64,000 nucleotides of DNA from Patescibacteria group bacterium (GTDB lineage Bacteria; Patescibacteriota; Minisyncoccia; Phycocordibacterales; JBBTRF01), in NCBI GenBank assembly GCA_038065315.1, contig JBBTRF010000002.1, forward strand, positions 12,021 through 76,020. Direction: 5' to 3'. Below, one piece after another: positions 1-64,000 of this stretch (positions are counted from its first letter, which is position 1; every line of letters starts with the position of its first letter). A program made the position numbers and the translations under genes. The notes beneath the pieces were generated by a model. The model made no database searches, had not been told where the DNA came from, and was given only the letters and a program-made list of their open reading frames with translations.

Positions 1-48
1 TGAAGTCAGTGACGATTTCGGTGTTCCAGTTGAGGTATGACATGGTGA

Positions 49-969
49 TTATTTAAACAATAGATAAATACCAAGAAACATTACAACTGAGGAGAAACTT
101 CTTTGAATAAGGGTCTTTTTGGTAATGTCTTCCTGAATTAACTTGGGGAATACTAATGTGAGAATAATCCCCAGCACCAGAATGATAAAAGGTTGCAACC
201 CGTTTATTAGGGTTACCACAGCAAGAGGGGCACTTAGCGTTGCGAAGCTCATCAATAGTTTTGCACTTAAGTTCAAGAGTTCTCCCAGCACGTTCATGCT
301 AGGCACAATGAGGCGGTTCTTCTTGATCAGAGTAATAAATTCGATTCGATAGGGTTTGTAAAAAATAAGGAGACCTAGTCCAAATATACCTGCTCCCATG
401 TATTCCCAGAAACCGGTTGTCCAAAAGTTACCTTCTAAGGCGATCATTTTGAAGACAAGGTAATTTACGGCCACTCCAAGAGAAGCCAAACACATCAAGG
501 ACAGTGTCCGGATTTTTAGGGAAAAGCCCCTTTTTAGATCTAGTGATATGCCTATGGATCCAGCGATCACAATCAAGCCAGCAATTACTTGCTGAAAACT
601 TAGTTCTTCCTGAAGAAATATGAAGCCCAAAAAGTAGCTGAATACTGGAATTAGCTGATAAAGTGGCACGACTACGCTAGGGTCATCTTTTTGAAGTGCA
701 TATAGATAGGGGATGAAGGATGCTACTAGCATTGCCCCTGCTGTAACGATGATAAGAGCATGGCTGTAGCTAATAGAAAAAATATCTCCATGAATTAAGG
801 CAATTACTGCCGCAACTAGAAATCCAGTCATCCCTGTAAAGACTATGAGTGAACCAGCGCCGGTGATACTTGAAACAAGATAACGATTGATCACTATCTT
901 GTCGATGTAGTTCGCGATTGCCCAAAAGAGTGGTGCGAGAAGTGCGATAAAAACCCAATTCGTGTTCAT
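49..969 (-). CDS. EamA/DMT-family (drug/metabolite transporter) membrane protein
   Basis: 306 aa, about 10 predicted TM helices, duplicated EamA-like halves; typical DMT hydrophobic pattern. Confidence 0.65.
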   Translation of the reverse strand: MNTNWVFIALLAPLFWAIANYIDKIVINRYLVSSITGAGSLIVFTGMTGFLVAAVIALIHGDIFSISYSHALIIVTAGAMLVASFIPYLYALQKDDPSVVVPLYQLIPVFSYFLGFIFLQEELSFQQVIAGLIVIAGSIGISLDLKRGFSLKIRTLSLMCLASLGVAVNYLVFKMIALEGNFWTTGFWEYMGAGIFGLGLLIFYKPYRIEFITLIKKNRLIVPSMNVLGELLNLSAKLLMSFATLSAPLAVVTLINGLQPFIILVLGIILTLVFPKLIQEDITKKTLIQRSFSSVVMFLGIYLLFK

Positions 970-978
970 ATGTAAAAA

Positions 979-2109
979 TTAATGCATCGCCACCCACACG
1001 CCGATGACGACGAAGATGAGATGGATGATCCAGAAACGCATGATGGTCTTTTCTTCGCTCCACCCCTTCAGCTCGAAGTGGTGATGGATTGGTGCCATCT
1101 TGAAAATGCGTTTGCCAAACAGTGAGCGGACGGCGATCTGAATCAACACTGACAATGCTTCGACATAGAACATGAAGCCGAGCAGGGGCAGGACGATGAT
1201 GAGCTTCAGGACCAGCACGTTTATGGCCAATAGTGCGCCGAGACCGAGCGACCCGACGTCGCCCATTTGGAAACGCGCGGGCTTGATATTGAAATACGTG
1301 TAAGTGATGAGTGCGCCGGTGGTGGTGGCGTTGAGTACGGCCATCGAGCTGAAATCGTTGATCCAACTGAGCAGGGTGAGGGCGCCGAAAGTGGTGATGA
1401 GCATGCCGCCGGCAAGGCCGTCCATGCCGTCGGAGATATTTACCGCATTGGCAGTGAACATCACGGCAAAAATAATGAGCGGGATCAGCCAGAAGCCGAG
1501 ACTCAACGAGCCGTCGAATGGAATATTGATGACGCGCCAATTTTCACCGAGTTTGAAATAGATCCACCAAGCAGCCGCGGCACCGGCGAGGAATTGGAGC
1601 AGGAGTTTCTCGTGTACGTGCACTCCTTTGCCCGGATGGCGCGAAAGCATGGTCGCGGCGCGCTTGAAGATCTCCCAAGGTAGGATGACGATGAGCCAAA
1701 GTCGTACATACCAGAGCTTGTGCACACGAATGAGTGTGAGGGTTTGTGAGAGTTTGCGATTGCGGCGTTCGGTGCCGAAAATGTTGAGGAGATCATCGAT
1801 GCCGCCGAGTGCCGAAGAGAGGAGCATGACGCCGATCGGCATCCAGGTGAAGTGTCGATCCCAATTGAAAGTGAAAGTGATAAGGGCCACTGTTACGATC
1901 ACCAGCAAGCCGCCCATCACCGGCACACCCACTTTGTCGCGGCGAGATTCGAGTGCGAGTGATGGGTCGTATTGGCTTTGGCGGACGATCTTGTATTTAT
2001 ACAAAAAATGCGTGAGGAGCGGCGCCCACAGGAAGGCGAAAATACAGGCGCCGATAGCGAAACCAATCTGGTCCGAGAGACTGTTTTGCGCGATGCTCAG
2101 ATACTCCAT
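979..2109 (-). CDS. mraY: phospho-N-acetylmuramoyl-pentapeptide transferase (MraY/WecA polyprenyl-phosphate sugar-1-P transferase family)
   Basis: NAVNISDGMDGLAGG and PIHHHFELKGW motifs, MGG N-region, multi-TM. ORF extends to 2148 but MEYLSIAQ Met at 2109 fits MraY N-terminus better. Confidence 0.8.
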   Translation of the reverse strand: MEYLSIAQNSLSDQIGFAIGACIFAFLWAPLLTHFLYKYKIVRQSQYDPSLALESRRDKVGVPVMGGLLVIVTVALITFTFNWDRHFTWMPIGVMLLSSALGGIDDLLNIFGTERRNRKLSQTLTLIRVHKLWYVRLWLIVILPWEIFKRAATMLSRHPGKGVHVHEKLLLQFLAGAAAAWWIYFKLGENWRVINIPFDGSLSLGFWLIPLIIFAVMFTANAVNISDGMDGLAGGMLITTFGALTLLSWINDFSSMAVLNATTTGALITYTYFNIKPARFQMGDVGSLGLGALLAINVLVLKLIIVLPLLGFMFYVEALSVLIQIAVRSLFGKRIFKMAPIHHHFELKGWSEEKTIMRFWIIHLIFVVIGVWVAMH

Positions 2110-2169
2110 GGATAGGGAAAAGGATAGCACAAAATGGCTATTTTCCAAGGGTTTTTACAGGACGTAGCT

Positions 2170-2937
2170 CTAGAACCAATTCAAGCGCCGAAGCGAGGTG
2201 GTTTCGGCCTTCACGGCGCGACCATGGGTATAGTTTTCTACGCCAGCTTTGCCATGCTCTTCCCAAACCTGGTCGGCGAGCTTAATGAGAGGGTCGGTGA
2301 CAGTGATAGTGCCGGTGCGTACGCCGTGGCCGTACATACCGTCTGATGGCCAAGCAATAGAGTGGGTGTAGGTGAGGGTGGTGTGGGTCGTGGCTTTGTC
2401 GACGTGGGTGATGAGGATAATGTGGTCGAATGAGCGCGCGTCGGAGTTGTGGGTCATGACAATGAAGTCGCCCGCCTCTGCTTCGGCGAGGTCGACCTCG
2501 CGGCTATTGGTAGGCTGGGCAAAAGTGATGGCGCCGGCGTTTTGCGCGGGGCGGAGGCGGGCGACGAGTCGTCGCAAAAACGAACGATGATGAAACGAAA
2601 TGTGCGAATGCATCGCGCCTGCGCCCCGCGCTCGGCTCTCCGCATCGAGGACGTGATATACAAAACCGGAGCAGTCAATACCGAGATGGTGATCGACAAG
2701 GAATTTGGTTTTATCGGTCCATGAAATACTCGCAAGGTTCACTTTTTCTCGAATCGAAAATAGTTCAGCTTCTTCCACGATTTCTTCTGGCAAACCCTTG
2801 CCGGCGAGGGCACGCAGACCGGCGACCAACTTGTGTCGGCGATTGTTGTAGTACGGTGCCGGCACCTCGAGCGAGGGGAGGGAGAGGTACTGTTCGATGG
2901 CAGTACGAGCTGGAACACTCAATGTGTTGGATTGCAT
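2170..2937 (-). CDS. putative NlpC/P60 (C40)-like cysteine peptidase
   Basis: LGIDCSGFVYHV Cys motif with downstream conserved His (FDHIILITH); no other recognisable domain. Confidence 0.35.
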   Translation of the reverse strand: MQSNTLSVPARTAIEQYLSLPSLEVPAPYYNNRRHKLVAGLRALAGKGLPEEIVEEAELFSIREKVNLASISWTDKTKFLVDHHLGIDCSGFVYHVLDAESRARGAGAMHSHISFHHRSFLRRLVARLRPAQNAGAITFAQPTNSREVDLAEAEAGDFIVMTHNSDARSFDHIILITHVDKATTHTTLTYTHSIAWPSDGMYGHGVRTGTITVTDPLIKLADQVWEEHGKAGVENYTHGRAVKAETTSLRRLNWF

Positions 2938-4238
2938 AATGGTGAGTCGATTATACCTTTTTTGCTCTGGATGCGAAGCAGGTCACTATTCGGCTTGGTG
3001 TTGGCGTATTCAAGGACGGTGTAGCCTTCGGCGCGCAACGCTTCGGCTGTTTCGCGCACGAAATTCTGAGAATCCTTCAGTTTGGCGGCGATTGAGGCGG
3101 TGCGACGCTGGATCACTTGGCCGCCATCGCTGATTTTTTGCAGTTGTGCGTTATCGGCAATTTCACCAGTCAATGCCTCGAGGTGCGCTTCGAAGGTGGT
3201 GAGGATGGAGGCGGCAGAAGAGGTAGCGTCGGCGCCAGCGCCGCTTCTGCCACGTGCATCGTTCTGCAACTCTGATTCGAAAGTGGTCGAAGCTGGTTGG
3301 CGGGCGTTGATCTCGATGAGGTAGAAGCGCTGTGTGGATTCTTCGAGAATAGCGTCGATGCCGAAGAGACCTTTCCAGCCTAATGCTGCCAGGCGCGCGC
3401 CGCCGGCGCGCGCCATTTCCTCATACTGCTTGCGGAGCTCCGCCGAAAGTGCCGCCCCCTTTTTCCAGTCATTGCCCACTGTTGAAAAAGGAAGATCGGT
3501 GAACGGTGCGAGGCCGGTGATTTGATAGCTGATATTGCCGACGAGTGTCTTCGGTCGAGAAAAAGCGCCGAACAAACCGAAACCGTTTTTGAACATGCGC
3601 CTAATCGGTACCACGCAGTTGTTGCTCGTATACATTGATCCTTTCACGAATGGACTCATGCGCACCTCGCGCTGAGGGAATTGTCTTTGGATCTCAGCGA
3701 GCTGTTCGACGCTCTGCACCAACACAGTCCCTTCACCTGTATGCGCATGGGCAAATTGCAAGACAAAAGGTACGCCTTCCCATGCGAGCTCCATACAGAT
3801 GGCGAGGCGAGTGCCAGGGACTAGAAAGCGAGCCGCGGCGCCGAGCGAGGCGACCTGGGTTATCTTGTTTTCGAGGTGTTCAGCGAGCGAGGCGGAAGGG
3901 TTCAAAAGTCGCCAGCCTTTTTCGCGCACACAACGCTCGATCCGTGACGTATTTTTGAATACGACGATCGCTGGCTTCTTGCCATGCGCCTTTGCAATAT
4001 TTTTCACAAACGCTGAAGTAGCTGGATGCTCCAAAAGGTCAATTGTGTCGAGTTGCGCGCTACTACCTTTTGTCGCGATGTTCTCACTTCGCACAAGCAA
4101 CACCTGCTCAGGGTACTTTGCTTGTACTGCCTCAGCATACGGACTGACATTGGCGACAATATAATAGCCGGCCGGCAGGGAAGCGAAGCCGGTCGCGCGC
4201 TCGATATCACGGGTGACGTAGAGGGTCGGAGCCTTCAT
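2919..4238 (-). CDS. ATP-grasp domain protein (carboxylate-amine ligase family)
   Basis: 439 aa; ATP-grasp C-terminal signature GLFGIDAILEESTQRFYLIEINARQPAST; overlaps next gene by 19 nt (operon with C40-like gene and mraY). Confidence 0.55.
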   Translation of the reverse strand: MKAPTLYVTRDIERATGFASLPAGYYIVANVSPYAEAVQAKYPEQVLLVRSENIATKGSSAQLDTIDLLEHPATSAFVKNIAKAHGKKPAIVVFKNTSRIERCVREKGWRLLNPSASLAEHLENKITQVASLGAAARFLVPGTRLAICMELAWEGVPFVLQFAHAHTGEGTVLVQSVEQLAEIQRQFPQREVRMSPFVKGSMYTSNNCVVPIRRMFKNGFGLFGAFSRPKTLVGNISYQITGLAPFTDLPFSTVGNDWKKGAALSAELRKQYEEMARAGGARLAALGWKGLFGIDAILEESTQRFYLIEINARQPASTTFESELQNDARGRSGAGADATSSAASILTTFEAHLEALTGEIADNAQLQKISDGGQVIQRRTASIAAKLKDSQNFVRETAEALRAEGYTVLEYANTKPNSDLLRIQSKKGIIDSPLCNPTH

Positions 4239-4304
4239 GAAATTTTCAACAGTATAGCATAATACACAGCCTGGACTTGGCAGATTTCGTGATATGATGG
4301 GCGC

Positions 4305-4553
4305 ATGAAATTGAAGATCAGAATCATTTTTTCTTCAGCAGCGCTCACTCTTTTTCTCTTCTCACCGTTTTGCGGCATTCCCACAACCTGGAAATCGAAT
4401 CTCGCACTTTTGCTTTCATTGATTACGCTCCTCGCTACCTACCTTCTCCATCGGCAAATCCTCATCAGCTCTCTGCTTTCGAGGAAAGGAGAGCGGGTAA
4501 CTGAAACATATAGCGAGAATGGCATCCAACACAGTACTCATGTCGGTGCGTGA
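4305..4553 (+). CDS. small hydrophobic membrane protein (hypothetical)
   Basis: 82 aa, two TM-like stretches; overlaps start of next gene; no homology recognised. Confidence 0.25.
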   Translation: MKLKIRIIFSSAALTLFLFSPFCGIPTTWKSNLALLLSLITLLATYLLHRQILISSLLSRKGERVTETYSENGIQHSTHVGA

Positions 4554-5811
4554 TCGGTGGATCTTGGGCAGCATCATAGCCGCGCTCGTAATGGTTTTTG
4601 TGTTGGCGTTCGTCATTTTGCCAAAGGCTTATCCGGCATACGGGGAAGGGTTTGGTCCGCATCCGTGGGGCATTGGTTTGCCGACAGCGGAAGATTTACT
4701 CGTCCAGTCGCAGCGCGCTCAGGTACTCTCGACGTTTGGCGGAGAAAATGATCCGAATACCAAGGTCAAAGTGACGTATCTCGACACCCCGGAGCCGCTA
4801 AAAGGCATCTACATTACTAGCTGGATCGCGGGGACCAAAACGTTGCGCGACAAAGTGCTCGACCTCATCGACGCCACTGGAGTGAATGCGGTGGTGATCG
4901 ATATCAAAGATGCTACCGGCCACATTGCTTTCCCAGTGAACGATCCGGAGCTCAAGAAAGCAGGATCCGACAGTGCGCGTATTACCGATATCAACCAATT
5001 CATCCATGAATTGCACGAGCGCGATGTGTATGTCATTGGCCGTATCGCCGTATTCCAGGATCCGTTGTTGGCTGAACGATATCCGGCGATCTCTGTGAAG
5101 CGCGCTGACAAATTGTCAGCCTGGAAGGATCACAAGGGGATCGGTTGGGTGGATGCAGGCTCGAAGAAGGCTTGGGACTACACGATTGCTATTGCCAAAG
5201 AATCATATGCTCATGGTTTCGACGAATTAAATTTTGATTACGTTCGATTTCCTTCCGACGGTGACATGAACGATATCTATTTCCCCTATAGTGAAGGGAA
5301 GGTGAAAGCTGACGTGCTTGAGGCGTTTTTCGAGTACCTGCACCGCCGTCTCTCTGGTACCGGCATCGTCACTTCGGCAGACCTCTTCGGTATGACCACT
5401 ACCAACAAAGGTGATCTGAATATCGGGCAGGTATTGAATCGAGCTTTGCCATACTTCGACTACATTATGCCGATGGTATACCCGTCGCACTATCCGGCCG
5501 GTTTTTTGAATCTGAAAAGTCCGGCCGCCGAGCCGTATCAAGTGGTGAAATATTCGATGGAGATGGCGCGGGAGAAAGTTGTAGCCGCTCAGACGTTGGC
5601 GAGCACGACGCCGATGGCGCAGCTCCGTCCGTGGCTCCAAGATTTCGATCTCGGTGCTATGTATACTGCCGAATTGGTGCAGGCACAGATGAAGGCGGTG
5701 TATGATGCCGGACTCACTTCGTGGATTCTCTGGGACCCAAAAGTTCAATACACGAAAGGCGCGCTGCTCGCCGACAAGCTAGCTGTGGACAAGAAAAGGG
5801 CTGGCCATTGA
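4519..5811 (+). CDS. membrane-anchored putative glycoside-hydrolase-like TIM-barrel protein (pfam13200/GHL-type)
   Basis: 430 aa, N-terminal TM anchor, motifs GIYITSW, VIDIKD, FDELNFDYVRFP reminiscent of putative glycosyl hydrolase domain family. Confidence 0.45.
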   Translation: MASNTVLMSVRDRWILGSIIAALVMVFVLAFVILPKAYPAYGEGFGPHPWGIGLPTAEDLLVQSQRAQVLSTFGGENDPNTKVKVTYLDTPEPLKGIYITSWIAGTKTLRDKVLDLIDATGVNAVVIDIKDATGHIAFPVNDPELKKAGSDSARITDINQFIHELHERDVYVIGRIAVFQDPLLAERYPAISVKRADKLSAWKDHKGIGWVDAGSKKAWDYTIAIAKESYAHGFDELNFDYVRFPSDGDMNDIYFPYSEGKVKADVLEAFFEYLHRRLSGTGIVTSADLFGMTTTNKGDLNIGQVLNRALPYFDYIMPMVYPSHYPAGFLNLKSPAAEPYQVVKYSMEMAREKVVAAQTLASTTPMAQLRPWLQDFDLGAMYTAELVQAQMKAVYDAGLTSWILWDPKVQYTKGALLADKLAVDKKRAGH

Positions 5812-6219
5812 CAAACAGTCTAGGAGAGGTATAGAATTGTTATCCAGTGAGCGGATGGGGTTGGAGTTGAGGTGGCCTGGGTGGCTGGTCACTCCTGGCA
5901 TCGCGCTCTAGTAATTGTAGAAACAAGCTCGTTTATGACGAAGGCAACAGCAAAAGCCGGCCCGCAGAGTCCTGTGGGGAAACAGACGCAACCCAAAAAG
6001 CACGGTCTCGCGACCCTCGCGCAAATCCTCGGCAATTTTGCCGCCGATGCCCCGGTGCTCGAACCTGGGTCGCGTCAAGATCCCCGCAGTGTCGCTGGCC
6101 GGCTGTATGCCGGAAACGTCGCCCAGGCAGGTGCCTGAGGTCGAAGTCAACAAGCACCGCGTGTCCCCGTTTTGTGGGATGCGTCGGTGCTGTTTTTTTG
6201 ATATAATTCCCGTACGTAT

Positions 6220-8190
6220 ATGGATGAGAACAAAGTGACCTACTTTGCTCAGACTGACTCTCGCAACAAGAGGGTGCCTTTTGGTATTAAGCGCAAAGAT
6301 CGCACCCGACACATGTATGTTGTCGGCAAGACAGGTATGGGAAAATCGACGCTCCTCGAAAATATGGCAGTGCAGGATATCCAATCGGGCGAGGGTATCT
6401 GCTTCATCGATCCGCACGGCAAGACGGCCGATCTTCTGCTCGAGTATATTCCGGAATCGCGCAAAAAAGACGTAGTGTATTTTGCGCCGTTCGACCTCGA
6501 ACACCCGATCGCCTTCAATGTGATGGAAGATGTCGGTTTCGACAAGCGTCACTTGGTGTTGTCTGGCCTCATGAGCACCTTCAAGAAGATCTGGGAGGAT
6601 GCGTGGTCTGCGCGTATGGAATATATTTTGGGCAATACCATTTTGGCTTTGCTTGAATATCCGGGAGCGACGTTGCTCGGCGTGAACAGAATGTTTGCCG
6701 ACAAAGAGTATCGTCGTCGCGTGGTGGAAAATGTGAGTGACCCGGCCGTGAAGTCTTTCTGGAACGATGAATTCGCGAAGTACACGGAGAAATTTGCCGC
6801 GGAAGCGACGCCGGCGATCCAAAACAAGATCGGGCAGTTTACTGCCAACCCGCTGATCCGCAATATCATCGGTCAGCCGAACTCTTCTTTTGATCTGCGA
6901 AAGATGATGGATGAAAAGAAAATCTTCATCGTGAACCTATCGAAGGGACGAGTGGGCGAGTCGAATGCAAACCTGCTTGGCAGTATGTTGATCACCAAGA
7001 TCTATTTGGCGGCGATGTCGCGTGCCGACCTCACAGATAGCGATCTCAAAAAACATCCGAATTTCTATCTGTACGTGGATGAATTTCAGTCGTTTGCGAA
7101 CAAATCGTTTGCTGACATTCTTTCCGAGGCGCGAAAGTACAAATTGAACCTCACGATCGCTCACCAGTATATTGAACAGATGGAGGAAGAGGTGCGGGCC
7201 GCAGTGTTCGGCAACGTGGGTACGATGATCACCTTCCGTGTCGGTGCATATGATGCCGATGTGCTTGAAAAGGAATTCGCACCAAAGTTTTTGGCGGAAG
7301 ACCTTGTGAATCTTGGGTACATCCAGATCTACCTGAAATTGATGATCGACGGGATCAGTTCTCAGCCGTTTTCAGCCACCACATTGCCGCCCATCGCTCC
7401 GCCGGCGAAGAATATGAAGCAGGAGGTGATAGAGGCGTCTCGTGTGCTGTTCACTCGCCCGCGCGCCCAGGTGGAGGAGGAGATTAAACAATGGCATCAG
7501 CCGCTCAAGCCTGAGCCAAGGCCGGAGTCGAGACTGGAAGCGCGACCAAGTGAGGCGGTGAAGACGATTCTCACGCCGCGCAGCGAAACACGTACTGAAG
7601 TACGTCCTGAAACAAGACCTGCGTCGGTTCGTGCCGAGGTCCGTTCTGTCCCCGCCCCCGTGTCTGCTCCAGCGCCTGCCCCGGCTTCGGCGCCAGTTGC
7701 ACGAATCGCGCCCGTTGTTTCGACTCCGGTAGCTGTTGTGGCACCAGCCAAGCCGATTGGCTCCGCTACAACAATGGTCATCCCTGCACCGAAACCTGCA
7801 GCGATCCACCATGCCCCAGTGCCTTCGTCACCTTCATCGGCTTTTGCGGGACAGCTTCATCAGTCGCAAGCGAAACCAATCTCTCTGAGTCAACTTAAGT
7901 CAAAGACCACACCCGATTCTCAGACTGGTCCGCTCAAAGAGAACATCTCGGCTTTGCGCCAGGCGCTTGCGTCGGCGATGAAGAAGGATCCGAATGATAT
8001 TTCCAAGGCGGCACCGCGTCCTCTGGCGCCGCCGACTGTGGCCACATCTGTGGTGGCACCATCAGCTGCCCCCGTTCAGGTTGCGAAAAAAGAGCCGGTT
8101 GCTCCAATTGCTCCGAGTCATCGACCCGCACAGACCATACAAGAGATTCCGGAAAATGAACTCAGACGTCTGCTAGAAGTGGAGAAGTAG
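6220..8190 (+). CDS. P-loop ATPase of the VirD4/TraD coupling-protein / HerA-FtsK (DUF87, T4SS-DNA_transf) type with about 270-aa Pro/Ala-rich disordered C-terminal tail
   Basis: Walker A VVGKTGMGKST, Walker B LYVDEFQSF, TIAHQ sensor; C-terminal half low-complexity PAPVSAPAPAPASAP. Confidence 0.6.
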   Translation: MDENKVTYFAQTDSRNKRVPFGIKRKDRTRHMYVVGKTGMGKSTLLENMAVQDIQSGEGICFIDPHGKTADLLLEYIPESRKKDVVYFAPFDLEHPIAFNVMEDVGFDKRHLVLSGLMSTFKKIWEDAWSARMEYILGNTILALLEYPGATLLGVNRMFADKEYRRRVVENVSDPAVKSFWNDEFAKYTEKFAAEATPAIQNKIGQFTANPLIRNIIGQPNSSFDLRKMMDEKKIFIVNLSKGRVGESNANLLGSMLITKIYLAAMSRADLTDSDLKKHPNFYLYVDEFQSFANKSFADILSEARKYKLNLTIAHQYIEQMEEEVRAAVFGNVGTMITFRVGAYDADVLEKEFAPKFLAEDLVNLGYIQIYLKLMIDGISSQPFSATTLPPIAPPAKNMKQEVIEASRVLFTRPRAQVEEEIKQWHQPLKPEPRPESRLEARPSEAVKTILTPRSETRTEVRPETRPASVRAEVRSVPAPVSAPAPAPASAPVARIAPVVSTPVAVVAPAKPIGSATTMVIPAPKPAAIHHAPVPSSPSSAFAGQLHQSQAKPISLSQLKSKTTPDSQTGPLKENISALRQALASAMKKDPNDISKAAPRPLAPPTVATSVVAPSAAPVQVAKKEPVAPIAPSHRPAQTIQEIPENELRRLLEVEK

Positions 8191-8202
8191 AAGAATGTAA
8201 AA

Positions 8203-9681
8203 ATGAATATAAAGATATCGGTTGTTTTGGCACTCATCGTGTCAGCAGTTTTTCCTGTAGTCGCACAAGCAAAAATTGAATTTACCGAAGTGATGTATGA
8301 CCCAGCTGGGACGGATACTGGCAGGGAATGGATCGAGATTCACAATACCGGCAGTGCGCCGGTTGATGTGTCCGCGATGAAATTGTCCGAAGAAGGCGTA
8401 CAACATGTCTTGAAAGCGAGTGCGCTTGGCAGTGTGAGTACAGGTCTGCTCGATGCGGGGCAGTATGGGGTGATTGCGGATGATCCAGCGAAATTTTTGG
8501 TGGATTGGTCAACCTACTCCGGCCCGCTTTTTGACAGCAGTTTTTCGCTCAAAAATACCGGTGAGCCCATTGTGTTGCGCAGCAAGGATTTCGATGAAGA
8601 CAGTCTCGTGTTTGATCCGACAATCGGCGCAGCTGGTGACGGCAATTCGCTGCAGAGACAGATCTCTGCAGAAGGGGTAATGACGTGGGTCGTTGCTGTA
8701 CCGACGCCAGGTGGGGGTCTCAGTGTCGCTGATGTGAGTAGCACAAATGGTACAAGCGGCACAAGCAGCACGACTGATTCTCCACCGCCATCCGCCACTC
8801 CTGCTGCGGAAACCTCGAGTCCCGTTCAAGTATCGGCTGAAATGGCGACGCCTGTCGTCACGAAGAGTATTCCCGTGGAGCCACAAATCTTCTGCAAGAT
8901 CAGCGGAAAAAGCGAGGTGTTTGCTGGTGTCGAGACCGCTTTTTCCGCTCAGGGTCTCGGTTTGAAGAAACAGCCGTTGCAAAATGCTCGATACGTTTGG
9001 AATTTTGGCGATGGACAGACGAAAGAGGGACAGTACGTGTTGCACACGTATACGCAACCGGGGACGTACGATGTGTTTTTGGCTGCTGCGTCGGATGTGT
9101 ACTCCGCGAGTGATCGTTTGAAGGTGACGGTTCGCTCGCCCCAGCTCAGTGTCGCGCATTCGCAGGAGGTGTTGACGATCCTGAATCAAGACACTTCTTC
9201 GATTGATCTGTTTGGCCTGAAGATACACCAGGACGGCAGGAATGATTTCCTGTTTCCGGAGCATTCCACTTTGTCTGGTCGTGCGGAAATGAACATTGAC
9301 ACGAGTTTGTTTTCCATGGCGCATGCGGATGTGTCGCGAGCGAAAGAGCTGCCGATCACGTTGCAATATCTGAACGGTCGGGTGGTGGCGACTTCATCTG
9401 AACGAGAGATTTCGCCGACGGCCTCGGAGACGGTTGCAAAGGTCGTTCCGCCTAAAGAGACAAAAACGGTGACAAAGTCGACAAGGGCGGTGGCAAAGGT
9501 GGTAGCAAAACCGAAGGTGGCAGACAACGCTTCACAGACAATCGACCTCACGGCGAGCAGTAGTGAGGGGCAGATTATCGCGCTCGATACTACTGCGAAG
9601 GAGCGAAGGCTAAATTACTACGGTGCCACTATTGGCGTGCTAATACTGCTCGCTTTTGCCTGGTGGTACCTTTTGCGGTAA
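8203..9681 (+). CDS. secreted lamin-tail-domain (LTD) plus PKD-domain surface protein, C-terminal TM anchor
   Basis: signal peptide; EFTEVMYDPAGTDTGREWIEIHN LTD signature; WNFGDGQ...HTYTQPGTYDV PKD motif; C-terminal hydrophobic helix. Confidence 0.6.
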   Translation: MNIKISVVLALIVSAVFPVVAQAKIEFTEVMYDPAGTDTGREWIEIHNTGSAPVDVSAMKLSEEGVQHVLKASALGSVSTGLLDAGQYGVIADDPAKFLVDWSTYSGPLFDSSFSLKNTGEPIVLRSKDFDEDSLVFDPTIGAAGDGNSLQRQISAEGVMTWVVAVPTPGGGLSVADVSSTNGTSGTSSTTDSPPPSATPAAETSSPVQVSAEMATPVVTKSIPVEPQIFCKISGKSEVFAGVETAFSAQGLGLKKQPLQNARYVWNFGDGQTKEGQYVLHTYTQPGTYDVFLAAASDVYSASDRLKVTVRSPQLSVAHSQEVLTILNQDTSSIDLFGLKIHQDGRNDFLFPEHSTLSGRAEMNIDTSLFSMAHADVSRAKELPITLQYLNGRVVATSSEREISPTASETVAKVVPPKETKTVTKSTRAVAKVVAKPKVADNASQTIDLTASSSEGQIIALDTTAKERRLNYYGATIGVLILLAFAWWYLLR

Positions 9682-9695
9682 AATGGGCATAATCT

Positions 9696-10922
9696 ATGAA
9701 GCGAATCCTCATTTTTTCCCTTGTCTACTATCCGCGCTTCATTGGAGGGGCTGAGATTGCGATCAAGGAAATCACCGACCGAATTTTGCCTTCGGACATT
9801 GAATTCGATATGGTGACATTGCGGCTTGACAGGCGCCTCCCGAAATACGAGAAAATTGGCAATGTGAACGTGCACCGAGTTGGTTTTGCGGGAGATTGTG
9901 TCGACTCAGCGGATTCATTGAAGTTTCCGTTGAAATTGAACAAGTACTTGTTGCCATTTATTGGAGCGTGGAAGGCGCGACAATTGCATCGAGAGAAAGC
10001 ATACGATGCGACGTGGGCGATGATGGCCAACTATGCCGGCTTTGCAGGACTCTTCTTCAAGTGGTTGCGGCCGGAGGTGCCTTTTTTGCTCACCTTGCAA
10101 GAAGGCGATCCAATTCCGTATATTAAAAAGCGAGTGGGGTTGCTGTACCCAATCTTCCGACAGATCTTTGTGCGAGCCGATCAGGTGCAGGCGATTTCGC
10201 AATACCTTGCTGACTTTGCAACAGAGATGGGACACACGGGAAAAGTGGCAGTGGTGCCGAATGGTGTGGATGTGGAGCACTTTGCACATCGCGTGCCAGA
10301 CATTGAACTGACCGCGTTGAAGGACGCGCTGGGAAAGAAATATACCGATGAATTTTTGGTGACGACGTCACGACTGGTGGTGAAGAATGCGGTCGGGGAT
10401 ATTATTCGCGCGCTCGCGCTGTTGCCAGAACAGGTGAAATTACTCATTCTCGGTGTTGGCTATTTGGAAAATCAATTGCGTCAGCTCGCGCGCGAGCTCA
10501 AAGTCGCCGACCGCGTGCAATTTCTCGGCCACGTGTCGCACGTAGACATGCCAAAGTATCTTCACATCTCCGATGTCTTCGTGCGACCAGCGCTTTCCGA
10601 AGGGTTTGGTAATTCCTTCATTGAGGCTATGGCGGCTGGTATTCCGGTGATTGCCACGCCAGTGGGCGGCATCGTTGATTTCCTCACCTCTCCTGAACAG
10701 ACGGCGAAGATGGAAGCCGAGCGTGGCAAGTATGCAGCGAAGCCCGCAACCGGACTTTTCTGTCAGGTGGAGGATCCAAAGAGTATCGCTGTACAGGTGA
10801 AACGATTGGACGATCGACAGCTCCGTGATGTCTTGGTGCACAATGCCAAGGCGATGGTGGCCGAGAAGTATGATTGGTCGCTGGTCGCTCGCAACATGAA
10901 AGATTGGTTGGGCAAGGTATAA
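9696..10922 (+). CDS. glycosyltransferase family 4 (GT-B, RfaB-like)
   Basis: 408 aa; EGFGNSFIEAMAAGIPVIATPVGG E-X7-E motif. Confidence 0.8.
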   Translation: MKRILIFSLVYYPRFIGGAEIAIKEITDRILPSDIEFDMVTLRLDRRLPKYEKIGNVNVHRVGFAGDCVDSADSLKFPLKLNKYLLPFIGAWKARQLHREKAYDATWAMMANYAGFAGLFFKWLRPEVPFLLTLQEGDPIPYIKKRVGLLYPIFRQIFVRADQVQAISQYLADFATEMGHTGKVAVVPNGVDVEHFAHRVPDIELTALKDALGKKYTDEFLVTTSRLVVKNAVGDIIRALALLPEQVKLLILGVGYLENQLRQLARELKVADRVQFLGHVSHVDMPKYLHISDVFVRPALSEGFGNSFIEAMAAGIPVIATPVGGIVDFLTSPEQTAKMEAERGKYAAKPATGLFCQVEDPKSIAVQVKRLDDRQLRDVLVHNAKAMVAEKYDWSLVARNMKDWLGKV

Positions 10923-10923
10923 T

Positions 10924-12222
10924 ATGTCCATGAAGCGTTCCCAGCTCCCCGCGGTAGTGATGGTCTCGACCGATCTCTCTATTCTCAAAGAAGGGAGCCC
11001 GGCGCATCGCCGCATGCGTGAGTACGGTAATTTGTTTGCCGAATTGCACATTGTGCTGTTTACCCGACGTTTTGGAAAACGTGCGTCGAGAATGGGCGGG
11101 TCGAATGTGTCACGTGGCGTTCTTGTGCCCGCGACGATTCAGATCGGTCAGAATGTCTTGGTGCACAGCACACAATCGTGGAGTCGCTGGTGTTTTGTGC
11201 GGGATGGCGTGCGCGTGGGTCGCGCGGTGCTCGCGCGCCTGCTCAAGCGCACGCCGTCGAATCAGATCGTCATCTCCACACAGGATCCATTCGAGACCGG
11301 CTTGGTGGGGAAGCGACTCGCGGATAAGTTTGCCTTGGCGTTGCAGGTGCAGGTGCATACCGATTTTATGTCTCCGTATTTTTGTTGGCCAACATTCTCT
11401 TTCGTCGGCTTGTTGAATCGAATGCGTCGTCGCATTGCGCGCGCCGTGCTGGCGCGCGCTTCTTCGGTGCGAGTGGTTTCGGAGCGCATTAGAAAATCGC
11501 TCATGGGTTCTCATGTTTGGCACCCAGATCACATTCAAGTCTTGCCGATCTACGTCGACCCATTTGCCTGGGCGCTTTCGCAAGATGTACACGCTCGAGT
11601 GGGTGGCGAAAGGGAGGCAGATTGGGTACAGTTGCCGCATTGGGAAACGACAGGTTTGATGGCCTGCCGGCTCACCAAAGAGAAGCAGGTGGACCTCGCT
11701 TTACGGGCCTTTGCCAAGGCGGTCCGGGTGGCACCGAAAACAGGTCTTATTATCGCCGGGGAAGGCCCAGAAAGGCCCCACCTTGAGCGTTTGGCCCGTA
11801 AACTAGGAATTGAGCACCAGGTGCTTTTTGTAGGCTGGCAGAGGCGTTTATTGCCCTTCTTCCATTCGGCCGATTTTCTGCTTTCCACTTCGCTTTTCGA
11901 GGGGTATGGGATGACGATGGTGGAGGCGATGCTCGCCGGTATGCCGGTGATTTCCAGCGACACAGGTATTGCCGGCAGTCTGCTGATTGATGGTCGAAAT
12001 GGGTACGTGTTTCCATTGGGCGCAGGGAATGCGAAAGAAGCCGAAAATCAGCTCTTCACCAAAATGACCAAGCTCATCATGCATCCGGAATTGCGCGAAC
12101 AGTTTGGCGAGGCTGCTGCGCGCGATGCGCGCAAGCATGCCTACCCGAGCCACGGGGCGTATCTGAAGGCGTACCAAGAAGGCGTGCTGTCCGCGTTGAG
12201 TTCACGGGTTTCACGCGGCTAA
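10924..12222 (+). CDS. glycosyltransferase family 4
   Basis: 432 aa; EGYGMTMVEAMLAGMPVISSDTGI motif; start 1 nt after preceding stop. Confidence 0.75.
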   Translation: MSMKRSQLPAVVMVSTDLSILKEGSPAHRRMREYGNLFAELHIVLFTRRFGKRASRMGGSNVSRGVLVPATIQIGQNVLVHSTQSWSRWCFVRDGVRVGRAVLARLLKRTPSNQIVISTQDPFETGLVGKRLADKFALALQVQVHTDFMSPYFCWPTFSFVGLLNRMRRRIARAVLARASSVRVVSERIRKSLMGSHVWHPDHIQVLPIYVDPFAWALSQDVHARVGGEREADWVQLPHWETTGLMACRLTKEKQVDLALRAFAKAVRVAPKTGLIIAGEGPERPHLERLARKLGIEHQVLFVGWQRRLLPFFHSADFLLSTSLFEGYGMTMVEAMLAGMPVISSDTGIAGSLLIDGRNGYVFPLGAGNAKEAENQLFTKMTKLIMHPELREQFGEAAARDARKHAYPSHGAYLKAYQEGVLSALSSRVSRG

Positions 12223-12232
12223 TTTTTCTATC

Positions 12233-12658
12233 ATGCCTCCAACTCAACTTCCACTTCTTGAACGCTGTATGTTGGTTGTACGATATGGCATCGCCGGGGG
12301 CACTGCCGCGGCCATTGATGTCGGTTTTCTGTATGCACTGACGCATTACGCCGGTTGGTATTATCTATATGCCGCAGCATTCGCCTACACATGCTCTTTT
12401 TTTGCTCGGTTCTTCCTCCAAAAACATTTTGCATTCCGCGCCGCCGACACGAAGACAGTCGCTTTCGAATTTGGTAGCTACGCCGTTCTTTCCGGCTGGA
12501 GTGTGGTGGCGAGTTTCGGTCTCCTGAAGCTCTTTGTTGACGGCTTCGGTTGGTGGCCGGTATACTCGCAGGTCGCAGTGACGCTCCTCATTGCGGTGGT
12601 GAGCTTTTTTGTGTATCGTTTCGTTATCTTCAAGGCCAAGGGGGCGCCAAACGAATGA
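12233..12658 (+). CDS. GtrA-family small membrane protein (glycan flippase/translocase accessory)
   Basis: 141 aa, 4 TM, GtrA-like N-terminal pattern VRYGIAGGTAAAIDVGFLY; stop overlaps next ATG (ATGA). Confidence 0.6.
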   Translation: MPPTQLPLLERCMLVVRYGIAGGTAAAIDVGFLYALTHYAGWYYLYAAAFAYTCSFFARFFLQKHFAFRAADTKTVAFEFGSYAVLSGWSVVASFGLLKLFVDGFGWWPVYSQVAVTLLIAVVSFFVYRFVIFKAKGAPNE

Positions 12659-13701
12659 AACTCCTCATCATCACCCAAAAAGTCGATCAGAATGACCCGG
12701 TGCTTGGATTCATGCATGGTTGGCTACATGCCTTCGCCGAGCGATCGGAGAAGTTGACCGTGATCTGTCTCCAAAAAGGCGAGCATGCCTTACCGCCCAA
12801 TGTGCGAGTGCTGTCGCTTGGCAAAGAAAGTGGTGTGCCGCGCTGCGGGTATATTGCGAATTTTTTCCGCTATGCGTGGCAGTATCGTGCCGACCACGAT
12901 GCTGTGTTTGTTCATATGAATCAGGAATATTTGCTTCTCGGCGGCTGGCTCTGGAAATTGCTCGGCAAGAAATGCTTTATGTGGCGCAATCATCATTCGG
13001 GTGATTGGCGAACCCATCTGGCGGCGATGTTCTGTGGCGCAGTGTTTTGCACTTCGAAATATTCGTACACTGCGCGTTTCAAGAAGACCAAGCTGATGCC
13101 GGTGGGGATTGATACGGAAATTTTTAGGCCGACCTCATCGATTTCGTCCGGTGCGTCCTCGATGGTCAATCGAAACGTTCTTTTTCTTGCGCGCATGGCT
13201 CCGGTGAAGAAGCCGCACGTGCTCATTGAGGCTGTTTCGATGTTGGCAAAAAGAGGCGTGGCCGTGAAACTTGATTTGTATGGTGACCCGTTGCCGGCCG
13301 ATGTAGGATATTATGAAGGCTTGAAAGATATGGTGAAGCGCGAAGGGTTGGATGAGCAGGTGAAGTTTTTTGCAGGTATTCCAAATATGCAGACGGTCGC
13401 GGTGTATCAGTCGCATGACGTGTGCGTGAATTTGAGTTCGAGCGGGATGTACGACAAGACGATTTTTGAGGCGATGGCTTGTGGCAGCTTGGTGTTGGTA
13501 TCAAATCGCAACCTGGAAGGTGTGATTGATTCACGTTGTATATTCAAAGAAGGTGATGTTGCGGACTTGGCGGCAAAGCTATCTGCGTTGCTCAGTCTCA
13601 GTATTTCCGAACGGTCGAATATCATTGCGCGATTGAGGACTGTCGCGGAAGAAAACAATCTGAAGACCTTGGTGGGAAGGCTAATTACCGCGATGTCATG
13701 A
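12655..13701 (+). CDS. glycosyltransferase family 4
   Basis: MKLLIITQKVD N-terminus at 12655 (ORF opens at 12550); C-terminal FEAMACGSLVLVS GT-B motif. Confidence 0.7.
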   Translation: MKLLIITQKVDQNDPVLGFMHGWLHAFAERSEKLTVICLQKGEHALPPNVRVLSLGKESGVPRCGYIANFFRYAWQYRADHDAVFVHMNQEYLLLGGWLWKLLGKKCFMWRNHHSGDWRTHLAAMFCGAVFCTSKYSYTARFKKTKLMPVGIDTEIFRPTSSISSGASSMVNRNVLFLARMAPVKKPHVLIEAVSMLAKRGVAVKLDLYGDPLPADVGYYEGLKDMVKREGLDEQVKFFAGIPNMQTVAVYQSHDVCVNLSSSGMYDKTIFEAMACGSLVLVSNRNLEGVIDSRCIFKEGDVADLAAKLSALLSLSISERSNIIARLRTVAEENNLKTLVGRLITAMS

Positions 13702-14354
13702 TTGCCCCTTCTCACATTTCTCTGTTTTGGTATTTATTGAAGTCTGTGTCGAAAGGACAGAGCGTGTTGCGTGCGTTGATGAACCGGTCTCTGTCTGATG
13801 AGATAATCCGCAGGAAAGTGGTAGACGTTGGTGGTGGGCGACATCCGGATTATTTTTCTTTTTTGAAAAAAGAAGGAGATGTTTCAATTGAGGCGCTCGA
13901 TGCTTCGATCAGCAAGATTGATTTTGAAAAAGATGTGTTGCCGTACCCTACGGCTTCTGTGGATACGGTGATCTGTTGCAACGTTTTGGAGCACATCTAC
14001 CACTACATTTTTTTGACAGGAGAAATGCATCGGGTGTTGAAGCCGGGGGGCTCGTTGATAGGCTTCGTGCCTTTTTTGATAAACTATCATCCCGATCCGC
14101 ATGATTATTTTCGATACACCAAGGAATCGCTCGTGCGTATTTTTGGGGAGGCCGGTTTTTCCAAGGTGGCCGTGCGGGAGGTGGGTGCTGGACCGATCTT
14201 GCTGAATTTCAACAATATTGTGTTGTCGTTGCCGATTTTCTTGCGACCGCTTTTGCTGCCGTTCTATTATTGGGCCGATGTCATAGTCCTGGCGCTGCGG
14301 CCGGGTTTGCGTACACGCTATCCGATGGGGTATATTTTCGTTGCACATGCGTAA
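13698..14354 (+). CDS. class I SAM-dependent methyltransferase (Methyltransf_11-like)
   Basis: VVDVGGG motif I, ICCNVLEHI, VLKPGGSLIG post-II; ATGA overlap with upstream GT. Confidence 0.7.
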   Translation: MIAPSHISLFWYLLKSVSKGQSVLRALMNRSLSDEIIRRKVVDVGGGRHPDYFSFLKKEGDVSIEALDASISKIDFEKDVLPYPTASVDTVICCNVLEHIYHYIFLTGEMHRVLKPGGSLIGFVPFLINYHPDPHDYFRYTKESLVRIFGEAGFSKVAVREVGAGPILLNFNNIVLSLPIFLRPLLLPFYYWADVIVLALRPGLRTRYPMGYIFVAHA

Positions 14355-15558
14355 TCTTTTTCTCATTTTTCATGGGAGGTTTCCGAGCGAGAAGGCCGCG
14401 GCTTTGTTTGCCGCGAAGAGCGCCGAGGCGTTTGCTGGCCAGGGACTCGAGACCACCATCGTGGCGCCTCGACGCCTCGGCCGCTCGAAGCAGTCGGCCT
14501 CGGCCTTTTACGGCGTTCGTGCCACCTTCGGGGTCGAGTATCTACCCGTCATCGATCTATTTTGGTTGCCATTCGTAAACCGCTTTTCGACCACACGAAA
14601 AATAGCCTTCTTTGTCAGCTTCGCCAGCTTCAGCCTCTCGTGCACCTACTTTTTTGCCATCCGACTTGCCAAAAGAGCGACGCGTTCCGAGACCATACTC
14701 TTCTCAAATGAATGGCTGCCACTTTTGGCACTGTCCTTCCTCTCAAAAAACACATTCTACGAGATGCATGATTTTCCAGAGAGTGGCCATGCTTTCTTTG
14801 TCCGCTTTCTGTGCCGGATGCGCTGGGTATTGATCCATAATCGCTGGAAGTCCGAAAAAGCACAGAGCCTTTTCGGAATCGACTCGGAGAAAATCCTATG
14901 TCGGGCAAATGCCGTCGACATCACACAATTTGCGATACCGCTTTCGAAGGTCGAGGCTCGCAAGCAGCTGACTCAGGCACATCCATGGATCGCCGCTCTC
15001 GCACCAGATACAAAGCTGGTGATGTACACAGGACATCTCTATGGCTGGAAGGGAGTCGACACTCTCGCTGCTGCGAGCGCTCTGCTATCTCCTAATACAA
15101 AGACGATCTTTGTCGGCGGAACACCGGCTGATGTTGCATCTTTCAAACTTCGACACGCCGAAGTAATCTCGAACGGCAAGGTGGTGGTGATCGGTCACCG
15201 ACCTCACACCGAGATCCCTGTGTGGCAGAAGGCTGCCGATGTCCTGGTGCTCCCAAATACCGCGAAGGAAGATATCTCTAAATACTACACCTCGCCAATG
15301 AAGCTGTTTGAGTACATGGCGAGCAATCGGCCGATTGTTGCTTCGGATATTCCGTCTATCCGCGAGATTGCCGACGATCACTCAGTCCTTTTTGTACCCG
15401 CCGACGACGCAGAGGCACTCGCGAAAGGCATTTCCAGGATGATCGACGAACCAGCGCTTTCCAATAGTCTCGCAAGGGCCGCATTTGAGCAGGTGAAGGC
15501 AAATACATGGCAGGCCCGCGCCGCGGAGATTTGCGCTTTTGTCCATCGGCAGAAATAG
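14341..15558 (+). CDS. glycosyltransferase (GT4-like, GT-B fold)
   Basis: 405 aa; C-terminal KLFEYMASNRPIVASDIPSIREI donor-binding motif. Confidence 0.55.
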   Translation: MHMRNLFLIFHGRFPSEKAAALFAAKSAEAFAGQGLETTIVAPRRLGRSKQSASAFYGVRATFGVEYLPVIDLFWLPFVNRFSTTRKIAFFVSFASFSLSCTYFFAIRLAKRATRSETILFSNEWLPLLALSFLSKNTFYEMHDFPESGHAFFVRFLCRMRWVLIHNRWKSEKAQSLFGIDSEKILCRANAVDITQFAIPLSKVEARKQLTQAHPWIAALAPDTKLVMYTGHLYGWKGVDTLAAASALLSPNTKTIFVGGTPADVASFKLRHAEVISNGKVVVIGHRPHTEIPVWQKAADVLVLPNTAKEDISKYYTSPMKLFEYMASNRPIVASDIPSIREIADDHSVLFVPADDAEALAKGISRMIDEPALSNSLARAAFEQVKANTWQARAAEICAFVHRQK

Positions 15559-15582
15559 CGGAATAGCACAGGATACATTCAC

Positions 15583-17004
15583 ATGAAACTCACGCTAAAG
15601 AATTTTTTCAAAACATATCGCTGGGAGACCATCATTTTTGGTGTCGCTCTCGCGTTACGTCTCGTGCTATTTTTTGTGAACTTACAACACAATCAATACG
15701 CCTTGATCCCGACGATCCACGCCGACGATGGTTGGTATGAATTGAGTCAAAGTGCTTTGCGACAACACGGATTTCTTGGGGAAGTGGACCCGCCTTTCCG
15801 TGCCAACCCGCTACGACCACCGCTGTGGCCGTACCTCATCGCGCTCTTCGCCTTCGTATTCCAGAGTTACTGGGCAGTGGTTTTCATTGAGTTGATCGCC
15901 AGTGCTTGTATCCCGGTGTTCGGCTACCGACTCTGTCGGCAGGTCTTTTTGGGCAGTTTTTTGGCTGACGCCGATCGTGTCGCGAAATGGGTAAGCGTAG
16001 CGATGGTCGTTTCGCCATACCCCGTACTTCTTTCGTTTCTTTTGTATTCGGAAACGTGCTTCACTTTCTTCCTTCTTCTCGGACTTATTTTCTTGTTCCG
16101 ATTTTTCAAGGAGCAGAGTTGGCGTATGCTCGTCTGGTCGGCAGTGTTCCTCGGCTTGGCGACCTTGGTGAAGCCGACCATTCAGTATGTGCCGATCCTC
16201 GTGCCGCTTTTCATGCTCTGGTATTTTTGGCAGACGATGACGAAAAAGATAATTTGGCAGATGCTCGCCTTCGTCCTTGTCTTCATGGCAATCTTGATGC
16301 CATGGCTGGTACGAAACCGGGTTGAATTCGGCGTTTGGGGGATGAGTGCTCAGCCGGCATTCAACCTCGCGGTGTATCTGGCCCCGACTGTTCTGTCGAT
16401 CGACAACCGCACGAATTTTCAGACTGAGCTCGATGCTATTAGAAAGCGACCAGGGTTTGATGAAAACGGTATCACTTTGGTGACCAGCAAAACGTACGCC
16501 TCTGAAGCTCTTGCGACCATCTTCCAACATAAAACCGCCCTTGTACAATCTGTGGCGAACACGACCATCACCTTTTTCACCCACGACGGCATGCTCACTA
16601 TTTTGCAATATTCTGGAATTGTCGTGCCCAACATTCTCACCAAGCCTGCCTTGTGGCTGCTACTGCATGAGCCGCTGACCTTGCTGAAGGCAATCAGCCA
16701 CTACGCATTCTCTCCGGCGATCCTCATTCTCATCTTCCGCATTCTTTGGATAGTGATCACGGTATTCTTTCTCCGGGGCGCATATTCCGCGCTTGCACAA
16801 AAAGACAAAAACGGGAACCGCTCAGTCGCAGACAAAAAGCTCCTCGTACTTGCACTTTGTATCGTCCTGTACTTCATGGCCACCACCTCGATCAACGGAC
16901 TCGGCGTGAATGCCCGTTTTCGCGTACCGGTGGAGGTGTTCATCTTCATGTTCTCGTTCTATGGACTTTTTGAGGCAAGGCGTACTATACTGTCGAAACT
17001 ATGA
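15583..17004 (+). CDS. GT-C fold membrane glycosyltransferase (ArnT/PMT, GT39/GT83-like)
   Basis: 473 aa, about 11-13 TM helices, DDGWY-like extracytoplasmic loop motif near N-terminus. Confidence 0.55.
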   Translation: MKLTLKNFFKTYRWETIIFGVALALRLVLFFVNLQHNQYALIPTIHADDGWYELSQSALRQHGFLGEVDPPFRANPLRPPLWPYLIALFAFVFQSYWAVVFIELIASACIPVFGYRLCRQVFLGSFLADADRVAKWVSVAMVVSPYPVLLSFLLYSETCFTFFLLLGLIFLFRFFKEQSWRMLVWSAVFLGLATLVKPTIQYVPILVPLFMLWYFWQTMTKKIIWQMLAFVLVFMAILMPWLVRNRVEFGVWGMSAQPAFNLAVYLAPTVLSIDNRTNFQTELDAIRKRPGFDENGITLVTSKTYASEALATIFQHKTALVQSVANTTITFFTHDGMLTILQYSGIVVPNILTKPALWLLLHEPLTLLKAISHYAFSPAILILIFRILWIVITVFFLRGAYSALAQKDKNGNRSVADKKLLVLALCIVLYFMATTSINGLGVNARFRVPVEVFIFMFSFYGLFEARRTILSKL

Positions 17005-18668
17005 AATTGTCGATCATCATCCCGTGCTTCAATGAGAAGGCCACGATTCGTGAGATTCTGAAGCGAGTACAGAGTGTGCCGCTCGTGGGCTGGGAGAAGG
17101 AGGTCATTGTCGTCGACGATGCTTCGACCGACGGAACTGTCGATATTTTGAAGGATCTGTTGGCTAAAAAGGGCGAAACGCAGCCTGGTCTGAAGGTCTG
17201 TTTCCAATCAAAGAATGGCGGGAAAGGCAGTGCGGTGAAGCGCGGCATCGCCGAAGCGACCGGCGACTACCTGCTCATCCAAGATGCTGATCTCGAATAC
17301 AATCCGGCTGAGATTCCGAGCTTGCTCAAACTCATTGGCACCAAACTGCCTGATGGACGGATCGTGGATACAGTGTATGGGTCGCGTAACCTTTTTCACG
17401 TAGCACGCAAAGGCTTTTTGATCCCCCGCGCTGGTGTGTGGCTGATCACTAAATTAGTTGACCTCATGTACGGACAAAAGCTCACCGATGTCTGGACGTG
17501 CTACAAGCTCTTTCCAAAAGCGGCGGGGAAGTATTTTGTGGCCGGCGGCTTTGAATCGGAAATTGTCTTCACACTCGCAGCGATTCGCAAAGGATACGTG
17601 ATCGCCGAAGGGCCGATTTCCCACGCACCACGCGATGTGGAGCACGGCAAGAAGATCCGCTACCGAGATGGGGTTCACGCGATCATTGCCATTTTTTCTG
17701 ACCGACTGCTGCATCTCAGAAAGCCGGCTCATGAGAATGTGAAAAATATGGAGACGTACCAGGCGGCTCTGCGTGCACCGCACACATTGCAATCCCTTGC
17801 TTCGGAGGTTCTTGCGGCTACGGCTATTCAGGGTGAGCAAAAAGGTTTGCGCGCTGTCGACGGTACGTTTTTTCGTATCGATGAAGCCGGTCGGCCGCAT
17901 TTGATCGAGAAGGCAGTCTTTGAATTGAACGAAGACGAGCATGTCTCCGGGATCAACTGGCTGAAATCGTTTCTGAAACAGTTTCCGAAATTGTACTACG
18001 CTGTGTGGCAGGTGGTGTGTCCAGTGATGATGCTGAAAAATGGACCGTCCATCCTCTGGAAACATGTTGAGAAGATGAATGGTGGGAAGCCGTTGGTGAT
18101 CGATGTTGGATCCGGTCCGGAGCGTCTCGGCAAGGATCTGGTGAATCTCGACGTCTTTCCATTTCCTGAAGTGGATATTGTGTCTGACGCGACAGCTCTG
18201 CCTTTTGCGACTGGTTCTGTGGATGGGGCAGTGAGTGAGTCAGTGTTCGAACATGTGCCACGAGCTGATTTGGTGGCGAAAGAGATGGTGCGCGTGCTCA
18301 AGCCGGGCGGCTATTTCTATGTGAGTGCGCCGTTTATCCACCCATATCATGCTTCGCCGGACGACTTCAATCGCTGGACGGTGAGCGGTCTGAAATTCCT
18401 CTTTACCGATCCCGAGCGTATGGCTGGCATGGAGGTGGAGATTGTGGAAACCGGCGTGCGATCCGGCCCATGGAGCGCCCTTCTGCTGTTTTTGGCATAT
18501 TGGCTTGGAGTCCTATTCTCCTTCGGCTACAAGCCAATTGCACCACTTTTAGCCCATATCTTCATGATCCCGCTCGGTCTCCTGAAATATCTCGACTACT
18601 TCTTCATGGTGTGGCCAGGCGCCGATGCAGTGGCGACTCATTTGTATGTGATCGGGCGGAAGCGCTAG
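17001..18668 (+). CDS. bifunctional glycosyltransferase family 2 (DPM1-like) / SAM-dependent methyltransferase fusion
   Basis: N-term MKLSIIIPCFNE...VIVVDDASTDGT...LIQDADLEY (GT2); C-term VIDVGSGPER...VLKPGGYFYVSAPF (Methyltransf_11). Confidence 0.75.
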   Translation: MKLSIIIPCFNEKATIREILKRVQSVPLVGWEKEVIVVDDASTDGTVDILKDLLAKKGETQPGLKVCFQSKNGGKGSAVKRGIAEATGDYLLIQDADLEYNPAEIPSLLKLIGTKLPDGRIVDTVYGSRNLFHVARKGFLIPRAGVWLITKLVDLMYGQKLTDVWTCYKLFPKAAGKYFVAGGFESEIVFTLAAIRKGYVIAEGPISHAPRDVEHGKKIRYRDGVHAIIAIFSDRLLHLRKPAHENVKNMETYQAALRAPHTLQSLASEVLAATAIQGEQKGLRAVDGTFFRIDEAGRPHLIEKAVFELNEDEHVSGINWLKSFLKQFPKLYYAVWQVVCPVMMLKNGPSILWKHVEKMNGGKPLVIDVGSGPERLGKDLVNLDVFPFPEVDIVSDATALPFATGSVDGAVSESVFEHVPRADLVAKEMVRVLKPGGYFYVSAPFIHPYHASPDDFNRWTVSGLKFLFTDPERMAGMEVEIVETGVRSGPWSALLLFLAYWLGVLFSFGYKPIAPLLAHIFMIPLGLLKYLDYFFMVWPGADAVATHLYVIGRKR

Positions 18669-19588
18669 TAGTGGACCCAGGTGCAATATTTGTTGGGGAA
18701 GAAAGTGTTTTTTCCGGCATAGTATCCCCAATCGACTGGTTCGTTGGTCATCACGATGTGCGGAATGTTGCCGTAGTATGCCGCAAAGTCTCCGAAGGTG
18801 CTGTTGGAGCCAATCACGACATCGGCCTGGGCGAGCATGAAAAGATCCTCGACTGGTCCGTTTTTTGAGACGACAATGTTGAGACCGGCGAATACTGATT
18901 CATCGATCGGGCCGTCGGAGGCGATGACGAAACAGCTGTCTTTCGCGGCAGTACCGGCGTGCTGTAGGTATTCATTCAAGATTTCCCGTACTCGTTTCTG
19001 CTCGATGAAGTATGCGCCGTTCCGCCAAGTGCGATAGTCGCCTTGGCGGACATGTACCCCGACAATATTCTGATATCTTTGTCTGATTGGTGTCAGAAGA
19101 TCGTTCGCCGTTTTTTGGATTGAGGGCTTTGGCGCAAAATACGCTCGAATCTCATTTCGATATTTTTCCAAACCGACTGGGTTGCGGAAGAGCCAGCCGT
19201 CGAGGTATGAGCAATGTCCCGGCAAGGCCTCTTTCGATGTGGTCGGTGCAAGATAGAAGGGGATGTTGTCTGGATGCTCGTATGAAAAGATACGTTGCTT
19301 TTTGGTTAGAAACATTACGCGAGCATACCAAGAGTACGCTTTGCGCCAAAGTCGGCGACGGAAGGCGGTCTTGCGGCCGCGGTAGTCTTCAAAAGGGAGA
19401 AAAAAAGCCACTTTAAAAAGCCAATTGGGCGCCGCAGACATTTCAAAGCTACTGCCATATTCAAAAAAAGATGGGTTTTTGAGGTCGAGTCCGCGCTCCA
19501 GGCAGTATGCGTAGATGCTGGCGTAATTCCAGAGCTGGTTGGCGAGCTCGTTGCCGCCGGCCCCTATAATTGAGATTTTTTTAGACAT
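18665..19588 (-). CDS. glycosyltransferase family 11 (alpha-1,2-fucosyltransferase-like)
   Basis: HVRQGDY GT11 motif I; likely start MSKKISIIGAG at 19588 (ORF extends to 19885 with non-homologous N-extension); stop overlaps convergent GT2-MT stop (CTAG). Confidence 0.55.
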   Translation of the reverse strand: MSKKISIIGAGGNELANQLWNYASIYAYCLERGLDLKNPSFFEYGSSFEMSAAPNWLFKVAFFLPFEDYRGRKTAFRRRLWRKAYSWYARVMFLTKKQRIFSYEHPDNIPFYLAPTTSKEALPGHCSYLDGWLFRNPVGLEKYRNEIRAYFAPKPSIQKTANDLLTPIRQRYQNIVGVHVRQGDYRTWRNGAYFIEQKRVREILNEYLQHAGTAAKDSCFVIASDGPIDESVFAGLNIVVSKNGPVEDLFMLAQADVVIGSNSTFGDFAAYYGNIPHIVMTNEPVDWGYYAGKNTFFPNKYCTWVHY

Positions 19589-20372
19589 GTTTCGGACTCT
19601 TTTTGAAATGATAGAGACCGGTGCCAAAACCACGGGCTCGGTCGTACGTCTCATACATAGAGTCGCCGTAAATATATTTTTCTTCGACGACGACAAGGCC
19701 GGCAGCGAGTTCGAGCAGGTATTCGCGAGTGAAGGCCCGATGTGCGTTGAAATACACCTTGCTTTCACTGTCCACTGGCACGGTAAGGTACAGTGAGCCG
19801 CCTGGAGCGAGTACGCGAACCAGTTCTTTGAGTGCTTTTTCTGAACCGAGGGTATCGAGGGGATCTCCGTAGCGGCCGAGGCCAATATGTTCGATCACGC
19901 AAATAGAGCTGAGCGATGCAATCTCGCCGTCTTTGAAGGGGAGCTCAAGAATACTTCCTTTGACAAAAAAGAGTCCCGAAAGGGAAAGGGGAATTGGTCT
20001 AATGTCTACCATTGTTGTCGGCGTGAATTGTGAGATGATGCCGACCATGCTTGCTTGAGAACCAATGTCGTAGTGGTGGGACGGTTTCTGCTCAAAGATT
20101 TTTTTCGCACACCAGCAGCCTTGGAAAAAGTACACCGGGTCGAGGTGGTGGTTTGTCGTATTGTCGTAGATGCGAGGGTAGATGTCTTCGGTTTTCTGAA
20201 TGAACCGAGGGTTGATCGGGAGTTTTTGGAATGCTCGATACTCAGAAAGAAAACGGGACAATAATCTGAGTTTTGTGGCAAAAGAATACTTATTTTTTAG
20301 CGCGCGCAGGCAAACTACAGTCACCTTAAGCGGCGCCACTTTCTTGAGCGATTGTCGGAGGTTAAATGACAT
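19581..20372 (-). CDS. methyltransferase-fold protein (DUF268-like class I MTase)
   Basis: 263 aa; ICVIEHIGLGRYGDPLD and LAPGGSLYLTVP motifs; overlaps downstream gene by 8 nt. Confidence 0.4.
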   Translation of the reverse strand: MSFNLRQSLKKVAPLKVTVVCLRALKNKYSFATKLRLLSRFLSEYRAFQKLPINPRFIQKTEDIYPRIYDNTTNHHLDPVYFFQGCWCAKKIFEQKPSHHYDIGSQASMVGIISQFTPTTMVDIRPIPLSLSGLFFVKGSILELPFKDGEIASLSSICVIEHIGLGRYGDPLDTLGSEKALKELVRVLAPGGSLYLTVPVDSESKVYFNAHRAFTREYLLELAAGLVVVEEKYIYGDSMYETYDRARGFGTGLYHFKKSPKHV

Positions 20373-21264
20373 ACGAAGAGGCTTTTCTTTCTACAGGCTT
20401 TCCCTGTTCATCCAGTGCAATATAGTACAGATTCCGTTTTGGGAAAAGGGTGCGGTAGGTGAAAGAAAAGATTGGAGTGAAAAGTGGCGAGGATAATTTT
20501 GATCTCAACCAAAAGAACATCTTTACTTTTTTGTTGAGTGGGCCGGACTCTCGAGAAAGTGTTGCTTGTTCTTCTCTGTATTGTTTCATGTTGGTACTGA
20601 GTTGTCCGACGGAAGATCTGAATGAGCTTACTTCAGCATCGAGTGACCAAAGGGGGGTGACTTTTGCAAACTGTAGCCATAGAGAGTAGTCTCCAGCAAG
20701 CTTTAATGCAGGATCAATACCCCCAGCCTTATTCCACAACTCCTTACGCCAAAAGACGCTGTCTTGGTGGATGAAGTATGCGTTGCGGCCGTAGAACCCG
20801 CGAGCAATCCACTCTTGGTTGTATAGATAGCATCGTCCTCGTTCGGTAATGGCAGAGCGTTCGTCGATAAAAGACGTGATGCCTTTCAGCCAGAGAATGT
20901 CTGGGCGCGCAGAGAAGACAGCAGCGATTTTTTGGAAGGCGCCGGCGGCGTAGATGTCGTCGGCATTGATGTACGCGTAGACATCGCCGCCGGCGCGTGC
21001 GAACCCTTTGTTCACCGCATCATACATCCCAGCGTCTTTTTCCGATGCCCATTGCATCGTCACTTTTTTGCAGCGCGCCGGCACCAGACCCTCATCGACT
21101 TTTCGTTGCCATTCTTCCAGCAACGCGATAGTGCCGTCAGTGGATCCACCATCTTGCACGATATATTCGATTTCGAAATCTCCCGCTTGCGAAAGCACGC
21201 TCTCTATCGTTTCGGAGAGGAAGCGCTGACCGTTGTAGACGGGGGTGACGATGCTAAATTTCAT
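20362..21264 (-). CDS. glycosyltransferase family 2
   Basis: MKFSIVTPVYNGQRFL...IVQDGGSTDGT...YINADD motifs; start at 21264 (ORF opens at 21336). Confidence 0.75.
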   Translation of the reverse strand: MKFSIVTPVYNGQRFLSETIESVLSQAGDFEIEYIVQDGGSTDGTIALLEEWQRKVDEGLVPARCKKVTMQWASEKDAGMYDAVNKGFARAGGDVYAYINADDIYAAGAFQKIAAVFSARPDILWLKGITSFIDERSAITERGRCYLYNQEWIARGFYGRNAYFIHQDSVFWRKELWNKAGGIDPALKLAGDYSLWLQFAKVTPLWSLDAEVSSFRSSVGQLSTNMKQYREEQATLSRESGPLNKKVKMFFWLRSKLSSPLFTPIFSFTYRTLFPKRNLYYIALDEQGKPVERKASSYVI

Positions 21265-22079
21265 TTCTTCATCAGTCCGAGTGCGCGGAGGGCGCGCTTG
21301 ATGTAATACTTGGTGTAGCCGACGACGCGCGCCCAAGTCATCGGCGGCTTGTGCGTCTGCTGTGAGTCACTGAGAATCGTCCACGGCTTCTTCAGGATCG
21401 GCAATTTCCACTCGTCATTTTCTCGCGAGTAGCGATGCACGAACAATTTCTGTGTCGGATTTTCATACGGAAGGCAGTCGATGAGGAACATGAAAGACGA
21501 GTCAATCACGTGGATCTCTTTGGCTTTTTCGAACATCAGACAGTAGTCGATGATGTTTTCCGTAAATTGACGCTGCGGGCTGAACACTTCGAGGCCGGCG
21601 CCAATCTTGTCACGCTTGATAAGATATTGTCGAGGCAGGTCTTCGTGGATGAAGGCATAGTCGCCCTTCGGTGCCACTTTGTCGAACAACGCCTTTTCAC
21701 GTACAGGATCGCGCTCAATATGGAAGCTGTCCCATTTTTTCTCGAGCGGCACGCCGGCGAGGGAGTAGAATTGCTTTTCGAGCTGGCGACCGCCCCATTC
21801 GTCGAGGAATTCGAAACCAATCAGCCTCACTTCGTCGTAGTGGTCGGGACCGCTACCGTTGCCACTCTCGCTGGCGATGTATTGTCGAGCAAAGGCATCG
21901 TTACCCTGGATGATATTGAGGTTCTTGAGGTCACGATACATGAAGGCGACAGAAGGGTAGTTGTGGGGGTAGCAAAACAGCGCTACTTTGTCGTATTTTT
22001 GGCAATATTCACGCACGATGCCGTGACACATGAAGTGGTCTCCGAGCCCAAGATGGTGATACAAAATGACGCTAGACAT
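21261..22079 (-). CDS. hypothetical protein, possible glycosyltransferase-like (first gene of minus-strand sub-operon)
   Basis: 272 aa, ATGA overlap with GT2; no recognised family (LGLGDHFMC N-terminal motif). Confidence 0.4.
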   Translation of the reverse strand: MSSVILYHHLGLGDHFMCHGIVREYCQKYDKVALFCYPHNYPSVAFMYRDLKNLNIIQGNDAFARQYIASESGNGSGPDHYDEVRLIGFEFLDEWGGRQLEKQFYSLAGVPLEKKWDSFHIERDPVREKALFDKVAPKGDYAFIHEDLPRQYLIKRDKIGAGLEVFSPQRQFTENIIDYCLMFEKAKEIHVIDSSFMFLIDCLPYENPTQKLFVHRYSRENDEWKLPILKKPWTILSDSQQTHKPPMTWARVVGYTKYYIKRALRALGLMKK

Positions 22080-22151
22080 AGGGTGTTTGTTACGATAATA
22101 TGGCTCTATATCGGTCAGTATACCATATCTATTTTATCCTCATTAATTCCA

Positions 22152-23216
22152 ATGAAAGACGTCAAAAAAGCGATGAAAGCGGCCATACTCGAGACGATTG
22201 ACGCGCCGCTCGCTATCGGAAATGTCGAACTCACTGACCTCACTTCCGGCCAGGTATTGGTGAAGGTGCTGGTGAGTGGTATTTGCGGGGCGCAGCTGCA
22301 GGAAATCGCGGGGAATAAAGGCAATGCGAAATTCGTCCCGCATTTGTTGGGCCACGAAGGCTGCGGTATTGTCGAGGCACTTGGCCCAGATGTGACGCAT
22401 GTGAAGGTGGGCGACAAGGTGGTGATGCATTGGATGAAGGGTGACGGGATCGAAGCCGATTTTCCGACCTATATTTTGAATGGCAAAAAGATTCGCAGCG
22501 GCAAGGTGACCACTTTCAGTGAGTACTCGATTGTGTCGGAAAATCGGCTTACTGCTGTACCGCACGAGACGCCGAATGACCTCTGTGCGCTGCTGGGCTG
22601 CGGACTGTCGACTGCACTTGGTGTGATGGAGAACGAAGCGCAGGTGAAGCCGGGTGAGAGTGTGATGATTGTGGGCGCCGGCGGCTTGGGTCTCAATCTT
22701 TTGAACGCGGCGGTAATCGCCGGCGCCAAGCCCATCATTCTCGTCGACGTTCACGAAAGCAAGCGCAAGATGGCGGAGTCTCTCGGTGCACACCTATTCA
22801 TCAATTCAAAGGAGAAAGGTATCAAGGAAGAATTGACCGAAAAACTGAATCTGAAAGACGTGGATGTGATCGTCGACACTTCCGGCAACAAGCACGCAGT
22901 CGAAGCGACCCTTCCGCTGCTCGGCGGAAACGGTCGCTATATTTTCGTCGGTCAGCCGAAACCGGGCGAAACCATTGAGCTCAAAAATGCACACCACATG
23001 TTCGACGGAAAAGGGAAGACTATCAAGGCGACTCAGGGTGGAAAATTCAATCCGACAAAAGACATCCCGCGTTATTTGCAAATGCACAAGACCGGCGCAT
23101 TGAAAATCCACCATATCATTACGCATCGCATCAGCCTCGACAAGGTCAATGAAGCGATCGACATGGTGCGAGCGGGCCAGGCTGGACGAATTATTATTGA
23201 TATTTGTCCAAACTAA
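22152..23216 (+). CDS. zinc-dependent medium-chain alcohol dehydrogenase/reductase
   Basis: GHEGCGIVEALG zinc motif, GAGGLGLN Rossmann motif; start MKDVKK at 22152 (long ORF from 21435 is antisense read-through). Confidence 0.75.
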   Translation: MKDVKKAMKAAILETIDAPLAIGNVELTDLTSGQVLVKVLVSGICGAQLQEIAGNKGNAKFVPHLLGHEGCGIVEALGPDVTHVKVGDKVVMHWMKGDGIEADFPTYILNGKKIRSGKVTTFSEYSIVSENRLTAVPHETPNDLCALLGCGLSTALGVMENEAQVKPGESVMIVGAGGLGLNLLNAAVIAGAKPIILVDVHESKRKMAESLGAHLFINSKEKGIKEELTEKLNLKDVDVIVDTSGNKHAVEATLPLLGGNGRYIFVGQPKPGETIELKNAHHMFDGKGKTIKATQGGKFNPTKDIPRYLQMHKTGALKIHHIITHRISLDKVNEAIDMVRAGQAGRIIIDICPN

Positions 23217-23242
23217 CCCGCGTGACGCACACGAACACTAAA

Positions 23243-24205
23243 ATGTCTACATCCCTCCTCGACGCTTACAAAAAAATGCAGTTGATCCGCATCACTGAGC
23301 AAGAGATCGCGAACTTTTATTTGGCCAACAAGGTGATGAGCTTCGTGCATTTCTATGTCGGACAGGAAGCGGTCGCAACAGGCGTCTGCGCGGCGCTGGC
23401 GAGTGGCGACAAAGTGATGGGTAACCATCGTTCACACGGCCACTATTTGGCGAAGGGCGGCGACTTGAAACGCATGGTCTGCGAGTTGCTCGGCAAGGCG
23501 CACGGCTCGTCGAAAGGGAAGGGCGGTTCGATGCACATGATCGACAAGTCGGTGAACTTTGTCGGCTCCACCCCGATTCTCGGTAGCGTGGTACCACTCG
23601 CGTGCGGTGCGGCTTTTGAACAAAAATATAACAAGAAAAACGACCTCACCGTGTCGTTTGTCGGCGACGGTGCTTCCGAAGAGGGTGTGGTATACGAGAC
23701 GATCAATCTCGCCGCGCTTTTTAAACTCCCATATCTCATTGTGGTAGAGAATAATCTCTATTCGGTCAACTCGAAAATAAAAGACCGGCGCTCTGAAGGC
23801 TACAATGTCGAAAAGATCGTCACCGGCCTCGGCGCGCAGTATATGAAGGCTGACGGTAACGATCTCGAAGATGTGCTCGCAAAGGCAACCGCCGCCGTCG
23901 CGAAGATCCGCGCTGGCGGCGGACCAATGGTGCTCGAGTGCATCACTTATCGTCACATGGCCCACAGCGCGCCGCTCTTTGATGACGCTCAAGGTTATCG
24001 CGAAGAAGATCCGCTCGAAAAGCGCCTCGAGCGCGACCCAATCAAGCGCTTGAAGCAAACCTTGCTCACTGCGGGTACTTCCGAGGAGCAACTCGCCAAG
24101 ATCGAAAAGGAGACTCGAGATACCGTGCTCGCTGCAATCGCCTTCGCGAAGGATGCGCCATTTCCGGCGAAGGAGACTTTATATACTGACGTTTACGCGA
24201 AATAA
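23243..24205 (+). CDS. TPP-dependent dehydrogenase E1 component alpha subunit (PDH/acetoin-DH E1 alpha-like)
   Basis: YVGQEAVATGV, GNHRSHGHYLAKGGD, GKGGSMHM TPP-binding motifs. Confidence 0.75.
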   Translation: MSTSLLDAYKKMQLIRITEQEIANFYLANKVMSFVHFYVGQEAVATGVCAALASGDKVMGNHRSHGHYLAKGGDLKRMVCELLGKAHGSSKGKGGSMHMIDKSVNFVGSTPILGSVVPLACGAAFEQKYNKKNDLTVSFVGDGASEEGVVYETINLAALFKLPYLIVVENNLYSVNSKIKDRRSEGYNVEKIVTGLGAQYMKADGNDLEDVLAKATAAVAKIRAGGGPMVLECITYRHMAHSAPLFDDAQGYREEDPLEKRLERDPIKRLKQTLLTAGTSEEQLAKIEKETRDTVLAAIAFAKDAPFPAKETLYTDVYAK

Positions 24206-24208
24206 CTT

Positions 24209-25282
24209 TTGAATACTTGTATGCCCGAACGAATCATCAAATGCAACGACGCGATCAGGGAGGCCACCGACCAGATGATGGCCGCTGACCCAAGTGTGTT
24301 CGTGATCGGTCTCGGTGTCTCATACAAGAATGGCGCGGACGGGACCACTGCAGGGTTGAAAGCAAAGTATCCGGACCGCATCTTCGATGTTCCGGTCTCC
24401 GAAGCGGGATTCACTGGTATGGCAGTGGGTGCGGCGATCAGCGGCTTGCGCCCCGTCATTCATCATGGTCGCATCGAATTTGCACTGCTCGCCTCCGACT
24501 CGATCTTCACCCAAGCCGCAAAGTGGAACTATATGTTTGGCGGCGACAATCCGGTGCCGGCGGTCTTCCGCATTGCCATCGGCCGCGCCTGGGGCAATGG
24601 TCCGCAGCACACGCTCTCGACGTATTCTATGTTCGGCAATGTTCCCGGCTTGAAAGTGGTCATTCCATCGACGCCATACATGGCGAAGGGTCTACTGGTC
24701 TCTGCTTTGCGCGATCGCAGCCCGGTCGTCTTTCTCGAAACCCGCTATTCATACGGCATGAAGCAGCATGTGCCCGAAGAGCTATACGCCGAACCGCTCG
24801 ACAAGGCGAAAGTGTTTCGAACAGGGAAGAGTGTCACGGTCGTCGCGTATGGTGACGGTTTTGTTGGCGCGCTACAAGCCTGCGAATTGCTCAATGCGAG
24901 CGGCAACGGCACAGACGTTGCAGATATCGACCTGATCGATCTCGTGAGCATCAATCCTGTCGACCACGAGACCATCACTCGTTCGGTGCAGAAGACCGGA
25001 CATTTGTTGTGCATCGATACGACGATCGATTCATTTAGTGTTGGCTCGGAGATCATCGCAAAGGTGGCGCAGAACGGCGCGATCAGACTGAAAAAGGCGC
25101 CGGTCTCGCTCGCGTGTCCGAATGTTGCCTGTCCAACCTCGACTGCACTCACTGAAGGCTACTATCCGACCAAAGTGGACATCGCGAACGCTATTTTAGC
25201 CCTGCAAGGGAAGCCAGCGATCAAGTACGATCTTTCTTTTGACGATTTTCATACTCACGCCGCATTTGTGATCCAGGGTTAG
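24209..25282 (+). CDS. TPP-dependent dehydrogenase E1 component beta subunit (transketolase-like)
   Basis: 357 aa; transketolase pyrimidine-binding and C-terminal domains; follows alpha subunit after 3 nt. Confidence 0.75.
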   Translation: MNTCMPERIIKCNDAIREATDQMMAADPSVFVIGLGVSYKNGADGTTAGLKAKYPDRIFDVPVSEAGFTGMAVGAAISGLRPVIHHGRIEFALLASDSIFTQAAKWNYMFGGDNPVPAVFRIAIGRAWGNGPQHTLSTYSMFGNVPGLKVVIPSTPYMAKGLLVSALRDRSPVVFLETRYSYGMKQHVPEELYAEPLDKAKVFRTGKSVTVVAYGDGFVGALQACELLNASGNGTDVADIDLIDLVSINPVDHETITRSVQKTGHLLCIDTTIDSFSVGSEIIAKVAQNGAIRLKKAPVSLACPNVACPTSTALTEGYYPTKVDIANAILALQGKPAIKYDLSFDDFHTHAAFVIQG

Positions 25283-25343
25283 ATTGACGGAAAAGCTTCG
25301 AAAATAACGTCAAAAAGCCTTATAATTGGCCGCAAAATAGACA

Positions 25344-25372
25344 TTGACAGTAGCATTAAAATATGCTACAAT
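25344..25372 (+). promoter_or_regulatory. consensus sigma70 promoter (TTGACA-17-TACAAT) for EEP gene
   Basis: TTGACA 25344-25349, 17-nt spacer, TACAAT 25367-25372; AGGAGG RBS at 25474-25479, GTG start 25485. Confidence 0.55.
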
Positions 25373-25484
25373 TGAGACCGGTCAGGAAATGCCCTGTTTG
25401 GCATGTTCCGAATTTGAAAAAACAGCAGAAAACGCAATAAACCAGGCCCTAAACAGGCCGCAAACCTCTTGAAAGGAGGCCGCA

Positions 25485-26270
25485 GTGCAACGTCAACAGT
25501 TCAAGCTCATCACGCTCAACGTTGGTCGCGGACTTTCCGGCATCGACCGGATCATTACCTTCCTACGGGAGCAGCAGGCCGACGTGCTTTGCTTGCAAGA
25601 CATCAGCGCCGACCATATCGCCTCGTTCCCCGGAGTGTTCGGTCCGTCGATGCACTTCGTGCCGATGTGCCGCCACCACTTCAGGGGACTGGGCCATGTT
25701 CCGGTCGGCGTCGGCATTTTCTCCCGGTTTCCGCTCGCCAGCACCTCGGCGCATGCTTACGTCGGCAACATTCAGCCGGTCTTGGACATCGACGGCGTCA
25801 CCTACGGCGAAAATGGCGCTGCCGCTCCGACGGATCTGGATCTGGTCCGCAAGACCGAATCCCGCGTCGCCGTGTTCGCCAACGTCCAGTTACCCGACAA
25901 CGTTCAAGTCCGGGTTGGCACTACGCACGGGGTTTGGACTCCGGGCGGAAAAGCGGACGAGCATCAACGCAAGGCTACGCGCCTGCTGCGCAACTGCATG
26001 AATGAGCAACTGATTGACGGTGGCCTGATAGCCGGCGATTTCAACGCTGCCACTGGCGGCGAGATCTACGGCATTATTGCCGGCTCGGAGCACTATCAGA
26101 GCGTTATGCCGGGCAGCATCACCAACACCGTTGACTGGGAAGTTCGCGGCAAGAAAGGCCCGGAACTTGTCGTGGATCACGTCTTCGCCGCGCATGTCGC
26201 CGTTCCGGAAGTGGCTGCACACTTCGGTGTGAGTGATCATGCCGCGCTCTCGGCCATTGTCCGGGTGTAG
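25485..26270 (+). CDS. endonuclease/exonuclease/phosphatase (EEP) family protein
   Basis: 261 aa; EEP-like motifs LCLQD, GTTH, SDHAAL; GTG start with strong SD; markedly GC-richer than neighbours. Confidence 0.6.
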   Translation: MQRQQFKLITLNVGRGLSGIDRIITFLREQQADVLCLQDISADHIASFPGVFGPSMHFVPMCRHHFRGLGHVPVGVGIFSRFPLASTSAHAYVGNIQPVLDIDGVTYGENGAAAPTDLDLVRKTESRVAVFANVQLPDNVQVRVGTTHGVWTPGGKADEHQRKATRLLRNCMNEQLIDGGLIAGDFNAATGGEIYGIIAGSEHYQSVMPGSITNTVDWEVRGKKGPELVVDHVFAAHVAVPEVAAHFGVSDHAALSAIVRV

Positions 26271-26354
26271 CGGATTACTCGAAATAACAAGTGATACTTC
26301 GCAACTTCCTCGCGCCATCCGTGGCCGAGGGAGTTTTTTCTTGTAGACATTTTG

Positions 26355-28361
26355 CTACTTCCGCCACAGATACAGAGCAATCGGGAAGCAGTAACTATTT
26401 TTGAATGTTTCGGCGACTTGGAAATTAAAATCGCGATCAGCGCCGCGGCCCATGAAAGATGGCCAGACCCGGTTTTTGAGCTTTCTGAATTGGACCTTTT
26501 CTATCACTTCGCGCTTGAACATTGGACTGTTGCCCGCGCCTGGGTAGGGCGCCAGGTTGCCAAAGAAGAGCTTGTTCAGTACGCGGAGACGTTTGTAGTG
26601 AAAATGAATCGCGCTATTTACATACGTCGAGACTTTTGCAACCAACCCTTTTGCTTTCTGTGACAACGTGTAAATCTCTTTAGGTCCAAGGATTTTTCCG
26701 TCAATTTTGTATTCCGCTTTCGTCCCCAGGAGCTCTTCTCTGAACGGGACACACTCAGTAGTGATGTGCATCGCGCCATGCTTGGTGAGCAGATCGTGTT
26801 GAACCTCCAGTCGGTTCAATAGGGAGGCATCATCGCCGTCCTGGAAGGTGATGAGTTCGCCACGAGCCTTGGTGAAGCCAAAGTTTCGCGCAGCATAGCC
26901 TGCGTTGGTGTTGCGTTTCAGTATCGGATCGATGCGCTCGGTGTCGTTGCCGGGTAGTGAGTAATAAGCGACTCGCGGATCTTCTTTCGCGACGTCCTCG
27001 ACAATCTTTTTGGTGTTGTCGGCGCTGTTGTCGTCCACAACGATGACTTCAAGATGTGTGTATGTTTGTTGGAGGATTGAATCAATCGCTGTTTTGATCG
27101 TCTCGGCGTTGTTGTGTGCAGGGATGATGACAGAGATGAGCGGATTTGTTGCGGGGCGTAGTATGTCGTCGATAAAATGTCCGTAAGCGGAAGAAAAATG
27201 CTCTTTCGTATGGTGTTCCCGAGCATACATCCAGGTGTTGTGAGCCAATGTGCTGAGCTGCTCCGGTGCAGTCTGTGCGATTTTTTTCGCCTGTGCGCGG
27301 ATCGATTCAATGGTCGGCTCCTCCAAAATGATTGCCGGGGCTTTCTCAGCAAGACCTGTTTGTCTGGTGACAATCGGGAAGACTCCAGCATGCATTGCCT
27401 GTATCACGGCACCGGAAGTACCCTCAGAGGCTGAAGGGTAAATGAGGGTTGCGCATTTATTAGCGATGGCAATGAATGTCGTGTCGCCGACGGTCATTGT
27501 GCCAGCCTTGTCCATCTTTGGTCGTGGATAGCAAGTGATATTCGGTAAGGCGAGTTCGGTTGCATAGACTGCTTGGAACGTTGTTTCAGCGGCGGTGGGG
27601 CCGATGATATGTAAATGCAGTTCCGGCATGGTGGAGAAAGCTTCTATTACCAAATCGAGTCCCTTTAGGATAGCCCCACCGCCGCTGAAGAAGAGAAAGT
27701 GCTTTCGCGCTTCGGCAAAATCTTTTCCGCCCGCCTCGCCAATCTCGGAAGCTTCAAATGTCTGTGCGACGGATATAGGAATGTGGCGAATCGGTTTATT
27801 GAATCGAGCAAATGTTGCGTAAACAGTGTCGTTGCCGAAGCCTTCAAGGAAGTCTGCATAAGCAGGATTTTCAGCACCGGTCTCGACGCGCCGAGCTGGC
27901 AGAATGATACCGCGTCGCTGTTTGAGTTCGGCGAGACGCTTCGCTTCAGCGGCGTTTTGAAAACCGCTCTCCGACGAAGTGATGTGCATTACTTTTTTGC
28001 ATGAAGCAGGAAGGAGGGAGGTGCCTGCGAGGCCGGCAGTACACCATCGCTCCAGATTTTGCCGCACATCGACGACGGCATCATATTGTTTGCGCGGAAC
28101 AAAAGACGTATTTGAGGCATTGATCACGTCGACATCATATCCTCGAACTGAAAACAGCCGAGCAATTTCAGAGCATTCCCAATAGTTGGTGTGTGGGTCG
28201 GTGAATCGCTGCCAAGGGAGAAGGGTGAAGGGGCCGGTGAGATATGAGAGGAGAACTCGACCTTTTTTTGTCGACTGGCCACCTGTCTTTTCGCGTGTCG
28301 CCGGCACATGCACTACTCCATGTAGCTTGTTTGAGACTTTGTTTTTGAGAGTGCCGATCAT
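26355..28361 (-). CDS. bifunctional glycosyltransferase (N-terminal GT-B/GT4-like domain + C-terminal GT2 domain)
   Basis: N-half GTSGAVIQAMHAGVFPIVT; C-half LISVIIPAHNNAETI...VIVVDDNSADNT...FQDGDD; start MIGTLK at 28361 (ORF opens 28556 with R/S-rich junk). Confidence 0.65.
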   Translation of the reverse strand: MIGTLKNKVSNKLHGVVHVPATREKTGGQSTKKGRVLLSYLTGPFTLLPWQRFTDPHTNYWECSEIARLFSVRGYDVDVINASNTSFVPRKQYDAVVDVRQNLERWCTAGLAGTSLLPASCKKVMHITSSESGFQNAAEAKRLAELKQRRGIILPARRVETGAENPAYADFLEGFGNDTVYATFARFNKPIRHIPISVAQTFEASEIGEAGGKDFAEARKHFLFFSGGGAILKGLDLVIEAFSTMPELHLHIIGPTAAETTFQAVYATELALPNITCYPRPKMDKAGTMTVGDTTFIAIANKCATLIYPSASEGTSGAVIQAMHAGVFPIVTRQTGLAEKAPAIILEEPTIESIRAQAKKIAQTAPEQLSTLAHNTWMYAREHHTKEHFSSAYGHFIDDILRPATNPLISVIIPAHNNAETIKTAIDSILQQTYTHLEVIVVDDNSADNTKKIVEDVAKEDPRVAYYSLPGNDTERIDPILKRNTNAGYAARNFGFTKARGELITFQDGDDASLLNRLEVQHDLLTKHGAMHITTECVPFREELLGTKAEYKIDGKILGPKEIYTLSQKAKGLVAKVSTYVNSAIHFHYKRLRVLNKLFFGNLAPYPGAGNSPMFKREVIEKVQFRKLKNRVWPSFMGRGADRDFNFQVAETFKNSYCFPIALYLWRK

Positions 28362-28365
28362 GCGA

Positions 28366-29133
28366 TTACTTCGCCGCCTTCTTGATGAACAGCGCGAGGT
28401 CGAGCGTATCCGCCTGCTCAGTTTTTGTGATCGTGAATGGTCCTTCGAATGGTCCGTTGACGCAATTCCACTCCACTTCGCCGTGCTTTCGGGTGATCGC
28501 ATCCAATTCAGCAAATGTCCACTCGCGCAAATGCCAATAATTCTTCGGCGTGCCATCGGCCTTGGTGTACTCTGGTCGCTTGTTCGGTGTAGTCAAGAAG
28601 ACGCCGCGCTTCGAGACACGCAACACTTCGTCGAGGAAGCGATGGTAGTCCTCCACGTGCTCCAACACTTCCACACAGGTGATCATGTCAAAATAATTGT
28701 CAGGATAGTCGAGTTTATAGCCATCGTACAAAGAGAGTTTTTTCAACTTTGGATGCTTGCCGGCAAGTACGCGTTGGCAATAGTCGTAGGCTTTCTTATC
28801 GACATCGGCGCCATACACCTCAGTCGCTTTGTTCCCCAAAAGCACCAGTCCATAGCCGGTGCCAAATCCGACATCGAGCACACGGTCGCCCTCCTTCACA
28901 TAATTATTGAGGGCACGAAAATACACCTCGATCTGGCACGGTGGAATGATTCCTTCGATTCCCGAGACAGCCGAGTATTCCTTCGGATCGGTCTTTTTCG
29001 ACGTGTTAAAAACCAGGCCAACCGAACTCGCCGTTTTCACCGGCATGATCCGGAATCCGAGCGTGCTGTCTAGACAATTATTGACTGCTTTTAGGGTTTT
29101 TTTGATCATATAAATAGGAGCCAATTTTATCAC
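28366..29133 (-). CDS. class I SAM-dependent methyltransferase
   Basis: VLDVGFGTGYG motif I, ITCVEVLEHV, SKRGVFLTTPN. Confidence 0.7.
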   Translation of the reverse strand: MIKLAPIYMIKKTLKAVNNCLDSTLGFRIMPVKTASSVGLVFNTSKKTDPKEYSAVSGIEGIIPPCQIEVYFRALNNYVKEGDRVLDVGFGTGYGLVLLGNKATEVYGADVDKKAYDYCQRVLAGKHPKLKKLSLYDGYKLDYPDNYFDMITCVEVLEHVEDYHRFLDEVLRVSKRGVFLTTPNKRPEYTKADGTPKNYWHLREWTFAELDAITRKHGEVEWNCVNGPFEGPFTITKTEQADTLDLALFIKKAAK

Positions 29134-30140
29134 GCCTTTTTTCGGGTCACAAGGCGGTAGAGTTTTTTCAGTAATTCGCTCTTCACCGCGATCGCGATGA
29201 CTGTTTTCTTCAGGCTAAATGGCTCTGGACGAAAACTCCGTTCGTAAAAGGCTCGGTCGTATTCCATCCCGGCCGCTACCGCGCCTTCGGCAGTTGCCGG
29301 ATGAACGATAGCTCCATCCGCGTAGAGATCATGTGTCGCTAGGTGCTGGTTGCTGCCGCCCGAATGCGTCCCTTCTGAGCCGATATTGGATACCAGATTT
29401 TTGCGAGGGATGATACAAAAGCCGCCACTCCTCAGACAGGCATACAGCCACTGCACGTCCCAGGTGTTTGTCTTTCCGGATACGATGTCGTCAAAGAGAC
29501 GTTCCATATGATTTCTCATATATTTCTGATCTTCCGGATATAGCTCGTTCAGCATCTTTATGTCTCCCGAGTCGCTCTTGTTTCTTGTTGCTCTTTCCCA
29601 ATCCTTCATCTGCACATCATACTGCTGCCATGCTCGGCGCCATGTCGCCCAGCCCCAGATCGGAAAGTATTTTGAAAATGCGTAGTCGGTCTCGATGTGC
29701 ACATCTGGCAGAAAATTGTCGCCAGAGATCATCATCACTCGCTCATCCGATCGATACCGCTTGAGCATCTCTCCTGCGAAACGAAAGAAAGACGGGTGGG
29801 GTAGACAGTCGTCTTCGAGGATAATCCCTTCTTCGACGTGTTCAAAAAACCAATTCAATCCCGAGGAGATACGCTCTTTCAGGCCAAGGTTTTTTTCGGC
29901 GTAATTGCGACGGACTTCGCATGGCCAGTCAATCTCCGTATCTGCAACGATCGCTCTTGTTTCTTCGCAGAGGGCTGACTCGGCCGGGGTGCGTGGACCA
30001 TCTGCAATAATGAAGAGCTGTCGAGGCTTTGCCTGGCGGATTTGCTCGAATACCTTGCGAGTGTATTCCGGGCGATTGAAGATGAGAAAGGCAATCGGCA
30101 AGGTCGATAGGTTTGGCGTGTTGATATTAGTCTGCGACAT
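29130..30140 (-). CDS. GT-A-fold nucleotide-diphospho-sugar transferase-like protein (HlpA-like)
   Basis: FIIADGP...ILEDDCL...WGWATW pattern; start MSQTNI at 30140 avoids 83-nt overlap with asnB. Confidence 0.35.
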   Translation of the reverse strand: MSQTNINTPNLSTLPIAFLIFNRPEYTRKVFEQIRQAKPRQLFIIADGPRTPAESALCEETRAIVADTEIDWPCEVRRNYAEKNLGLKERISSGLNWFFEHVEEGIILEDDCLPHPSFFRFAGEMLKRYRSDERVMMISGDNFLPDVHIETDYAFSKYFPIWGWATWRRAWQQYDVQMKDWERATRNKSDSGDIKMLNELYPEDQKYMRNHMERLFDDIVSGKTNTWDVQWLYACLRSGGFCIIPRKNLVSNIGSEGTHSGGSNQHLATHDLYADGAIVHPATAEGAVAAGMEYDRAFYERSFRPEPFSLKKTVIAIAVKSELLKKLYRLVTRKKA

Positions 30141-31953
30141 GGTATTTTTTGTGAGACTGTAGCCAGATTTCCAGGCAGTACAGTACCCAGATCTTGTAAT
30201 GATATTCATCTTTACCCTCGACGTAGAATCGGTGAAGCAATGCCTCGACCGCTTCTTTGTTCATCATTGAAAAGATCTCCGCCTTTGGGTCGGATAGCGT
30301 CTTCTCCACTTCGGTTTTAAATGCGCCTTCTCTTAGCCATTTCTTCACCGGTGCACCAAAGCCTTGCTTGCGACGATGAACGAATTCCTGCGGCATCACC
30401 TCGCCGAGCAGGTCCTTGAGGATGCGTTTGTATGTCGATCCATCGGTTTTGTATTCATCGGGTAGGTTGTACACGAATTCCGCCAGCTTGTGGTCGAGGA
30501 AGGGCGAGCGCACTTCGAGTGAGTTCATCATGCCGGCTCGGTCGGCTTTCACCAAAAGGAGGCCAGGGAGGTAGGTGGTGAGGTCGAAGAGGTTGATCTT
30601 TCGGGCGGATGAGAGGGTCGAATGCGCGACTTGTGTATTGATGATACCGCCACCTTCATTGCTGCTGCCAGGTTGTTTCTTCCACAGTCGTCTTTTTTCA
30701 GATGAACTGAATACGCTGATTGCTCGTATGTATCCAGCAAATGGGCTCAGAAATACTTTCTCAATAAAATTCTTTCGGTACGACAGATGCTTGTGTCGAG
30801 TGTACCAACCATAGCCCAGGAAGAGTTCGTCTGCGCCGTCACCAGAAAGTGCCACCTTCACTTTCTCAGCGGTAGAGCGGGAGAGAAGAAACTGAGGGAA
30901 GTCCGATGAGTCGGCGTGTGGTTCGTCAAAATATGCGAGGGCACTACGGAGCTCGCCAACAGCGTCATCTTTGGCTTGTAGGGGGTAATGTTCGGTACCG
31001 ATCTTCTGAGAAGCCTCGAGGGCGAAGGGGAGTTCGTTGATATAGTTTTGGTACCCGATTGAAAAAGTCTTGATTGGGGTCTTGGAAAAAGATTGTGCGA
31101 GGTGGGTGACCAGCGTGGAGTCTACGCCGCCAGAGAGGAAGGAACCGATCTCTACGTCGGCGATCATGCGCTTGCGCACTGCATCGGTGAGTAGTCTTCG
31201 GACGCCCTCCTTTGCCTCAGCGTATGTCAGTGTTTTTGTGTCGGTTCCGTTCGGTACGGTTTTTTCAAGTTTCCAGTACTGAGAAATCACCAAACGATCT
31301 TCAGTGTTTGTATTCTGAAAATCCAAAGTTGCACAAGACGCCGGTGGTAAGGTGTAAATATTTTTGTAGGTAGTTTTCCATGGCGGGATGTACATCAAGG
31401 TGAGATAGTCGTCGATGGCGGCTGGATTGAGTACGCCCTTTATTTTCCCCGATGCGAAGATTGCCTTGATTTCTGAGGCGAATATCAACGCACCGTTTTG
31501 GTCGTACGCATAATATAATGGCTTTTTCCCAAATCGATCTCGTGCCAAAAAAAGCTGCTGCTTTTCATCATCCCAAATAGCGAAAGCAAACATGCCGTCG
31601 AGATGTTTCGGACACTCAGCCCCGTATTCTTGGTAGGCTTTCAAAATCACCTCGGTGTCTGAATTGGTCGAGAAAGTATGACCTTTTTTTTGAAGCACAC
31701 TGCGCAGCTCGCGATAATTATAGATCTCGCCGTTGAAAGTTACGGTGAGGTTATTTGCGTTGTCCCGCATCGGCTGATGTCCGCCAGAAAGATCGATGAT
31801 CGAGAGTCGTGTTTGCGCTAGGACACATCGGTTGTATCGCGCGATCCCCTTGTCGTCTGGACCTCTCTTGGCTAGTGTGTCGAGCATCGAGCCGAGCATT
31901 CGGTCGTCGTATGTCTCAATGTTTGCGCCGGTAATGCCCAGGATTCCGCACAT
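30127..31953 (-). CDS. asnB: asparagine synthetase (glutamine-hydrolysing), WbpS-type amidotransferase
   Basis: MCGILGI N-terminal nucleophile Cys2, SGGVDST PP-loop. Confidence 0.85.
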   Translation of the reverse strand: MCGILGITGANIETYDDRMLGSMLDTLAKRGPDDKGIARYNRCVLAQTRLSIIDLSGGHQPMRDNANNLTVTFNGEIYNYRELRSVLQKKGHTFSTNSDTEVILKAYQEYGAECPKHLDGMFAFAIWDDEKQQLFLARDRFGKKPLYYAYDQNGALIFASEIKAIFASGKIKGVLNPAAIDDYLTLMYIPPWKTTYKNIYTLPPASCATLDFQNTNTEDRLVISQYWKLEKTVPNGTDTKTLTYAEAKEGVRRLLTDAVRKRMIADVEIGSFLSGGVDSTLVTHLAQSFSKTPIKTFSIGYQNYINELPFALEASQKIGTEHYPLQAKDDAVGELRSALAYFDEPHADSSDFPQFLLSRSTAEKVKVALSGDGADELFLGYGWYTRHKHLSYRKNFIEKVFLSPFAGYIRAISVFSSSEKRRLWKKQPGSSNEGGGIINTQVAHSTLSSARKINLFDLTTYLPGLLLVKADRAGMMNSLEVRSPFLDHKLAEFVYNLPDEYKTDGSTYKRILKDLLGEVMPQEFVHRRKQGFGAPVKKWLREGAFKTEVEKTLSDPKAEIFSMMNKEAVEALLHRFYVEGKDEYHYKIWVLYCLEIWLQSHKKYHVAD

Positions 31954-31977
31954 AATAATAGTTGATTAAATAAAAAA

Positions 31978-33240
31978 TTACGGGTGCTGGGTGAATCTAA
32001 AGTCGAACAGCACCTTGCTTGGTACTGGCGGCAGCCGCTTGGTGCGATAGAAGCCGGCATTGTCGACGTTGATGACCGCAGCGTCGACAACAACATCGAG
32101 GATCTCGGAGTTCAGGCTATCGGTGGCCATGAAGAGGTCAAGTAGGTACTCACCAGTTTCCAAGTTGAAATGTTTGATCTCTACTTCGATCATGCCTTTT
32201 CCGGGTTTGAGTTCGATCTTCTGATCGAGGACAGAGTTGGTGATATTCGACAGGTCTTCGCCTTTCGCATTTTTGATGCCGATGGATACTTTTGCATTCA
32301 CGTACGGCGTAATCGTTTTATTCACATAGCCGATGGCGAGTCGCAGTAAATGCTTCTCTTGGTCCATCTCGATGACTTCGCACGAGTTGAAGCGTACAAA
32401 GCCGCTGCCCTTGCGATCTGTGCGTGCGCCGAGGTCAGAGTCGCTCATTTCTTTTCGAGTGTGTAGGTAGAAATCAATGACCTCTTTTGTGTTGCCGACC
32501 ATCTTTACTCGGCCGCCATCAATCAGCACACATTTGGTACAGAGCTTTTCGACGGCCGCCATGTTGTGGCTCACGAAGAGGATGGTTCGGCCGGTTTCCT
32601 TCACCACTTCTTCCATTTTGCCAAGACACTTCTTTTGGAATTCCGCATCACCAACAGCCAACACTTCATCCACAAGCAGAATGTCGGGCTCCATGTGTGC
32701 TGCGACGGAGAACGCCAGGCGTACGTACATGCCGCTCGAGTAATATCGCACTGGCGTGTCGAGGAATTTTTCTACGCCGGAGAAGGCGACGATGGCATCG
32801 AACTTCTGCGAGATTTCTTTCCGAGTCATGCCCAAGATCGCTCCGTTTAGATAGATATTTTCTCGGCCGGTGAGTTCAGGGTGAAAGCCTGTGCCCACTT
32901 CGAGGAGGGAAGCCACTCGTCCGCGCATGATGATCTCGCCTTCAGTCGGCGGGGTGATACCGGTGAGGATTTTCAAGAGAGTGGATTTGCCGGCGCCGTT
33001 CGAACCGATGATACCGATAATCTCACCTTTGTTGATTGATAAATCCACCTCCCGGAGCGCCCAAAAGGCTTCCTTGGTATCTATTCCCATTGCCGTTTTT
33101 GCTTTGTGTGCGGCAAAGCGGAAAGGATTTTTAAAAATATTTGCCAGAACGTCGCGCAGTGCAATGTAACCGCCCGCGCTGTGGCTGATGGTGTACTTCT
33201 TGCCGATTCCCTTGATTTCGATGATTGGTTGCATGGTCAT
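31978..33240 (-). CDS. wzt: O-antigen/teichoic-acid export ABC transporter ATP-binding protein with C-terminal glycan-binding extension (Wzt/TagH-like)
   Basis: GSNGAGKSTLLK Walker A, LSGG-like signature YSSGMYVRLAFS, Walker B ILLVDE; about 170-aa C-terminal beta-rich extra domain. Confidence 0.8.
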   Translation of the reverse strand: MTMQPIIEIKGIGKKYTISHSAGGYIALRDVLANIFKNPFRFAAHKAKTAMGIDTKEAFWALREVDLSINKGEIIGIIGSNGAGKSTLLKILTGITPPTEGEIIMRGRVASLLEVGTGFHPELTGRENIYLNGAILGMTRKEISQKFDAIVAFSGVEKFLDTPVRYYSSGMYVRLAFSVAAHMEPDILLVDEVLAVGDAEFQKKCLGKMEEVVKETGRTILFVSHNMAAVEKLCTKCVLIDGGRVKMVGNTKEVIDFYLHTRKEMSDSDLGARTDRKGSGFVRFNSCEVIEMDQEKHLLRLAIGYVNKTITPYVNAKVSIGIKNAKGEDLSNITNSVLDQKIELKPGKGMIEVEIKHFNLETGEYLLDLFMATDSLNSEILDVVVDAAVINVDNAGFYRTKRLPPVPSKVLFDFRFTQHP

Positions 33241-33256
33241 GTGTTTTGGATGGCGA

Positions 33257-34093
33257 CTAGATCACGTCGGCAAAGTAGCGCTCGACCTTTTTGAAATATA
33301 CGGTACCGATCACGAGGAGCACGAGGCAGGCAGCGAAAGAGATTGACACCAACTCCCAATTGATGGGCGCTGTGCCCAACAAAGTTGCGCGTGCTGTTTG
33401 GATGACACCCATCATCGGGTTGAGTGCGAGTAGCCAGGAGTATTTTCCAGCAATACTCGCTGGATAGATAACCGGTGTCACAAAGAGGAGGGTTTGAATG
33501 AAAAAGGGCAACACGAAACGCACATCGCGATACTTCACGTTGATCGCCGCGAGGAAGAGCCCGCCGCCGACCGCGGCCATAAAGGTGATGATGAGTAAGA
33601 GTGGAATCACGGCAATACTTGCAAGCTCCGGCACGTATCCGTAGTAGATCATCATGCCGGCGAGAATAAAAGCGGCAATGGCGAAGTCGACGAATTTGGT
33701 GGTCACTGAAGAGAGCGGCAGAATCAAGCGTGGAAAATACACTTTGGTGATGATGGCCTGGTTTGAAATGAGTACGTTGCTTGTGTCGCTCAGTGCGCCA
33801 GAGAAGAATTGCCAGAAGAGTAGGCCAACATACACGAAGATTGGGTAAGGGACGTTGTCAGAAGGGATTTGAGCCAGTGTGCCGAAGAAGACGCTAAACA
33901 CCACCATCGTAATGAACGGCTGGAAGATCGCCCAGAGTGCACCGATTGCTGTCTGCTTGTAGCGCACCTTCAGGTCGCGCCACGTGAAGAAAGCAAGGAG
34001 CTCGCGATAATTCCAAACCTCACGAAAATCATAAAGGCTAAATGTCTTTTTTGGCCGAATGATATTTTCGATGGTCTCTGTTGAGGTGGGCAT
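33257..34093 (-). CDS. wzm: ABC-2 type polysaccharide export permease (Wzm/TagG-like)
   Basis: 278 aa, 6 TM, N-terminal WNYRELLAFFTWRDLKVRYKQTAIGALW ABC-2 signature. Confidence 0.8.
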   Translation of the reverse strand: MPTSTETIENIIRPKKTFSLYDFREVWNYRELLAFFTWRDLKVRYKQTAIGALWAIFQPFITMVVFSVFFGTLAQIPSDNVPYPIFVYVGLLFWQFFSGALSDTSNVLISNQAIITKVYFPRLILPLSSVTTKFVDFAIAAFILAGMMIYYGYVPELASIAVIPLLLIITFMAAVGGGLFLAAINVKYRDVRFVLPFFIQTLLFVTPVIYPASIAGKYSWLLALNPMMGVIQTARATLLGTAPINWELVSISFAACLVLLVIGTVYFKKVERYFADVI

Positions 34094-34123
34094 GGTGAAG
34101 AGATGGGACTGAATTCTAGAATA

Positions 34124-34444
34124 TTACCACTTATTAATCTTCTTCACGACCTTCTTCTTCGCGCTCAAATACGTGCGGACGGCTTCACGCTCGAGTTCTG
34201 GAGAGACGAGGCGAAGGATTTCTTTGCCGAGAATACGGTACTGGCCACCCACTTTGTTGGCACGCAACAGGCCGCGTTTTAGGAGGCGCTTGATCGTGCT
34301 CTCGCTGATGCGCAGGATGTCCTGCGTTTCGTTGGTGGTATAGATGCCGAGCGGCGCAACTTCCGTAATACCGCTTGCGACAGAGGTGTTTTGGGTCAGT
34401 CGATTCATGAAGTACATAGTAGCAGAAAAGTCAAAAGGTGTCAA
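34124..34444 (-). CDS. helix-turn-helix (excisionase/MerR-like) DNA-binding protein
   Basis: 106 aa; YTTNETQDILRISESTIKRLLKRGLL HTH, Lys-rich C-terminal tail. Confidence 0.5.
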   Translation of the reverse strand: MTPFDFSATMYFMNRLTQNTSVASGITEVAPLGIYTTNETQDILRISESTIKRLLKRGLLRANKVGGQYRILGKEILRLVSPELEREAVRTYLSAKKKVVKKINKW

Positions 34445-34543
34445 AATGTGTCATGTGGATAATCGTCGGCGGGGTCGGCGCCGCCTATCGGTGCGTGATG
34501 GTTCCCAAAAGGGTGGCACCTTCGGCTTCAGTGCGGTATAGTT

Positions 34544-36802
34544 ATGCCCATGAATACTGAATATATTGCAAAATGGGTGGCTCGCGCAGGCATGTTCCTG
34601 CTTCTGATCGTACCTTTCGTCGTGGCCGATGGCATGCTCTTCCCGAATTCCTTCTTTCCATTTATCACCGGCAAAGCTTTCGTTTTTCGTTTTTTGGTGG
34701 AAGTGATTCTTGCGGCATGGCTCGTCCTCGCCTTTGTCGATGAACAATATCGCCCGCGCTCGTCCTGGATCGCGCGGGCTGTCGGCGTCTTCATCCTCGT
34801 CATGTTCATTGCCGACCTCGGCAGTGAAAATCCGTTCAAAAGTTTCTGGTCCAACTTCGAGCGCATGGAAGGCTTCGTCACGCTCATTCACCTCGGCGCC
34901 CTTTTCCTTGTGGCCGGTTCGCTGCTCAAAACCGAGGCTTTGTGGAACCGTTTCTGGCAGAGCTCTCTCGTGGCGAGCGTGCTCATGGCGGCGTACGGCC
35001 TGTTTCAGCTCGAGGGTTGGGCGTTGATTCATCAGGGCAGTACGCGCCTCGATGCGTCACTTGGTAATTCCGCCTATCTCGCGGCCTACATGATTTTCCA
35101 CGTGTTCATTGCGCTTTTCCTCTTGCTTCGCTACGTAAAAAAATACGCCGGCACTTCTCAGTGGTCGGCTTGGTTGCCTTCGCTCTATGGTGCAGCTGCC
35201 TTGCTCGACCTCACCGTCCTATATCACACCGCTACTCGTGGCGCCCTCATCGGTACCGCTCTTGGACTTACAGTGATCGCTGTTGGCTTGGCGGCTTTTG
35301 AAAAGGAACAGAAAGTCCTCCGCAATATCGGTATTGGTGCGCTCATTGCGATTGTGTTGGGTATCAGCGCCCTCTTCATTGGCAAAAATAGCGATTTCGT
35401 GAAGAAGAGCGAAGTACTTTCGCGTTTCAGCAGCTTGGCGACCTTCGATGTTTCCTCGATCGCGCAGGGCGAAGGGAAGTCCCGATTCAAGATTTGGAAT
35501 ATGGCCTGGGAAGGCGTGAAGGAGCGTCCGATTCTTGGTTGGGGACAGGAGAGTTTTAATTACCTTTTCTACAAACACTACTCCCCGGAGATGTATGACC
35601 AAGAGCCATGGTTCGACCGTGCGCACAATGTGTTTCTCGATTGGCTGGTGGCCGGCGGCTTTCTTGGCTTGCTATCATATCTCGCGATATTTGCTGCGCT
35701 CATTACGCTGGTCTGGAAAAAGCACATGCCATTCAGCTTGCCGGAACGGCTGACACTCATAGCTTTGGTGGTCGCATATTTTATCCACAATATTTTCGTG
35801 TTTGATCAGCTCGTGAGCTACCTCTACTTCTTCCTCGTGCTCGCGTACATCCACGCGCTGTATCATCACACTCGCGAGGGGCAGGGCGAGACGAAGGTCG
35901 GGATCTGGTGGAAGGCACATCGCCAAACGCTCGAAGATGCCGGCGTGCCTGTGGTGCTCGTACTGTTTGTTGCGGTCGTCTGGGCGGTGAATTGGAGCGG
36001 CTTCGCGCAGGCGACTCGTCTCATCGATGCCATCTCTCCACAAAAAGAGGGGTTGGCAAAAAATATCGAAATGTTTAAGGATGTTCTCGACCGTCGATCG
36101 ATGGGGTTGTATGAATCTCGCGAACGCCTTGCTGAAATAGCGGTGCAGATGAGCCGTGCAAATGTCGATCAGCTGCAGAAGACAGAAGTATTCAATTTGG
36201 CATATGCTGAACTCAAGAAGCAGCTCGAAGAGACTCCAAATGATGTGCGCTATCTCTACTTCGTGTCTTCTTTCTTGTCGTCGTACCAGCGATATTCAGA
36301 GGCTTTGCCACACGCGCTAAAAGCGGTGGAATTGTCGCCAAAGAAACAGATGTTGTTGATAAATCTCGGCGGTATTTATCTCAATATCGGGCAGGTAAAG
36401 GAAGCCTTGGCGGCATACAAGACGGCGTTCGACCTTGCTCCAAAATATGAAGAAGCACGATTGTCGTATGCGGTCGCAGCGGTATATGCAGGTGACGAGG
36501 CGTTGCAGAAACAGTTGCTCGAGCCGGTATACGGCACAACGCTCATGACTGATCAACGTTTCTTGCAGGCATATGTTAATACAAAACAGCCGCAAAAGGC
36601 GATTCGTGCGCTCAGCGCGTTGGTTGCAGCTACGGTGCCAGATGATTTGCAACTTCGGCTCAAGCTCGCTTCGTTGTATTTGCAGACTGGCGACAAGGCC
36701 GGAGCGATTGTCCAGGTGAAAAGGGCTGGCGAACTGCATCCGGAATTTGCTCAGGAAGTGCCGGCGTATTTGAAGGAGATTGCGAACTACAAAGGGAATT
36801 AG
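34544..36802 (+). CDS. O-antigen-ligase-like (Wzy_C) membrane protein fused to C-terminal TPR repeats
   Basis: 752 aa; about 10-12 TM N-half with ligase-type large periplasmic loop; C-terminal about 250 aa with TPR-like A/L/Y periodicity. Confidence 0.6.
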   Translation: MPMNTEYIAKWVARAGMFLLLIVPFVVADGMLFPNSFFPFITGKAFVFRFLVEVILAAWLVLAFVDEQYRPRSSWIARAVGVFILVMFIADLGSENPFKSFWSNFERMEGFVTLIHLGALFLVAGSLLKTEALWNRFWQSSLVASVLMAAYGLFQLEGWALIHQGSTRLDASLGNSAYLAAYMIFHVFIALFLLLRYVKKYAGTSQWSAWLPSLYGAAALLDLTVLYHTATRGALIGTALGLTVIAVGLAAFEKEQKVLRNIGIGALIAIVLGISALFIGKNSDFVKKSEVLSRFSSLATFDVSSIAQGEGKSRFKIWNMAWEGVKERPILGWGQESFNYLFYKHYSPEMYDQEPWFDRAHNVFLDWLVAGGFLGLLSYLAIFAALITLVWKKHMPFSLPERLTLIALVVAYFIHNIFVFDQLVSYLYFFLVLAYIHALYHHTREGQGETKVGIWWKAHRQTLEDAGVPVVLVLFVAVVWAVNWSGFAQATRLIDAISPQKEGLAKNIEMFKDVLDRRSMGLYESRERLAEIAVQMSRANVDQLQKTEVFNLAYAELKKQLEETPNDVRYLYFVSSFLSSYQRYSEALPHALKAVELSPKKQMLLINLGGIYLNIGQVKEALAAYKTAFDLAPKYEEARLSYAVAAVYAGDEALQKQLLEPVYGTTLMTDQRFLQAYVNTKQPQKAIRALSALVAATVPDDLQLRLKLASLYLQTGDKAGAIVQVKRAGELHPEFAQEVPAYLKEIANYKGN

Positions 36803-36819
36803 GCGGTCGCTACAGGTGG

Positions 36820-36847
36820 TTGCACCCGCCGAGGCCGGTGGTATAAT
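36820..36847 (+). promoter_or_regulatory. sigma70-like promoter (TTGCAC-16-TATAAT)
   Basis: TTGCAC 36820-36825, TATAAT 36842-36847. Confidence 0.4.
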
Positions 36848-36853
36848 AGACAG

Positions 36854-36929
36854 GTGAGTGACTGACAACCTGTTGGACACCCAAAAAATGTATACGTGAG
36901 TCCCCGCCTTGGCGGGGTTTCGCGTTTTT
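36854..36929 (+). ncRNA. candidate small RNA or attenuator leader (promoter + about 75 nt + intrinsic terminator) upstream of murB
   Basis: predicted TSS about 36854; internal hairpin ACAGGT-N12-ACCTGT (36850-36873); terminator hairpin CCCCGCC-TT-GGCGGGG 36902-36917 followed by TTTCGCGTTTTT. Confidence 0.35.
36902..36929 (+). terminator. Rho-independent terminator
   Basis: 7-bp GC stem CCCCGCC/GGCGGGG, 2-nt loop, U-tract. Confidence 0.6.
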
Positions 36930-37082
36930 GGCCGGCGCGGTATGATAGGAGGGCGGGCCTTTCTCGGCCTGTTGTGTCCGGCGATGGTGAGCGGCTGCAC
37001 TCACATAATACATTACATTTGGAGCCGACTCCGCTCACCATCACTCGACGCAACGTATCTACCGCCCACGTTTTATTCTGAC

Positions 37083-38141
37083 ATGATCGCGATCCAAAAA
37101 AACGTTCCTTTGAGCAGCCTGACAACGTTTCGCGTTGGCGGTGACGCTGCATATTTCTGTGAAGTGCGGACGCCGGTGGAGCTTGCGGAAGCATCGGCGC
37201 TGTTTGTGAAGAACCGGCAAACGTATGGCAGTTTTTTCATCCTCGGCGAAGGTTCGAATACGCTCGCACTCGACGGTGGCTATGCTGGTCTCGCGGTCCG
37301 CGTGCTGATCAAGGGCGTGAAGTGGAAAGAGATTGTCGATGCTGCTGCGTGCGACAAGGTGGAGGTGGTGTCCGGCGGCGGGGAGCACTGGGATGATCTT
37401 GTTGGACTCACTGTGGGCAAGGGCTATTATGGCTTGGAAAATTTGTCGGGGATTCCTGGGACGGTCGGTGCCGCGCCAGTACAAAATATCGGCGCGTATG
37501 GTGCGGAGGTGAAGGATTGCATTTCTTTTGTTGAAGCGTTTCACTTTGAGACCGGTGAGACGCGGATGTTTACGCCCGAAGAGTGCTGTTTCGGGTATCG
37601 GGACAGTTTTTTCAAGAGTGTTGAGGGCCGCTTGTGGGTGATCACGAAGGTAGGTTTTTTGCTCGACAAAAAAGGCCGCGTCAATATTGGCTACAAGGAT
37701 CTGAAGACGCGATTTACTGAGCGATATTCGAGCCAAGTGTCGCTCGCGGAGGTGCGCGATGCTGTTTTGGAGATTCGCAAGCAAAAGTTGCCGGATATTT
37801 CGCTGCTTGGTACGGCCGGTTCGTTTTTCAAAAATCCAATCATCCGCGCGGAGCTGTACAAGGAGCTGCAGGAGGAGTATCCGGCCATGCCGGGCTTTGT
37901 GGAGAGTGATGGGCGAGTGAAAGTGCCGCTGGCGTGGGTGCTCGACAACGTGTGTGGGCTGAAGGGATGGAAAAATGCGAATGGCCGCGTCGGACTCTAC
38001 GAAAAGCAGCCGCTCGCGCTGGTGAATTTTGGCGGCGCGACGGCTGCCGAAGTGGCCGACGCGGCCGAAATGGTCGCCCTGGCCGTGAAAGAGAAGACCG
38101 GTATCGAGATCGAGTGGGAAGTGCAAAAGCTTGGGGCGTAG
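37083..38141 (+). CDS. murB: UDP-N-acetylenolpyruvoylglucosamine reductase
   Basis: LSSLTTFRVGGDAAYF FAD-binding N-terminus, MurB C-terminal domain; start MIAIQK at 37083 (TTG-initiated ORF extension from 36909 not homologous). Confidence 0.75.
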   Translation: MIAIQKNVPLSSLTTFRVGGDAAYFCEVRTPVELAEASALFVKNRQTYGSFFILGEGSNTLALDGGYAGLAVRVLIKGVKWKEIVDAAACDKVEVVSGGGEHWDDLVGLTVGKGYYGLENLSGIPGTVGAAPVQNIGAYGAEVKDCISFVEAFHFETGETRMFTPEECCFGYRDSFFKSVEGRLWVITKVGFLLDKKGRVNIGYKDLKTRFTERYSSQVSLAEVRDAVLEIRKQKLPDISLLGTAGSFFKNPIIRAELYKELQEEYPAMPGFVESDGRVKVPLAWVLDNVCGLKGWKNANGRVGLYEKQPLALVNFGGATAAEVADAAEMVALAVKEKTGIEIEWEVQKLGA

Positions 38142-38313
38142 TCTTCGGTACTTCGTCGTCAGGTGCTATCAACAAGTTGCTATTGATTTTTTATATGTTA
38201 GGTGTACGCTGATAAGTAGGTTTTTCATCCAAGGTTTCCGGCGCTGTTCGCCTCGAGCGAATTAAGCAGTGCTTGAAGGAGGCTGAAGGTGATGAACAAC
38301 GAAAGGCACACCA

Positions 38314-38697
38314 GTGAAAGTCAATCAGTGGACATTGGGCATCGCGGCTGCAGGCGTCATCGCCTTCGCCACGCTCTGCTCGATCGCAGGCAAGTCTGAT
38401 CCGCCGGCACAAGTTGTCATCGGTCAGTCATCGCAAACGGAAATCATCGCGCAGTCCGACACCCTGGCCGAGGACATCTCGCCGCCACGCGTCGCTGTTG
38501 CCATCCAAAACGACGCCGTTGGCACCATCGCCAAGACCGACTCGAGCGCGTTCACTGAGAAGGAGGTGGTTGTCTTCGGACCGAAACTTGCCGGTGGTGT
38601 CGTCATTTCCAGCTTCGGCACCGCCTACTACGCCACTGTCGCGCACCTACATCCGCGCGTCTTGGCGATCCCGACTGCCGCCGCCGTGGTCGTCTAG
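38314..38697 (+). CDS. small secreted/lipoprotein-like hypothetical protein
   Basis: 127 aa, GTG start, signal-peptide-like N-terminus; Ala/Val/Thr-rich; weak coding evidence. Confidence 0.25.
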   Translation: MKVNQWTLGIAAAGVIAFATLCSIAGKSDPPAQVVIGQSSQTEIIAQSDTLAEDISPPRVAVAIQNDAVGTIAKTDSSAFTEKEVVVFGPKLAGGVVISSFGTAYYATVAHLHPRVLAIPTAAAVVV

Positions 38698-38837
38698 GTT
38701 TACAAGTTCACAGAAGTCATCTGAGCCTCGCGCTCAGGACCCCCCCGTACGGCTCACGCTGTGCGGGGCGGTTTTCTTTCATTTTTTCACGGAAAACCTA
38801 CCGAAAAAGGCCTCAATATGCTACTATTGTCCGACCA

Positions 38838-41402
38838 ATGAAACCGAGCTTCTTAGAGCGATTTGGCAAGCTATTTGGCGACGAGAACGAAAAGGCCTTG
38901 AAGAAGGTGCGTCCTTTGCTGCCCAAAATCAACGCTTTGGAGCCGGAAATACAGAAGTTGACCGATGTGCAGCTGAAAGCGAAAACTGCCGAATTTAAGG
39001 CACGGATCGCCGCGGGCACCACACTCGATGCACTTTTGCCCGAAGCTTTTGCCGTGGTTCGCGAAGCGTCGCGCCGTACCCTCGGCCAACGACATTTTGA
39101 TGTGCAGCTGGTGGGTGGTGCGATCATCCATGGCGGTGGTATTGCCGAGATGCGTACCGGCGAGGGCAAGACCTTGGTGGCGACCTTGCCTGCGTACCTT
39201 AATGCCCTCGCCGGTAAAGGAGTTCACGTGGTGACCGTGAACGACTACCTCTCGCGCCGCGACGCGGTATGGATGGGTAAAATCTATTCCTTCCTCGGCT
39301 TGTCGGTGAGCGTGCTCAATCATGAAGCGTCGTATTTGTATGATCCAGCGCATGTTGCACCGACACAGACTGAGGCAGAAGCGTTCGAGAAAAAGGAAAC
39401 CGAGCAAGGATTTTTCAAGGTGGTGCACGAATTCATGCGCCCATGCAGTCGCCGCGATGCGTACCTTGCCGACATCACCTACGGCACCAACCACGAATTC
39501 GGCTTCGACTATCTGCGCGACAATATCGAGTATGAGTCAAAAATGCTTCGTCAACGCCCACCGGCCTGCGCCATTGTCGACGAGATCGACTCTATTTTGA
39601 TCGACGAAGCGCGCACGCCACTCATCATTTCTGCACCAGCGCGCGACTCCGGAGAAATGTATGCGCAATTTGCGAAGATTGCTGCGACGCTTGAGCAAGA
39701 GACCGACTACACTGTCGACGAAAAATTCCATTCCATCGCTCTCACCGATGCAGGCATCACCAAGGCCGAGAAGGCGATTGGTGTCGACAATATCTATACA
39801 GAAAAAGGTATTGCGTATGTGCACCATCTCGAGACTGCGGTGCGGGCGAAGGCGCTGTATCATCGCGAGAAGGAGTATGTGGTGAAGGAGGGCGAGGTCA
39901 TGATCGTGGACGAATTCACCGGTCGTCTCCAGCCAGGCCGCCGTTGGTCGGAGGGGTTGCATCAAGCTGTTGAGGCGAAGGAAGGTGTGAAGGTGCAGCA
40001 GGAATCGCGCACGTATGCGTCGATCACGTATCAGAACCTATTTCGATTGTACCCAAAGCTTTCTGGTATGACGGGCACCGCGCTCACCTCGAAAGAAGAA
40101 TTTTTTAAAGTGTACGGCCTTGAGACGGTTTCGATTCCGACGCACCGCGAGATCACGCGAAAGGATCACAACGACCAGATTTTCCAAACCGAGGCGGGAA
40201 AATTTCAGGCCATCGCTCGCAAGGTGAAGGAGCTCAATACCAAGGGCCAGCCGGTGCTCATCGGTACTGTGTCTATTGAGAAAAACCAGCTCTTGTCGGC
40301 TTTTTTGAAGCAGGAGGGTGTGAAGCATGAATTGCTGAATGCGAAGCCCGAATACGCGGAGCGAGAGGGCGAGATCGTGGCGCAGGCGGGCAAGCGCGGT
40401 GCAGTCACCATCTCGACCAACATGGCCGGCCGAGGCGTGGATATCAAATTGGGCGGTGCGACTGCCACTCCAGCTGAATACGAAGAGGTGAAGGCGCTCG
40501 GTGGGTTGTTTGTGCTCGGTACCGAACGCCACGAGGCACGACGCATCGACAATCAGCTTCGAGGTCGTGCTGGCCGACAGGGTGACCCGGGTGACACGCA
40601 ATTTTTCGTGTCGCTCGAGGACAATTTGATGCGTATTTTTGCTTCGGATACCGTGAAAAAGATGATGGGCCGATTGAACATTCCCGATGATCAGGCAATC
40701 GAAAATATCATTATCACCAAATCGCTCGAAAGCGCGCAGACCAAGATCGAAGGTTTCCATTTTGACGCGCGAAAGCAGGTGCTCGAGTACGACGATGTGT
40801 TGAATCTCCAGCGATTGAGTATTTATGAAAAGCGCCGCAAGGTGCTGCTTGGCACGCAGGCCGATGTTGATGCCGCCCTCGACCAATATGTGGTTGAATC
40901 CGGATCCGTCGAATTGGCTGAGGCAATCCGCAAAGTGATCGCTGAGAAGCGCGAGAAGCTCGGCGAAGCAGAATTTTATGCCACTATCCGCCGCCTGCTT
41001 TTACAATCGACCGACCTTTTCTGGGTGGAGCATCTTGAAGCGATGGACTATATTCGCTCGAGCGTACGTTTGCGTGCGTATGGTCAGCGTGATCCGCTCG
41101 TGGAATACAAGAAGGAAGGTTTGTTGCTTTTCAAGCGCATGGAGCAAAGTGCTCGCGAGCAGGTGTTGAAACTCCTCCCAAACATTGGCGCCGGTGCCTT
41201 TGTTGCCGACGAAAAAGCGATGCGCGAGACGCAGAAGAAGATGCACTTGATCAGCGGCGACGAGTCCGCACCTGCCAACGCTGCTGGCTCGGCAAACTCT
41301 GGCAAGGTCGCTATTGGCGACGGCACCTTCGCTAAGGTCGGCCGAAACGACGATTGTCCTTGCGGTTCAGGGAAGAAGTACAAGAAGTGTCATGGTGCGT
41401 AA
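38838..41402 (+). CDS. secA: preprotein translocase ATPase SecA
   Basis: 854 aa; DEAD-motor, PPXD, HWD and C-terminal zinc-finger CPCGSGKKYKKCHG. Confidence 0.9.
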   Translation: MKPSFLERFGKLFGDENEKALKKVRPLLPKINALEPEIQKLTDVQLKAKTAEFKARIAAGTTLDALLPEAFAVVREASRRTLGQRHFDVQLVGGAIIHGGGIAEMRTGEGKTLVATLPAYLNALAGKGVHVVTVNDYLSRRDAVWMGKIYSFLGLSVSVLNHEASYLYDPAHVAPTQTEAEAFEKKETEQGFFKVVHEFMRPCSRRDAYLADITYGTNHEFGFDYLRDNIEYESKMLRQRPPACAIVDEIDSILIDEARTPLIISAPARDSGEMYAQFAKIAATLEQETDYTVDEKFHSIALTDAGITKAEKAIGVDNIYTEKGIAYVHHLETAVRAKALYHREKEYVVKEGEVMIVDEFTGRLQPGRRWSEGLHQAVEAKEGVKVQQESRTYASITYQNLFRLYPKLSGMTGTALTSKEEFFKVYGLETVSIPTHREITRKDHNDQIFQTEAGKFQAIARKVKELNTKGQPVLIGTVSIEKNQLLSAFLKQEGVKHELLNAKPEYAEREGEIVAQAGKRGAVTISTNMAGRGVDIKLGGATATPAEYEEVKALGGLFVLGTERHEARRIDNQLRGRAGRQGDPGDTQFFVSLEDNLMRIFASDTVKKMMGRLNIPDDQAIENIIITKSLESAQTKIEGFHFDARKQVLEYDDVLNLQRLSIYEKRRKVLLGTQADVDAALDQYVVESGSVELAEAIRKVIAEKREKLGEAEFYATIRRLLLQSTDLFWVEHLEAMDYIRSSVRLRAYGQRDPLVEYKKEGLLLFKRMEQSAREQVLKLLPNIGAGAFVADEKAMRETQKKMHLISGDESAPANAAGSANSGKVAIGDGTFAKVGRNDDCPCGSGKKYKKCHGA

Positions 41403-41574
41403 GAGAGTCATAAATGGTAAGCCAACACTCCTGCCCGGCGGCCGCTCGCTCGAGCACTTGTCGCATTTTTGGTGTGCGGCGTGCAAGAAGTGGTGGAGTA
41501 TTGGCGACGCACCGATAAAGCGCGTACAATGGTACTGTCCGTGGTGCGGGGTGGCGAATAGCTATAAAAAGTAA
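41392..41574 (+). CDS. small 4-Cys zinc-ribbon protein (hypothetical)
   Basis: 60 aa, CAACKK...CPWC; overlaps secA 3' end by 11 nt and its stop overlaps cls ATG (TAATG). Confidence 0.3.
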   Translation: MVRKRVINGKPTLLPGGRSLEHLSHFWCAACKKWWSIGDAPIKRVQWYCPWCGVANSYKK

Positions 41575-42659
41575 TGTCTGAACAAACTCACGACTGGAAA
41601 TTCTATCTCACCTCCGCGGAGGCGTGGGAGGGGATGCTCGCGGCTTGTGAGGCGGCAAAGACCGCGATCGATTTTGAGGAGTTTATTTTTGAAAATGATG
41701 CGATCGGTGCGCGCTTTGCGGACGTGCTTTCCCGCAAAGCGCGCGAAGGAGTGCGTGTTCGCCTGCTTCTCGATATGGTGGGCAGCATTTTTCTGCTCGG
41801 CGCGCCGATCGTGAATCAAATGCGCGACGCAGGTGTCGAGGTGGTCTTTTTCAGCCCCGTCCGCCCTTGGAAATTTCTCCGATTCAAAGTCTGGCTGCTG
41901 CGCGACCATCGCAAGCTCATGGTGGTGGATCGTCATGTCGGTTTTGTCGGCGGCGTCTGTATTGGCGATGCTTTTGCACATTGGCGCGATACCCAGGTAC
42001 GGATCGAGGGGAATATCGTGGTGCATCTACAAGAAGCTTTTGATCATATGTGGTGGACAGGGAAGAAGGATTCAGAAAAAGTCTTTCGTTTTCCGGAGCA
42101 TCGCACGACCGAAGATGGTTTCCGCTTGCTCACCAATGCGCCCCATGCGCGCCAGCGTTTTATCAACTCCACCTTTGTCGACGTGATGCGCAATGCGAAA
42201 CGTTCCCTCTACCTCACCACGCCGTATTTCGTGCCCGATCGAAAATTCTTCCGCGTGTTGCGCCTCGCGGCTCGCCGTGGCACCGATGTGCGCCTGTTGG
42301 TACCGGAGAAATCCGATCATCCGTATGTCGATCTCGCTTCGAATGCCCACTTCCGAAAAGCCTTGAAATCCGGCGTGCGCATCTATCGGTATCCGAAGGT
42401 GATGATCCATGCCAAGACGATGGTGGTGGACGACGAATGGTGTTCGGTTGGCAGTGCAAACCTCGATAACCTCAGTTCTTTTTCCAATTATGAACTAAAT
42501 CTCACCTCGACCGACCGGCGATTTGTCGAAGAGCTCCGTAACCAATTTTTGGGCGATATCGCCGGCGCAAAAGAGGTGAAAGCTGAAGAGTGGAGGAACC
42601 GTCCAGGTATTCTGAAAGTCCTCGAAGGCATCTGTTTGCCGTTCGGTCGGTTTTTTTAG
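41574..42659 (+). CDS. cls: phospholipase D family protein / cardiolipin synthase-like (two HKD motifs)
   Basis: HRKLMVVD (HKD 1) and HAKTMVVDDEWCSVGSANLD (HKD 2). Confidence 0.75.
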   Translation: MSEQTHDWKFYLTSAEAWEGMLAACEAAKTAIDFEEFIFENDAIGARFADVLSRKAREGVRVRLLLDMVGSIFLLGAPIVNQMRDAGVEVVFFSPVRPWKFLRFKVWLLRDHRKLMVVDRHVGFVGGVCIGDAFAHWRDTQVRIEGNIVVHLQEAFDHMWWTGKKDSEKVFRFPEHRTTEDGFRLLTNAPHARQRFINSTFVDVMRNAKRSLYLTTPYFVPDRKFFRVLRLAARRGTDVRLLVPEKSDHPYVDLASNAHFRKALKSGVRIYRYPKVMIHAKTMVVDDEWCSVGSANLDNLSSFSNYELNLTSTDRRFVEELRNQFLGDIAGAKEVKAEEWRNRPGILKVLEGICLPFGRFF

Positions 42660-42841
42660 CTTCCCGCCAAGGGGAAACTGACCTGAACAGGGGGGCGGCG
42701 CAGTGAAAAAGAGTACCCGCGGATTTTTCATACTTTTCTCATACTTTCGTATGAAAAATCCGCACCTACGCAAAAACGCCTCGCCGCCCAGTCCCATTTT
42801 GATACTCACGGCCTACTCGTCAAAACTTTTTTGCTCACTGA

Positions 42842-44227
<1,386 letters not shown>

Positions 44228-44250
44228 ACTAGAAGGGGCTTTTTAGGCGC

Positions 44251-44278
44251 TTGCATTTATTTTTGGCTGTCCTATAAT
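44251..44278 (+). promoter_or_regulatory. near-consensus sigma70 promoter (TTGCAT-16-TATAAT) whose predicted TSS coincides with first tandem repeat
   Basis: TTGCAT 44251-44256, TATAAT 44273-44278; +1 predicted about 44285. Confidence 0.5.
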
Positions 44279-44284
44279 TAGTCC

Positions 44285-44448
44285 ACTCTAGCCGTAAATC
44301 CGGCTCCCGAGATTCCTCCCAGCGATGGGATGTTTCGCCAAGCGTTTCGCAACAAGGCCTTCACCTTTTACTTCAGGCATCTTGCGACAACGTAACTCTA
44401 GCCGTAAATCCGGCTCCCGAGATTCCTCCCAGCGATGGGAGGTTTCGC
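44285..44448. repeat. tandem direct repeat, 2 x 54 bp, period 110 bp
   Basis: directly visible in sequence; single t/g difference at unit position 47. Confidence 0.85.
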
Positions 44449-44454
44449 TTTTAT
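44285..44454 (+). ncRNA. candidate about 170-nt small RNA composed of two 54-nt structured direct repeats, ending in intrinsic terminator
   Basis: repeat 1 44285-44338, repeat 2 44395-44448 (53/54 identical); each unit folds AGCCG-uaaauc-CGGCU and CCUCCCA-GCGA-UGGGAGG (GNRA loop); repeat-2 hairpin is perfect and followed by UUUCGCUUUUAU. Confidence 0.4.
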
Positions 44455-44849
44455 AGGCTTCTACGCACTTTCTCTAAGAGTTGTTGAAAAGGGGCCGGTT
44501 CCATTCTCCACATTATTCTCGAAAGTCTTCGAGCACTTATCGTTCTCAGTTGAGAAAAAATAATGCCGTAGTAAATTCCGTCATGGGTGTGTCCATATAT
44601 GTACTGCCCATCTCTCTCCTTGCTTGTTGTCGGAGCGATAAGGAGCTTGTCTCTATTGTACTTCTTCAACACAATTACCGGTCTTTCAAATTTTTCATGT
44701 TTTCCATCTTCTTCTCTCCCGATATTCACCCCTAGACTAGCCCACCACACCTCGCCCTCCTTGAACGGTGTAAAAATTTCAGTTGCGTCCAACGTTTTCT
44801 TTATCGTATTCCACCTGTCGAAATCTTTTTTGTATCCTAGGTCGTCCAT
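44451..44849 (-). CDS. PemK/MazF-family endoribonuclease toxin (orphan; no adjacent protein antitoxin)
   Basis: 132 aa; GEVWWASLGVN...ERPVIVLKKY...LLIAPTTSK...IFSQLRTISARRL matches MazF/PemK core motifs. Confidence 0.5.
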   Translation of the reverse strand: MDDLGYKKDFDRWNTIKKTLDATEIFTPFKEGEVWWASLGVNIGREEDGKHEKFERPVIVLKKYNRDKLLIAPTTSKERDGQYIYGHTHDGIYYGIIFSQLRTISARRLSRIMWRMEPAPFQQLLEKVRRSL

Positions 44850-44920
44850 CTATTCAGCTTAGCAAAACACCGATAGAGAAACTGCCAAGAAAGGTTCAAG
44901 AAATCCCTAATTTCTGATAA

Positions 44921-44959
44921 AGAAAAAATAAAACCCGACGACAAATACTTGTCGTCGGG
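44921..44959 (-). terminator. Rho-independent terminator of GNAT gene
   Basis: 11-bp stem CCCGACGACAA/TTGTCGTCGGG with 4-nt loop, followed on minus strand by U-rich tract. Confidence 0.6.
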
Positions 44960-44965
44960 TTCGCC

Positions 44966-45538
44966 TCAAATGACGCCGGTCTTCTGATACTTCTTCCACA
45001 GCGGCAGCCAGCTTTCGCGAAACACCGCGAGCCAGATCTCGTCGTAGAAAACGCCATCCCGGAAGAACTGCGCCTTGCGACGAGCTTCTTCCCGATATCC
45101 GCACTTTTCGCTGTAACGCTTGCTCCGCCCGTTGAAGGCGAGCACGTTTGAGCTGATCTTGCGGAGTCCAAGGCGATTGAAGGCGTAGTCGAGCATCAGC
45201 ATCTTCGCTTCGCTGCCGTAACCCTTGCCCAAGTACTCCTTTTCTCCGATCATCGCGCCAGTGGTCGCGGTTCCGTTGATCCAATTGATCTGATGGATTG
45301 CCATCACGCCGATCGCCTTGCCGTTTTTGGTGGTAAGGATGAAGACGACATCGGTTTGCTTTTGTTCGGATACGCGCTCAAGCCATTTCTCTTCGTCCTT
45401 TTCCAACATCGGGAAATTGACCGCAAGGTAGTGATTTACTTCGGGGTCGTTGATCCAGCGCAAAAGAAGAGGGAGGTCTTTTTTGAGCGGGGGACGCAGA
45501 TTAACTTTTCGTCCAGCACGGAATACGAGTGTTTTCAT
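44966..45538 (-). CDS. GNAT-family N-acetyltransferase (RimJ/RimL-like)
   Basis: MKTLVFRAGRKVNLRPPLKKDLPLLLRWINDPEV N-terminus, GNAT acetyl-CoA motif KGYGSEA; start at 45538. Confidence 0.7.
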   Translation of the reverse strand: MKTLVFRAGRKVNLRPPLKKDLPLLLRWINDPEVNHYLAVNFPMLEKDEEKWLERVSEQKQTDVVFILTTKNGKAIGVMAIHQINWINGTATTGAMIGEKEYLGKGYGSEAKMLMLDYAFNRLGLRKISSNVLAFNGRSKRYSEKCGYREEARRKAQFFRDGVFYDEIWLAVFRESWLPLWKKYQKTGVI

Positions 45539-45892
45539 GGGATGTGTTTTTTGCAATGAACTACACGGCCGCAAGATCGCTCTTGCTTTTCGAACCGTAC
45601 TGAACGCGGAACAGAAAATCCCGACTTTCGTTCAGTCGGGATTTGTCTAAATAGTATTGGAGTCAGCGATTACTGATTACAATAGGGATTTACACACATT
45701 GCGACTGAATAAAACGGGCTGTCGGTGTCCTTTCGGGACGCGACGAAGACGCCATAGAGGGTGGCGTTTGGTCCGATATTCATATGTTCGCATGGGTAAT
45801 GCATGAGAGTATAATAGCACGGGTGTAAAATAAAGTCAAATACTTTACATACATTAAAAACCATGTTACGGTGGGTCCAGAAAGCTTGAATT

Positions 45893-46291
45893 ATGCCGAC
45901 ACTATACTCACTATCGACCACCATTCCTTTAGATGCCAACGGTAACCCAATAGGCGAAAGTGCCCCAACAACAGCAGAGATCCTCGCGACATCTGGTCTA
46001 CTCCATCTGTTTCTGGGCAGTAGGTTTCTGGTGGAGGACGATGGCGGAGTCCGGAGAGTTCAGGTTGACGAAATGCTGACATTTCCCCTGACTGACACGG
46101 TCAATTTTCACCCAAAAAGTGCGTGCCCTCAATTACTACTCCTTGCGAACCTGGTTCCATTACGGGAAGCCGAGCCAGCGATTGCGGACAGAGAGGCAAG
46201 AACATTTTGTCTCTGCGGAGTCTGTGTTGTATCACAGCAACAATTGAATTTTTACTTCCAAGAGGGAAGACTCAAAGTCCGCATCAGTTGA
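45893..46291 (+). CDS. hypothetical ORF in protein-poor region (doubtful)
   Basis: 132 aa, ends just before intrinsic terminator at 46310-46344; no homology, weak RBS. Confidence 0.15.
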   Translation: MPTLYSLSTTIPLDANGNPIGESAPTTAEILATSGLLHLFLGSRFLVEDDGGVRRVQVDEMLTFPLTDTVNFHPKSACPQLLLLANLVPLREAEPAIADREARTFCLCGVCVVSQQQLNFYFQEGRLKVRIS

Positions 46292-46309
46292 AGGGTTTGT
46301 GTCGAACCA

Positions 46310-46344
46310 CTCCTTGCCCCAGGCAGGAGCGGTTTTTTATTTAC
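46310..46344 (+). terminator. Rho-independent terminator
   Basis: bulged 8-bp stem CTCCTtGCC/GGCAGGAG followed by GTTTTTTATTT. Confidence 0.5.
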
Positions 46345-46455
46345 CTGGATCCTGTGCTTCCGAAGGGATGGATCGGGGTCGTGCAGGATTTTCAGACAAA
46401 GAAAAAACCGCGTGGCGCACTGGGCGTCACGCGGTTCGAGAGTGTCAGTCAGGCT

Positions 46456-46863
46456 TTACTTTTTCATGTCTTCATCAGGGATCAATTCAGCGGTCTGGAG
46501 ACACATGGGTGAATCGAAGCAGAAGTAGGTTCCGTCCTTGGACCGACCGAAGCTGGTGAGCCAGACAGTCACCCTGTCGCCAACCTGTAGCGGCTTGCCG
46601 CTGAAGGCGAGGGGGCGGTAGGTGGGGTCGCCGTCGGTCCAGACTTCGACCTGATACAGTCCGTGATATTCCACGACTCGGGTCACCGTACCGGTCTGGA
46701 CCTTTGGCCCGTAGATCGGAACAGACTTGGCGATGAGGCGGATCTCTTGTGAGGATTTGTCATCCGGTGCGAAATGCGCCCAGGCAATGAGAGTCAACAC
46801 CGCGGCGATAAAAATGCAACCGAACCGGGTGACAGAGCGGAATTCTTTGTCGAGAGTCTTCAT
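46456..46863 (-). CDS. small membrane-anchored hypothetical protein
   Basis: about 135 aa from MKTLDK; one N-terminal TM helix, beta-rich ectodomain. Confidence 0.35.
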   Translation of the reverse strand: MKTLDKEFRSVTRFGCIFIAAVLTLIAWAHFAPDDKSSQEIRLIAKSVPIYGPKVQTGTVTRVVEYHGLYQVEVWTDGDPTYRPLAFSGKPLQVGDRVTVWLTSFGRSKDGTYFCFDSPMCLQTAELIPDEDMKK

Positions 46864-47103
46864 GTGTGGAGTGCAAATGAACCGATACATACTGAGGGTA
46901 TGCGCCTTGTCGGGGTGATGGATTACTCTGCATCAACACCCTAACGCTGGTAGTATTATAGCACGCAATATGGCAAAAAGTCAAGGTCTGGGAAATGGCT
47001 CAGATGAAGGTTATTTTGCGCCAAAGAGAAAGAAAAAAGCGCGCAACCGGAGTTGCGCGCTTTGCGTATGTTTGGCCGTTTCCGACCTTTTGAGAAGCCG
47101 TAT

Positions 47104-48135
47104 TCACACCCGAAACGTATCGGCCTCGCGGGCGAAGCAGAGCTTGGTGCCGGGGAAAGCCTCGGCAAACTCCGCCTGCATTTCGGCTTCGAACTTGCGG
47201 AGGTCCGCATCAGGCCGGCTCGGATCGTGATGGCCGACGAGGATCGTGCCCGGCACGACTTCGCATTGGCTGAGTGCGGCGCGGAGCATGCCTGGTGTCG
47301 AGTGACCCCAACCTTTGCGGCTCATGGCCGGTCCACCGGCGATGCCTGCTTGGCCAGCATGCTCTTCGTCGCGATACTGCACATCGACATAGAGAATGGC
47401 AGCACCGGAGACAAACTTCGCGTATTCAGCACGATGAGTTTCGTCGGACAACTCCTCGTCGGTGGTGACGACCACGTCTCCGTGAGGGAGAGCGATGCGG
47501 AAGCCGGCGGCTTGGCCGGGATGATTCAGCGGCAAGGTCTTCACCGAGACATCGCCGACCTGCAGCGAGCTGCCAAGGGCGAATTCCTGGATCGAGTGCG
47601 TGATGCCGAAGGTCGCGGGCGAGACGGGCCAGGTGTCGGGCGAGAAGTCGCCAGCAAGCACTTCACGGAAGGAGCGGCCTGGCAGGATCGGCGTGTGGAT
47701 CGAGCGCACGTAGCCGTTCTTGAACAGCATGGTGTTGCTCTGGACTCCCGCACGATGATCCATGTGGAAGTGTGTCTGGAGACCGTTCACGCCGGTGACC
47801 TGGCGCTCGCGGAAGAACTCCGCGACGCGGGGGACGCCGGTGCCGTTATCGATGAAGATCCCCATGCCACCTGGCAGGACGATCCCGAGGGCCGTCGTGT
47901 TGGTGCCGAATTCGGTCCGAAACGAGTGCGGTCCGACCGGAGCTTCGTCCGCGATCGGGCCGGAGCTCATTGGGCCTATCGGGCCGCCATTGATTTTCAC
48001 AGCCGGTGCAGGGCTAGTGCCGCCGCAGCCGCCGATGAAGAAGAACGCGGTTTCCGATTGCGTGAGCGCCGGGAAGGGCGGGGCCGATACGCTGACGGTG
48101 GGGGCGAGACTGTTTACTGAGGCATTGGTGTTCAT
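47104..48135 (-). CDS. secreted MBL-fold metallo-hydrolase
   Basis: HFHMDH (HxHxDH) motif, downstream His/Asp ligands, signal-peptide/lipobox-like FFFIGGCGG; GC-rich; start MNTNAS at 48135 with AAGGA RBS. Confidence 0.6.
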   Translation of the reverse strand: MNTNASVNSLAPTVSVSAPPFPALTQSETAFFFIGGCGGTSPAPAVKINGGPIGPMSSGPIADEAPVGPHSFRTEFGTNTTALGIVLPGGMGIFIDNGTGVPRVAEFFRERQVTGVNGLQTHFHMDHRAGVQSNTMLFKNGYVRSIHTPILPGRSFREVLAGDFSPDTWPVSPATFGITHSIQEFALGSSLQVGDVSVKTLPLNHPGQAAGFRIALPHGDVVVTTDEELSDETHRAEYAKFVSGAAILYVDVQYRDEEHAGQAGIAGGPAMSRKGWGHSTPGMLRAALSQCEVVPGTILVGHHDPSRPDADLRKFEAEMQAEFAEAFPGTKLCFAREADTFRV

Positions 48136-48253
48136 ATGGTTTCCTTTCAATGAGCAACGGCGCGAGGGTTATTAGGTAGTATGTATTTGCTGAAACTCGC
48201 GCCGTTGTTCTGGGGTCATCGTATCGCCGAAGGGCAAGTGGCACAATACATTT

Positions 48254-48270
48254 TGTCGAATAATTCGACA
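48254..48270. promoter_or_regulatory. perfect palindrome TGTCGAAT-A-ATTCGACA overlapping -35 of trmB promoter (candidate operator)
   Basis: 8-bp arms, 1-nt spacer; extended -10 TGCTAGAAT at 48285-48293; ATG at 48300 implies near-leaderless mRNA. Confidence 0.4.
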
Positions 48271-48299
48271 GAAAATTGTGATGGTGCTAGAATAGCCTT

Positions 48300-49037
48300 A
48301 TGGCAACAGAACCATTGCAACTCATCAAAAACCTCGGCCTTTCGGACAAGGCAGCAAAAGTGTACCTGGCATGCCTTGAGCTCGGCGAGGCAACGGTCCA
48401 AGACCTCGCCCGCCGAGCAAAACTCAAGCGCACCACTATCTACTACACCCTCGAAGAGCTCAAAGATATTGGCGCAATTTTCCAGACCAAGCGCAATAAA
48501 AAGATCTATTTTCTTCCCGAAGAGCCGGCGAATCTGCTGAAGCATGTGCGCGAGCGCGTGTGGGATGTCGAGCGTTCCATCCATGTACTCGAAGAAAAGA
48601 AGCACGCCATCTTCCGCAAGCCACGCCTGTATTTTCTCTATGGCCCGAGCGGTTTCAAGCATGTCTGGGACATGATCTTTCAATCGAAACAAAAAGAATA
48701 TCGCATCCTCACCGAAGGTGTGAATTTTCTCGATTTCGTGAAGGAGCGCTATATCCTCGACGAGATCATCAAGAACAAAAAGAAGCTTGGCATCTCGAGC
48801 AAGCAGCTTATCGTCGATTCCGAATACGCCCGCGAGATTGTGGAAAAGGATCCGCAGGAAAATCGCCGCTCAAAGATCCTGCCGGCCAAGTATCAACTGC
48901 CATTTACTGAGGTGATCACCAAAGAATTCGTCGCTTTCATTTCGCCGCGCTGGGACAACACGCTTTTTGTCGTGGAAAACGAAGCCTTTGCGCAGACCCG
49001 CCTGGCGGCATTTGAGATGTTGTGGGAGAAGATGTAG
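48300..49037 (+). CDS. TrmB-family HTH transcriptional regulator
   Basis: N-terminal IKNLGLSDKAAKVYLACLELGEATVQDLARRAKLKRTTIYYTLEEL wHTH typical of TrmB. Confidence 0.6.
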   Translation: MATEPLQLIKNLGLSDKAAKVYLACLELGEATVQDLARRAKLKRTTIYYTLEELKDIGAIFQTKRNKKIYFLPEEPANLLKHVRERVWDVERSIHVLEEKKHAIFRKPRLYFLYGPSGFKHVWDMIFQSKQKEYRILTEGVNFLDFVKERYILDEIIKNKKKLGISSKQLIVDSEYAREIVEKDPQENRRSKILPAKYQLPFTEVITKEFVAFISPRWDNTLFVVENEAFAQTRLAAFEMLWEKM

Positions 49038-49150
49038 CGAAAGAAGAAAGTGAAAGAAAAATACGAATAAAGAAAAACGCGCGGAGCTTGGGGGCTCCGC
49101 GCGTCTGCGTTGGTTGTCGAGTGACGATCGATGATGTGTCGCTCCTGGCG

Positions 49151-50236
49151 TCAACTCTCCTTCTCGTCTTTGTCCGTCGCGCGGCGCAACTTCTCGCGGA
49201 GGCCAGGGTAGCGTTTGAGCAATCCCGCAAGATCCCCTCCTTCTGGACCGGACAAGACACCTTCAAGCACAAGGACGTTTTCAGATCCAGACTCATCATC
49301 CTTGCTGCAGGCCACCAAGTGCCAACCGTCTCGGAGGGCAATCGAGTCACTGCGCTCATCGAGCGGATCCATGTGAGCGTCGCGCATCATGGCCCAGGCC
49401 AAGTTGCGGACGATCCGCTCTTGGCGTTCGAGAATTTTGTTCTCGCCCTGCATGCCGTTTTTCGCCCTTTCGAGCTCCCGCAAAAGGGCCTTGCCTTGTG
49501 TGGGGTTATCGGCCAGATTTTCGAGCACTTCAGCGAAGGCTCGGAGGGCTGCGGCTTGGCAGCGGAACGATTGGCACTTGAGTTTGTCGGCCAACCGCCA
49601 GAGCCCTTTGATGCGGCCATCGGTGATGACGGCGATCTTGTCGTCCCCAGATTCCACCTCGCAGCCGAGGTTGTCGTCATCCGGACCTGAACTGTCATCC
49701 GCACCAGACCGCATGAATTGGATGAGTTCGAACATGGTCATCCGGACCTGATGCTCAGGTTTCGTCACGAACGGGTCGGCTTCTGCTGCAGCAGCTGGTG
49801 ACAGGATCTGCCAGGACTCGTCCATGCCGAGGCTCTTGCATGTCGTCAATCCAGGCACTTCCCACCGCGCCATTTCAAAGAAGAGCTGATAAAGCACGTT
49901 GGCTTGATTGGCCCAGTGATCGAAAGAGCGTTGGAACTTTTGGCAATCAACTGTGGTGTGGGTAGCCTTGCCATGAATGGCTGCATGTTGAGCCTCCAGC
50001 TCGGCGAGCATCTCCTTCAGGCTGAAGCTAAGTGTCAGCAGGCCCTGGCTGAATGGCAGCTTGATCTGCCCCCTCGGAATCCAGTCATCACCAAACTTCG
50101 GGATTTTTGCGGGGAAGGGGAGCTGTGCGTTGCTGTCGAGGGCGGCTACATTTGCTAGGAGGCCCATTAAGGCTCCCTTGGTCATCGGACGGGTGGGTGT
50201 TGTCGTCATAGATGTGTCGATGTGCACTGCGTTCAC
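49151..50236 (-). CDS. hypothetical protein, no recognisable domain (GC-rich island)
   Basis: 361 aa, acidic, alpha-helical composition; long clean ORF with antisense frames closed. Confidence 0.4.
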   Translation of the reverse strand: MNAVHIDTSMTTTPTRPMTKGALMGLLANVAALDSNAQLPFPAKIPKFGDDWIPRGQIKLPFSQGLLTLSFSLKEMLAELEAQHAAIHGKATHTTVDCQKFQRSFDHWANQANVLYQLFFEMARWEVPGLTTCKSLGMDESWQILSPAAAAEADPFVTKPEHQVRMTMFELIQFMRSGADDSSGPDDDNLGCEVESGDDKIAVITDGRIKGLWRLADKLKCQSFRCQAAALRAFAEVLENLADNPTQGKALLRELERAKNGMQGENKILERQERIVRNLAWAMMRDAHMDPLDERSDSIALRDGWHLVACSKDDESGSENVLVLEGVLSGPEGGDLAGLLKRYPGLREKLRRATDKDEKES

Positions 50237-50347
50237 TGCCTGAATTGGCAGGGAGCAACGTTGTATTGTCCGCTCAACATACTACACATTTTCTACAAGC
50301 TGTCAATACTAGAAAGATGTTGCAAATACAGGGTACAATAGCGCTCT

Positions 50348-51973
50348 ATGGCCAAAAAATCGAACACTGCTTTGAGGTCGCAGATCACCCTCATCATCCT
50401 CGACGGCTGGGGTCATCGAGAGGATGCAGAGCACAATGCAATTGCCGCCGCGAAGACGCCGAATTTTACGCGTCTTTGGAAAAACTCGCCGCACGCACTG
50501 CTTCAGGCGAGCGGCGCACATGTTGGCTTGCCGGATGGCCAGATGGGAAATAGCGAGATCGGCCACACCACCATTGGCGCCGGCAAGGTGATCGACACTG
50601 AGCTTGTGCGCATCGGCAAGGCGATCCGCACAGGTGAATTCGACAACAATCCGGCCTTCCTCGCATTGTTTGATCATGTCAAAAAACATCGTTCGACGCT
50701 CCATGTGCAGGGCTTGCTTTCGGACGGCGGCGTACACAGCCACCAGGAGCACCTCTACGCTTTTCTGAAAGCCGCAAAAAAACACGGCGTCACACGTATT
50801 GCTATTCACGCCTTCACTGACGGTCGCGATACGGCGCCGCAGAGCGCGGCGAAATATTTGAAAGATCTTGAAAAAGTCCTCGCCGAGGTCGGTGTCGGCT
50901 TTATCGCCACTGTTTCTGGCCGCTTCTATGCGATGGACCGCGACAACAATTGGGACCGTCTCGCCAAAGCCGAGCAGGCGATGTTTGAATGCAAGGGCAA
51001 TGTCTGCACGGTGAGCAGCGACAAAACCGTATCGGCACACGTGGAGGCGCTGTACAAGCAGGGCAAGCTTGACGAGCATCTAGAGCCGATTGTGTGTATT
51101 GGTCTTGGTGTCGACGGGGCCGAGGTTGCAGGACCTGGCACGAATGGCTGTGCCATCCAGGACAACGACGCCGTGCTTTTCTTCAACTTCCGCGCCGACC
51201 GCGCCCGCATGCTGTCGCAGAAAATGCTCGAGAAGCAGGCGAAGAATAATGTGTGCTTTGCGACGTTCACCGAGTATTCGACTGAATTCAAGTGTCTCGT
51301 GGCGTTTCCGCCGGCGACCATCGAGACGACGCTCGCCGGCGAGATCTCTAAGGCCGGTCTGACCCAGGCGCACATTGCGGAAACAGAAAAATTCCCACAC
51401 GCCACCTACTTTTTGAATGGCGGCCGCGAGGAGCCGTATGCTGGCGAGCGACATATCATGCTCGCGAGCCGCAAGGATGTGCCGACACACGACCTCGCAC
51501 CAAAGATGCGCGCGGAGGCGATCGCCGACAAAGCGATCGAAGAAATCGCAGCAGGTACTGATTTTATTTTCATAAACTTCGCCAATCCCGACATGGTGGG
51601 GCATACAGCCAATGTCCCCGCGATCATTGAGGCAATAGAAGAGACCGACACGCAGCTTGGTCGGGTGATGGATGCGATCGTCGTTCGTGCTGCCAAGGCG
51701 GGCACTACGAATCTTGCGTTCATCACCGCCGATCACGGCAATGCGGAGGTGAATATCGACCCGATCACCGGCACCAAACACACTTCGCACACGCTCAGCC
51801 CGGTGCCGGCGATTTTGTCGGGCAGCGTGGCAAAGGAGGACGGGGCGGCTCAGAGCGTCGCCGCAACTTTGCCACAAATCCACAACGGTGGCCTCTCCGA
51901 TATTGCTCCGACCATCCTCGCGTTGCTACATCTTCCACAGCCTGCGACCATGACAGGAAAAAGTCTGTTATAA
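50348..51973 (+). CDS. gpmI: 2,3-bisphosphoglycerate-independent phosphoglycerate mutase
   Basis: ILDGWG, GNSEIGH, ADHGNAE metal-site motifs. Confidence 0.85.
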   Translation: MAKKSNTALRSQITLIILDGWGHREDAEHNAIAAAKTPNFTRLWKNSPHALLQASGAHVGLPDGQMGNSEIGHTTIGAGKVIDTELVRIGKAIRTGEFDNNPAFLALFDHVKKHRSTLHVQGLLSDGGVHSHQEHLYAFLKAAKKHGVTRIAIHAFTDGRDTAPQSAAKYLKDLEKVLAEVGVGFIATVSGRFYAMDRDNNWDRLAKAEQAMFECKGNVCTVSSDKTVSAHVEALYKQGKLDEHLEPIVCIGLGVDGAEVAGPGTNGCAIQDNDAVLFFNFRADRARMLSQKMLEKQAKNNVCFATFTEYSTEFKCLVAFPPATIETTLAGEISKAGLTQAHIAETEKFPHATYFLNGGREEPYAGERHIMLASRKDVPTHDLAPKMRAEAIADKAIEEIAAGTDFIFINFANPDMVGHTANVPAIIEAIEETDTQLGRVMDAIVVRAAKAGTTNLAFITADHGNAEVNIDPITGTKHTSHTLSPVPAILSGSVAKEDGAAQSVAATLPQIHNGGLSDIAPTILALLHLPQPATMTGKSLL

Positions 51974-51980
51974 TCTGTAC

Positions 51981-53036
51981 ATGTCGATACAAGTGCCGAA
52001 TCGTCTGCAGCTTAATTTCTTTTACGTTTTTCTCTTTGTCATTTCGGTTACGTGTGTGTTGATTTTCTTGCCGTACGTGAGCGCGCTTTTCTTGGCACTT
52101 GTGCTGTCGGTCATCTTTAACCCGCTCTATCAGCGAATTCACAAGTACACCTTCAAGACAAATAGCCTGGCCTCATTTATCACGGTACTCATCGTGTCGG
52201 TGCTCATCTTGGTACCGCTCGGCTTCTTGGTGTATTTCCTTTTTCAAGAAGTGAAGGCCGTCTACGGATACTTCACCGACGGTGGTGGCAGTGTGGTGTG
52301 GGCAGACTATCTTGGTCGCGGACAAATGTTTCTCGGGAATATTTTGCCGGACAATTTGGTGCCAGAGACTACTATCGGCGACTTGGAAAATTACCTCAAC
52401 AATTTCTATCAATGGGTCGGAGCTCATTTTCAGACGATTTTCAACAACGCCGTGAGTGTCGCCGGCAACCTCTTTGTCTTTATTCTCGCTCTGTATTTCT
52501 TCTTCCGCGATGGCGATAAATTCAGAAAGATGATCCTCCGTTTGTCGCCGCTCAACGACAAGCACGATGAGACGATTTTGAAAAAAATGGCGGTTTCGGT
52601 CAACTCGGTGGTGAAGGGGTCACTCCTAGTAGCGGTGCTGCAGGGCCTGCTCACCAGCCTCGGTTTCTGGATGTTTGGCGTGCCATCGCCGGTGCTGTGG
52701 GGTATGGTGACCGTACTCGTTTCTTTGGTCCCGGGCGTTGGTACGGCGATCACTATTATTCCCGCTGCCTTGTTCATTGCGCTATCCGAAGGGATGCTGC
52801 CCGCAGCCGGCCTTTTGGCCTGGGGGGTGCTCATTGTCGGTACGATGGACAATTTCCTCCGACCGCTCATTATCGAGCGCGGTATTCCGATCCATCCGTT
52901 TCTCATCTTGCTCTCGGTGTTTGGCGGTCTCGGTCTTTTCGGGGCGATCGGCTTCCTTGTTGGTCCGATCATTCTCAGCTTGCTTTTCGTACTCATGGAG
53001 ATTTATTCGGACGTGGTGTCGCCAAAGGAAAGCTAG
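51981..53036 (+). CDS. AI-2E family transporter (UPF0118/PerM)
   Basis: 351 aa, 8 TM, characteristic GxxxPxxG-rich C-terminal helices. Confidence 0.7.
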   Translation: MSIQVPNRLQLNFFYVFLFVISVTCVLIFLPYVSALFLALVLSVIFNPLYQRIHKYTFKTNSLASFITVLIVSVLILVPLGFLVYFLFQEVKAVYGYFTDGGGSVVWADYLGRGQMFLGNILPDNLVPETTIGDLENYLNNFYQWVGAHFQTIFNNAVSVAGNLFVFILALYFFFRDGDKFRKMILRLSPLNDKHDETILKKMAVSVNSVVKGSLLVAVLQGLLTSLGFWMFGVPSPVLWGMVTVLVSLVPGVGTAITIIPAALFIALSEGMLPAAGLLAWGVLIVGTMDNFLRPLIIERGIPIHPFLILLSVFGGLGLFGAIGFLVGPIILSLLFVLMEIYSDVVSPKES

Positions 53037-53074
53037 CTGGACGGACCCCATGCTCAGTGTGTTATATTGAGTAG

Positions 53075-53983
53075 ATGAAATGGTTTCAAACAACTCGCAT
53101 TGTCACACATAGTGGCAGCTTTCATCCCGACGATTTATTGGCGGTCGCTACACTTCGTGCTGTGCTGAAAAAGCGTGGCGTGAGCCGTGTGAAATTGGTA
53201 CGTACCCGCGAACAATCGGAAATTGCGAAGGCGGATTTTGTCGTGGATGTTGGTGGGGAATATGATCCGTCGCACAATCGTTTCGATCACCATCAGGCGG
53301 CCGGTGCTGGTGCTCGTGCAAACGGTATTCCGTACGCTTCTTTTGGTTTGGTGTGGAAAGCTTTTGGTGTTGAGCTGTGCGGTTCGGAAAAAGTTGCCGC
53401 AGTCATTGACGGTGAATTGGTGCAGGTGGTGGATGCGATCGACAATGGTGTGGAGATTTGCTCTTCGGTCATTGGCGACGTGCACCCATACACCTTCGGT
53501 CACGCACTTTCATCTTTTTTGCCGAGCTGGAAAGAGCTCGCGGATACGAAGGTGACCGCCGACACGGCTTTTGCTAAGGCGCTCGTGTTTGCCGAGGCAG
53601 TGCTGACGCGTGAGATTGCACGTGCGAAAGATGCCGAAGAAGGTCGTGCGAATGTTGAAAAAGCGTATCGTGATGCCGAAGACAAGCGCGTCGTCGTACT
53701 TGATCAATCATATGTATGGGGCGACGTGCTTCGAGTGTATCCAGAACCGCTCTACGTGATCTATCCGCAAGGCGCCGACAAATGGCATGTGAAAGCCGTT
53801 CGAAATGATCCGAATTCGTTCAAAAATCGCCGGGATCTCCCGACGACATGGGCAGGGAAGCGTGATGCCGAATTCGCTCAGTTGACCGGCGTCGCCGACG
53901 CGCTCTTTTGCCACAAAAATCTCTTCTTGGCAGTGGCGGGGTCGCTGGAAGGGGCCAAAAAGCTGGCAAAACTGGCCATTTAA
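53075..53983 (+). CDS. MYG1/UPF0160 family metal-dependent hydrolase
   Basis: N-terminal THSGSFHPDDLLAVATL and DHHQ motifs. Confidence 0.6.
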   Translation: MKWFQTTRIVTHSGSFHPDDLLAVATLRAVLKKRGVSRVKLVRTREQSEIAKADFVVDVGGEYDPSHNRFDHHQAAGAGARANGIPYASFGLVWKAFGVELCGSEKVAAVIDGELVQVVDAIDNGVEICSSVIGDVHPYTFGHALSSFLPSWKELADTKVTADTAFAKALVFAEAVLTREIARAKDAEEGRANVEKAYRDAEDKRVVVLDQSYVWGDVLRVYPEPLYVIYPQGADKWHVKAVRNDPNSFKNRRDLPTTWAGKRDAEFAQLTGVADALFCHKNLFLAVAGSLEGAKKLAKLAI

Positions 53984-53989
53984 GCGTTT

Positions 53990-55045
53990 TTGACGTATAG
54001 TGTTGAAACTATGGCCTTTATAGACGATATTGTCATCCATTTGAAGGCCGGCGACGGCGGTCACGGCGTAGTGCGTTGGCGTGCGGAAAAGGGTAAGCCA
54101 AAGGCCGGTGCGGCAGGCGGCAACGGTGGTCATGGCGGCTCGGTGTTTTTGCATGCGATTCGCGATATCGGCGTGCTGGTTCGCTATGCCACCGAGAAGA
54201 AATTTTCTGCTGAAAACGGCCTTTCTGGCATGAAAAAGAGTATGGATGGTCGTGGTGGCAAGGACCTCCACCTTGATATTCCTCTCGGTTCGATTGTCAC
54301 CAATATGACGACCGGCGACGTGTATCAATTTCTGAAAGATGGCGAGGAGATCTGTGTACTCGATGGTGGCCGCGGCGGCTTGGGCAACGAATATTTCAAA
54401 TCATCGACCAACGTCACGCCGCTCCAGCAGACCGACGGCAAAAAGGGGCAGGAGGCGGATTTTCATATCGAATTGCAGCTCATTGTGGACGCTGGATTTG
54501 CCGGGTTTCCGAATGCCGGCAAATCCAGCCTGTTGAACGCGCTCACGAATGCTCGCGCGAAAGTGGCGAGCTATCAGTTCACCACACTAGAACCAAACCT
54601 CGGCGATTTCTACGGCTTTATTTTGGCGGACATTCCAGGACTCATCGAGGGTGCCTCTGAAGGCAAGGGTCTCGGACACAAATTTTTGCGACACATCGCC
54701 CGCACCAAGCTCGTGTTCCATTGCATCTCACTTGAGAATGAAGATATTATGAAGGCGTACAAAACCATTCGCGGCGAGCTCGAGGCATACAGTCCTGAGT
54801 TGGCTGAGAAAAAAGAAATTATTATTTTGACCAAGACCGACGTGCTCACTCCTGAGCAGGTGGACGCTGCGGTGAAAAAGATGAAAAAGCTCAAGAAGGA
54901 TGTGCTCACAGTGACCATTGCCGATGATGCTTCGGTGAAGACGTTTGCCGACAAGCTCGTGGCGATTTTGCGTGCTGAAGAAAAGGCGTTTGCTACTGCG
55001 GCAGAAAAAGCCGCGCTCGAAAGTGAAGGCGAGTTCAAGTTATAG
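53990..55045 (+). CDS. obg: GTPase Obg/CgtA
   Basis: Gly-rich Obg fold N-domain (GGNGGHGGSV), G1 GFPNAGKSS, G3 DIPG, G4 TKTD. Confidence 0.85.
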   Translation: MTYSVETMAFIDDIVIHLKAGDGGHGVVRWRAEKGKPKAGAAGGNGGHGGSVFLHAIRDIGVLVRYATEKKFSAENGLSGMKKSMDGRGGKDLHLDIPLGSIVTNMTTGDVYQFLKDGEEICVLDGGRGGLGNEYFKSSTNVTPLQQTDGKKGQEADFHIELQLIVDAGFAGFPNAGKSSLLNALTNARAKVASYQFTTLEPNLGDFYGFILADIPGLIEGASEGKGLGHKFLRHIARTKLVFHCISLENEDIMKAYKTIRGELEAYSPELAEKKEIIILTKTDVLTPEQVDAAVKKMKKLKKDVLTVTIADDASVKTFADKLVAILRAEEKAFATAAEKAALESEGEFKL

Positions 55046-55144
55046 GGCTAAAATAGGGCTCTAAATATGGTTATACACAGCTGGCTTGCTATACTGGGTA
55101 TATTCGTGTATTATTGGGTATAGTTGGTATATAACCAATCACGT

Positions 55145-56215
55145 ATGGAAGAAAATCGCCTCAACAAAAGAATACCACTGTCGCAAGACATCCTGGCTAG
55201 AATTTCTAAAATAGACCAATTCCAGGGTCTTTGGCAGGGCAGTCTTCGTCTTAGCCCGCAGATCCTCGGGCGTCTTAAGGCGTTCGTGATTATCACCTCA
55301 ACAGGTGCCTCGACTCGTATCGAGGGAGCTAAAATGACGGACGAAGAAATCGCTCGCTTTTTGCGCGGTCTTAAAAATCAACCTCCAAAAGGTCGCGATC
55401 AGGAAGAAGTGGCCGGTTATGCCGATCTCATCGCTCGTGTTTTTGATAATTGGAAAACCATCAAGCTCACTGAGGGTTGGATACAGCAATTCCACACCAT
55501 CCTTCTCCAGTTCTCAGAGAAAGACAAAATGCATAAGGGCAAATACAAAGATGGCGACAATACAGTCGTAATGGAGAACGACAAAAAGGAAAATGTTGTG
55601 CTATTTAATCCTACTCATTCGTATCTCGTAAAAGCAGAAATGCTCGCGGCAACCGAGTGGGCAAATGGGCAACTTCAAAGTCGCCAAATCCACCCAATCT
55701 TAGTGATCGCAAATTTCATCTTTGAATTTTTGGCTATTCACCCATTCTCGGATGGTAACGGGCGAGTCAGCCGCGCTCTCACCAATCTTCTGCTCCTTCA
55801 GGCGGGATACAGTTATGTGCCGTATGTATCGCTCGACGAGATCATCGAGCAGACTAAGGTTGATTATTATCTCGCGTTACGCGCAACACAAAAGAACCAT
55901 GGAACTGACCGTGAAGATGTTGCGCCGTGGGTCGACTATTTCCTCACCGCTCTCACCGAACAGACCGAGCGAGCTCGCAAGATCGTGAGCGATGATCAGC
56001 CAGAAAAACTTCTCTCTGAAAAACAAAAAGAGGTCTATCAACTATTCACCGAAGATACAGAAAAGGGCAAGGAAATAGGGGTAGCTGAAATGGTCAGGCT
56101 TCTTAACGGCAGAATTGAAAGAGAAACTATCAAGCAGGCATTGTCCCGCTTGGTGAAATTGAAGCTCCTTGAACGGGTCGGACAAGGGAGGGGGACGCGA
56201 TACGTAAAAATCTAA
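55145..56215 (+). CDS. Fic/DOC family protein (class II, N-terminal inhibitory helix) with C-terminal wHTH
   Basis: HPFSDGNGRVSRAL Fic motif; N-terminal STRIEG matches [ST]xxxE[GN] auto-inhibition motif. Confidence 0.75.
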   Translation: MEENRLNKRIPLSQDILARISKIDQFQGLWQGSLRLSPQILGRLKAFVIITSTGASTRIEGAKMTDEEIARFLRGLKNQPPKGRDQEEVAGYADLIARVFDNWKTIKLTEGWIQQFHTILLQFSEKDKMHKGKYKDGDNTVVMENDKKENVVLFNPTHSYLVKAEMLAATEWANGQLQSRQIHPILVIANFIFEFLAIHPFSDGNGRVSRALTNLLLLQAGYSYVPYVSLDEIIEQTKVDYYLALRATQKNHGTDREDVAPWVDYFLTALTEQTERARKIVSDDQPEKLLSEKQKEVYQLFTEDTEKGKEIGVAEMVRLLNGRIERETIKQALSRLVKLKLLERVGQGRGTRYVKI

Positions 56216-56263
56216 GAGTGATCAAGAAAGGCGAAATTATCAGAGATATGAGAGAATAGTGGT

Positions 56264-57784
56264 ATGACGAAGTATATTCCCACAATCGGCTTGGAGATAC
56301 ATGCAGAGCTCGCGACTCGGACGAAGATGTTTTGTGCCTGCGCGAACAATACCGACGAAAAAATACCAAATACGAATGTCTGCCCGGTGTGCATGGGACA
56401 TCCAGGGACTTTGCCAGTGATCAACAAGCAGGCCGTGAAGCTCGTGCTCAAAATGGGTGCGGCGGCTGGTGGCAAGCTCGCGGATTTTACCGAATTTGAC
56501 CGCAAGAATTATTTTTATCCCGACATTCCGAAGGGGTATCAGATCAGCCAATACAAATATCCGCTCGTGCAGGGTGGGGAGATTGATGGTGTGGCATTGA
56601 CCCGTATTCATCTTGAGGAAGATACGGCGAAGTCGACTCACGACACTGGTGCGGACAGTTTGGTGGATTTCAATCGTGCCGGCCTGCCGCTCATGGAATT
56701 GGTCACGGAACCGGTGATCCATGATGCGCAGACCGCTTCTCGTTTCGCGAAAGAATTGCAGCTCCTCCTCCAGAGCCTCGGTGCTGGCGAAGCCAACATG
56801 GAGAAAGGCGAGATGCGTGTGGAAGCGAATATCTCCATTGCTCCAGAGGGTGCGACCAAATTCGGCACGAAAGTGGAGGTGAAAAATCTCAACTCGTTTC
56901 GAGCAGTGGAGCGTGCTATCGCGTACGAAATCGCGAGACATACGAAGATCCTTGATGCAGCCGAGCGCGCAAAGAGCGAGGGTGGCGCGGCGTCTGTCTC
57001 GGCTACTGCAGAAAAGATCGTCCAAGAAACCCGTGGTTGGGACGAAAAAACGCAGTCGACATTTTCCCAGCGCGCCAAGGAGGATTCTCACGATTATCGT
57101 TATTTCCCTGACCCAGACCTACCGAAGCTGTACATCAGCGAGATCTCAGAATTTTCTCTCGCGACCCTCAAGGCTGAGTTGCCGGAATTGCCGTGGCAAA
57201 AGCGCGAGCGGTATCAAAAGGTGTACGGTCTCACGCCAAAAGAGGCAGAGATGCTGGTCGGCAGTCCAGAGGTCGGCGCGTATTTTGAAGCGATCTTGGC
57301 CGGCTTGGCTGCCAATGGCACGGCCACGTCGGGTGCGGTTGATCCAAAGAGCGTGAAGCTTGCGGCGAACTATCTTCTTTCCGACTACATCGGCTTGCTT
57401 AAGGCGGCCGCAGTGGAGGGTGAAATCTCGGTCGAAATGTTGGCAAAGATTGCGCCGACCGCTTTCTCCGAGCTGCTGCAAATGATCGCCAATGGAAAGC
57501 TTTCTTCACGCGCGGCAAAAGATATTATTGCCATCATGTATGCCGAAGGCGGTACTCCGCAGGTGATCGCCGATGCACGCGGCCTTATCCAGAAAAATGA
57601 CGAAGGCGAGCTCAAAAAAATCATGGCGGAAGTCATCGCTCAAAATGCCAAAGCCGTCGCCGATTATCGAGCTGGCAAAGCCGCGGCTCTGCAGTCTTTG
57701 GTGGGGCAGGGTATGAAGGCGACAAAAGGCGGCGCGAATCCTGAGATCCTGAAGAAAATAACTCTCGAATTACTCGGCGCCTAG
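56264..57784 (+). CDS. gatB: aspartyl/glutamyl-tRNA(Asn/Gln) amidotransferase subunit B
   Basis: IGLEIHAEL, CPVCMGHPGTLP, YqeY-like C-terminal domain. Confidence 0.9.
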   Translation: MTKYIPTIGLEIHAELATRTKMFCACANNTDEKIPNTNVCPVCMGHPGTLPVINKQAVKLVLKMGAAAGGKLADFTEFDRKNYFYPDIPKGYQISQYKYPLVQGGEIDGVALTRIHLEEDTAKSTHDTGADSLVDFNRAGLPLMELVTEPVIHDAQTASRFAKELQLLLQSLGAGEANMEKGEMRVEANISIAPEGATKFGTKVEVKNLNSFRAVERAIAYEIARHTKILDAAERAKSEGGAASVSATAEKIVQETRGWDEKTQSTFSQRAKEDSHDYRYFPDPDLPKLYISEISEFSLATLKAELPELPWQKRERYQKVYGLTPKEAEMLVGSPEVGAYFEAILAGLAANGTATSGAVDPKSVKLAANYLLSDYIGLLKAAAVEGEISVEMLAKIAPTAFSELLQMIANGKLSSRAAKDIIAIMYAEGGTPQVIADARGLIQKNDEGELKKIMAEVIAQNAKAVADYRAGKAAALQSLVGQGMKATKGGANPEILKKITLELLGA

Positions 57785-57826
57785 AGTACGACTTATCCCC
57801 ACATTTTGGCCTAAATAAAAGGCGAT

Positions 57827-58339
57827 TTGCGATATAATGACACTAATCAGCATTTAGCCTTTATATCATCCATGACCAGCAAATTCAGCCATTTTGCAGC
57901 AGTCGGACTCCTCGTGGCAGCGGGCTATTCGCTCTCACTCGGTGTCGATGGACGTCAGCAGATAGTCGCGATGTCTGAGGTGGTTGCAGATGTTGCTTCA
58001 GGCGCTGTTGGGCAAGTTGCCGACGTTTCCAAAGACGTCTTGGCCACGGCGAAGCATCTTTCGTTCGCCAACATCTACAACGCCTTCGGTATACTCACCG
58101 GTGCGGTAGAGAATGTTGAAGTGGAGCGATCCGCCGCAGCTGTCTCGCAGGTGTTGGTGGTGACAGAGGCAGACGCCGCTTTATCCGACGAAGAGCAACA
58201 AGCTCTCATTCAAGATTCATTTTCTGATACCGTGAAGGTGGTGCCGGATGCTACAAAAAAATCCGGGACGATTATCCCGGTGTTCCGAGGGGTTGAAGGT
58301 GAAAAGTATTTGTATGTCGCGGTGCCAGTGAAGAAGTAG
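57827..58339 (+). CDS. hypothetical secreted/membrane-anchored protein
   Basis: 170 aa, N-terminal hydrophobic segment; no homology. Confidence 0.3.
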   Translation: MRYNDTNQHLAFISSMTSKFSHFAAVGLLVAAGYSLSLGVDGRQQIVAMSEVVADVASGAVGQVADVSKDVLATAKHLSFANIYNAFGILTGAVENVEVERSAAAVSQVLVVTEADAALSDEEQQALIQDSFSDTVKVVPDATKKSGTIIPVFRGVEGEKYLYVAVPVKK

Positions 58340-58365
58340 GAGGTTTTATTCCACGAAAACATTTA

Positions 58366-59049
58366 ATGATCAAAACATCAACACAGACAATCACAGCTCT
58401 CTCCAGAACGCTAGCACTTGCGCTCATCGGTAGCTTGCTCGCACTTGCGCTATTTCCGGCGATCGAACCATCATTCCTCGTCGCCGCTACGGCAACGGAT
58501 GAAGTCGTGGTGACGTTGAATGTGGGTGCCGGTATCTCGATCACTTCGCCGGCCGACGCCACGATGAGCACCACTATCGGCATCTCGACGACAAAAGCCA
58601 TCGCCACTACGACGTGGAATGTGAAGACCAACAATGCTGCCGGCTATACATTGGCTCTGAAATCCGCTACGTCTTCGACCCCGGCCATGAAGCAAGATTC
58701 CGACAACACCAAGGTCATCGCGGATAACACCGCCGGTGTCACCACGCCAGCTTTGTGGGGTAGTATGGGTGCAAACACTGCTGAATTCGGCTATAGCGGT
58801 TACGGTACGGATGTCACTACGGCAACATATGGCTCGGATAGTAGTTGTGGTGCAACGAGTACACCATCTACGGCTCTGAAATACACATCTTTGCGCACTA
58901 CCGACCGCACATTGGCTTCGCGTTCTTCCACCACGACAGCCGCTGGTGTAGATACTGTCGCCTGCTATGCAGTCGAACAAGGCAGCAACTTCTTCATCGC
59001 TTCCGGAACGTATACCGCCACCGTCACTGCGACTGCTACCACACAATAA
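58366..59049 (+). CDS. WxL-domain-like secreted surface protein (CscB/C-like)
   Basis: signal peptide; Thr/Ser/Ala-rich beta protein with TTWNVKT and C-terminal ...ATVTATATTQ; paralogous to 60058-60813. Confidence 0.45.
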   Translation: MIKTSTQTITALSRTLALALIGSLLALALFPAIEPSFLVAATATDEVVVTLNVGAGISITSPADATMSTTIGISTTKAIATTTWNVKTNNAAGYTLALKSATSSTPAMKQDSDNTKVIADNTAGVTTPALWGSMGANTAEFGYSGYGTDVTTATYGSDSSCGATSTPSTALKYTSLRTTDRTLASRSSTTTAAGVDTVACYAVEQGSNFFIASGTYTATVTATATTQ

Positions 59050-59054
59050 ACACC

Positions 59055-60047
59055 ATGCCCAAGACCACGAGAAAAATTTCCGCTCTCATTTTTCTCCCGC
59101 TCATTGCGACCGCGGTCTTCTTTTCCGTGCCGTTTTTGGCAGAGGCCGCCGTTTCGCCGTTTCAGATCAGTGCGGTCAATGTTGAGCCTGTTGGGGACTT
59201 CGTGCTCGAGCCGGGGAAGATCGACGTGTATCTCGAGCCGGGGGAGACGGTGACACGCACGATTTTTGTCACCAATCGCAATCCACGCAAGATCAATTTT
59301 AGGATCGAGACCGAGGATATTGAAGGAAATCGCGATCCGATCAATCCTGTGACATTGCTTGGCGAAGCTAAAGGTCCGTATCCATTCAAAGATGCGTTGT
59401 TGCCGGCGGTTACGGAATTCGAGCTCGATTTCGGACAGAAGATCGCTATTCCGATCCAGATCAAGATCCCGCTCAACGCTTCTCCAGGCGGCCACTACGC
59501 GGCGGTAATCATTTCCAACGCGCCGAGCAAATTGCAAAAGGATGTTGGCGGTGCGCGTGTCATCTCTCGGCTCGGCGCCTTGTTCTTTGTGCGCGTGAAG
59601 GGCGAAGTGAAAGAAGAAGGGCAGTTGAAGGAAGTGCGTATTGCCGGACCCCAGCAGCTGTTTTATGAAAAAGGCCCTTCAACATTTGAAGTCTTGTTTG
59701 AAAATACCGGTACGGTGCACCTTGTGCCATATGGACGTCTGCGCGTCACCAACCTCTTCGGAGAAACCATCAGTGAAGTGCCGGTCGATGCATATTTTTC
59801 TCTGCCGAGTTCGCTCCGCTATCGTGAGGTGGAATGGCAGCCGGGTTTTCTGCTCGGCAGATATACGGCGAGTGTGGAGCTCTATCGCGGATACAAAAAC
59901 TCCAATGACATCAGCGATACCCAAACCGTTTCATTTTGGGTGATTCCGAAAATGTTACTGCTAGAAATATTCATTGTACTTCTTTTGATTGTCCTGGCGA
60001 TTCGCTACGTTGTCACTCATTTTGAATTCCGAAAACGCAAGGAATAA
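59055..60047 (+). CDS. DUF916/DUF3324-like cell-surface protein with C-terminal TM anchor (CscA-like)
   Basis: signal peptide, beta-rich ectodomain, C-terminal LLLEIFIVLLLIVLAI TM + RKRKE stop-transfer; sits between two WxL-like genes as in Csc loci. Confidence 0.45.
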   Translation: MPKTTRKISALIFLPLIATAVFFSVPFLAEAAVSPFQISAVNVEPVGDFVLEPGKIDVYLEPGETVTRTIFVTNRNPRKINFRIETEDIEGNRDPINPVTLLGEAKGPYPFKDALLPAVTEFELDFGQKIAIPIQIKIPLNASPGGHYAAVIISNAPSKLQKDVGGARVISRLGALFFVRVKGEVKEEGQLKEVRIAGPQQLFYEKGPSTFEVLFENTGTVHLVPYGRLRVTNLFGETISEVPVDAYFSLPSSLRYREVEWQPGFLLGRYTASVELYRGYKNSNDISDTQTVSFWVIPKMLLLEIFIVLLLIVLAIRYVVTHFEFRKRKE

Positions 60048-60057
60048 TAAGGCTTTT

Positions 60058-60813
60058 ATGAGGAATATCACTATTCTCATCCTTAGCATCGGCACGATTT
60101 TTTCCGCACTGCCGGCGAATGTTTTTTCCGCCGTAATGAGTAGCGGTAATTATCAGATCGAGCGCGACTCACTGAATATTGGCGGACTGGATTCGCAAAG
60201 TGCAAGCTACGCTAGTCAAGACACGATCGGCGAGGTGGGGAGTGGGCGTTCCTCGAGTGCCTCCTATGCCGTGAATGGTGGATACCAACAAATGGCCGAC
60301 TCCAGCATCTCGATCACTAGTCCGTCCGATGTCACGATGGAGGCCGTGAGCGGCTTCAGTGGCGGTACGAGTAATGGGTCAACGACGTGGCGGGTGACGA
60401 CAGACAATTCGACAGGATATTCGCTTTCCGTGCGGTCCGCGGCATCACCGGCCATGGTCGGGCAGCTGAATGGTAGTTTTATTCCGAATTATACCCCCGC
60501 GACCTCAGATCCGGACTTTGCTTTCTCTGTAGGCTCGAGCGCTTCGGTGTTTGCATACACCCCAGAAGGGACACATGTGGTACAGAGATTTTTAGACAAC
60601 GGTTCGGCTTGCAACACAGGGAGCGGCACGACGGCCGATGCCTGTTGGGATGCCTTCAGCACGAGCAATGTGCAAGTGGCGAGCAGTGCGTCTGCCAATA
60701 CGCCATCCGGGACTGATACGACGATCAAATACCGTGTCGGTATCGGTGCTTCGCGCTTCCAAGACTCCGGCGTGTATGAGGCGACTATCATCGTGACGGC
60801 AACGACGTTATAA
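60058..60813 (+). CDS. WxL-domain-like secreted surface protein (paralog)
   Basis: signal peptide; TTWRVTTDNSTGYSLSVRSA and C-terminal ...ATIIVTATTL parallel the 58366 protein. Confidence 0.45.
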   Translation: MRNITILILSIGTIFSALPANVFSAVMSSGNYQIERDSLNIGGLDSQSASYASQDTIGEVGSGRSSSASYAVNGGYQQMADSSISITSPSDVTMEAVSGFSGGTSNGSTTWRVTTDNSTGYSLSVRSAASPAMVGQLNGSFIPNYTPATSDPDFAFSVGSSASVFAYTPEGTHVVQRFLDNGSACNTGSGTTADACWDAFSTSNVQVASSASANTPSGTDTTIKYRVGIGASRFQDSGVYEATIIVTATTL

Positions 60814-60814
60814 T

Positions 60815-62290
60815 ATGACAATGACACAGTCCGTGTTTTCCGACTTCGGCTTGCGCCACGTTGCTTTCGCGAGCGTGCTTGTTTTTGTGATCTCTTGCAA
60901 GGTACTTGCGGCGACTGCCGCTGATTCCGTGCAGGTTCAATTGCTGGTCGACAACGGTACGTCGACAAGCACCACCACTTCAGATACCGCTACGTCGTCC
61001 TCGTCCTCATCTTCGGCGAGTTCTTTTTTCGCCAACGGCATGCCGAACGGACCGCTCTCGCCGGCGGTAAACCAAAGCGAATTACCGTCGCTGCTCGATG
61101 GGAATGTGCTGGTCTCTGCCGGACAATCGCCAAATACGCGCACAGTATTCCAATGGAAAACATCCGCGCCGACGTCAGCGGTATTTGAGTGGGGCGAGAC
61201 CGCTTTTTATGAAATGGGGAGGGTGAGTTTGCCCATAAATATGGCTCAGAATAAGGATAATTTTGGGTATCTGTACCAAGAAGCCGTGCCGGGTTTTGTG
61301 CCAGGAAAAACGTACTTATACCGCCTGACGGTGCGGGATGAAAATGGGCGAGTGTCCGGGTATCAGGGCACCTATGCGGTGCCTGTCGAGCCGGAACGTA
61401 TCTTGCCGGAAAATGTTTCGGCCGTGGTTCTTAAGCCGGTGTCGACGCCGACTGAAAGACAAATTCTCATCCAATGGGAAAATCCTGATGCAGAAGATTT
61501 TTCCGAAGTGCGTGTAGTGCGATCGCCATTCGGTTTTCCGAAAGATCCGCTCGACGGTCGAGTAGTGTATGAAGGTGGGGCGGAAAATGTCACCGATGCA
61601 TTTGCGGTTGGAGATGTCAGTGAATATTTTTATACGATTTTCGCGAAACGAAAAGATGGGACGTATTCGTCCGGCGCCGTCGCGACGACACGCGGTTTGT
61701 TTGGCGGTGCGACAGCGCCGGACAGGCCGAGTCGCTCTGCACAATCAGTGGCTGATCTAGCGGCGCTCGCCGCCGCTGATTTTTCGGTGACGCTGTATGA
61801 CGCCAACGGCGGCGAGCTCGTCCACAGGCTCTCCGAGACCGGTCTTGTTGTGGTGGCGGGGGAGAGGATTACCATTTCCGCACCGTATGAGAAATTCCCC
61901 GAAGTCCTGAAGACCATTTTGGTGCATATCACGCCGTCGAGATCGGCCCCGGAAGCTATTCCGAATGCTGCCGGTCCGGCTAACAGCACCATGAGTTTTC
62001 TCCTCAGTGTCAATGCGGCAAGTACGGCTTATGAAGCGACTTTTTTGGCGCCGAGTGAAAGCGGCAGTCACGATGTCGAGGTAAAAATTCTTGACTATCA
62101 CTCTGATATATTACGAAATATCACCGCACAAGACGCCTTGAACGTGAAAAAGCCGGAAACGAATTTACGAAATGTCCTGAAAAATGCAAAAAGTCAATTT
62201 AAAAGTGTGGAAAAACCCTTAGTATTAGCCATTTTTATCACCCTGATTCTCCTGACCCTTGCGCTCCGCAAAATAGTGAGGTTTTTTTAG
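60815..62290 (+). CDS. secreted Ser/Thr-rich surface protein with FN3/PAP-N-like beta domains and C-terminal TM anchor
   Basis: 491 aa, signal peptide, poly-Ser stretch, C-terminal LVLAIFITLILLTLAL. Confidence 0.4.
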   Translation: MTMTQSVFSDFGLRHVAFASVLVFVISCKVLAATAADSVQVQLLVDNGTSTSTTTSDTATSSSSSSSASSFFANGMPNGPLSPAVNQSELPSLLDGNVLVSAGQSPNTRTVFQWKTSAPTSAVFEWGETAFYEMGRVSLPINMAQNKDNFGYLYQEAVPGFVPGKTYLYRLTVRDENGRVSGYQGTYAVPVEPERILPENVSAVVLKPVSTPTERQILIQWENPDAEDFSEVRVVRSPFGFPKDPLDGRVVYEGGAENVTDAFAVGDVSEYFYTIFAKRKDGTYSSGAVATTRGLFGGATAPDRPSRSAQSVADLAALAAADFSVTLYDANGGELVHRLSETGLVVVAGERITISAPYEKFPEVLKTILVHITPSRSAPEAIPNAAGPANSTMSFLLSVNAASTAYEATFLAPSESGSHDVEVKILDYHSDILRNITAQDALNVKKPETNLRNVLKNAKSQFKSVEKPLVLAIFITLILLTLALRKIVRFF

Positions 62291-62372
62291 AAAACAGCCA
62301 TAATAATCCACAGTCTGAATCGGCAAAATACTGCTAAAATAAAGGCTAATCGGGCGGAAACGACGATTCGCA

Positions 62373-64000
62373 ATGAAGCGTGTTTTTCACACAATTTCTG
62401 CTGTTGCAAAAAAAGCTTTCACGCTCTTTTTCCTACTCAATTTTGTCTTCTCGCCGACCTTCGAAAATATCCTCCTCAGCTCGAATCTCAGCGCTCCTTT
62501 GGCGGCCCGCATCGCTGAAGCCGCCTTCAACCAGCAGATCAACTACCAAGGCAAGCTCACCGACACATCCAACGTGTCTGTGTCAAACGGTTCGTACAAT
62601 ATCGAGTTCAAGTTGTACACGGCGCTCACTGGCGGCACGGCGATCTGGACCGAGACCTGGTGTAAGGGTACTTCGTGTTCCGGTACTGGTACGGACAGCC
62701 GTATCACCGTCACGAGCGGCCTGTTCAGCACCATGCTCGGCAGCACCACAGCACTCACCAGTGTCGACTTCAATCAGCCGCTCTACCTCAGCATCAACAT
62801 CGGCGGTTCCGCGAGCACTCCGACCTGGGACGGTGAAATGTCGCCGCGAAAAATTCTCGGTGCCGTGCCAGCCGCTTTCCAGGCCAAGCAACTCAACGGC
62901 TTGAACGACACGCAATTCCTCCGCACCGACGCAAACAACTCCACCTCCACCGCGAGTGCGTTCATCACCCTCACGCAGTCGGGCGCCGGCAATATTTTGA
63001 ATCTCGTCGGACAAAGCTCCGCGAGCGTCTTCACAGCGCTCTCGAGTGGCAACGTCGGCATCGGCACCACTTCTCCCGGCCAGAAATTGAGCGTGGCGGG
63101 TGACATTTTGGGGAACAATATTATCGGGAGTTATTTCACCGGCACCTCAACAACAGCCTCGACTCTCGCAGGCGCCTTCACCTCGTCTGGTATTGTCACT
63201 GGCTCTGCACTCGTCGCAAGCTCTGCTTCGGCAACCTCGACTTTTGCCGGTGGACTTGCGATCGAGACTTCGGGACTTGTCTATGACTACTCGACGAACA
63301 ATGTGGGTATCGGGACGGCGAGTCCAGGGTATAAGCTTGATATAAGTGGAACCACCCATATTACCGGAGATGTTACTCTTGATTCTCGCCTTATGATGCC
63401 AGGGGCGGCCGCAACCTTACCAGCTAACTCAATCGGTCTTCAAGATGGAGCGGGTCTTTACAGTAAATACAATGGTGGCTCCTCTCCTCTTTTGATAGCT
63501 GGGTATTCCAGTAACATTCTCCAAATTGGAGAAAGTGGTTATCAAATAAATTCCCCAGGCTCTTCGTTCACACTTACTGGTAGTTTTGCTTCAGGAGCTG
63601 GAAATGATAATGATGCAGCGTATGGAATGGGAGCAGGAAATGACGGTATGTATTTACCTACCACTAACGAAATAGGATTCACAACCCAGAATACAGAAAA
63701 AGTGAGAATTACCGCCGCAGGCAACGTCGGCATCGGCACCACTTCTCCCGGCCAAAAGTTGAGCGTCGCCGGAGACATTTTGGGGAACAATATTATCGGG
63801 AGTTATTTTACGGCGACTTCCACGACCGCCACCTCAAACATCGCAGGCCTCCTCACCGTCACTGGCCTCACCACACTTGGCAACGCTTCCACAACCCAGA
63901 TTGGCTCGACGGGAAATGCATATTTTGCAACGGGTGGTTCTGGGGCAGTGGGAATTGGGACGACGACTAATTTCAGTAGCTTCAAGTTGCTTGTCAAAGC
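62373..64000 (+). CDS. large secreted tail-fibre-repeat protein (GIGTTSPGxKLxVAG repeats), 3'-truncated by window edge
   Basis: own translation from ATG 62373 gives open frame to 64000 (not in ORF track because unterminated); signal peptide; repeated NVGIGTTSPGQKLSVAGDILGNNIIGSYFT units. Confidence 0.5.
   Translation, partial: MKRVFHTISAVAKKAFTLFFLLNFVFSPTFENILLSSNLSAPLAARIAEAAFNQQINYQGKLTDTSNVSVSNGSYNIEFKLYTALTGGTAIWTETWCKGTSCSGTGTDSRITVTSGLFSTMLGSTTALTSVDFNQPLYLSINIGGSASTPTWDGEMSPRKILGAVPAAFQAKQLNGLNDTQFLRTDANNSTSTASAFITLTQSGAGNILNLVGQSSASVFTALSSGNVGIGTTSPGQKLSVAGDILGNNIIGSYFTGTSTTASTLAGAFTSSGIVTGSALVASSASATSTFAGGLAIETSGLVYDYSTNNVGIGTASPGYKLDISGTTHITGDVTLDSRLMMPGAAATLPANSIGLQDGAGLYSKYNGGSSPLLIAGYSSNILQIGESGYQINSPGSSFTLTGSFASGAGNDNDAAYGMGAGNDGMYLPTTNEIGFTTQNTEKVRITAAGNVGIGTTSPGQKLSVAGDILGNNIIGSYFTATSTTATSNIAGLLTVTGLTTLGNASTTQIGSTGNAYFATGGSGAVGIGTTTNFSSFKLLVK

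Follow-up and report, generated by a model that had tools for sequence, protein, structure and literature searches.

Extent and gene content of the locus

The question raised by this locus is what its glycosyltransferases (GTs), methyltransferases (MTs) and ABC transporter produce, and whether the genes include precursor chemistry or serve scavenged sugars. The window analyzed, 64 kb in length, belongs to the MAG of an ultra-small Patescibacteria member (Parcubacteria/Paceibacteria) from the 0.1-µm fraction of groundwater, which makes the reduced lifestyle proposed in the initial annotation plausible. The ~27-kb cluster is real; it builds, methylates and exports a cell-surface sugar polymer. 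The locus spans ~9.7–36.8 kb and is mostly of the ordinary ABC-transporter-dependent glycan type, with one interesting module at its center: a conserved set of enzymes, undescribed so far, with a probable role in making or modifying an unusual sugar (Table 1).

Table 1 Features of the glycan locus and its surroundings.
Feature	Position	Strand	Basis
MraY	979–2148		TIGR00445 189 bits (cutoff 192); WecA model 39.7
LTD + PKD surface protein	8203–9681	+	Pfam LTD 66 bits, PKD 47 bits
GT4 (a)	9696–10922	+	Glycos_transf_1 100.7 bits, Glyco_transf_4 47.8 bits
GT4 (b)	10924–12222	+	Glycos_transf_1 101.9 bits
GtrA-family small membrane protein	12233–12658	+	PF04138 66.8 bits
GT4 (c)	12655–13701	+	Glyco_trans_1_4 59.5 bits
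SAM-dependent MT (a)	13698–14354	+	Methyltransf_23/11, E 1e-8
GT4 (d)	14341–15558	+	Glyco_trans_1_4 76.3 bits
GT-C (PMT_2/ArnT-like) membrane GT	15583–17004	+	PF13231 39.8 bits
GT2-SAM-MT fusion, two C-terminal TM helices	17001–18668	+	Glycos_transf_2 105 bits, Methyltransf_11 45.6 bits
GT11-like (fucosyltransferase-superfamily) GT, weak assignment	18665–19588	-	PF01531 24.8 bits (GA 23.9)
DUF268/Methyltransf_11 MT	19581–20372	-	PF03269 44.4 bits
GT2 (b)	20362–21264	-	Glycos_transf_2 72.5 bits
Compact GT9-like (heptosyltransferase-fold) GT-B protein	21261–22079	-	Fold assignment; no Pfam match
Zn-dependent medium-chain alcohol dehydrogenase (Zn-ADH)	22185–23216	+	ADH_N and ADH_zinc_N
ThDP-dependent E1 alpha, PDH-type	23204–24205	+	E1_dh 232.6 bits
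E1 beta subunit	24209–25282	+	Transket_pyr + Transketolase_C
Endonuclease/exonuclease/phosphatase-family (EEP) protein	25485–26270	+	PF03372 54.3 bits
GT4-GT2 fusion	26355–28361	-	Glycos_transf_2 93.6 bits, Glycos_transf_1 29.1 bits
SAM-dependent MT (c)	28366–29133	-	Methyltransf_11 62.7 bits
GT13-like GT-A GT	29130–30140	-	Fold assignment; no Pfam match
AsnB-type glutamine amidotransferase	30127–31953	-	Asn_synthase 303.6 bits, GATase_7 173 bits
Wzt ABC ATPase, C-terminal carbohydrate-binding domain	31978–33240	-	ABC_tran 82 bits, Wzt_C 35.8 bits (GA 30.4)
Wzm ABC-2 permease	33257–34093	-	PF01061 56.7 bits
HTH_17 (MerR/excisionase-like) DNA-binding protein	34124–34444	-	PF12728 43.9 bits
Wzy_C (O-antigen-ligase-like) polytopic membrane protein, C-terminal TPR	34544–36802	+	Wzy_C 77.3 bits + TPR matches

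Pfam domain searches confirmed the GT4, GT2, GT-C, GtrA, AsnB, Wzm/Wzt and both fusion assignments made in the initial annotation, with E-values of about 1e-9 to 1e-90, far past chance. The cluster contains 12 GT domains, two of them from ORFs without a Pfam match, where at least six had been noted, and 4 MT domains, the lower of the four to five suggested. The operon layout is as first described, including the convergence of the plus- and minus-strand operons, which overlap by 4 bp at 18665–18668. However, the original inventory left out the plus-strand block at 22185–26270, which encodes Zn-ADH, E1-alpha, E1-beta and EEP. The description as an ABC-transporter-dependent, MT-rich glycan cluster agrees with the domain content except at its left end, where the LTD/PKD gene is a flanking neighbor of the locus and not a glycan enzyme.

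Polymer assembly and modification

The GT4-GT2 fusion corresponds to two overlapping genes in four relatives; compared with the related locus L005, an ATGA stop/start overlap has been lost in-frame. The start of GT4 (c) was adopted from the gene call in L003. MT (c) pairs with the GT13-like gene, and homologues of the latter often carry a fused MT of this kind. AsnB, probably a glycan amidation enzyme, is also found beside Wzt in L004, L005, L009 and L016. The GT11 label proposed earlier clears its Pfam threshold narrowly, but hhalign comparison with a strong GT11 sequence gave a probability of 28%, with the C-terminal motif alone aligned, and the assignment is weak.

The plus-strand operon also encodes a decoration module. 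Three-component polyprenyl-phosphate-sugar systems include GtrA/GtrB/GtrC, ArnC/ArnT and streptococcal GacI/GacL-type side-chain addition. As in these systems, a single operon combines GtrA, here a putative polyprenyl-P-sugar flippase component, with a GT-C enzyme that would work outside the membrane and a Dol-P/Und-P-hexose synthase GT2 with C-terminal TM helices, whereas the GT2 of this locus has an inserted SAM-MT domain. The GT-C and GT2-MT genes overlap by 4 nt. The fusion is 88% identical to its L005 counterpart, and its top NCBIfam match is AglJ (77.9 bits, under the AglJ cutoff), which places the GT2 domain, as judged by sequence, closest to the polyprenyl-phosphate hexose synthase (AglJ/Dol-P-hexose synthase) type.

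Export and final transfer

The top PDB matches of Wzt are the 404-residue ABC-transporter chains 8dku/7k2t, which we take to be full-length Aquifex aeolicus Wzt. The alignment extends beyond the ~240-residue NBD-only constructs into the C-terminal part and reaches chain residue 349. The presence of the C-terminal carbohydrate-binding domain (CBD) implies cap-dependent export and would explain at least one of the MTs; the roles of cap and CBD in export are established in A. aeolicus and E. coli (PMC9445017).

The locus was compared with the cap-dependent pathways of E. coli O8/O9a with WbdD, the A. aeolicus WzmWzt-CBD and the P. aeruginosa/P. syringae CPA. Shared features are an ABC-2 permease with a CBD-bearing ATPase, a large set of cytoplasmic GTs, one of them a bifunctional GT4-GT2, MTs in the locus, the absence of Wzx, and a Wzy_C/WaaL-like gene to serve the last transfer step. 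In contrast, the CPR host has no outer membrane or lipid A-core, and a WecA-type initiator is absent nearby. Neither a WbdD-like kinase nor a coiled-coil terminator was recognized among the locus proteins, and the cap is a prediction. The GtrA/GT2/GT-C decoration module and the ADH/E1/GT9-like module are additional here.

The reported absence of Wzy holds within the cluster as first delimited; however, the Wzy_C-TPR gene sits 450 bp past that end. Its product is probably the last glycan transferase, although it may act as a polymerase or as a protein O-oligosaccharyltransferase and not as a ligase.

The central module and its relatives

The GT9-like gene was unannotated before; it is divergent from the ADH gene and represents a conserved Paceibacteria family, some members of which carry a fused GmhB-like HAD domain. 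Its product has a GT9 heptosyltransferase-like fold, with only 7–13% identity to GT9 structures, no Pfam GT9 match and a length ~70 residues shorter than WaaC/WaaF. Zn-ADH is the first gene of a trio completed by the two E1 subunits. By sequence comparison E1-alpha is closest to PDH-type E1: its top PDB match is human PDH E1-alpha, and it scores 316 bits against TIGR03182, under the cutoff of 394. The best 120 of its 6725 homologues are all at least 64% identical. Wherever these 120 carry a source name, it refers to an unclassified bacterium or to a lineage of Patescibacteria.

Of 13 Patescibacteria genome loci, 10 have the trio contiguous and all 13 have the E1a-E1b pair; the trio is also intact in three further contigs. 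In one of the remaining three loci the ADH lies on the other strand, separated by an SDR gene; a second has no ADH match, and in the third the contig ends before the ADH gene is complete. Among 31 metagenome loci anchored on the GT9-like gene, the neighbors within 9 kb include ADH in 26, E1-alpha in 24, E1-beta in 21 and an HldE-kinase-like PfkB in 16; truncated contigs account for four of the five exceptions. The GT9-like/ADH/E1 arrangement is a near-obligate neighborhood across Paceibacteria, and the trio is paired with the GT9-like gene across loci that are reshuffled in their other content.

In relatives the unit shares operons with genes for GT9 heptosyltransferases and for GmhA-, HldE-kinase-, HldE-adenylyltransferase- and HldD-like proteins. 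The same-strand array of L027 reads GT9-ADH-E1a-E1b-PfkB-CTP_transf, with overlaps of 4–8 nt or gaps below 40 nt. GmhA of L012 scores above the TIGR00441 cutoff, the PfkB genes match rfaE_dom_I best, and the epimerases match ADP-heptose 6-epimerase best. These proteins, the GT9 fold and the HAD fusions are shared with the canonical ADP-heptose pathway, which differs in having no Zn-ADH and E1 genes inserted in the operon. In the window, neither GmhA, HldE nor HldD was found, and EEP occupies the slot held by the kinase gene in many relatives; the heptose link for the present genome is therefore drawn from the GT9-like fold and from the relatives. ADP-heptose synthesis has been reported specifically in Paceibacteria (PMC9166423). 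This conserved unit probably provides precursor or modification chemistry connected with heptose-type glycosylation.

By gene content, the E1 pair resembles those of deoxysugar branching, AviB1/AviB2 (avilamycin) and Pau11/Pau12 with the ketoreductase Pau7 (paulomycin), and functionally also YerE (yersiniose). In the AviB/Pau clusters as in the window, a PDH-type E1-alpha/beta without E2/E3 lies beside a reductase in a glycan or sugar cluster, and pyruvate is the proposed donor for the AviB/Pau type (PMC4753412). The window differs in having no 4,6-dehydratase and a Zn-MDR ADH as the reductase, and the associated sugars are of heptose type rather than 2,6-dideoxyhexoses.

Precursor supply and alternative explanations

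Taken together, a cap-regulated, ABC-transporter-dependent surface-glycan locus whose central unit is tied to heptose-type glycosylation is the best explanation of the whole, and we consider it likely. The initial annotation had suggested instead that the cluster, lacking sugar-nucleotide synthases, relies on scavenged precursors. On this reading it holds no precursor chemistry at all, and an episymbiont would coat its surface with nucleotide sugars taken from a host. The premise is true for canonical enzymes only: across the window and the 10 kb flanking it on each side, no canonical synthase, dehydratase or nucleotidyltransferase for NDP-sugars was found, and the 0.1-µm origin of the MAG also fits. 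Nonetheless, many characterized polysaccharide loci depend on NDP-sugar genes encoded elsewhere, and we know of no established route for bacterial uptake of intact nucleotide sugars. In relatives the conserved ADH/E1/GT9-like unit keeps company with genes for sugar activation, and their equivalent loci also carry gmd/fcl-like genes in cis; dTDP-rhamnose pathways are reported across CPR classes, Paceibacteria included (PMC9166423). Scavenging is unsupported by the missing genes and quite improbable; judging from sequence and neighborhood, the locus very probably carries precursor or modification chemistry. The trio could alternatively serve central or fermentative metabolism (acetoin/butanediol, pyruvate decarboxylation) and share a conserved genomic neighborhood with the glycan genes while being unrelated to the glycan. 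Its families match PDH/acetoin-type E1 and generic MDR alcohol dehydrogenases, some homologues are named 'acetoin:DCPIP oxidoreductase', and its 60–93% identity among all relatives, above that of the surrounding GTs, would suit a housekeeping unit. However, neither E2/E3 nor a lipoyl protein was seen adjoining the trio in any annotated locus, the window included, and an alphaproteobacterial ADH-E1a-E1b trio adjoins a sulfotransferase rather than E2/E3. The tight packing with heptose-type genes, the GT9-like partner kept across reshuffled loci and the divergent E1-like neighbor retained even by distant GT9-like homologues make this reading unlikely.

Two further alternatives concern the product. 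For a teichoic-acid-like polyol-phosphate polymer exported by a TagGH-type transporter, the relatives' E1, ADH, kinase and cytidylyltransferase-like genes would supply a CDP-polyol by DXS/DXR/IspD-like logic. The top NCBIfam match of the ATPase is indeed a teichoic-acid export subunit (213 bits, under cutoff), E1-alpha has weak DXP_synthase_N matches, PF01467 also includes glycerol-3-P cytidylyltransferase, and CPR bacteria are not known to have an outer membrane. Yet no TagB/TagF CDP-glycerol/ribitol phosphotransferase domain was found in the window, the number of GT domains points to a true polysaccharide, the relatives' GmhA, HldD-like epimerase and GT9 genes indicate heptose and not polyol, and a CBD on Wzt is a trait of capped O-polysaccharide systems (PMC9445017); we regard such a polymer as very unlikely. 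Protein glycosylation is somewhat less remote, though still doubtful. Here the Wzy_C/TPR protein would function as an O-oligosaccharyltransferase of the PglL/PilO kind, and/or the compact GT9-like enzyme as a TibC/AAH-like protein heptosyltransferase acting on a surface protein, for example a pilin or the surface-anchored LTD/PKD protein encoded directly upstream. The Wzy_C domain is common to O-oligosaccharyltransferases; against this, Wzm/Wzt and the CBD favor long capped polymers, and no acceptor protein was identified.

Proposed pathway

The gene content is observed directly, and from it we infer each of the following steps. A lipid-linked polymer would be assembled at the cytoplasmic face by soluble or peripheral enzymes with five GT4, two GT2, one GT13-like, one GT11-like and one GT9-like domain. 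Up to four MTs may O-methylate it, and AsnB possibly amidates it. A cap at the non-reducing end, most likely methyl, would end elongation and be read by the Wzt CBD for export through Wzm/Wzt. Outside the membrane, the GT2(-MT) polyprenyl-P-sugar synthase, GtrA and GT-C would add side residues, and the Wzy_C/TPR protein would hand the glycan to its final acceptor, whether wall, lipid or protein. As proposed from neighborhood and family, E1 most likely moves a two-carbon unit from pyruvate onto a sugar carbonyl, with ADH as the coupled redox step.

No initiating phosphoglycosyltransferase was found in the window, as noted earlier, and a BLAST search of related loci totaling 1.2 Mb did not recover a PF00953 homologue. 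The one gene previously set apart as MraY-family, which lies near a Mur ligase, is MraY itself and was rejected as a glycan initiator. MraY and MurB in the window indicate that UDP-GlcNAc is used.

Flanking genes

The LTD/PKD protein carries a signal sequence at its N terminus and a TM anchor at its C terminus, and its gene adjoins the cluster in the same way in L003. On the other side, the HTH_17 gene is kept beside Wzm in synteny with L004 and L005, and the order Wzy_C-TPR then MurB, present in the window, is syntenic in L005, L006, L007 and L027.

Organization of the glycan locus

The cluster is a genuine, well-delimited and largely conventional ABC-transporter-dependent surface-glycan locus of a CPR bacterium, whose central part is an ADH/E2-less-E1/GT9-like module that is conserved and seems not to have been described before. 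Proteins encoded in the window are identical to those on contigs of assembly GCA_964355935.1, and identical proteins also occur on ENA and Logan assemblies from the 0.1-µm fraction of Hainich groundwater well H52. The G+C content of the window is ~52%. The window was searched for tRNAs and for Rfam families at gathering score, without a match in either case, and so it shows neither an RNA nor an integration-site sign of a mobile island.

Nearly all of the domains named in the initial annotation were recovered with Pfam and NCBIfam at the same coordinates and strands, and so was their arrangement in two convergent operons and a second minus-strand block (see table). However, the cluster does not begin at 8203, because the first gene assigned to it encodes an LTD/PKD surface protein and not a glycan enzyme, and the description had omitted the plus-strand block that carries the Zn-ADH, E1-alpha, E1-beta and EEP genes. 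Most adjacent genes of the plus-strand operon are joined by 4-nt overlaps. The stop codons of the convergent operons share 4 bp at 18665-18668, with no room for a terminator between them.

Features of the glycan locus and related genes (positions in the window)
Feature	Position	Strand	Source or remark
MraY	979-2148		PF00953
LTD/PKD surface protein	8203-9681		Pfam
GT4, GT4, GtrA, GT4, MT, GT4, GT-C (PMT_2), GT2-MT fusion	9696-18668	+	Pfam/NCBIfam
ORF without Pfam match (GT9-like), GT2, DUF268-type MT, weak GT11-like	22079-18665	-	Pfam/NCBIfam
GT9-like protein	21261-22079	-	Structure prediction
Zn-ADH, E1-alpha, E1-beta, EEP-family protein	22185-26270	+	Pfam
Zn-ADH	22185-23216	+	Pfam
E1-alpha	23204-24205	+	Pfam
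E1-beta	24209-25282	+	Pfam
EEP-family protein	25485-26270	+	Pfam
Wzm, Wzt, AsnB, ORF without Pfam match, MT, GT4-GT2 fusion	34093-26355	-	Pfam/NCBIfam
GT13-like GT-A protein	29130-30140	-	Structure prediction
Wzy_C (O-antigen-ligase-like) + TPR protein	34544-36802		Pfam; 450 bp past the initially annotated end

At least six glycosyltransferase (GT) and four to five methyltransferase (MT) domains had been claimed. Pfam and NCBIfam plus structure prediction identified 12 GT and 4 MT domains. Two ORFs lack a Pfam match, and sequence searches of both against the PDB returned no match. They were therefore typed by structure prediction from homologue alignments, as GT9-like and GT13-like GT-A proteins, which completes the domain count. 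The GT11 label scores above the gathering score (24.8 versus 23.9 bits) but remains weak, because a profile comparison with the strong GT11 of the related locus L007 aligned the C-terminal motif alone, with 28% probability. The GT4-GT2 fusion results from in-frame loss of an ATGA stop/start overlap, which is kept between two separate genes in four relatives.

Conservation of the ADH/E1/GT9-like module

A genome scan queried with E1-alpha yielded 13 Patescibacteria loci at 60-90% identity, onto which the window proteins were then mapped. The nearest loci belong to Parcubacteria, namely Kaiser-, Yonath-, Vogel- and Nomurabacteria. In 10 of the 13 loci, Zn-ADH, E1-alpha and E1-beta follow one another directly and in the same orientation, and the two E1 genes are paired in all 13. 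The exceptions are L006, whose ADH is encoded on the other strand and separated from the pair by an SDR gene, L008, without an ADH match, and L016, whose contig stops before the end of the ADH gene. The trio was also found on three more long contigs with independent gene calls.

Comparison with the related genomes revealed a conserved core next to a GT/MT module that varies between loci L004 and L005. L005 exhibits full synteny with the window at 70-93% amino-acid identity. L004 retains the GT9-like gene, the ADH-E1 trio, EEP, GT4 and GT2, AsnB, Wzt, Wzm and an HTH gene, and other GT genes take the place of its left-hand GT/MT operon. Conservation is highest in the trio and the GT9-like gene (90-93% in L005); the GTs stand at 70-79% and EEP at 57%. 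Thus, the locus combines a conserved core with a swappable GT/MT module, an arrangement known from serotype loci and one that an antigenically variable structure would be predicted to have.

With the GT9-like family as anchor, a metagenome scan returned 79 loci; the 31 that were used have ≥46% identity and extend for ≥4.5 kb on one side. In a range of 9 kb from the GT9-like gene, ADH was detected in 26/31 loci, E1-alpha in 24/31, E1-beta in 21/31, an HldE-like kinase in 16/31 and EEP in 8/31, counts that derive from BLAST labels transferred from Pfam-annotated reference genes and underestimate divergent genes. GmhA was never picked up by this labelling in the metagenome loci. For four of the five loci without ADH, the contig ends on the relevant side.

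Both the alpha and beta subunits of a PDH/acetoin-complex E1 are present. E1-alpha is nearest to the pyruvate-type PDH E1, and the source annotations read pyruvate/acetoin dehydrogenase or generic ThDP-dependent E1 component. No E2 or E3 gene occurs in the window or beside the trio in the Pfam-annotated loci of relatives. The public gene calls for the identical Logan contig (L003) lack the GT9-like gene and contain an over-extended ADH ORF of 593 aa at 21435-23216 (+). Homologues indicate an ADH of ~344 aa that starts near 22185, and the 272-aa minus-strand GT9-like gene is real, with 457 homologues.

In the more distant loci L037, L038, L073, L075, L079, L085-L087, L090 and L092, a gene beside GT9-like/ADH is 27-31% identical to E1-alpha and no E1-beta match is present. 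Such lineages may use another ThDP enzyme in place of the E1 pair. An Alphaproteobacteria MAG (L017, 3291-7579) encodes a Zn-ADH, an E1-alpha (32% identity) and an E1-beta without E2, preceded by a luciferase-like monooxygenase and followed by a sulfotransferase. An ADH-E1 trio without E2 is therefore not restricted to CPR, and its setting here resembles specialised metabolism.

Heptose-type genes around the module in relatives, and its possible chemistry

In relatives, a PfkB kinase directly follows E1-beta, and its best model is the HldE heptose-7-phosphate kinase domain (98-125 bits versus 45 for ribokinase). A GmhA isomerase scores above its equivalog cutoff (210.9 versus 209.45). The flanks further contain CTP_transf_like proteins of the HldE domain II type, epimerases closest to ADP-heptose 6-epimerase, canonical GT9 heptosyltransferases, GT4s and numerous methyltransferases, of the FkbM and other types; some loci also have Gmd/Fcl and a strong GT11. 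Locus L027 has the co-oriented series GT9-ADH-E1a-E1b-PfkB-CTP_transf, in which adjacent genes overlap or are separated by very short spacers, and GmhA, Wzy_C-TPR and MurB come next. Some GT9-like proteins carry a fused GmhB-type HAD phosphatase, among them P0089 and P0105. Many other members of the family (P0002, P0028; L007 7654-8868; L009 7579-8907) are 400-440 aa long and possess an extra C-terminal domain of ~170 aa, which has no Pfam match and is not the HAD of P0089/P0105.

ADP-heptose genes surround the equivalent module in relatives, whereas GmhA, HldE (kinase and adenylyltransferase), GmhB and HldD are absent from the window and from 10 kb past either end. EEP takes the place of the HldE-like kinase in the window, and together with the lack of GmhA, HldE and HldD within reach, this makes the heptose link an indirect one for this genome.

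The initial annotation noted that the cluster has no canonical NDP-sugar gene, which is true of the cluster, the window and 10 kb past either end. Nonetheless, the tempting inference of reliance on scavenged nucleotide sugars that it drew is unsupported, because the locus has its own conserved precursor/modification module, relatives carry gmd/fcl- and ADP-heptose-like genes in cis, surveyed pathways include dTDP-rhamnose synthesis in Paceibacteria and an ADP-heptose synthesis specific to Paceibacteria among the CPR classes (PMC9166423), and the window's own peptidoglycan genes point to use of UDP-GlcNAc.

The literature search retrieved no paper describing a heptose-linked ADH/E1 trio, and nothing relevant on E1-type enzymes at heptose/O-antigen loci or on acetoin metabolism in CPR. 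E1-like genes may also be present in the Coxiella O-antigen region, a point that carries no weight in the argument. One precedent is the sugar C-acylating E1 type. For AviB1/AviB2, and for Pau11/Pau12 with the reductase Pau7, the proposed reaction attaches two carbons of pyruvate to a keto-sugar as a branch (PMC4753412). The window resembles these systems in having an E2-less E1-alpha/beta pair and a reductase inside a glycan cluster. An AviB1/AviB2-type enzyme would be expected to act on an NDP-4-keto-sugar supplied by a 4,6-dehydratase; the window encodes no dehydratase, although Gmd-like genes occur in 10/47 related loci. The E1 pair could alternatively act like a transketolase and supply sedoheptulose-7-P, which is less likely because E1-alpha is closest to the pyruvate-specific PDH E1 and the pentose phosphate pathway is reported for all CPR classes (PMC9166423). 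We tentatively suggest, with low confidence, that the GT9-like protein, Zn-ADH, E2-less E1-alpha/beta and HldE-like kinase or EEP constitute an undescribed Paceibacteria-wide pathway. Its ThDP enzyme would create a new C-C bond in a heptose-type precursor, with pyruvate as the source of a two-carbon branch or of a longer chain, the product would be nucleotide-activated, and the minimal GT9-like enzyme would transfer the resulting higher-carbon or C-branched sugar to the surface glycan.

Export, initiation and final transfer

The adjacent Wzm and Wzt genes match PF01061 (56.7 bits) and PF00005 (82.3 bits), respectively. Their best PDB matches are ABC-transporter and TarH/TagH chains, which we take to include the A. 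aeolicus WzmWzt entries. Wzt has a C-terminal carbohydrate-binding domain (CBD; Wzt_C, PF14524, 35.8 bits versus a GA of 30.4). In the PDB, Wzt is closest to an ABC-transporter chain of 404 aa (8dku/7k2t), presumably full-length Aquifex aeolicus Wzt, with an alignment that reaches chain residue 349 and is unreliable beyond it. The A. aeolicus CBD binds 3-O-methyl-mannose or -rhamnose (PMC9445017). The four MT domains of the locus are candidates for a chain terminator, none of them assignable as such.

The initial annotation had recognised no initiating enzyme except a distant MraY-family gene. No WecA/TagO/WbaP-type phosphoglycosyltransferase was found in the window, and BLAST detected no WecA-like gene in 1.2 Mb of related loci; the initiating enzyme may be encoded elsewhere in the genome. 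The only PF00953 gene of the window is MraY proper and not a spare initiator, as its scores (189 bits on the MraY model versus 39.7 on WecA) and a nearby Mur ligase indicate. The reported lack of Wzx was borne out, with no Polysacc_synt/Wzx gene within the window, but a Wzy_C-TPR gene lies just past the former cluster end. Its product could be a ligase rather than a polymerase, and the gene recurs beside such loci in relatives with MurB after it, as in the window. The plus-strand operon encodes a Pol-P-sugar synthase-type GT2, GtrA and a GT-C, the three domain types of a putative GtrA/GtrB/GtrC-like system for Pol-P-sugar glycosylation outside the cytoplasm. AglJ is the nearest NCBIfam model of the GT2 in the GT2-MT fusion, under the equivalog cutoff.

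From the observed gene content we infer each step of the following route. Cytoplasmic GTs would assemble a lipid-linked polymer that is modified by the methyltransferases, and one methylation at the non-reducing end would probably serve as the cap that halts elongation and is read by the Wzt CBD, allowing export by Wzm/Wzt. On the outer side of the membrane, further residues would be donated by a polyprenyl-phosphate sugar through the AglJ-like GT2(-MT), GtrA and GT-C, a three-component system of the standard kind. Transfer onto the final acceptor would likely fall to the Wzy_C/TPR protein, and AsnB hints that a carboxylate is amidated. The most likely role of the GT9-like/ADH/E1 module is to supply or modify a sugar of the heptose type.

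A large share of groundwater bacteria belongs to the CPR/Patescibacteria, which live attached to other cells or depend on them. Host recognition and phage defence are likely functions of their surface glycans, and to our knowledge none of these has been characterised so far. The locus provides a concrete and testable parts list, with cap-dependent ABC export, heavy O-methylation, decoration outside the membrane and a ligase-like Wzy_C/TPR protein. The most useful outcome is the ADH/E1/GT9-like module, which recurs in many Paceibacteria loci and whose linkage with ADP-heptose genes suggests unexplored sugar chemistry.

Other Paceibacteria glycan loci (L025, L026, L027, L007 and L015) consistently carry many methyltransferases, as many as six in 17 kb, and a large number of these are FkbM/RfbT-like. 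Heavy O-methylation therefore looks lineage-wide and not peculiar to the window.

Neighbouring genes and borders

Two ORFs adjoin MraY, at 2170-4238 (-) and 4519-5811 (+), without significant Pfam match; one of them gives a weak, sub-cutoff ATP-grasp signal of 18.6 bits. A putative glycoside hydrolase of the DUF4015 family (317 bits) is encoded nearby, and these genes may be cell-wall related. Directly left of the glycan locus, the gene at 6220-8190 encodes a VirD4/TraG-like coupling-protein ATPase with a long Pro/Ala-rich tail. Several assemblies of the same population (NCBI contigs CAYHFM010000006.1 and CAYHFM010000003.1 and ENA contig H52 R3_3597) break at its start, at ~6300-6360, perhaps because strains differ there or because the border of the island contains a repeat.

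On the right-hand side, a PemK/MazF-like toxin (44451-44849, -), a GNAT acetyltransferase (44966-45574, -) and a Fic-domain protein (55124-56215, +) are interspersed with the housekeeping genes for SecA, enolase, iPGM, Obg and GatB. Six successive plus-strand ORFs without Pfam match occupy 57827-62904. Past the right end, in the matching contig L021 (11559->21476), a giant gene of >3500 aa follows this run. This may be an operon for large surface proteins, of a kind typical of CPR.

Follow-up and report, generated by a model that had tools for sequence, protein, structure and literature searches.

An E1 alpha/beta pair without E2 and a zinc alcohol dehydrogenase form a probable glycan-biosynthesis module in Patescibacteria

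We find that a zinc alcohol dehydrogenase (ADH) and a pyruvate dehydrogenase (PDH)-type E1 alpha/beta pair, encoded side by side in a surface-glycan cluster of a Patescibacteria MAG, most likely form a dedicated glycan-biosynthesis module outside any pyruvate or acetoin dehydrogenase complex. On balance, this trio probably carries out an E2-independent, thiamine-dependent C2 transfer and an NAD-linked redox step that make a modified, heptose-pathway-linked sugar for the surface glycan. The features concerned lie as follows in the window, by which we mean the whole 64 kb stretch of DNA that was analysed.

9696-36802, ABC-transporter-dependent glycan cluster, roughly 27 kb (Pfam scans)
21261-22079, minus strand, candidate GT9-fold glycosyltransferase, 272 aa (structure prediction)
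22152-23216, plus strand, zinc ADH, 354 aa (Pfam ADH_N and ADH_zinc_N)
23243-24205, plus strand, E1 alpha, the ThDP subunit, 320 aa (Pfam E1_dh, 232.6 bits)
24221-25282, plus strand, E1 beta-type subunit, 353 aa (Pfam Transket_pyr and Transketolase_C)
25485-26270, plus strand, EEP-family phosphoesterase, 261 aa (Pfam Exo_endo_phos)

The first-pass annotation had placed an E1 alpha/beta pair and a zinc ADH inside a glycan cluster, and the three plus-strand reading frames listed above bear this out. They are co-directional, with intergenic gaps of 26 nt and 15 nt; alternative starts are an ATG at 22173 for ADH and TTG codons at 23204 and 24209 for E1 alpha and E1 beta respectively. A compositional island was ruled out, because the trio region, at 0.52-0.55 GC, matches the window.

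Both E1 subunits are homologous to the alpha and beta chains of pyruvate and acetoin dehydrogenases (PdhA/PdhB, AcoA/AcoB) and share their ThDP/Mg motif and catalytic residues. When aligned with human PDH E1 alpha, the E1 alpha subunit retained the GDG...NN Mg/ThDP motif and two catalytic histidines, and the cofactor-activating Glu and catalytic His of E1 beta lined up with those of human E1 beta; judged by these alignments, the thiamine and catalytic residues of the pair are intact. However, the trio's subunits differ from PdhA/PdhB and AcoA/AcoB in falling into a separate clade, in their glycan context, in having no E2 or E3 locally and in their sub-cut-off scores. E1 alpha, which is identical to a protein named Patescibacteria E1 alpha (P0001), scored 316.3 bits against the NCBIfam model PDH_E1_alph_y (curated cut-off 393.85), and E1 beta scored 243.9 bits against the NCBIfam PDH E1 beta subfamily model (cut-off 321). 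tblastn with lipoyl E2 queries gave no match across the whole 64 kb window, and Pfam scans of its other large ORFs found no E2 or E3 domain, so that the absence of both partners noted at first pass extends to the window as a whole.

The E1 pair belongs to a clade of 34 related loci, within which E1 alpha is at least 58% identical, as against at most 45% to all other sequences. Across the clade's 30 genome-collection loci, whose records are labelled as several Patescibacteria candidate lineages, E1 alpha identity is 58-92%. ADH, E1 alpha and E1 beta are adjacent at 28 of the 34 loci, and the arrangement is therefore not due to chance. Approximately 30 of the 34 are surrounded by genes for glycosyltransferases, methyltransferases and Wzm/Wzt, and no locus of the 34 has an E2 within 10 kb, which agrees with the earlier proposal that the pair serves glycan work. 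In contrast, the E1 pair of Dehalococcoidia relatives is followed directly downstream by a lipoyl E2. One small subclade (L032, L036 and L037) is without ADH and has aminotransferase and ATP-grasp genes around the E1 pair; the pair is thus not tied to a single pathway.

The closest relatives outside the CPR likewise have their E1 pairs in glycan clusters and without E2, and in some of them an aldo-keto reductase (AKR) adjoins the pair. An Omnitrophota/Nitrospina outgroup links the pair with GmhA-like and HldE-like genes, and a YerE-like gene stands alongside it in the Omnitrophota locus L042. The neighbour-joining tree with gene-context labels is only indicative, because it was midpoint-rooted and its sequences were pre-selected by two motifs. 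Our search of the literature on a link between CPR E1 enzymes and heptose found no description of an ADH-E1 alpha-E1 beta module.

ADH is 58-93% identical in the 28 loci that have it and always lies just upstream of E1 alpha. Among proteins of solved structure it comes closest to class III ADHs (146 bits), and it resembles ethanol-active and class III enzymes more than polyol or sugar dehydrogenases. The catalytic zinc ligands (Cys, His-Glu, Cys) and the GxGxxG motif are kept across the clade, whereas none of the four structural-zinc cysteines is present in the window ADH or in any of the 30 aligned clade members. By its sequence, then, the protein is a Zn-dependent medium-chain dehydrogenase (MDR) with a catalytic but no structural zinc site. 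It is probably NAD(H)-specific, given that an Asp at the NAD-preference position is likewise conserved across the clade. Four relatives add an SDR gene upstream of the trio, and the gene order SDR-ADH-E1 alpha-E1 beta-PfkB is found among the relatives with overlaps of 4-11 nt.

The cluster around the trio, which has the same layout in public assemblies of the organism, contains GT4 genes, methyltransferases, PMT_2, a GT2-methyltransferase fusion, a GT11-like gene, DUF268, GT2 and a GT4/GT2 fusion, together with an AsnB-like amidotransferase, Wzt (with Wzt_C), Wzm and a Wzy_C/TPR protein. An interval of 72 bp separates ADH from the divergently transcribed gene for the 272 aa protein, which heads a minus-strand run of GT2, DUF268 methyltransferase and GT11-like genes. 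Neither this protein nor a 359 aa hypothetical protein matched NCBIfam or Pfam. Structure prediction alone resolved the 272 aa protein, giving a GT9 (heptosyltransferase) fold, and we take it to be a candidate compact glycosyltransferase of that fold. The predicted fold is common to the heptosyltransferases WaaC, WaaF and TibC, from which the trio-linked transferase differs in being compact (235-270 aa) and in having no Pfam match. Some homologues of the 272 aa protein carry a GmhB-like HAD domain as a fusion partner.

Further heptose-type genes were found beside the trio in its relatives. At least one of an HldA-like kinase, an HldC-like nucleotidyltransferase and GmhA occurs within 10 kb at 21 of the 34 loci. 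In 16 loci the gene after E1 beta encodes a short PfkB kinase, for which the best-matching model is that of heptose-7-phosphate kinase, and this gene often overlaps the E1 beta stop codon; 14 loci have HldC-like genes, and 8 of the 34 have GmhA within 10 kb. The GmhA and HldC copies of L010 exceed curated cut-offs. The full GmhA, HldA and HldC set stands beside the trio at four loci (L010, L024, L025 and L034), and at L034 HldC-GmhB, HldA-like, GmhA, ADH, E1 alpha and E1 beta genes lie on one strand in an apparent single operon. The relatives thus carry GmhA, HldA-like and HldC-like members of the ADP-heptose pathway (GmhA, HldA/HldE, GmhB, HldC), a pathway that in its canonical form has neither a thiamine enzyme nor a zinc ADH; the relatives' kinase, moreover, is usually shortened to about 250 aa. 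These partners suggest a heptose-class sugar, and the translational coupling of the kinase to E1 beta implies that the E1 pair and ADH may act before nucleotide activation. tblastn across the 64 kb window matched no PfkB kinase, cytidylyl- or adenylyltransferase, GmhA, SDR epimerase/dehydratase, DegT, GT9, E2, AKR or Bac_transf. The window thus has no kinase, nucleotidyltransferase, GmhA or dehydratase, and the heptose link accordingly rests on the relatives and one fold match. The window likewise has no phosphatase of known type.

We infer the C2-transfer chemistry, its donor and acceptor and the order of steps as follows. The alpha2beta2-type E1 enzyme, working without E2, would decarboxylate a 2-oxo acid (pyruvate, possibly hydroxypyruvate) on thiamine diphosphate and pass the two-carbon unit to the carbonyl of a sugar intermediate in an acyloin-type ligation. 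The NAD-linked zinc ADH would supply the paired redox step, either reducing the newly formed ketone to give a hydroxyethyl or diol function or oxidizing a sugar hydroxyl to the acceptor carbonyl. The sugar would be of the ADP-heptose-pathway type, activated by the HldA-like kinase and HldC-like nucleotidyltransferase that stand beside the trio in relatives, and the adjoining GT9-fold transferase may then place it in the Wzm/Wzt-exported surface glycan. ThDP-dependent branching followed by NAD(P)H reduction is an established logic for acyl-branched LPS sugars (PMC9306805).

A more specific version of this proposal, which we put forward tentatively, is that Patescibacteria and a few other uncultivated lineages make an undescribed higher-carbon sugar. 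It might be a C2-extended or branched heptose (nonose-class), or a heptose formed by thiamine-dependent C5 + C2 ligation without sedoheptulose-7-phosphate; its route would comprise the orphan E1-type enzyme, the zinc ADH, the shortened HldA-like kinase, the HldC-like nucleotidyltransferase and the miniature GT9-fold transferase. Such a sugar could be a signature residue of the ABC-transporter-exported surface glycan, possibly the terminal cap that the C-terminal domain of Wzt recognizes.

Among other explanations, the E1 pair could build the sugar skeleton itself, much as transketolase and DXP synthase do: hydroxypyruvate or pyruvate would provide a C2 unit for ligation to an aldose (phosphate), giving a heptulose, heptose or deoxy variant. 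ADH would adjust the new carbonyl, and activation of the free sugar would fall to the short kinase and HldC-like enzyme, with no need for sedoheptulose-7-phosphate or GmhA. We consider this unlikely, even though in the 16 loci the kinase gene comes straight after E1 beta and overlaps it, its product is an HldA-like protein shortened to 246-254 aa, and 12 of these loci have no GmhA within 10 kb. GmhA could be encoded elsewhere in these genomes, and the four loci with the full GmhA/HldA/HldC set keep the trio nonetheless, which means that the trio is not simply a replacement for the GmhA route. A D-2-hydroxyacid dehydrogenase gene, found near the trio or E1 genes in L020 and the L032 group, could make the 2-oxo acid donor. 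Transketolase and DXP synthase share with the pair a ThDP fold class that joins a C2 unit to a sugar aldehyde, with weak Pfam cross-hits; subunit organization and sequence family differ, and the likeness is one of mechanistic analogy only. We know of no precedent for an E1-type enzyme in such a role, which also counts against it.

Sugar branching as proposed for two Streptomyces antibiotic pathways is a poorer fit, and we think it quite improbable here. The pair would use pyruvate to place an acetyl branch on C4 of an NDP-4-keto-6-deoxy or 4-keto-pentose sugar, free or in the chain, and ADH would then reduce it to hydroxyethyl, like YerF or Pau7. AviB1/AviB2 (avilamycin) and Pau11/Pau12 with Pau7 (paulomycin) are proposed to transfer C2 from pyruvate to a keto-sugar, by a mechanism that is still called unknown (PMC4425429, PMC4753412). 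Their layout is an E2-less, PDH-E1-like pair (~320 and 350 aa) with a ketoreductase in a sugar-biosynthesis cluster, which the trio would match if its ADH acts as a reductase; AviB1/B2 and Pau11/12 (AAK83190, AAK83191) are likened to the trio by gene layout and description, not by sequence. The outgroups in which an AKR adjoins the E1 pair repeat the Pau7/Pau11/Pau12 layout (PMC4753412, PMC4425429), and outgroup clusters join the pair and AKR with a PglF-type 4,6-dehydratase and a DegT aminotransferase. In addition, 16 of the 34 clade loci have SDR epimerase/dehydratase genes no more than 10 kb away. The Avi and Pau enzymes, however, belong to actinomycete antibiotic deoxysugar pathways, with an aldo-keto reductase and a 4-keto deoxysugar acceptor already on the scaffold, whereas the trio sits in a Patescibacteria surface-glycan setting with heptose-type neighbours, and the possible reductase beside its E1 pair is a co-conserved Zn-MDR ADH rather than an AKR like Pau7.

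The supply of a 4-keto sugar, as in the AviB1/AviB2 type, is a further difficulty. A tblastn search of the window with some 30 SDR epimerase/dehydratase queries was negative, in line with the missing 4,6-dehydratase remarked on at first pass. The conserved partners are heptose-type rather than deoxyhexose genes, and the coupling of the kinase to E1 beta points to action before nucleotide activation. The yersiniose and erwiniose systems (YerE/YerF, ErwE/ErwF) resemble the trio in ThDP-dependent C-C branching followed by NAD(P)H reduction in LPS sugars (PMC9306805), but YerE-type enzymes are single-chain, acetolactate-synthase-like proteins acting on CDP-4-keto-3,6-dideoxyglucose, unlike the trio in fold family and partner genes. 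The C-branched-sugar idea of the first-pass annotation therefore survives in part: the E2-less, glycan-dedicated E1 pair with intact residues and the outgroup pairs with AKR uphold it, while an NDP-4-keto-6-deoxyhexose acceptor finds no support here, with no dehydratase in the window and with conserved partners that are ADP-heptose-type genes.

A fermentation module, in which the pair turns pyruvate into free acetaldehyde, or else forms or splits acetoin, and ADH yields ethanol or 2,3-butanediol, regenerating NAD+, is very unlikely. E1 enzymes can release acetaldehyde and form acetoin as side reactions, and the apparent NAD specificity of ADH and its proximity to ethanol-active and class III enzymes would also suit this role. 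CPR surveys, furthermore, report ADHs and no pyruvate decarboxylase (PMC9166423). Against it stand the glycan clusters around the trio, its coupling to the HldA-like kinase, the GT9-fold transferase that it faces and the lack of adjacent fermentation genes; the ADH proton-relay Ser/Thr position is, moreover, Ala in most clade members. Compared with the acetoin dehydrogenase/butanediol cycle (AcoABCL + BDH), neither AcoC (E2) nor AcoL (E3) was found near the trio, and ADH best fits class III/NDMA-type models, not the threonine/butanediol dehydrogenase type.

That the pair is an ordinary pyruvate or acetoin dehydrogenase E1, with E2 and E3 encoded elsewhere in the genome, is scarcely credible: its clear homology to PDH E1 alpha/beta and the conserved catalytic histidines for reductive acylation are outweighed by the sub-cut-off scores of both subunits, by a window free of E2 and E3, and by 34 loci without the nearby E2 that Dehalococcoidia relatives possess. 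To our knowledge, Patescibacteria generally lack such complexes, which likewise speaks against it.

Almost nothing is known of the cell-surface chemistry of CPR bacteria, which live attached to other cells. The trio module is conserved and laterally widespread, and the conservation of E1 alpha therefore marks a specific, testable sugar modification in Patescibacteria glycans. The favoured reading, C2 transfer to a heptose-type sugar, would mean that E1-type enzymes pass two-carbon units to sugars in more settings than a few Streptomyces antibiotic clusters, and similar E1 pairs in the surface-glycan clusters of many phyla offer small, soluble targets for chemistry. In metabolic reconstructions, the trio genes should not be scored as 'pyruvate dehydrogenase' or 'alcohol fermentation'.

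Two further readings were considered. A phosphonate or polyol-phosphate (TarJ/TarI-like) reading was dropped because the relatives' nucleotidyltransferases best fit the heptose-1-phosphate adenylyltransferase model and neither a PEP mutase nor an IspD-type enzyme turned up. The EEP neighbour was considered as a specific sugar phosphatase, but its model (pLDDT 93) matched generic EEP folds (TDP2, nocturnin, sphingomyelinase and one Bacteroides mannosyl-6-phosphatase), which decide nothing. The EEP gene has its own promoter-like site at 25344-25372 (a consensus match only, from a promoter/terminator scan) and adjoins the trio in 7-9 related loci, and we regard it as a loose accessory to the trio.

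An E1 alpha/beta pair and a zinc-type dehydrogenase, which the first-pass annotation had placed inside a glycan cluster, were confirmed there by their ORFs and Pfam domains. The three ORFs of this trio are co-directional, with spacers of 26 nt (ADH/E1 alpha) and 15 nt (E1 alpha/E1 beta), and are embedded in an ABC-transporter-type glycan cluster:

21261-22079, - strand: mini-GT9, a 272 aa GT9-fold (heptosyltransferase-fold) protein, divergent neighbour of the ADH
22152-23216, + strand: zinc-type medium-chain dehydrogenase (ADH), 354 aa; Pfam ADH_N and ADH_zinc_N
23243-24205, + strand: E1 alpha, 320 aa; Pfam E1_dh, 232.6 bits; TTG at 23204 is an alternative start
24221-25282, + strand: E1 beta, 353 aa; Pfam Transket_pyr and Transketolase_C; TTG at 24209 is an alternative start
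25485-26270, + strand: EEP gene (endonuclease/exonuclease/phosphatase-family phosphoesterase)
about 9.7-36.8 kb: surrounding cluster, with several GT4 and GT2, PMT_2, GT11-like, at least five methyltransferases, AsnB-like amidotransferase, Wzt with Wzt_C domain, Wzm and Wzy_C/TPR protein

The window E1 alpha is a 100% match to a protein named Patescibacteria E1 subunit, and the trio locus was recovered repeatedly in Hainich groundwater assemblies (largest contig there, 781 kb). Both subunits missed the curated NCBIfam cut-offs for PDH E1 (alpha, 316 vs 394 bits; beta, 244 vs 321). Alignment with human PDH E1 showed that the GDG...NN Mg/ThDP motif and both catalytic histidines of the alpha subunit are intact, as are the cofactor-activating glutamate and the histidine of the beta subunit; with these residues kept, the pair is expected to be a decarboxylating ThDP enzyme. 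Public gene calls at three loci (L001-L003) extend the ADH to 593 aa (start 21435), overrunning the opposite-strand gene, and omit mini-GT9. To judge by its 488 homologues and a confident structure model, the latter is a real gene.

Eighty loci came up in a homologue scan that covered one genome for each species. Thirty of these carry an E1 alpha 58-92% identical to that of the window, while the remainder reach ≤ 45%; the thirty are nearly all from Patescibacteria, with a few contigs binned as Gammaproteobacteria, Hydrogenedentota, Chthoniobacteraceae or Nanoarchaeota. Together with four loci from metagenome contigs they form a clade of 34, of which 28 have the ADH directly before E1 alpha (52-93% identity) and 32 have E1 beta. 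The module genes of these relatives overlap by 4-11 nt, and one locus, L005, runs SDR, ADH, E1 alpha, E1 beta, PfkB kinase. About 30 of the 34 loci sit amid glycosyltransferase, methyltransferase, flippase or Wzm/Wzt genes, and all 34 lack a lipoyl E2 within 10 kb. Neither lipoyl E2 nor E3 occurs anywhere in the 64-kb window, in full agreement with what the first-pass annotation had observed. Because this gene context is conserved, the broad claim is well supported: the trio very probably comprises an E2-independent thiamine enzyme that serves glycan biosynthesis and a redox enzyme dedicated to it. The ADH retains its catalytic Cys, His-Glu and Cys plus an Asp favouring NAD, and its closest solved relatives are class III ADHs; none of the four structural-zinc cysteines is present in any clade member, and at the proton-relay position most members have Ala, some Ser or Thr. 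Three loci (L032, 9959-17111; L036; L037) form a subclade with a 59% identical E1 alpha and no ADH. After its E1 pair come a long aminotransferase, a pair of ATP-grasp ligases, a NUDIX hydrolase and a D-2-hydroxyacid dehydrogenase, a setting suggestive of another product that is possibly not a glycan.

The partners of the trio in its relatives point to a heptose-type pathway. In 16 clade loci E1 beta is followed by a PfkB kinase of 246-254 aa, 58-83% identical to the L011 kinase used as tblastn query; among NCBIfam models it matches the heptose-7-phosphate kinase domain best, with a score far under the cut-off. Four further loci have a full-length HldA-like kinase, and HldC-like nucleotidyltransferases, GmhA and classical GT9 genes occur in 14, 8 and 4 of the 34 loci respectively; the L010 copies of HldC and GmhA exceed curated cut-offs. 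L034 encodes on one strand, co-directionally, an HldC-GmhB fusion, kinase, GmhA, flavin oxidoreductase, ADH, E1 alpha and E1 beta, and in L011 (92% identical to the window) the short kinase stands between mini-GT9 and ADH. Two flavours of the module emerge, one combining GmhA, long kinase, HldC and classical GT9 with the trio, the other mini-GT9 and short kinase with the trio. The window itself contains no kinase, nucleotidyltransferase or GmhA, though mini-GT9 and the trio are present. ADP-heptose biosynthesis in Paceibacteria was noted independently by a freshwater CPR survey (PMC9166423). Among loci labelled with different Patescibacteria lineages (L005-L040), ADH identity reaches 93% and that of the short kinase 83%; such unusually high conservation, together with the copies on contigs binned to other phyla, points to lateral spread of the module.

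[quoted passage not shown] As worded, this explanation stands at slightly better than even, because the evidence for its heptose and GT9 part comes from relatives and a single fold match. The coupling of the kinase to E1 beta hints that the two-carbon chemistry precedes nucleotide activation of the sugar, unlike in the Avi/Pau and YerE systems. A skeleton-building, transketolase-like role of the E1 pair is unlikely. In paulomycin biosynthesis, Pau11/Pau12 are proposed to move a C2 unit from pyruvate onto a 4-keto sugar by a mechanism called unknown, and Pau7 then reduces the 7'-keto group (PMC4425429, PMC4753412). The same two-step logic is established for the LPS sugars made by YerE/YerF and ErwE/ErwF (PMC9306805), whose ThDP fold is other than the E1 type; the trio is best filed among the E1-type sugar C2-transfer systems, as a variant. 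A branch on a 4-keto-deoxysugar, as the first-pass annotation had it, is quite unlikely. That annotation was partly right in that glycan-linked two-carbon transfer is plausible, while the class of sugar it put forward is probably wrong given the heptose-type partners of the relatives, and the absence of a 4,6-dehydratase was borne out, no SDR dehydratase/epimerase being found in the 64-kb window. Fermentation to ethanol or butanediol by the E1 pair and ADH is highly improbable beside the conserved glycan context, and a classical E1 served by distant E2/E3 is less likely still, as judged from the 64-kb window and from 10 kb around the clade loci.

Outgroup E1 pairs (38-45% identity) fell into three contexts, which label a neighbour-joining tree that is indicative only. 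In Dehalococcoidia, E1 alpha and E1 beta are followed by a lipoyl E2, the classical arrangement. In Planctomycetes, Omnitrophota, Desulfobacterota-type bacteria, Bacteroidales and Geomonas, the order is PglC-type sugar transferase, sometimes an aldo-keto reductase, E2-less E1 alpha/beta, DegT, class I/II aminotransferase, methyltransferase and PglF-type dehydratase. The aldo-keto reductase and E1 pair resemble Pau7/Pau11/Pau12 in gene layout, although this module sits in surface-glycan clusters, unlike its paulomycin counterpart. It represents a second recurrent glycan module in many phyla (L043, L047, L056, L057, L062, L076 and L087, at around 8-17 kb in each locus). In the third context (Omnitrophota, Nitrospina, Magnetococcales), E1 alpha/beta occurs with a GmhA-like gene, an HldE-like fusion and SDR enzymes. 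Glycan clusters that include an E2-less E1 pair are therefore widespread. One Omnitrophota operon (L042, 5173-18363) contains a GmhA-like gene, an HldE-like fusion with the nucleotidyltransferase before the kinase, SDR enzymes, a methyltransferase, E1 alpha/beta, a B12-radical SAM enzyme, a YerE-like ThDP enzyme, a NUDIX hydrolase and a Zn-ADH, and thus two distinct thiamine carboligase types within a single sugar operon.

Downstream of the trio, the EEP protein matches a generic phosphoesterase fold and does not discriminate between readings. A near-consensus sigma-70-like site (25344-25372; TTGACA, 17 nt, TACAAT, upstream TG) is located within the 200-bp spacer ahead of its gene, which may thus be transcribed separately from the trio. 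An AsnB-like amidotransferase, a GT4/GT2 fusion, a methyltransferase and a protein of 359 aa that matches no family (30127-31953, 26355-30209) accompany the trio in L009, L011 and L035, and from this co-travelling group the glycan may contain an amidated sugar. Wzt (31978-33240) bears a C-terminal Wzt_C domain, which in other bacteria binds a modified chain terminus; the many cluster methyltransferases fit a capped glycan. Elsewhere in the window, six consecutive + strand ORFs (170-491 aa, 57827-62904) lack a Pfam match, and a Fic-domain protein is encoded at 55124-56215. The stretch just upstream of the glycan cluster (6220-9681) encodes a 656 aa TraG/VirD4/HerA-like ATPase and a 492 aa protein of secreted type with lamin-tail and PKD domains. 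A Glycos_transf_4 (WecA/MraY-type) polyprenyl-phosphate sugar-phosphate transferase at 979-2148, ~8 kb from the cluster, is a candidate initiating enzyme.

Follow-up and report, generated by a model that had tools for sequence, protein, structure and literature searches.

A conserved EEP-fold hydrolase gene with its own promoter, leader and Shine–Dalgarno sequence beside a sugar module of Patescibacteria

Introduction

Several described systems resemble the gene reported here. Exodeoxyribonuclease III/AP endonuclease (Xth; TIGR00195, TIGR00633) belongs to the same EEP superfamily and has a similar length, about 260 residues. Secreted EEP toxins and nucleases, such as sphingomyelinase C, CdtB and DNase I-like proteins, carry an export signal. 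Dephosphorylation of a sugar, rather than of nucleic acid or lipid, is performed within the EEP fold by the mannosyl-6-phosphatase Bt3783 of Bacteroides thetaiotaomicron (PDB entry 4c1r), a periplasmic enzyme from a yeast-mannan utilisation locus. The phosphatase step of ADP-heptose synthesis is performed by the HAD phosphatase GmhB (D-glycero-D-manno-heptose 1,7-bisphosphate 7-phosphatase, HAD-IIIA), found among RfaE-type kinase, nucleotidyltransferase and GT9-type genes. The HAD and EEP enzymes are unrelated in fold and mechanism, the former proceeding through an aspartyl-phosphate intermediate and the latter using a metal-activated water.

The gene described here lies in a stretch of 64,000 nucleotides (the window) from contig JBBTRF010000002.1 of a member of the Patescibacteria, the source lineage being one of tiny groundwater bacteria. 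A first-pass annotation of the window had described it as a GC-rich EEP-family gene, probably acquired horizontally and transcribed independently. Comparison with orthologous loci points instead to a resident gene, and identifies its conserved control region as its most interesting part.

Protein fold and active site

The product of the open reading frame is a predicted hydrolase that spans the whole EEP fold and retains every catalytic residue:

25485–26270, forward strand: gene for an EEP-fold phosphoesterase of 261 residues, with a GTG start and no visible signal peptide

An upstream extension of the frame is impossible because of an in-frame TGA at 25470–25472. The protein matches Pfam PF03372 (Exo_endo_phos) with 54.3 bits against a curated cut-off of 24.5; the match spans residues 9–252 and the entire domain model (positions 1–225 of 225), in agreement with the family assignment of the first-pass annotation. 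In a fold test the protein showed the α/β-sandwich of solved EEP enzymes. Across an alignment of 29 sequences, each of the catalytic residues (Asn12, Asp39, Asp185/Asn187, Asp231, Asp251/His252) is either invariant or conserved in at least 90%, and the protein is predicted to be a metal-dependent phosphoester hydrolase. In nearly all members of the family, Asp (LQD) serves as the acidic metal ligand that follows the second strand, in contrast to Glu (LQE) in the aligned ANGEL2; Glu is taken as the usual residue at this position of EEP enzymes.

Searches of the PDB by sequence returned nothing below an E value of 0.06. By fold, nucleases, lipid phosphodiesterases and phosphatases are all equally distant from the protein, sharing 10–21% identity with it. 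The nearest solved structures are all uncharacterised bacterial EEP members, namely 4RUW (Beutenbergia cavernae), 3G6S (BVU_0621), 3MPR and 3L1W, which share only 15–20% identity with the protein and are structural neighbors without a known substrate. Bt3783 was matched with an E value of 1.1e-10 at 11% identity, but differs in that the present protein has no visible signal peptide and is encoded in a biosynthetic locus. No signal peptide or hydrophobic N-terminal segment was seen on inspection by eye of 29 homologs, and the N-terminus MQRQQFKLITLN leads directly into strand 1 (residues 5–12). The protein is thus set apart from the secreted EEP toxins and nucleases, and the earlier suggestion of a secreted nuclease or effector finds no support, there being no N-terminal hydrophobic segment visible before a first β-strand that begins at residue 5. 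A cytoplasmic location is predicted.

Gene neighborhood and evolutionary rates

The genes on the upstream side of the EEP gene are as follows:

21261–22079, reverse strand: module partner of 272 residues with a GT9-like (heptosyltransferase-like) fold and no Pfam or NCBIfam match
22152–23216, forward strand: zinc-dependent alcohol dehydrogenase (ADH), assigned by Pfam/NCBIfam
23243–24205, forward strand: thiamine pyrophosphate (TPP)-dependent E1-α subunit, assigned by Pfam/NCBIfam
24221–25282, forward strand: TPP-dependent E1-β subunit, assigned by Pfam/NCBIfam, directly upstream of the EEP region

The flanks had been described as glycosyltransferase genes, which does not hold for the upstream neighbor, the E1-β gene. 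In 11 of 12 further loci (L007, L008, L010, L011, L012, L013, L018, L019, L020, L021 and L022), an EEP ortholog of 37–79% protein identity adjoins the Zn-ADH/E1-α/E1-β/GT9-like cassette. This count includes two loci whose contigs stop within the cassette, with an E1-β fragment only in L007 and E1-β plus a trace of E1-α in L022. The exception, L014, has no glycan context. A scan of species-representative genomes returned three loci, two of which were already in the comparison set. Orientation is altered in two loci, the EEP gene being divergent from the ADH gene in L019 and convergent with a kinase gene in L020. As the gene has remained beside the cassette despite these rearrangements, a functional linkage is indicated, and not the inheritance of gene order alone. 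The proposed insertion of the EEP gene between two glycan operons is thus not supported; the gene stands beside the ADH/E1-α/E1-β cassette in the window and in 11 loci of relatives. This neighborhood defines a conserved, unannotated sugar module, consisting of a GT9-like transferase without a Pfam family, a Zn-ADH, an E1-α/E1-β pair and an EEP hydrolase.

Within this conserved setting the rate of change of the EEP protein is about sevenfold that of its partner enzymes. The ADH and E1 proteins are 89–95% identical to those of L008, L010, L011 and L018, whereas the EEP protein is merely 57–59% identical to its orthologs in L008, L010 and L011. Synonymous divergence (dS) is 1.17–1.45 for the EEP gene (0.75 in the comparison with L007, the closest relative) and 0.90–1.69 for its neighbors; since these values match, the genes are of the same age. 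The difference lies in dN, which is 0.31–0.34 for the EEP gene and 0.03–0.06 for the neighbors (dN/dS 0.22–0.29 and 0.02–0.06, respectively).

All named EEP homologs belong to Patescibacteria, Paceibacterota or Kaiserbacteria. The tight family comprises approximately 15 clusters at 50% identity above 220 bits. The broader family (E ≤ 1e-30) comprises 346 clusters; one member is a paralog encoded on the same 781-kb contig, and where members are named, the labels are Patescibacteria or generic. Confinement to Patescibacteria wherever a source is named, and the tie to a glycan-precursor module, distinguish this family from other members of PF03372.

It is conceivable that the protein is a nucleic-acid enzyme (an AP endonuclease or 3′-repair diesterase, an RNA 2′,3′-cyclic phosphatase or a salvage nuclease) and that its place beside the sugar module is incidental or merely inherited. 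The likeness to Xth extends beyond superfamily and length, as the first β-strand and the LQD/E motif can be aligned. However, the protein is not an Xth ortholog: NCBIfam searches returned Xth models only, all below threshold (TIGR00195, 15.7 bits against a cut-off of 182.55; TIGR00633, 15.2 against 99.05). High conservation would be anticipated of a core repair enzyme, in contrast to the sevenfold faster change seen here, and both the persistence beside the cassette after rearrangement and the narrowness of the family also argue against this explanation, which we consider unlikely.

Promoter, leader and terminator

The non-coding features of the EEP transcription unit are as follows:

25344–25372, forward strand: σ70-type promoter, with −35 TTGACA at 25344–25349, a 17-nt spacer and extended −10 TGcTACAAT at 25364–25372
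25350–25369, no strand assigned: perfect 7-bp inverted repeat GTAGCAT-N6-ATGCTAC, which occupies the whole spacer of the promoter and extends into the −10 element
25380–25484, forward strand: 5′ leader of approximately 105 nt, the start site being placed from the position of the −10 element
25472–25479, forward strand: Shine–Dalgarno (SD) sequence AAAGGAGG, 5 nt before the GTG
26303–26340, forward strand: intrinsic terminator, with a hairpin at 26303–26335 followed by a U-tract to about 26340

The promoter (TG at 25364–25365, TACAAT at 25367–25372) matches the consensus at 11 of 12 positions and is the best site between 20 and 32 kb, in support of the TTGACA-17-TACAAT promoter first proposed. 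Three sites with at least 11 of 12 matches occur in the whole window, against 0.43 expected from Markov simulations. The promoter is nearly invariant in L007, L008, L010, L011, L018 and L022, and an upstream TTGACx-16/17-TAnnnT promoter is also recognisable in the distant orthologs L012, L013, L017, L019, L020 and L021. A scan of JGI metagenomes with the promoter pattern gave one match, likewise located between E1-β and EEP genes. Promoter spacers are ordinarily free to vary; here the spacer sequence is kept among close relatives. The inverted repeat within it is unique in the window, even with two mismatches allowed, and is a candidate operator. The locus also encodes an HTH_17 protein (34124–34417) and a TrmB-like protein (48300–49037).

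Across the intergenic region 25283–25484, 77–85% of aligned bases are identical to those of L007, L008, L010, L011 and L018. For comparison, 48–67% of synonymous sites in the flanking genes differ. The promoter and leader are therefore more conserved than synonymous sites, and the palindrome and leader evolve approximately threefold more slowly than these. Conservation within the leader is concentrated in two blocks (25380–25420 and 25445–25484), the second of which holds a GGCC/GGCC hairpin and the sequence CCTCTT-GAA-AGGAGG. The leader motifs have no second copy in the window or in any of the loci compared. No Rfam family was matched in the whole window at gathering thresholds, and a permissive scan of 25250–25560 (E ≤ 10) gave only a noise match (E 8.6).

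Three candidate roles for the leader were considered. A structured RNA is not claimed, as the folding energy is no better than that of shuffled sequences (z +0.5) and the RNAalifold consensus of seven sequences contains 20 predicted pairs and no compensatory changes; most of these pairs are invariant and hence uninformative either way. An ATG-initiated frame of 27 codons in the leader of the window is broken in relatives by one-base indels in the first block, and a leader peptide was therefore rejected. A hairpin sequestering the SD, through pairing with CCTCTT at 25465–25470, has an insignificant folding energy (ΔG −5.7 kcal/mol, z −0.4) and is no more than a possibility.

The terminator hairpin has a ΔG of −21.1 kcal/mol (z −4.4) and is kept in L007, L008, L010 and L011 with both arms changed, as seen for ACUUCCUCG/CGAGGGAGU in the window and CCCCUUUG/CGAAGGGG in L011. 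As its U-tract runs to about 26340, the unit ends beyond position 26330, where its end had first been placed. Conservation of both promoter and terminator in orthologs bears out the proposal that the gene has its own transcription signals. As no terminator was found between E1-β and the EEP promoter, transcription of the upstream operon may run on into the gene.

Start signals in the window and in relatives

The strong SD and GTG start noted previously were recovered, and the statement that the neighboring genes lack such features proved to be an understatement. The EEP gene is the only one of 51 genes in the window with GGAG or GAGG at positions −20 to −4. By contrast, a −10-like hexamer lies 4–13 nt ahead of the start codon in 18 of the 51 genes, against 3.8 ± 1.9 at random positions, and the genome looks largely leaderless and SD-less. 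The same exception is seen in relatives: the EEP ortholog is the only gene with GGAG or GAGG in L008, L010, L011 and L019, and one or two others have it in L012 and L020. No such gene was found in L013, where the SD of the EEP ortholog has shrunk to AAAGGGGA, which the scan does not score. A GGAGG-like motif is present just before the start codon of every EEP ortholog, even where the leader otherwise differs.

A comparable exception is rpsU of the Flavobacteriia, which bears an SD within SD-poor genomes. Like the EEP gene, rpsU has a lone strong SD in a genome otherwise without; unlike rpsU, which encodes a ribosomal protein, the EEP gene encodes a hydrolase. A literature search on EEP enzymes in heptose or capsule pathways and on SD and leaderless usage in Patescibacteria yielded one relevant study, in which the anti-SD motif was found in just 48% of Parcubacteria 16S rRNA genes (PMC9297842). 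A lone strong SD in an SD-poor genome suggests, by analogy, gene-specific translational control. The private promoter, leader and SD would give the EEP gene an expression of its own, probably higher than, or regulated separately from, that of the largely leaderless, SD-less genes around it.

Base composition and origin

The GC excess of the EEP gene that was first reported is genuine yet modest. GC is 0.608 and GC3 0.733, compared with 0.523 ± 0.038 and 0.609 ± 0.066 for the other 50 ORFs in the window, which places the gene third of 51 in GC (z = 2.25) and second in GC3 (z = 1.89). The excess is due to amino-acid make-up (few Lys, 2.3% compared with 7.2%; more Gly, Val and His) together with a strong preference for C-ending codons, with C/(C+T) of 0.74 at two-fold sites and A at 0.04 of four-fold sites, compared with 0.10–0.28 elsewhere. 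This codon preference is maintained by the orthologs. An excess of 0.04–0.10 over the GC of the respective locus recurs in six of the seven further orthologs examined for it (L007, L008 and L010–L013), the order being reversed in L014 (0.591 for the gene, 0.648 for the locus). As the excess recurs although dS is above 1, it is intrinsic to the gene and no sign of recent arrival. The codon bias is stronger than in the enolase, iPGM and SecA genes of the window; a link to expression is no more than a plausible reading.

The first-pass annotation regarded the gene as probably horizontally acquired, that is, as a foreign, GC-richer gene that was recently placed with its own expression signals between two glycan operons. 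Composition in the upper tail of the window, the possession of an SD and a long leader by this gene alone, and the private promoter and terminator all accord with such an event. Against it stand the orthologs, syntenic in 11 of the 12 further loci even where protein identity falls to 37%, a dS equal to that of the neighbors, and the recurrence of the GC excess at near-saturated synonymous sites. The taxonomy of the best matches does not point to a foreign taxon, as the named homologs are all patescibacterial, and a paralog is present in the same genome. No tRNA genes were found in the 64 kb, no direct repeats flank the EEP gene, and no mobility gene was found among the genes called within approximately 10 kb on each side. 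PADLOC and PHROGs gave no match, so nothing indicates a defence system or a phage origin. Recent acquisition is thus very improbable.

An older event, in which an ancestor of the Paceibacteria clade acquired the gene from an SD-using lineage and selection then retained leader and SD, would account for a gene that is consistently exceptional among leaderless, SD-less neighbors in every lineage examined, and would suit the small size of the tight family. However, the broader family of 346 clusters includes the paralog on the same contig, with named members that are patescibacterial or generically labelled; with dS above 1, the composition can no longer be a remnant of the donor; and no donor lineage is identifiable. 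We give this explanation little credence.

Predicted function

The reading we prefer, with a probability of roughly 0.6, is that of a native, vertically inherited, single-gene transcription unit in a Paceibacteria-type Patescibacteria genome, in which the EEP gene would be a conserved accessory of a sugar-building module inside a surface-glycan locus. The unit would run from a strong σ70 promoter through the leader with its perfect SD and the GTG start to the 261-residue EEP protein and the intrinsic terminator. The module would consist of the GT9-like transferase, the Zn-ADH and the TPP-dependent E1-α/E1-β pair, with an RfaE-type sugar kinase and nucleotidyltransferase added in some relatives. 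The EEP enzyme would hydrolyse a phosphate ester of a pathway intermediate, as the GmhB-type HAD phosphatase does in ADP-heptose synthesis. Our best guess, from gene content, is that it acts as a phosphatase or phosphodiesterase within a pathway for a heptose-like nucleotide sugar.

The 272-residue partner supports such a pathway role by inference, through its heptosyltransferase-like fold, and its homologs are fused to a GmhB-like HAD phosphatase in other Parcubacteria. Neither the window nor any of the EEP-bearing loci contains a GmhB-like (HAD-IIIA) gene, and the EEP protein itself shows the EEP fold and no HAD-IIIA fold or motifs; the proposed equivalence to GmhB is one of gene context and not of family membership. 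RfaE domain-I-like kinases occur in L008, L019 and L020; L019 also has an RfaE domain-II nucleotidyltransferase that scores above cut-off. The kinase is thus present in just three module loci and the nucleotidyltransferase in one. A search of the 64-kb window found neither, so that a GmhB-like role would lack local partners in this genome. Also on the side against a pathway role, the L014 ortholog stands apart from any glycan genes, and a pathway enzyme has no obvious need of its own strong promoter, an extended leader and an SD.

The EEP enzyme could instead be a phosphodiesterase whose substrate is the completed glycan or its lipid-linked form; it might, for example, remove sugar-1-phosphate or alditol-phosphate decorations, or free the polyprenyl-phosphate carrier, in the manner of a sphingomyelinase or phospholipase C. 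However, neither a membrane-binding segment nor a signal peptide can be seen, and the gene is linked most tightly to those for the soluble precursor enzymes, ADH and E1, and not to the transferases and exporter, which vary among loci. Such a role seems rather improbable.

It is interesting to speculate on two further proposals, which we hold jointly as tentative and somewhat doubtful. In the first, the palindrome and the leader form a new cis-regulatory element, which could combine an operator with a translational control RNA around CCUCUU/AGGAGG and switch on SD-dependent translation of one gene in an otherwise leaderless, SD-less lineage. In the second, the EEP enzyme is a non-orthologous replacement of GmhB, and would serve an undescribed heptose-like or branched-sugar pathway built from the TPP-dependent E1 pair, the Zn-ADH and the compact GT9-like transferase.

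Significance

These results remove a false call of horizontal transfer: the elevated GC, the consensus promoter and the SD belong to a resident gene, in which they have been conserved under selection. New here are the roughly sevenfold faster change of the protein, the conservation of promoter and leader, and the only SD among 51 genes. A single strongly SD-led gene offers a natural test for a working anti-SD in Parcubacteria, and a control region more conserved than the protein it precedes is a candidate regulatory element in a phylum for which, to our knowledge, almost no regulation has been described. Patescibacteria that host such loci are thought to be episymbionts. Because it is located in the surface-glycan loci of these presumed episymbionts, the sugar module may build a lineage-specific cell-surface sugar.

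The EEP gene and its protein

The GC-rich phosphoesterase (EEP) ORF begins with GTG and is the sole long frame at its position that agrees with the homologues; an in-frame TGA at 25470–25472 leaves no room for a longer N-terminus. It is arranged with its signals as follows.

TTGACA(25344)-17-TACAAT(25372), + strand: promoter with an extended −10 TG, ranking first among 14 promoter-like sites in 20–32 kb
25472–25479, + strand: Shine-Dalgarno (SD) sequence AAAGGAGG, 5 nt ahead of the GTG
25485–26270, + strand: EEP ORF, 261 aa
26303–26335, + strand: terminator hairpin with U-tract (ΔG −21.1 kcal/mol, z −4.4)

The consensus promoter, strong SD and GTG start described in the first-pass annotation are all confirmed, as is membership of the EEP family: PF03372 (Exo_endo_phos) spans the entire protein, its score of 54.3 bits clearing the Pfam cut-off of 24.5. 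The hairpin and U-tract run beyond 26330, where the unit had been taken to end. AlphaFold2 models the protein with high confidence (pLDDT 93); the fold matches, at 10–21% identity, give prominence to no single subfamily. Xth identity was considered and rejected, as the Xth equivalog models were not passed. Residues kept in the family alignment are Asn12, Asp39, Glu125, His148, Asp185, Asn187, Asp231, Ser250, Asp251, and His252. Together they form a complete EEP active site, with Asp as the metal ligand where Glu is more common. Neither a signal peptide nor a membrane segment can be seen in the protein, making the suggested secreted toxin or nuclease unlikely.

Expression signals in an apparently SD-poor genome

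Among the other 50 genes of the window, none has GGAG or GAGG at −20 to −4. A TANNNT hexamer ending 4–13 nt ahead of the start codon is found in 18 of 51 window genes, compared with 3.8 ± 1.9 at random positions; examples are seen upstream of 6220, 38838, 48300, 50348, 51981, and 53075. Judged by its sequence, the genome appears to do mostly without leaders and SD sequences. In a published survey (PMC9297842), just 48% of the 16S genes from Parcubacteria were found to carry the anti-SD motif; the 16S rRNA gene of the present genome lies outside the window.

In four of the further loci fetched around EEP orthologues, the orthologue is again the sole gene with GGAG or GAGG (L008, 1/16; L010, 1/17; L011, 1/9; L019, 1/15). 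One or two other genes carry the motif in L012 and L020, and several do in L014. A GGAGG-like motif, degenerate in L013, lies just 5′ of the start in every EEP orthologue, also where the leaders are otherwise unrelated, and this retention argues for true SD function.

The intergenic region between the upstream E1-β gene and EEP, holding promoter and leader, is 77–85% identical to close relatives over aligned bases, whereas synonymous sites of flanking genes differ at 48–67% and the EEP coding DNA is 66–77% identical. The downstream spacer has diverged except for the terminator stem, which is preserved despite changes on both arms. Three sites in the 64 kb, the EEP promoter included, have at least 11 of 12 promoter matches, with 0.43 expected. 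A perfect palindrome (GTAGCAT-N6-ATGCTAC) inside the promoter spacer overlaps the −10 element and may be an operator. Across the window and all fetched loci the leader motifs are confined to the region upstream of the EEP gene, and a metagenome scan found the promoter solely there. The leader has no Rfam match and an unexceptional folding energy, with no compensatory pairs among seven sequences.

Base composition

The EEP gene is richer in GC (0.608) and GC3 (0.733) than the other 50 window ORFs (0.523 ± 0.038 and 0.609 ± 0.066), as had been noticed at first pass; with z scores of 2.25 and 1.89, the excess is real but moderate. It recurs relative to the home locus in six of seven further orthologues tested (L007, L008, L010–L013; +0.04 to +0.10) and is reversed in L014. 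Two sources contribute: amino-acid content (Lys 2.3% vs. 7.2%, with Gly, Val, and His raised) and a preference for C-ending codons (C/(C+T) 0.74; A at four-fold sites 0.04 vs. 0.10–0.28 elsewhere). With synonymous sites this close to saturation, any compositional relic would have been erased, so the excess must be maintained.

Elsewhere in the window, two putative ORFs lacking a Pfam match are at least as GC-rich: 38314–38697 (+; 0.617) and 47053–48120 (+; 0.632, GC1 0.75). By composition alone, recent acquisition is more plausible for three clearly low-GC genes than for EEP: those for an EamA transporter (49–969, −; 0.408), a PemK/MazF-like toxin (44451–44849, −; 0.426), and a Fic-domain protein (55124–56215, +; 0.466).

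Origin of the EEP gene

The first-pass annotation read the GC-rich gene with its own promoter as probably horizontally acquired and inserted between two glycan operons. The upstream neighbor, taken for a glycosyltransferase, is in fact an E1-β gene, the last of a cassette encoding a Zn-dependent alcohol dehydrogenase (ADH) and a TPP-dependent, PDH-E1-like E1-α/E1-β pair. Synteny was examined in DNA around EEP orthologues at 12 further distinct loci. EEP lies downstream of E1-β in the same orientation in nine (L007, L008, L010–L013, L018, L021, L022), with a gap of 125–200 nt in eight of these and a small opposite-strand ORF intervening in L013; Zn-ADH and E1-α lie upstream wherever the contig extends that far. 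EEP is divergent from ADH in L019 (45% identity) and stands at the cassette end, convergent with a kinase gene, in L020 (37–38% identity). The cassette is missing only in L014. A syntenic orthologue beside the cassette in 11 of 12 loci is the very pattern that the first-pass annotation had set down as refuting acquisition.

Synonymous divergence from L008, L010, and L011 is alike for EEP (dS 1.17–1.45) and for ADH, E1-α, and E1-β (0.90–1.69); EEP is thus as old at the site as its neighbors. The window has no tRNAs, no repeats bracket the gene, no mobility genes are called within about 10 kb on either side, and PADLOC and PHROGs gave no matches. Searches returned 29 (word-indexed) and 66 (profile) homologues, and all those with a named taxon are Patescibacteria, Paceibacterota, or Kaiserbacteria. 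When 1.84 billion cluster representatives were searched exhaustively by HMM, about 15 clusters above 220 bits formed a tight family within a wider set of 346 small EEP proteins (E ≤ 1e−30). The EEP gene is native, an uncharacterized, Patescibacteria-restricted member of a known superfamily; the initial description of it was accurate, and the transfer and effector interpretation is abandoned.

Assemblies from Hainich groundwater (H52) encode an identical protein, as does a 781,016-bp contig labeled "Patescibacteria group bacterium" by NCBI. Elsewhere on that contig, MEK7645353.1 (P0329; 260 aa, 28% identical, canonical LQE motif), which belongs to the wider set of 346, is a same-genome paralogue. 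Downstream genes vary between the Hainich assemblies: the 668-aa GT2/GT1 fusion (26355–28361) is split into 424 and 231 aa in L002 (9674–11679), and the 336-aa gene (29130–30140) is 201 aa in L003 (6185–6790). Such differences may reflect frameshifts within the population or errors of assembly.

The EEP protein is 57–59% identical where ADH, E1-α, E1-β, and a 272-aa partner are 89–95% identical, except that in L008 the partner's identity drops to 54%. Its dN is 0.31–0.34 vs. 0.03–0.06 for the neighbors, and its dN/dS 0.22–0.29. It is fast-evolving for an enzyme, under either relaxed purifying selection or selection that is in part diversifying.

Sugar module and proposed role

The constant companions of EEP in this module are:

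21261–22079: GT9-like 272-aa protein, with no Pfam or NCBIfam match
22152–25282, + strand: Zn-ADH, E1-α, and E1-β

The 272-aa protein, from a family of >455 Parcubacteria proteins, occurs in all module loci extending far enough upstream. The cassette, within the glycan locus, is 89–95% conserved, compared with 70–88% for surrounding transferases, and no E2 or E3 gene lies within about 10 kb on either side. In certain antibiotic pathways, E1 pairs of this kind give sugars their two-carbon branches. A public 593-aa gene call (21435–23216, +) crosses the 272-aa gene antisense before the ADH domain and seems over-extended; as ADH orthologues have 354 aa, the start is most likely 22152.

The established ADP-heptose pathway comprises a kinase, the GmhB phosphatase, a nucleotidyltransferase, and a GT9 transferase. 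An RfaE domain-I-like kinase is additionally present in L008, L019, and L020, and an RfaE domain-II nucleotidyltransferase, above its cut-off, in L019; neither type is present in the window. P0156 and P0172, from other Parcubacteria, combine the GT9-like domain with a GmhB-like HAD-IIIA phosphatase in a single fusion protein (E 6e−45), and no such HAD was found in the window or any EEP-bearing locus. By analogy with that pathway, and from the gene association in the module, EEP would supply the phosphate-ester hydrolysis step of a heptose-like or branched-sugar pathway; this specific role as a sugar-phosphate phosphatase is tentative and less likely than not.

Beside the glycan locus lies a TraG/VirD4-like coupling ATPase (TrwB_AAD_bind, T4SS-DNA_transf; 6220–9681, +), followed by a protein with lamin-tail and PKD domains. 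A small HTH_17 gene (34124–34417, −), conserved in L008 and L010, stands first in a wzm/wzt/asnB/transferase operon, preceded by a 10/12 promoter with TG (34416–34444), and may encode a regulator of the locus.

A native, separately signaled EEP hydrolase tied to the module is the preferred reading (probability about 0.85); the explanation as a whole is held with somewhat better than even confidence. The hydrolase is an ordinary kind of gene in a regulatory setting that is not ordinary, and it offers three leads: the linkage to the GT9-like/ADH/E1 sugar module, the conserved leader, and the fact that it is the lone SD-led gene.
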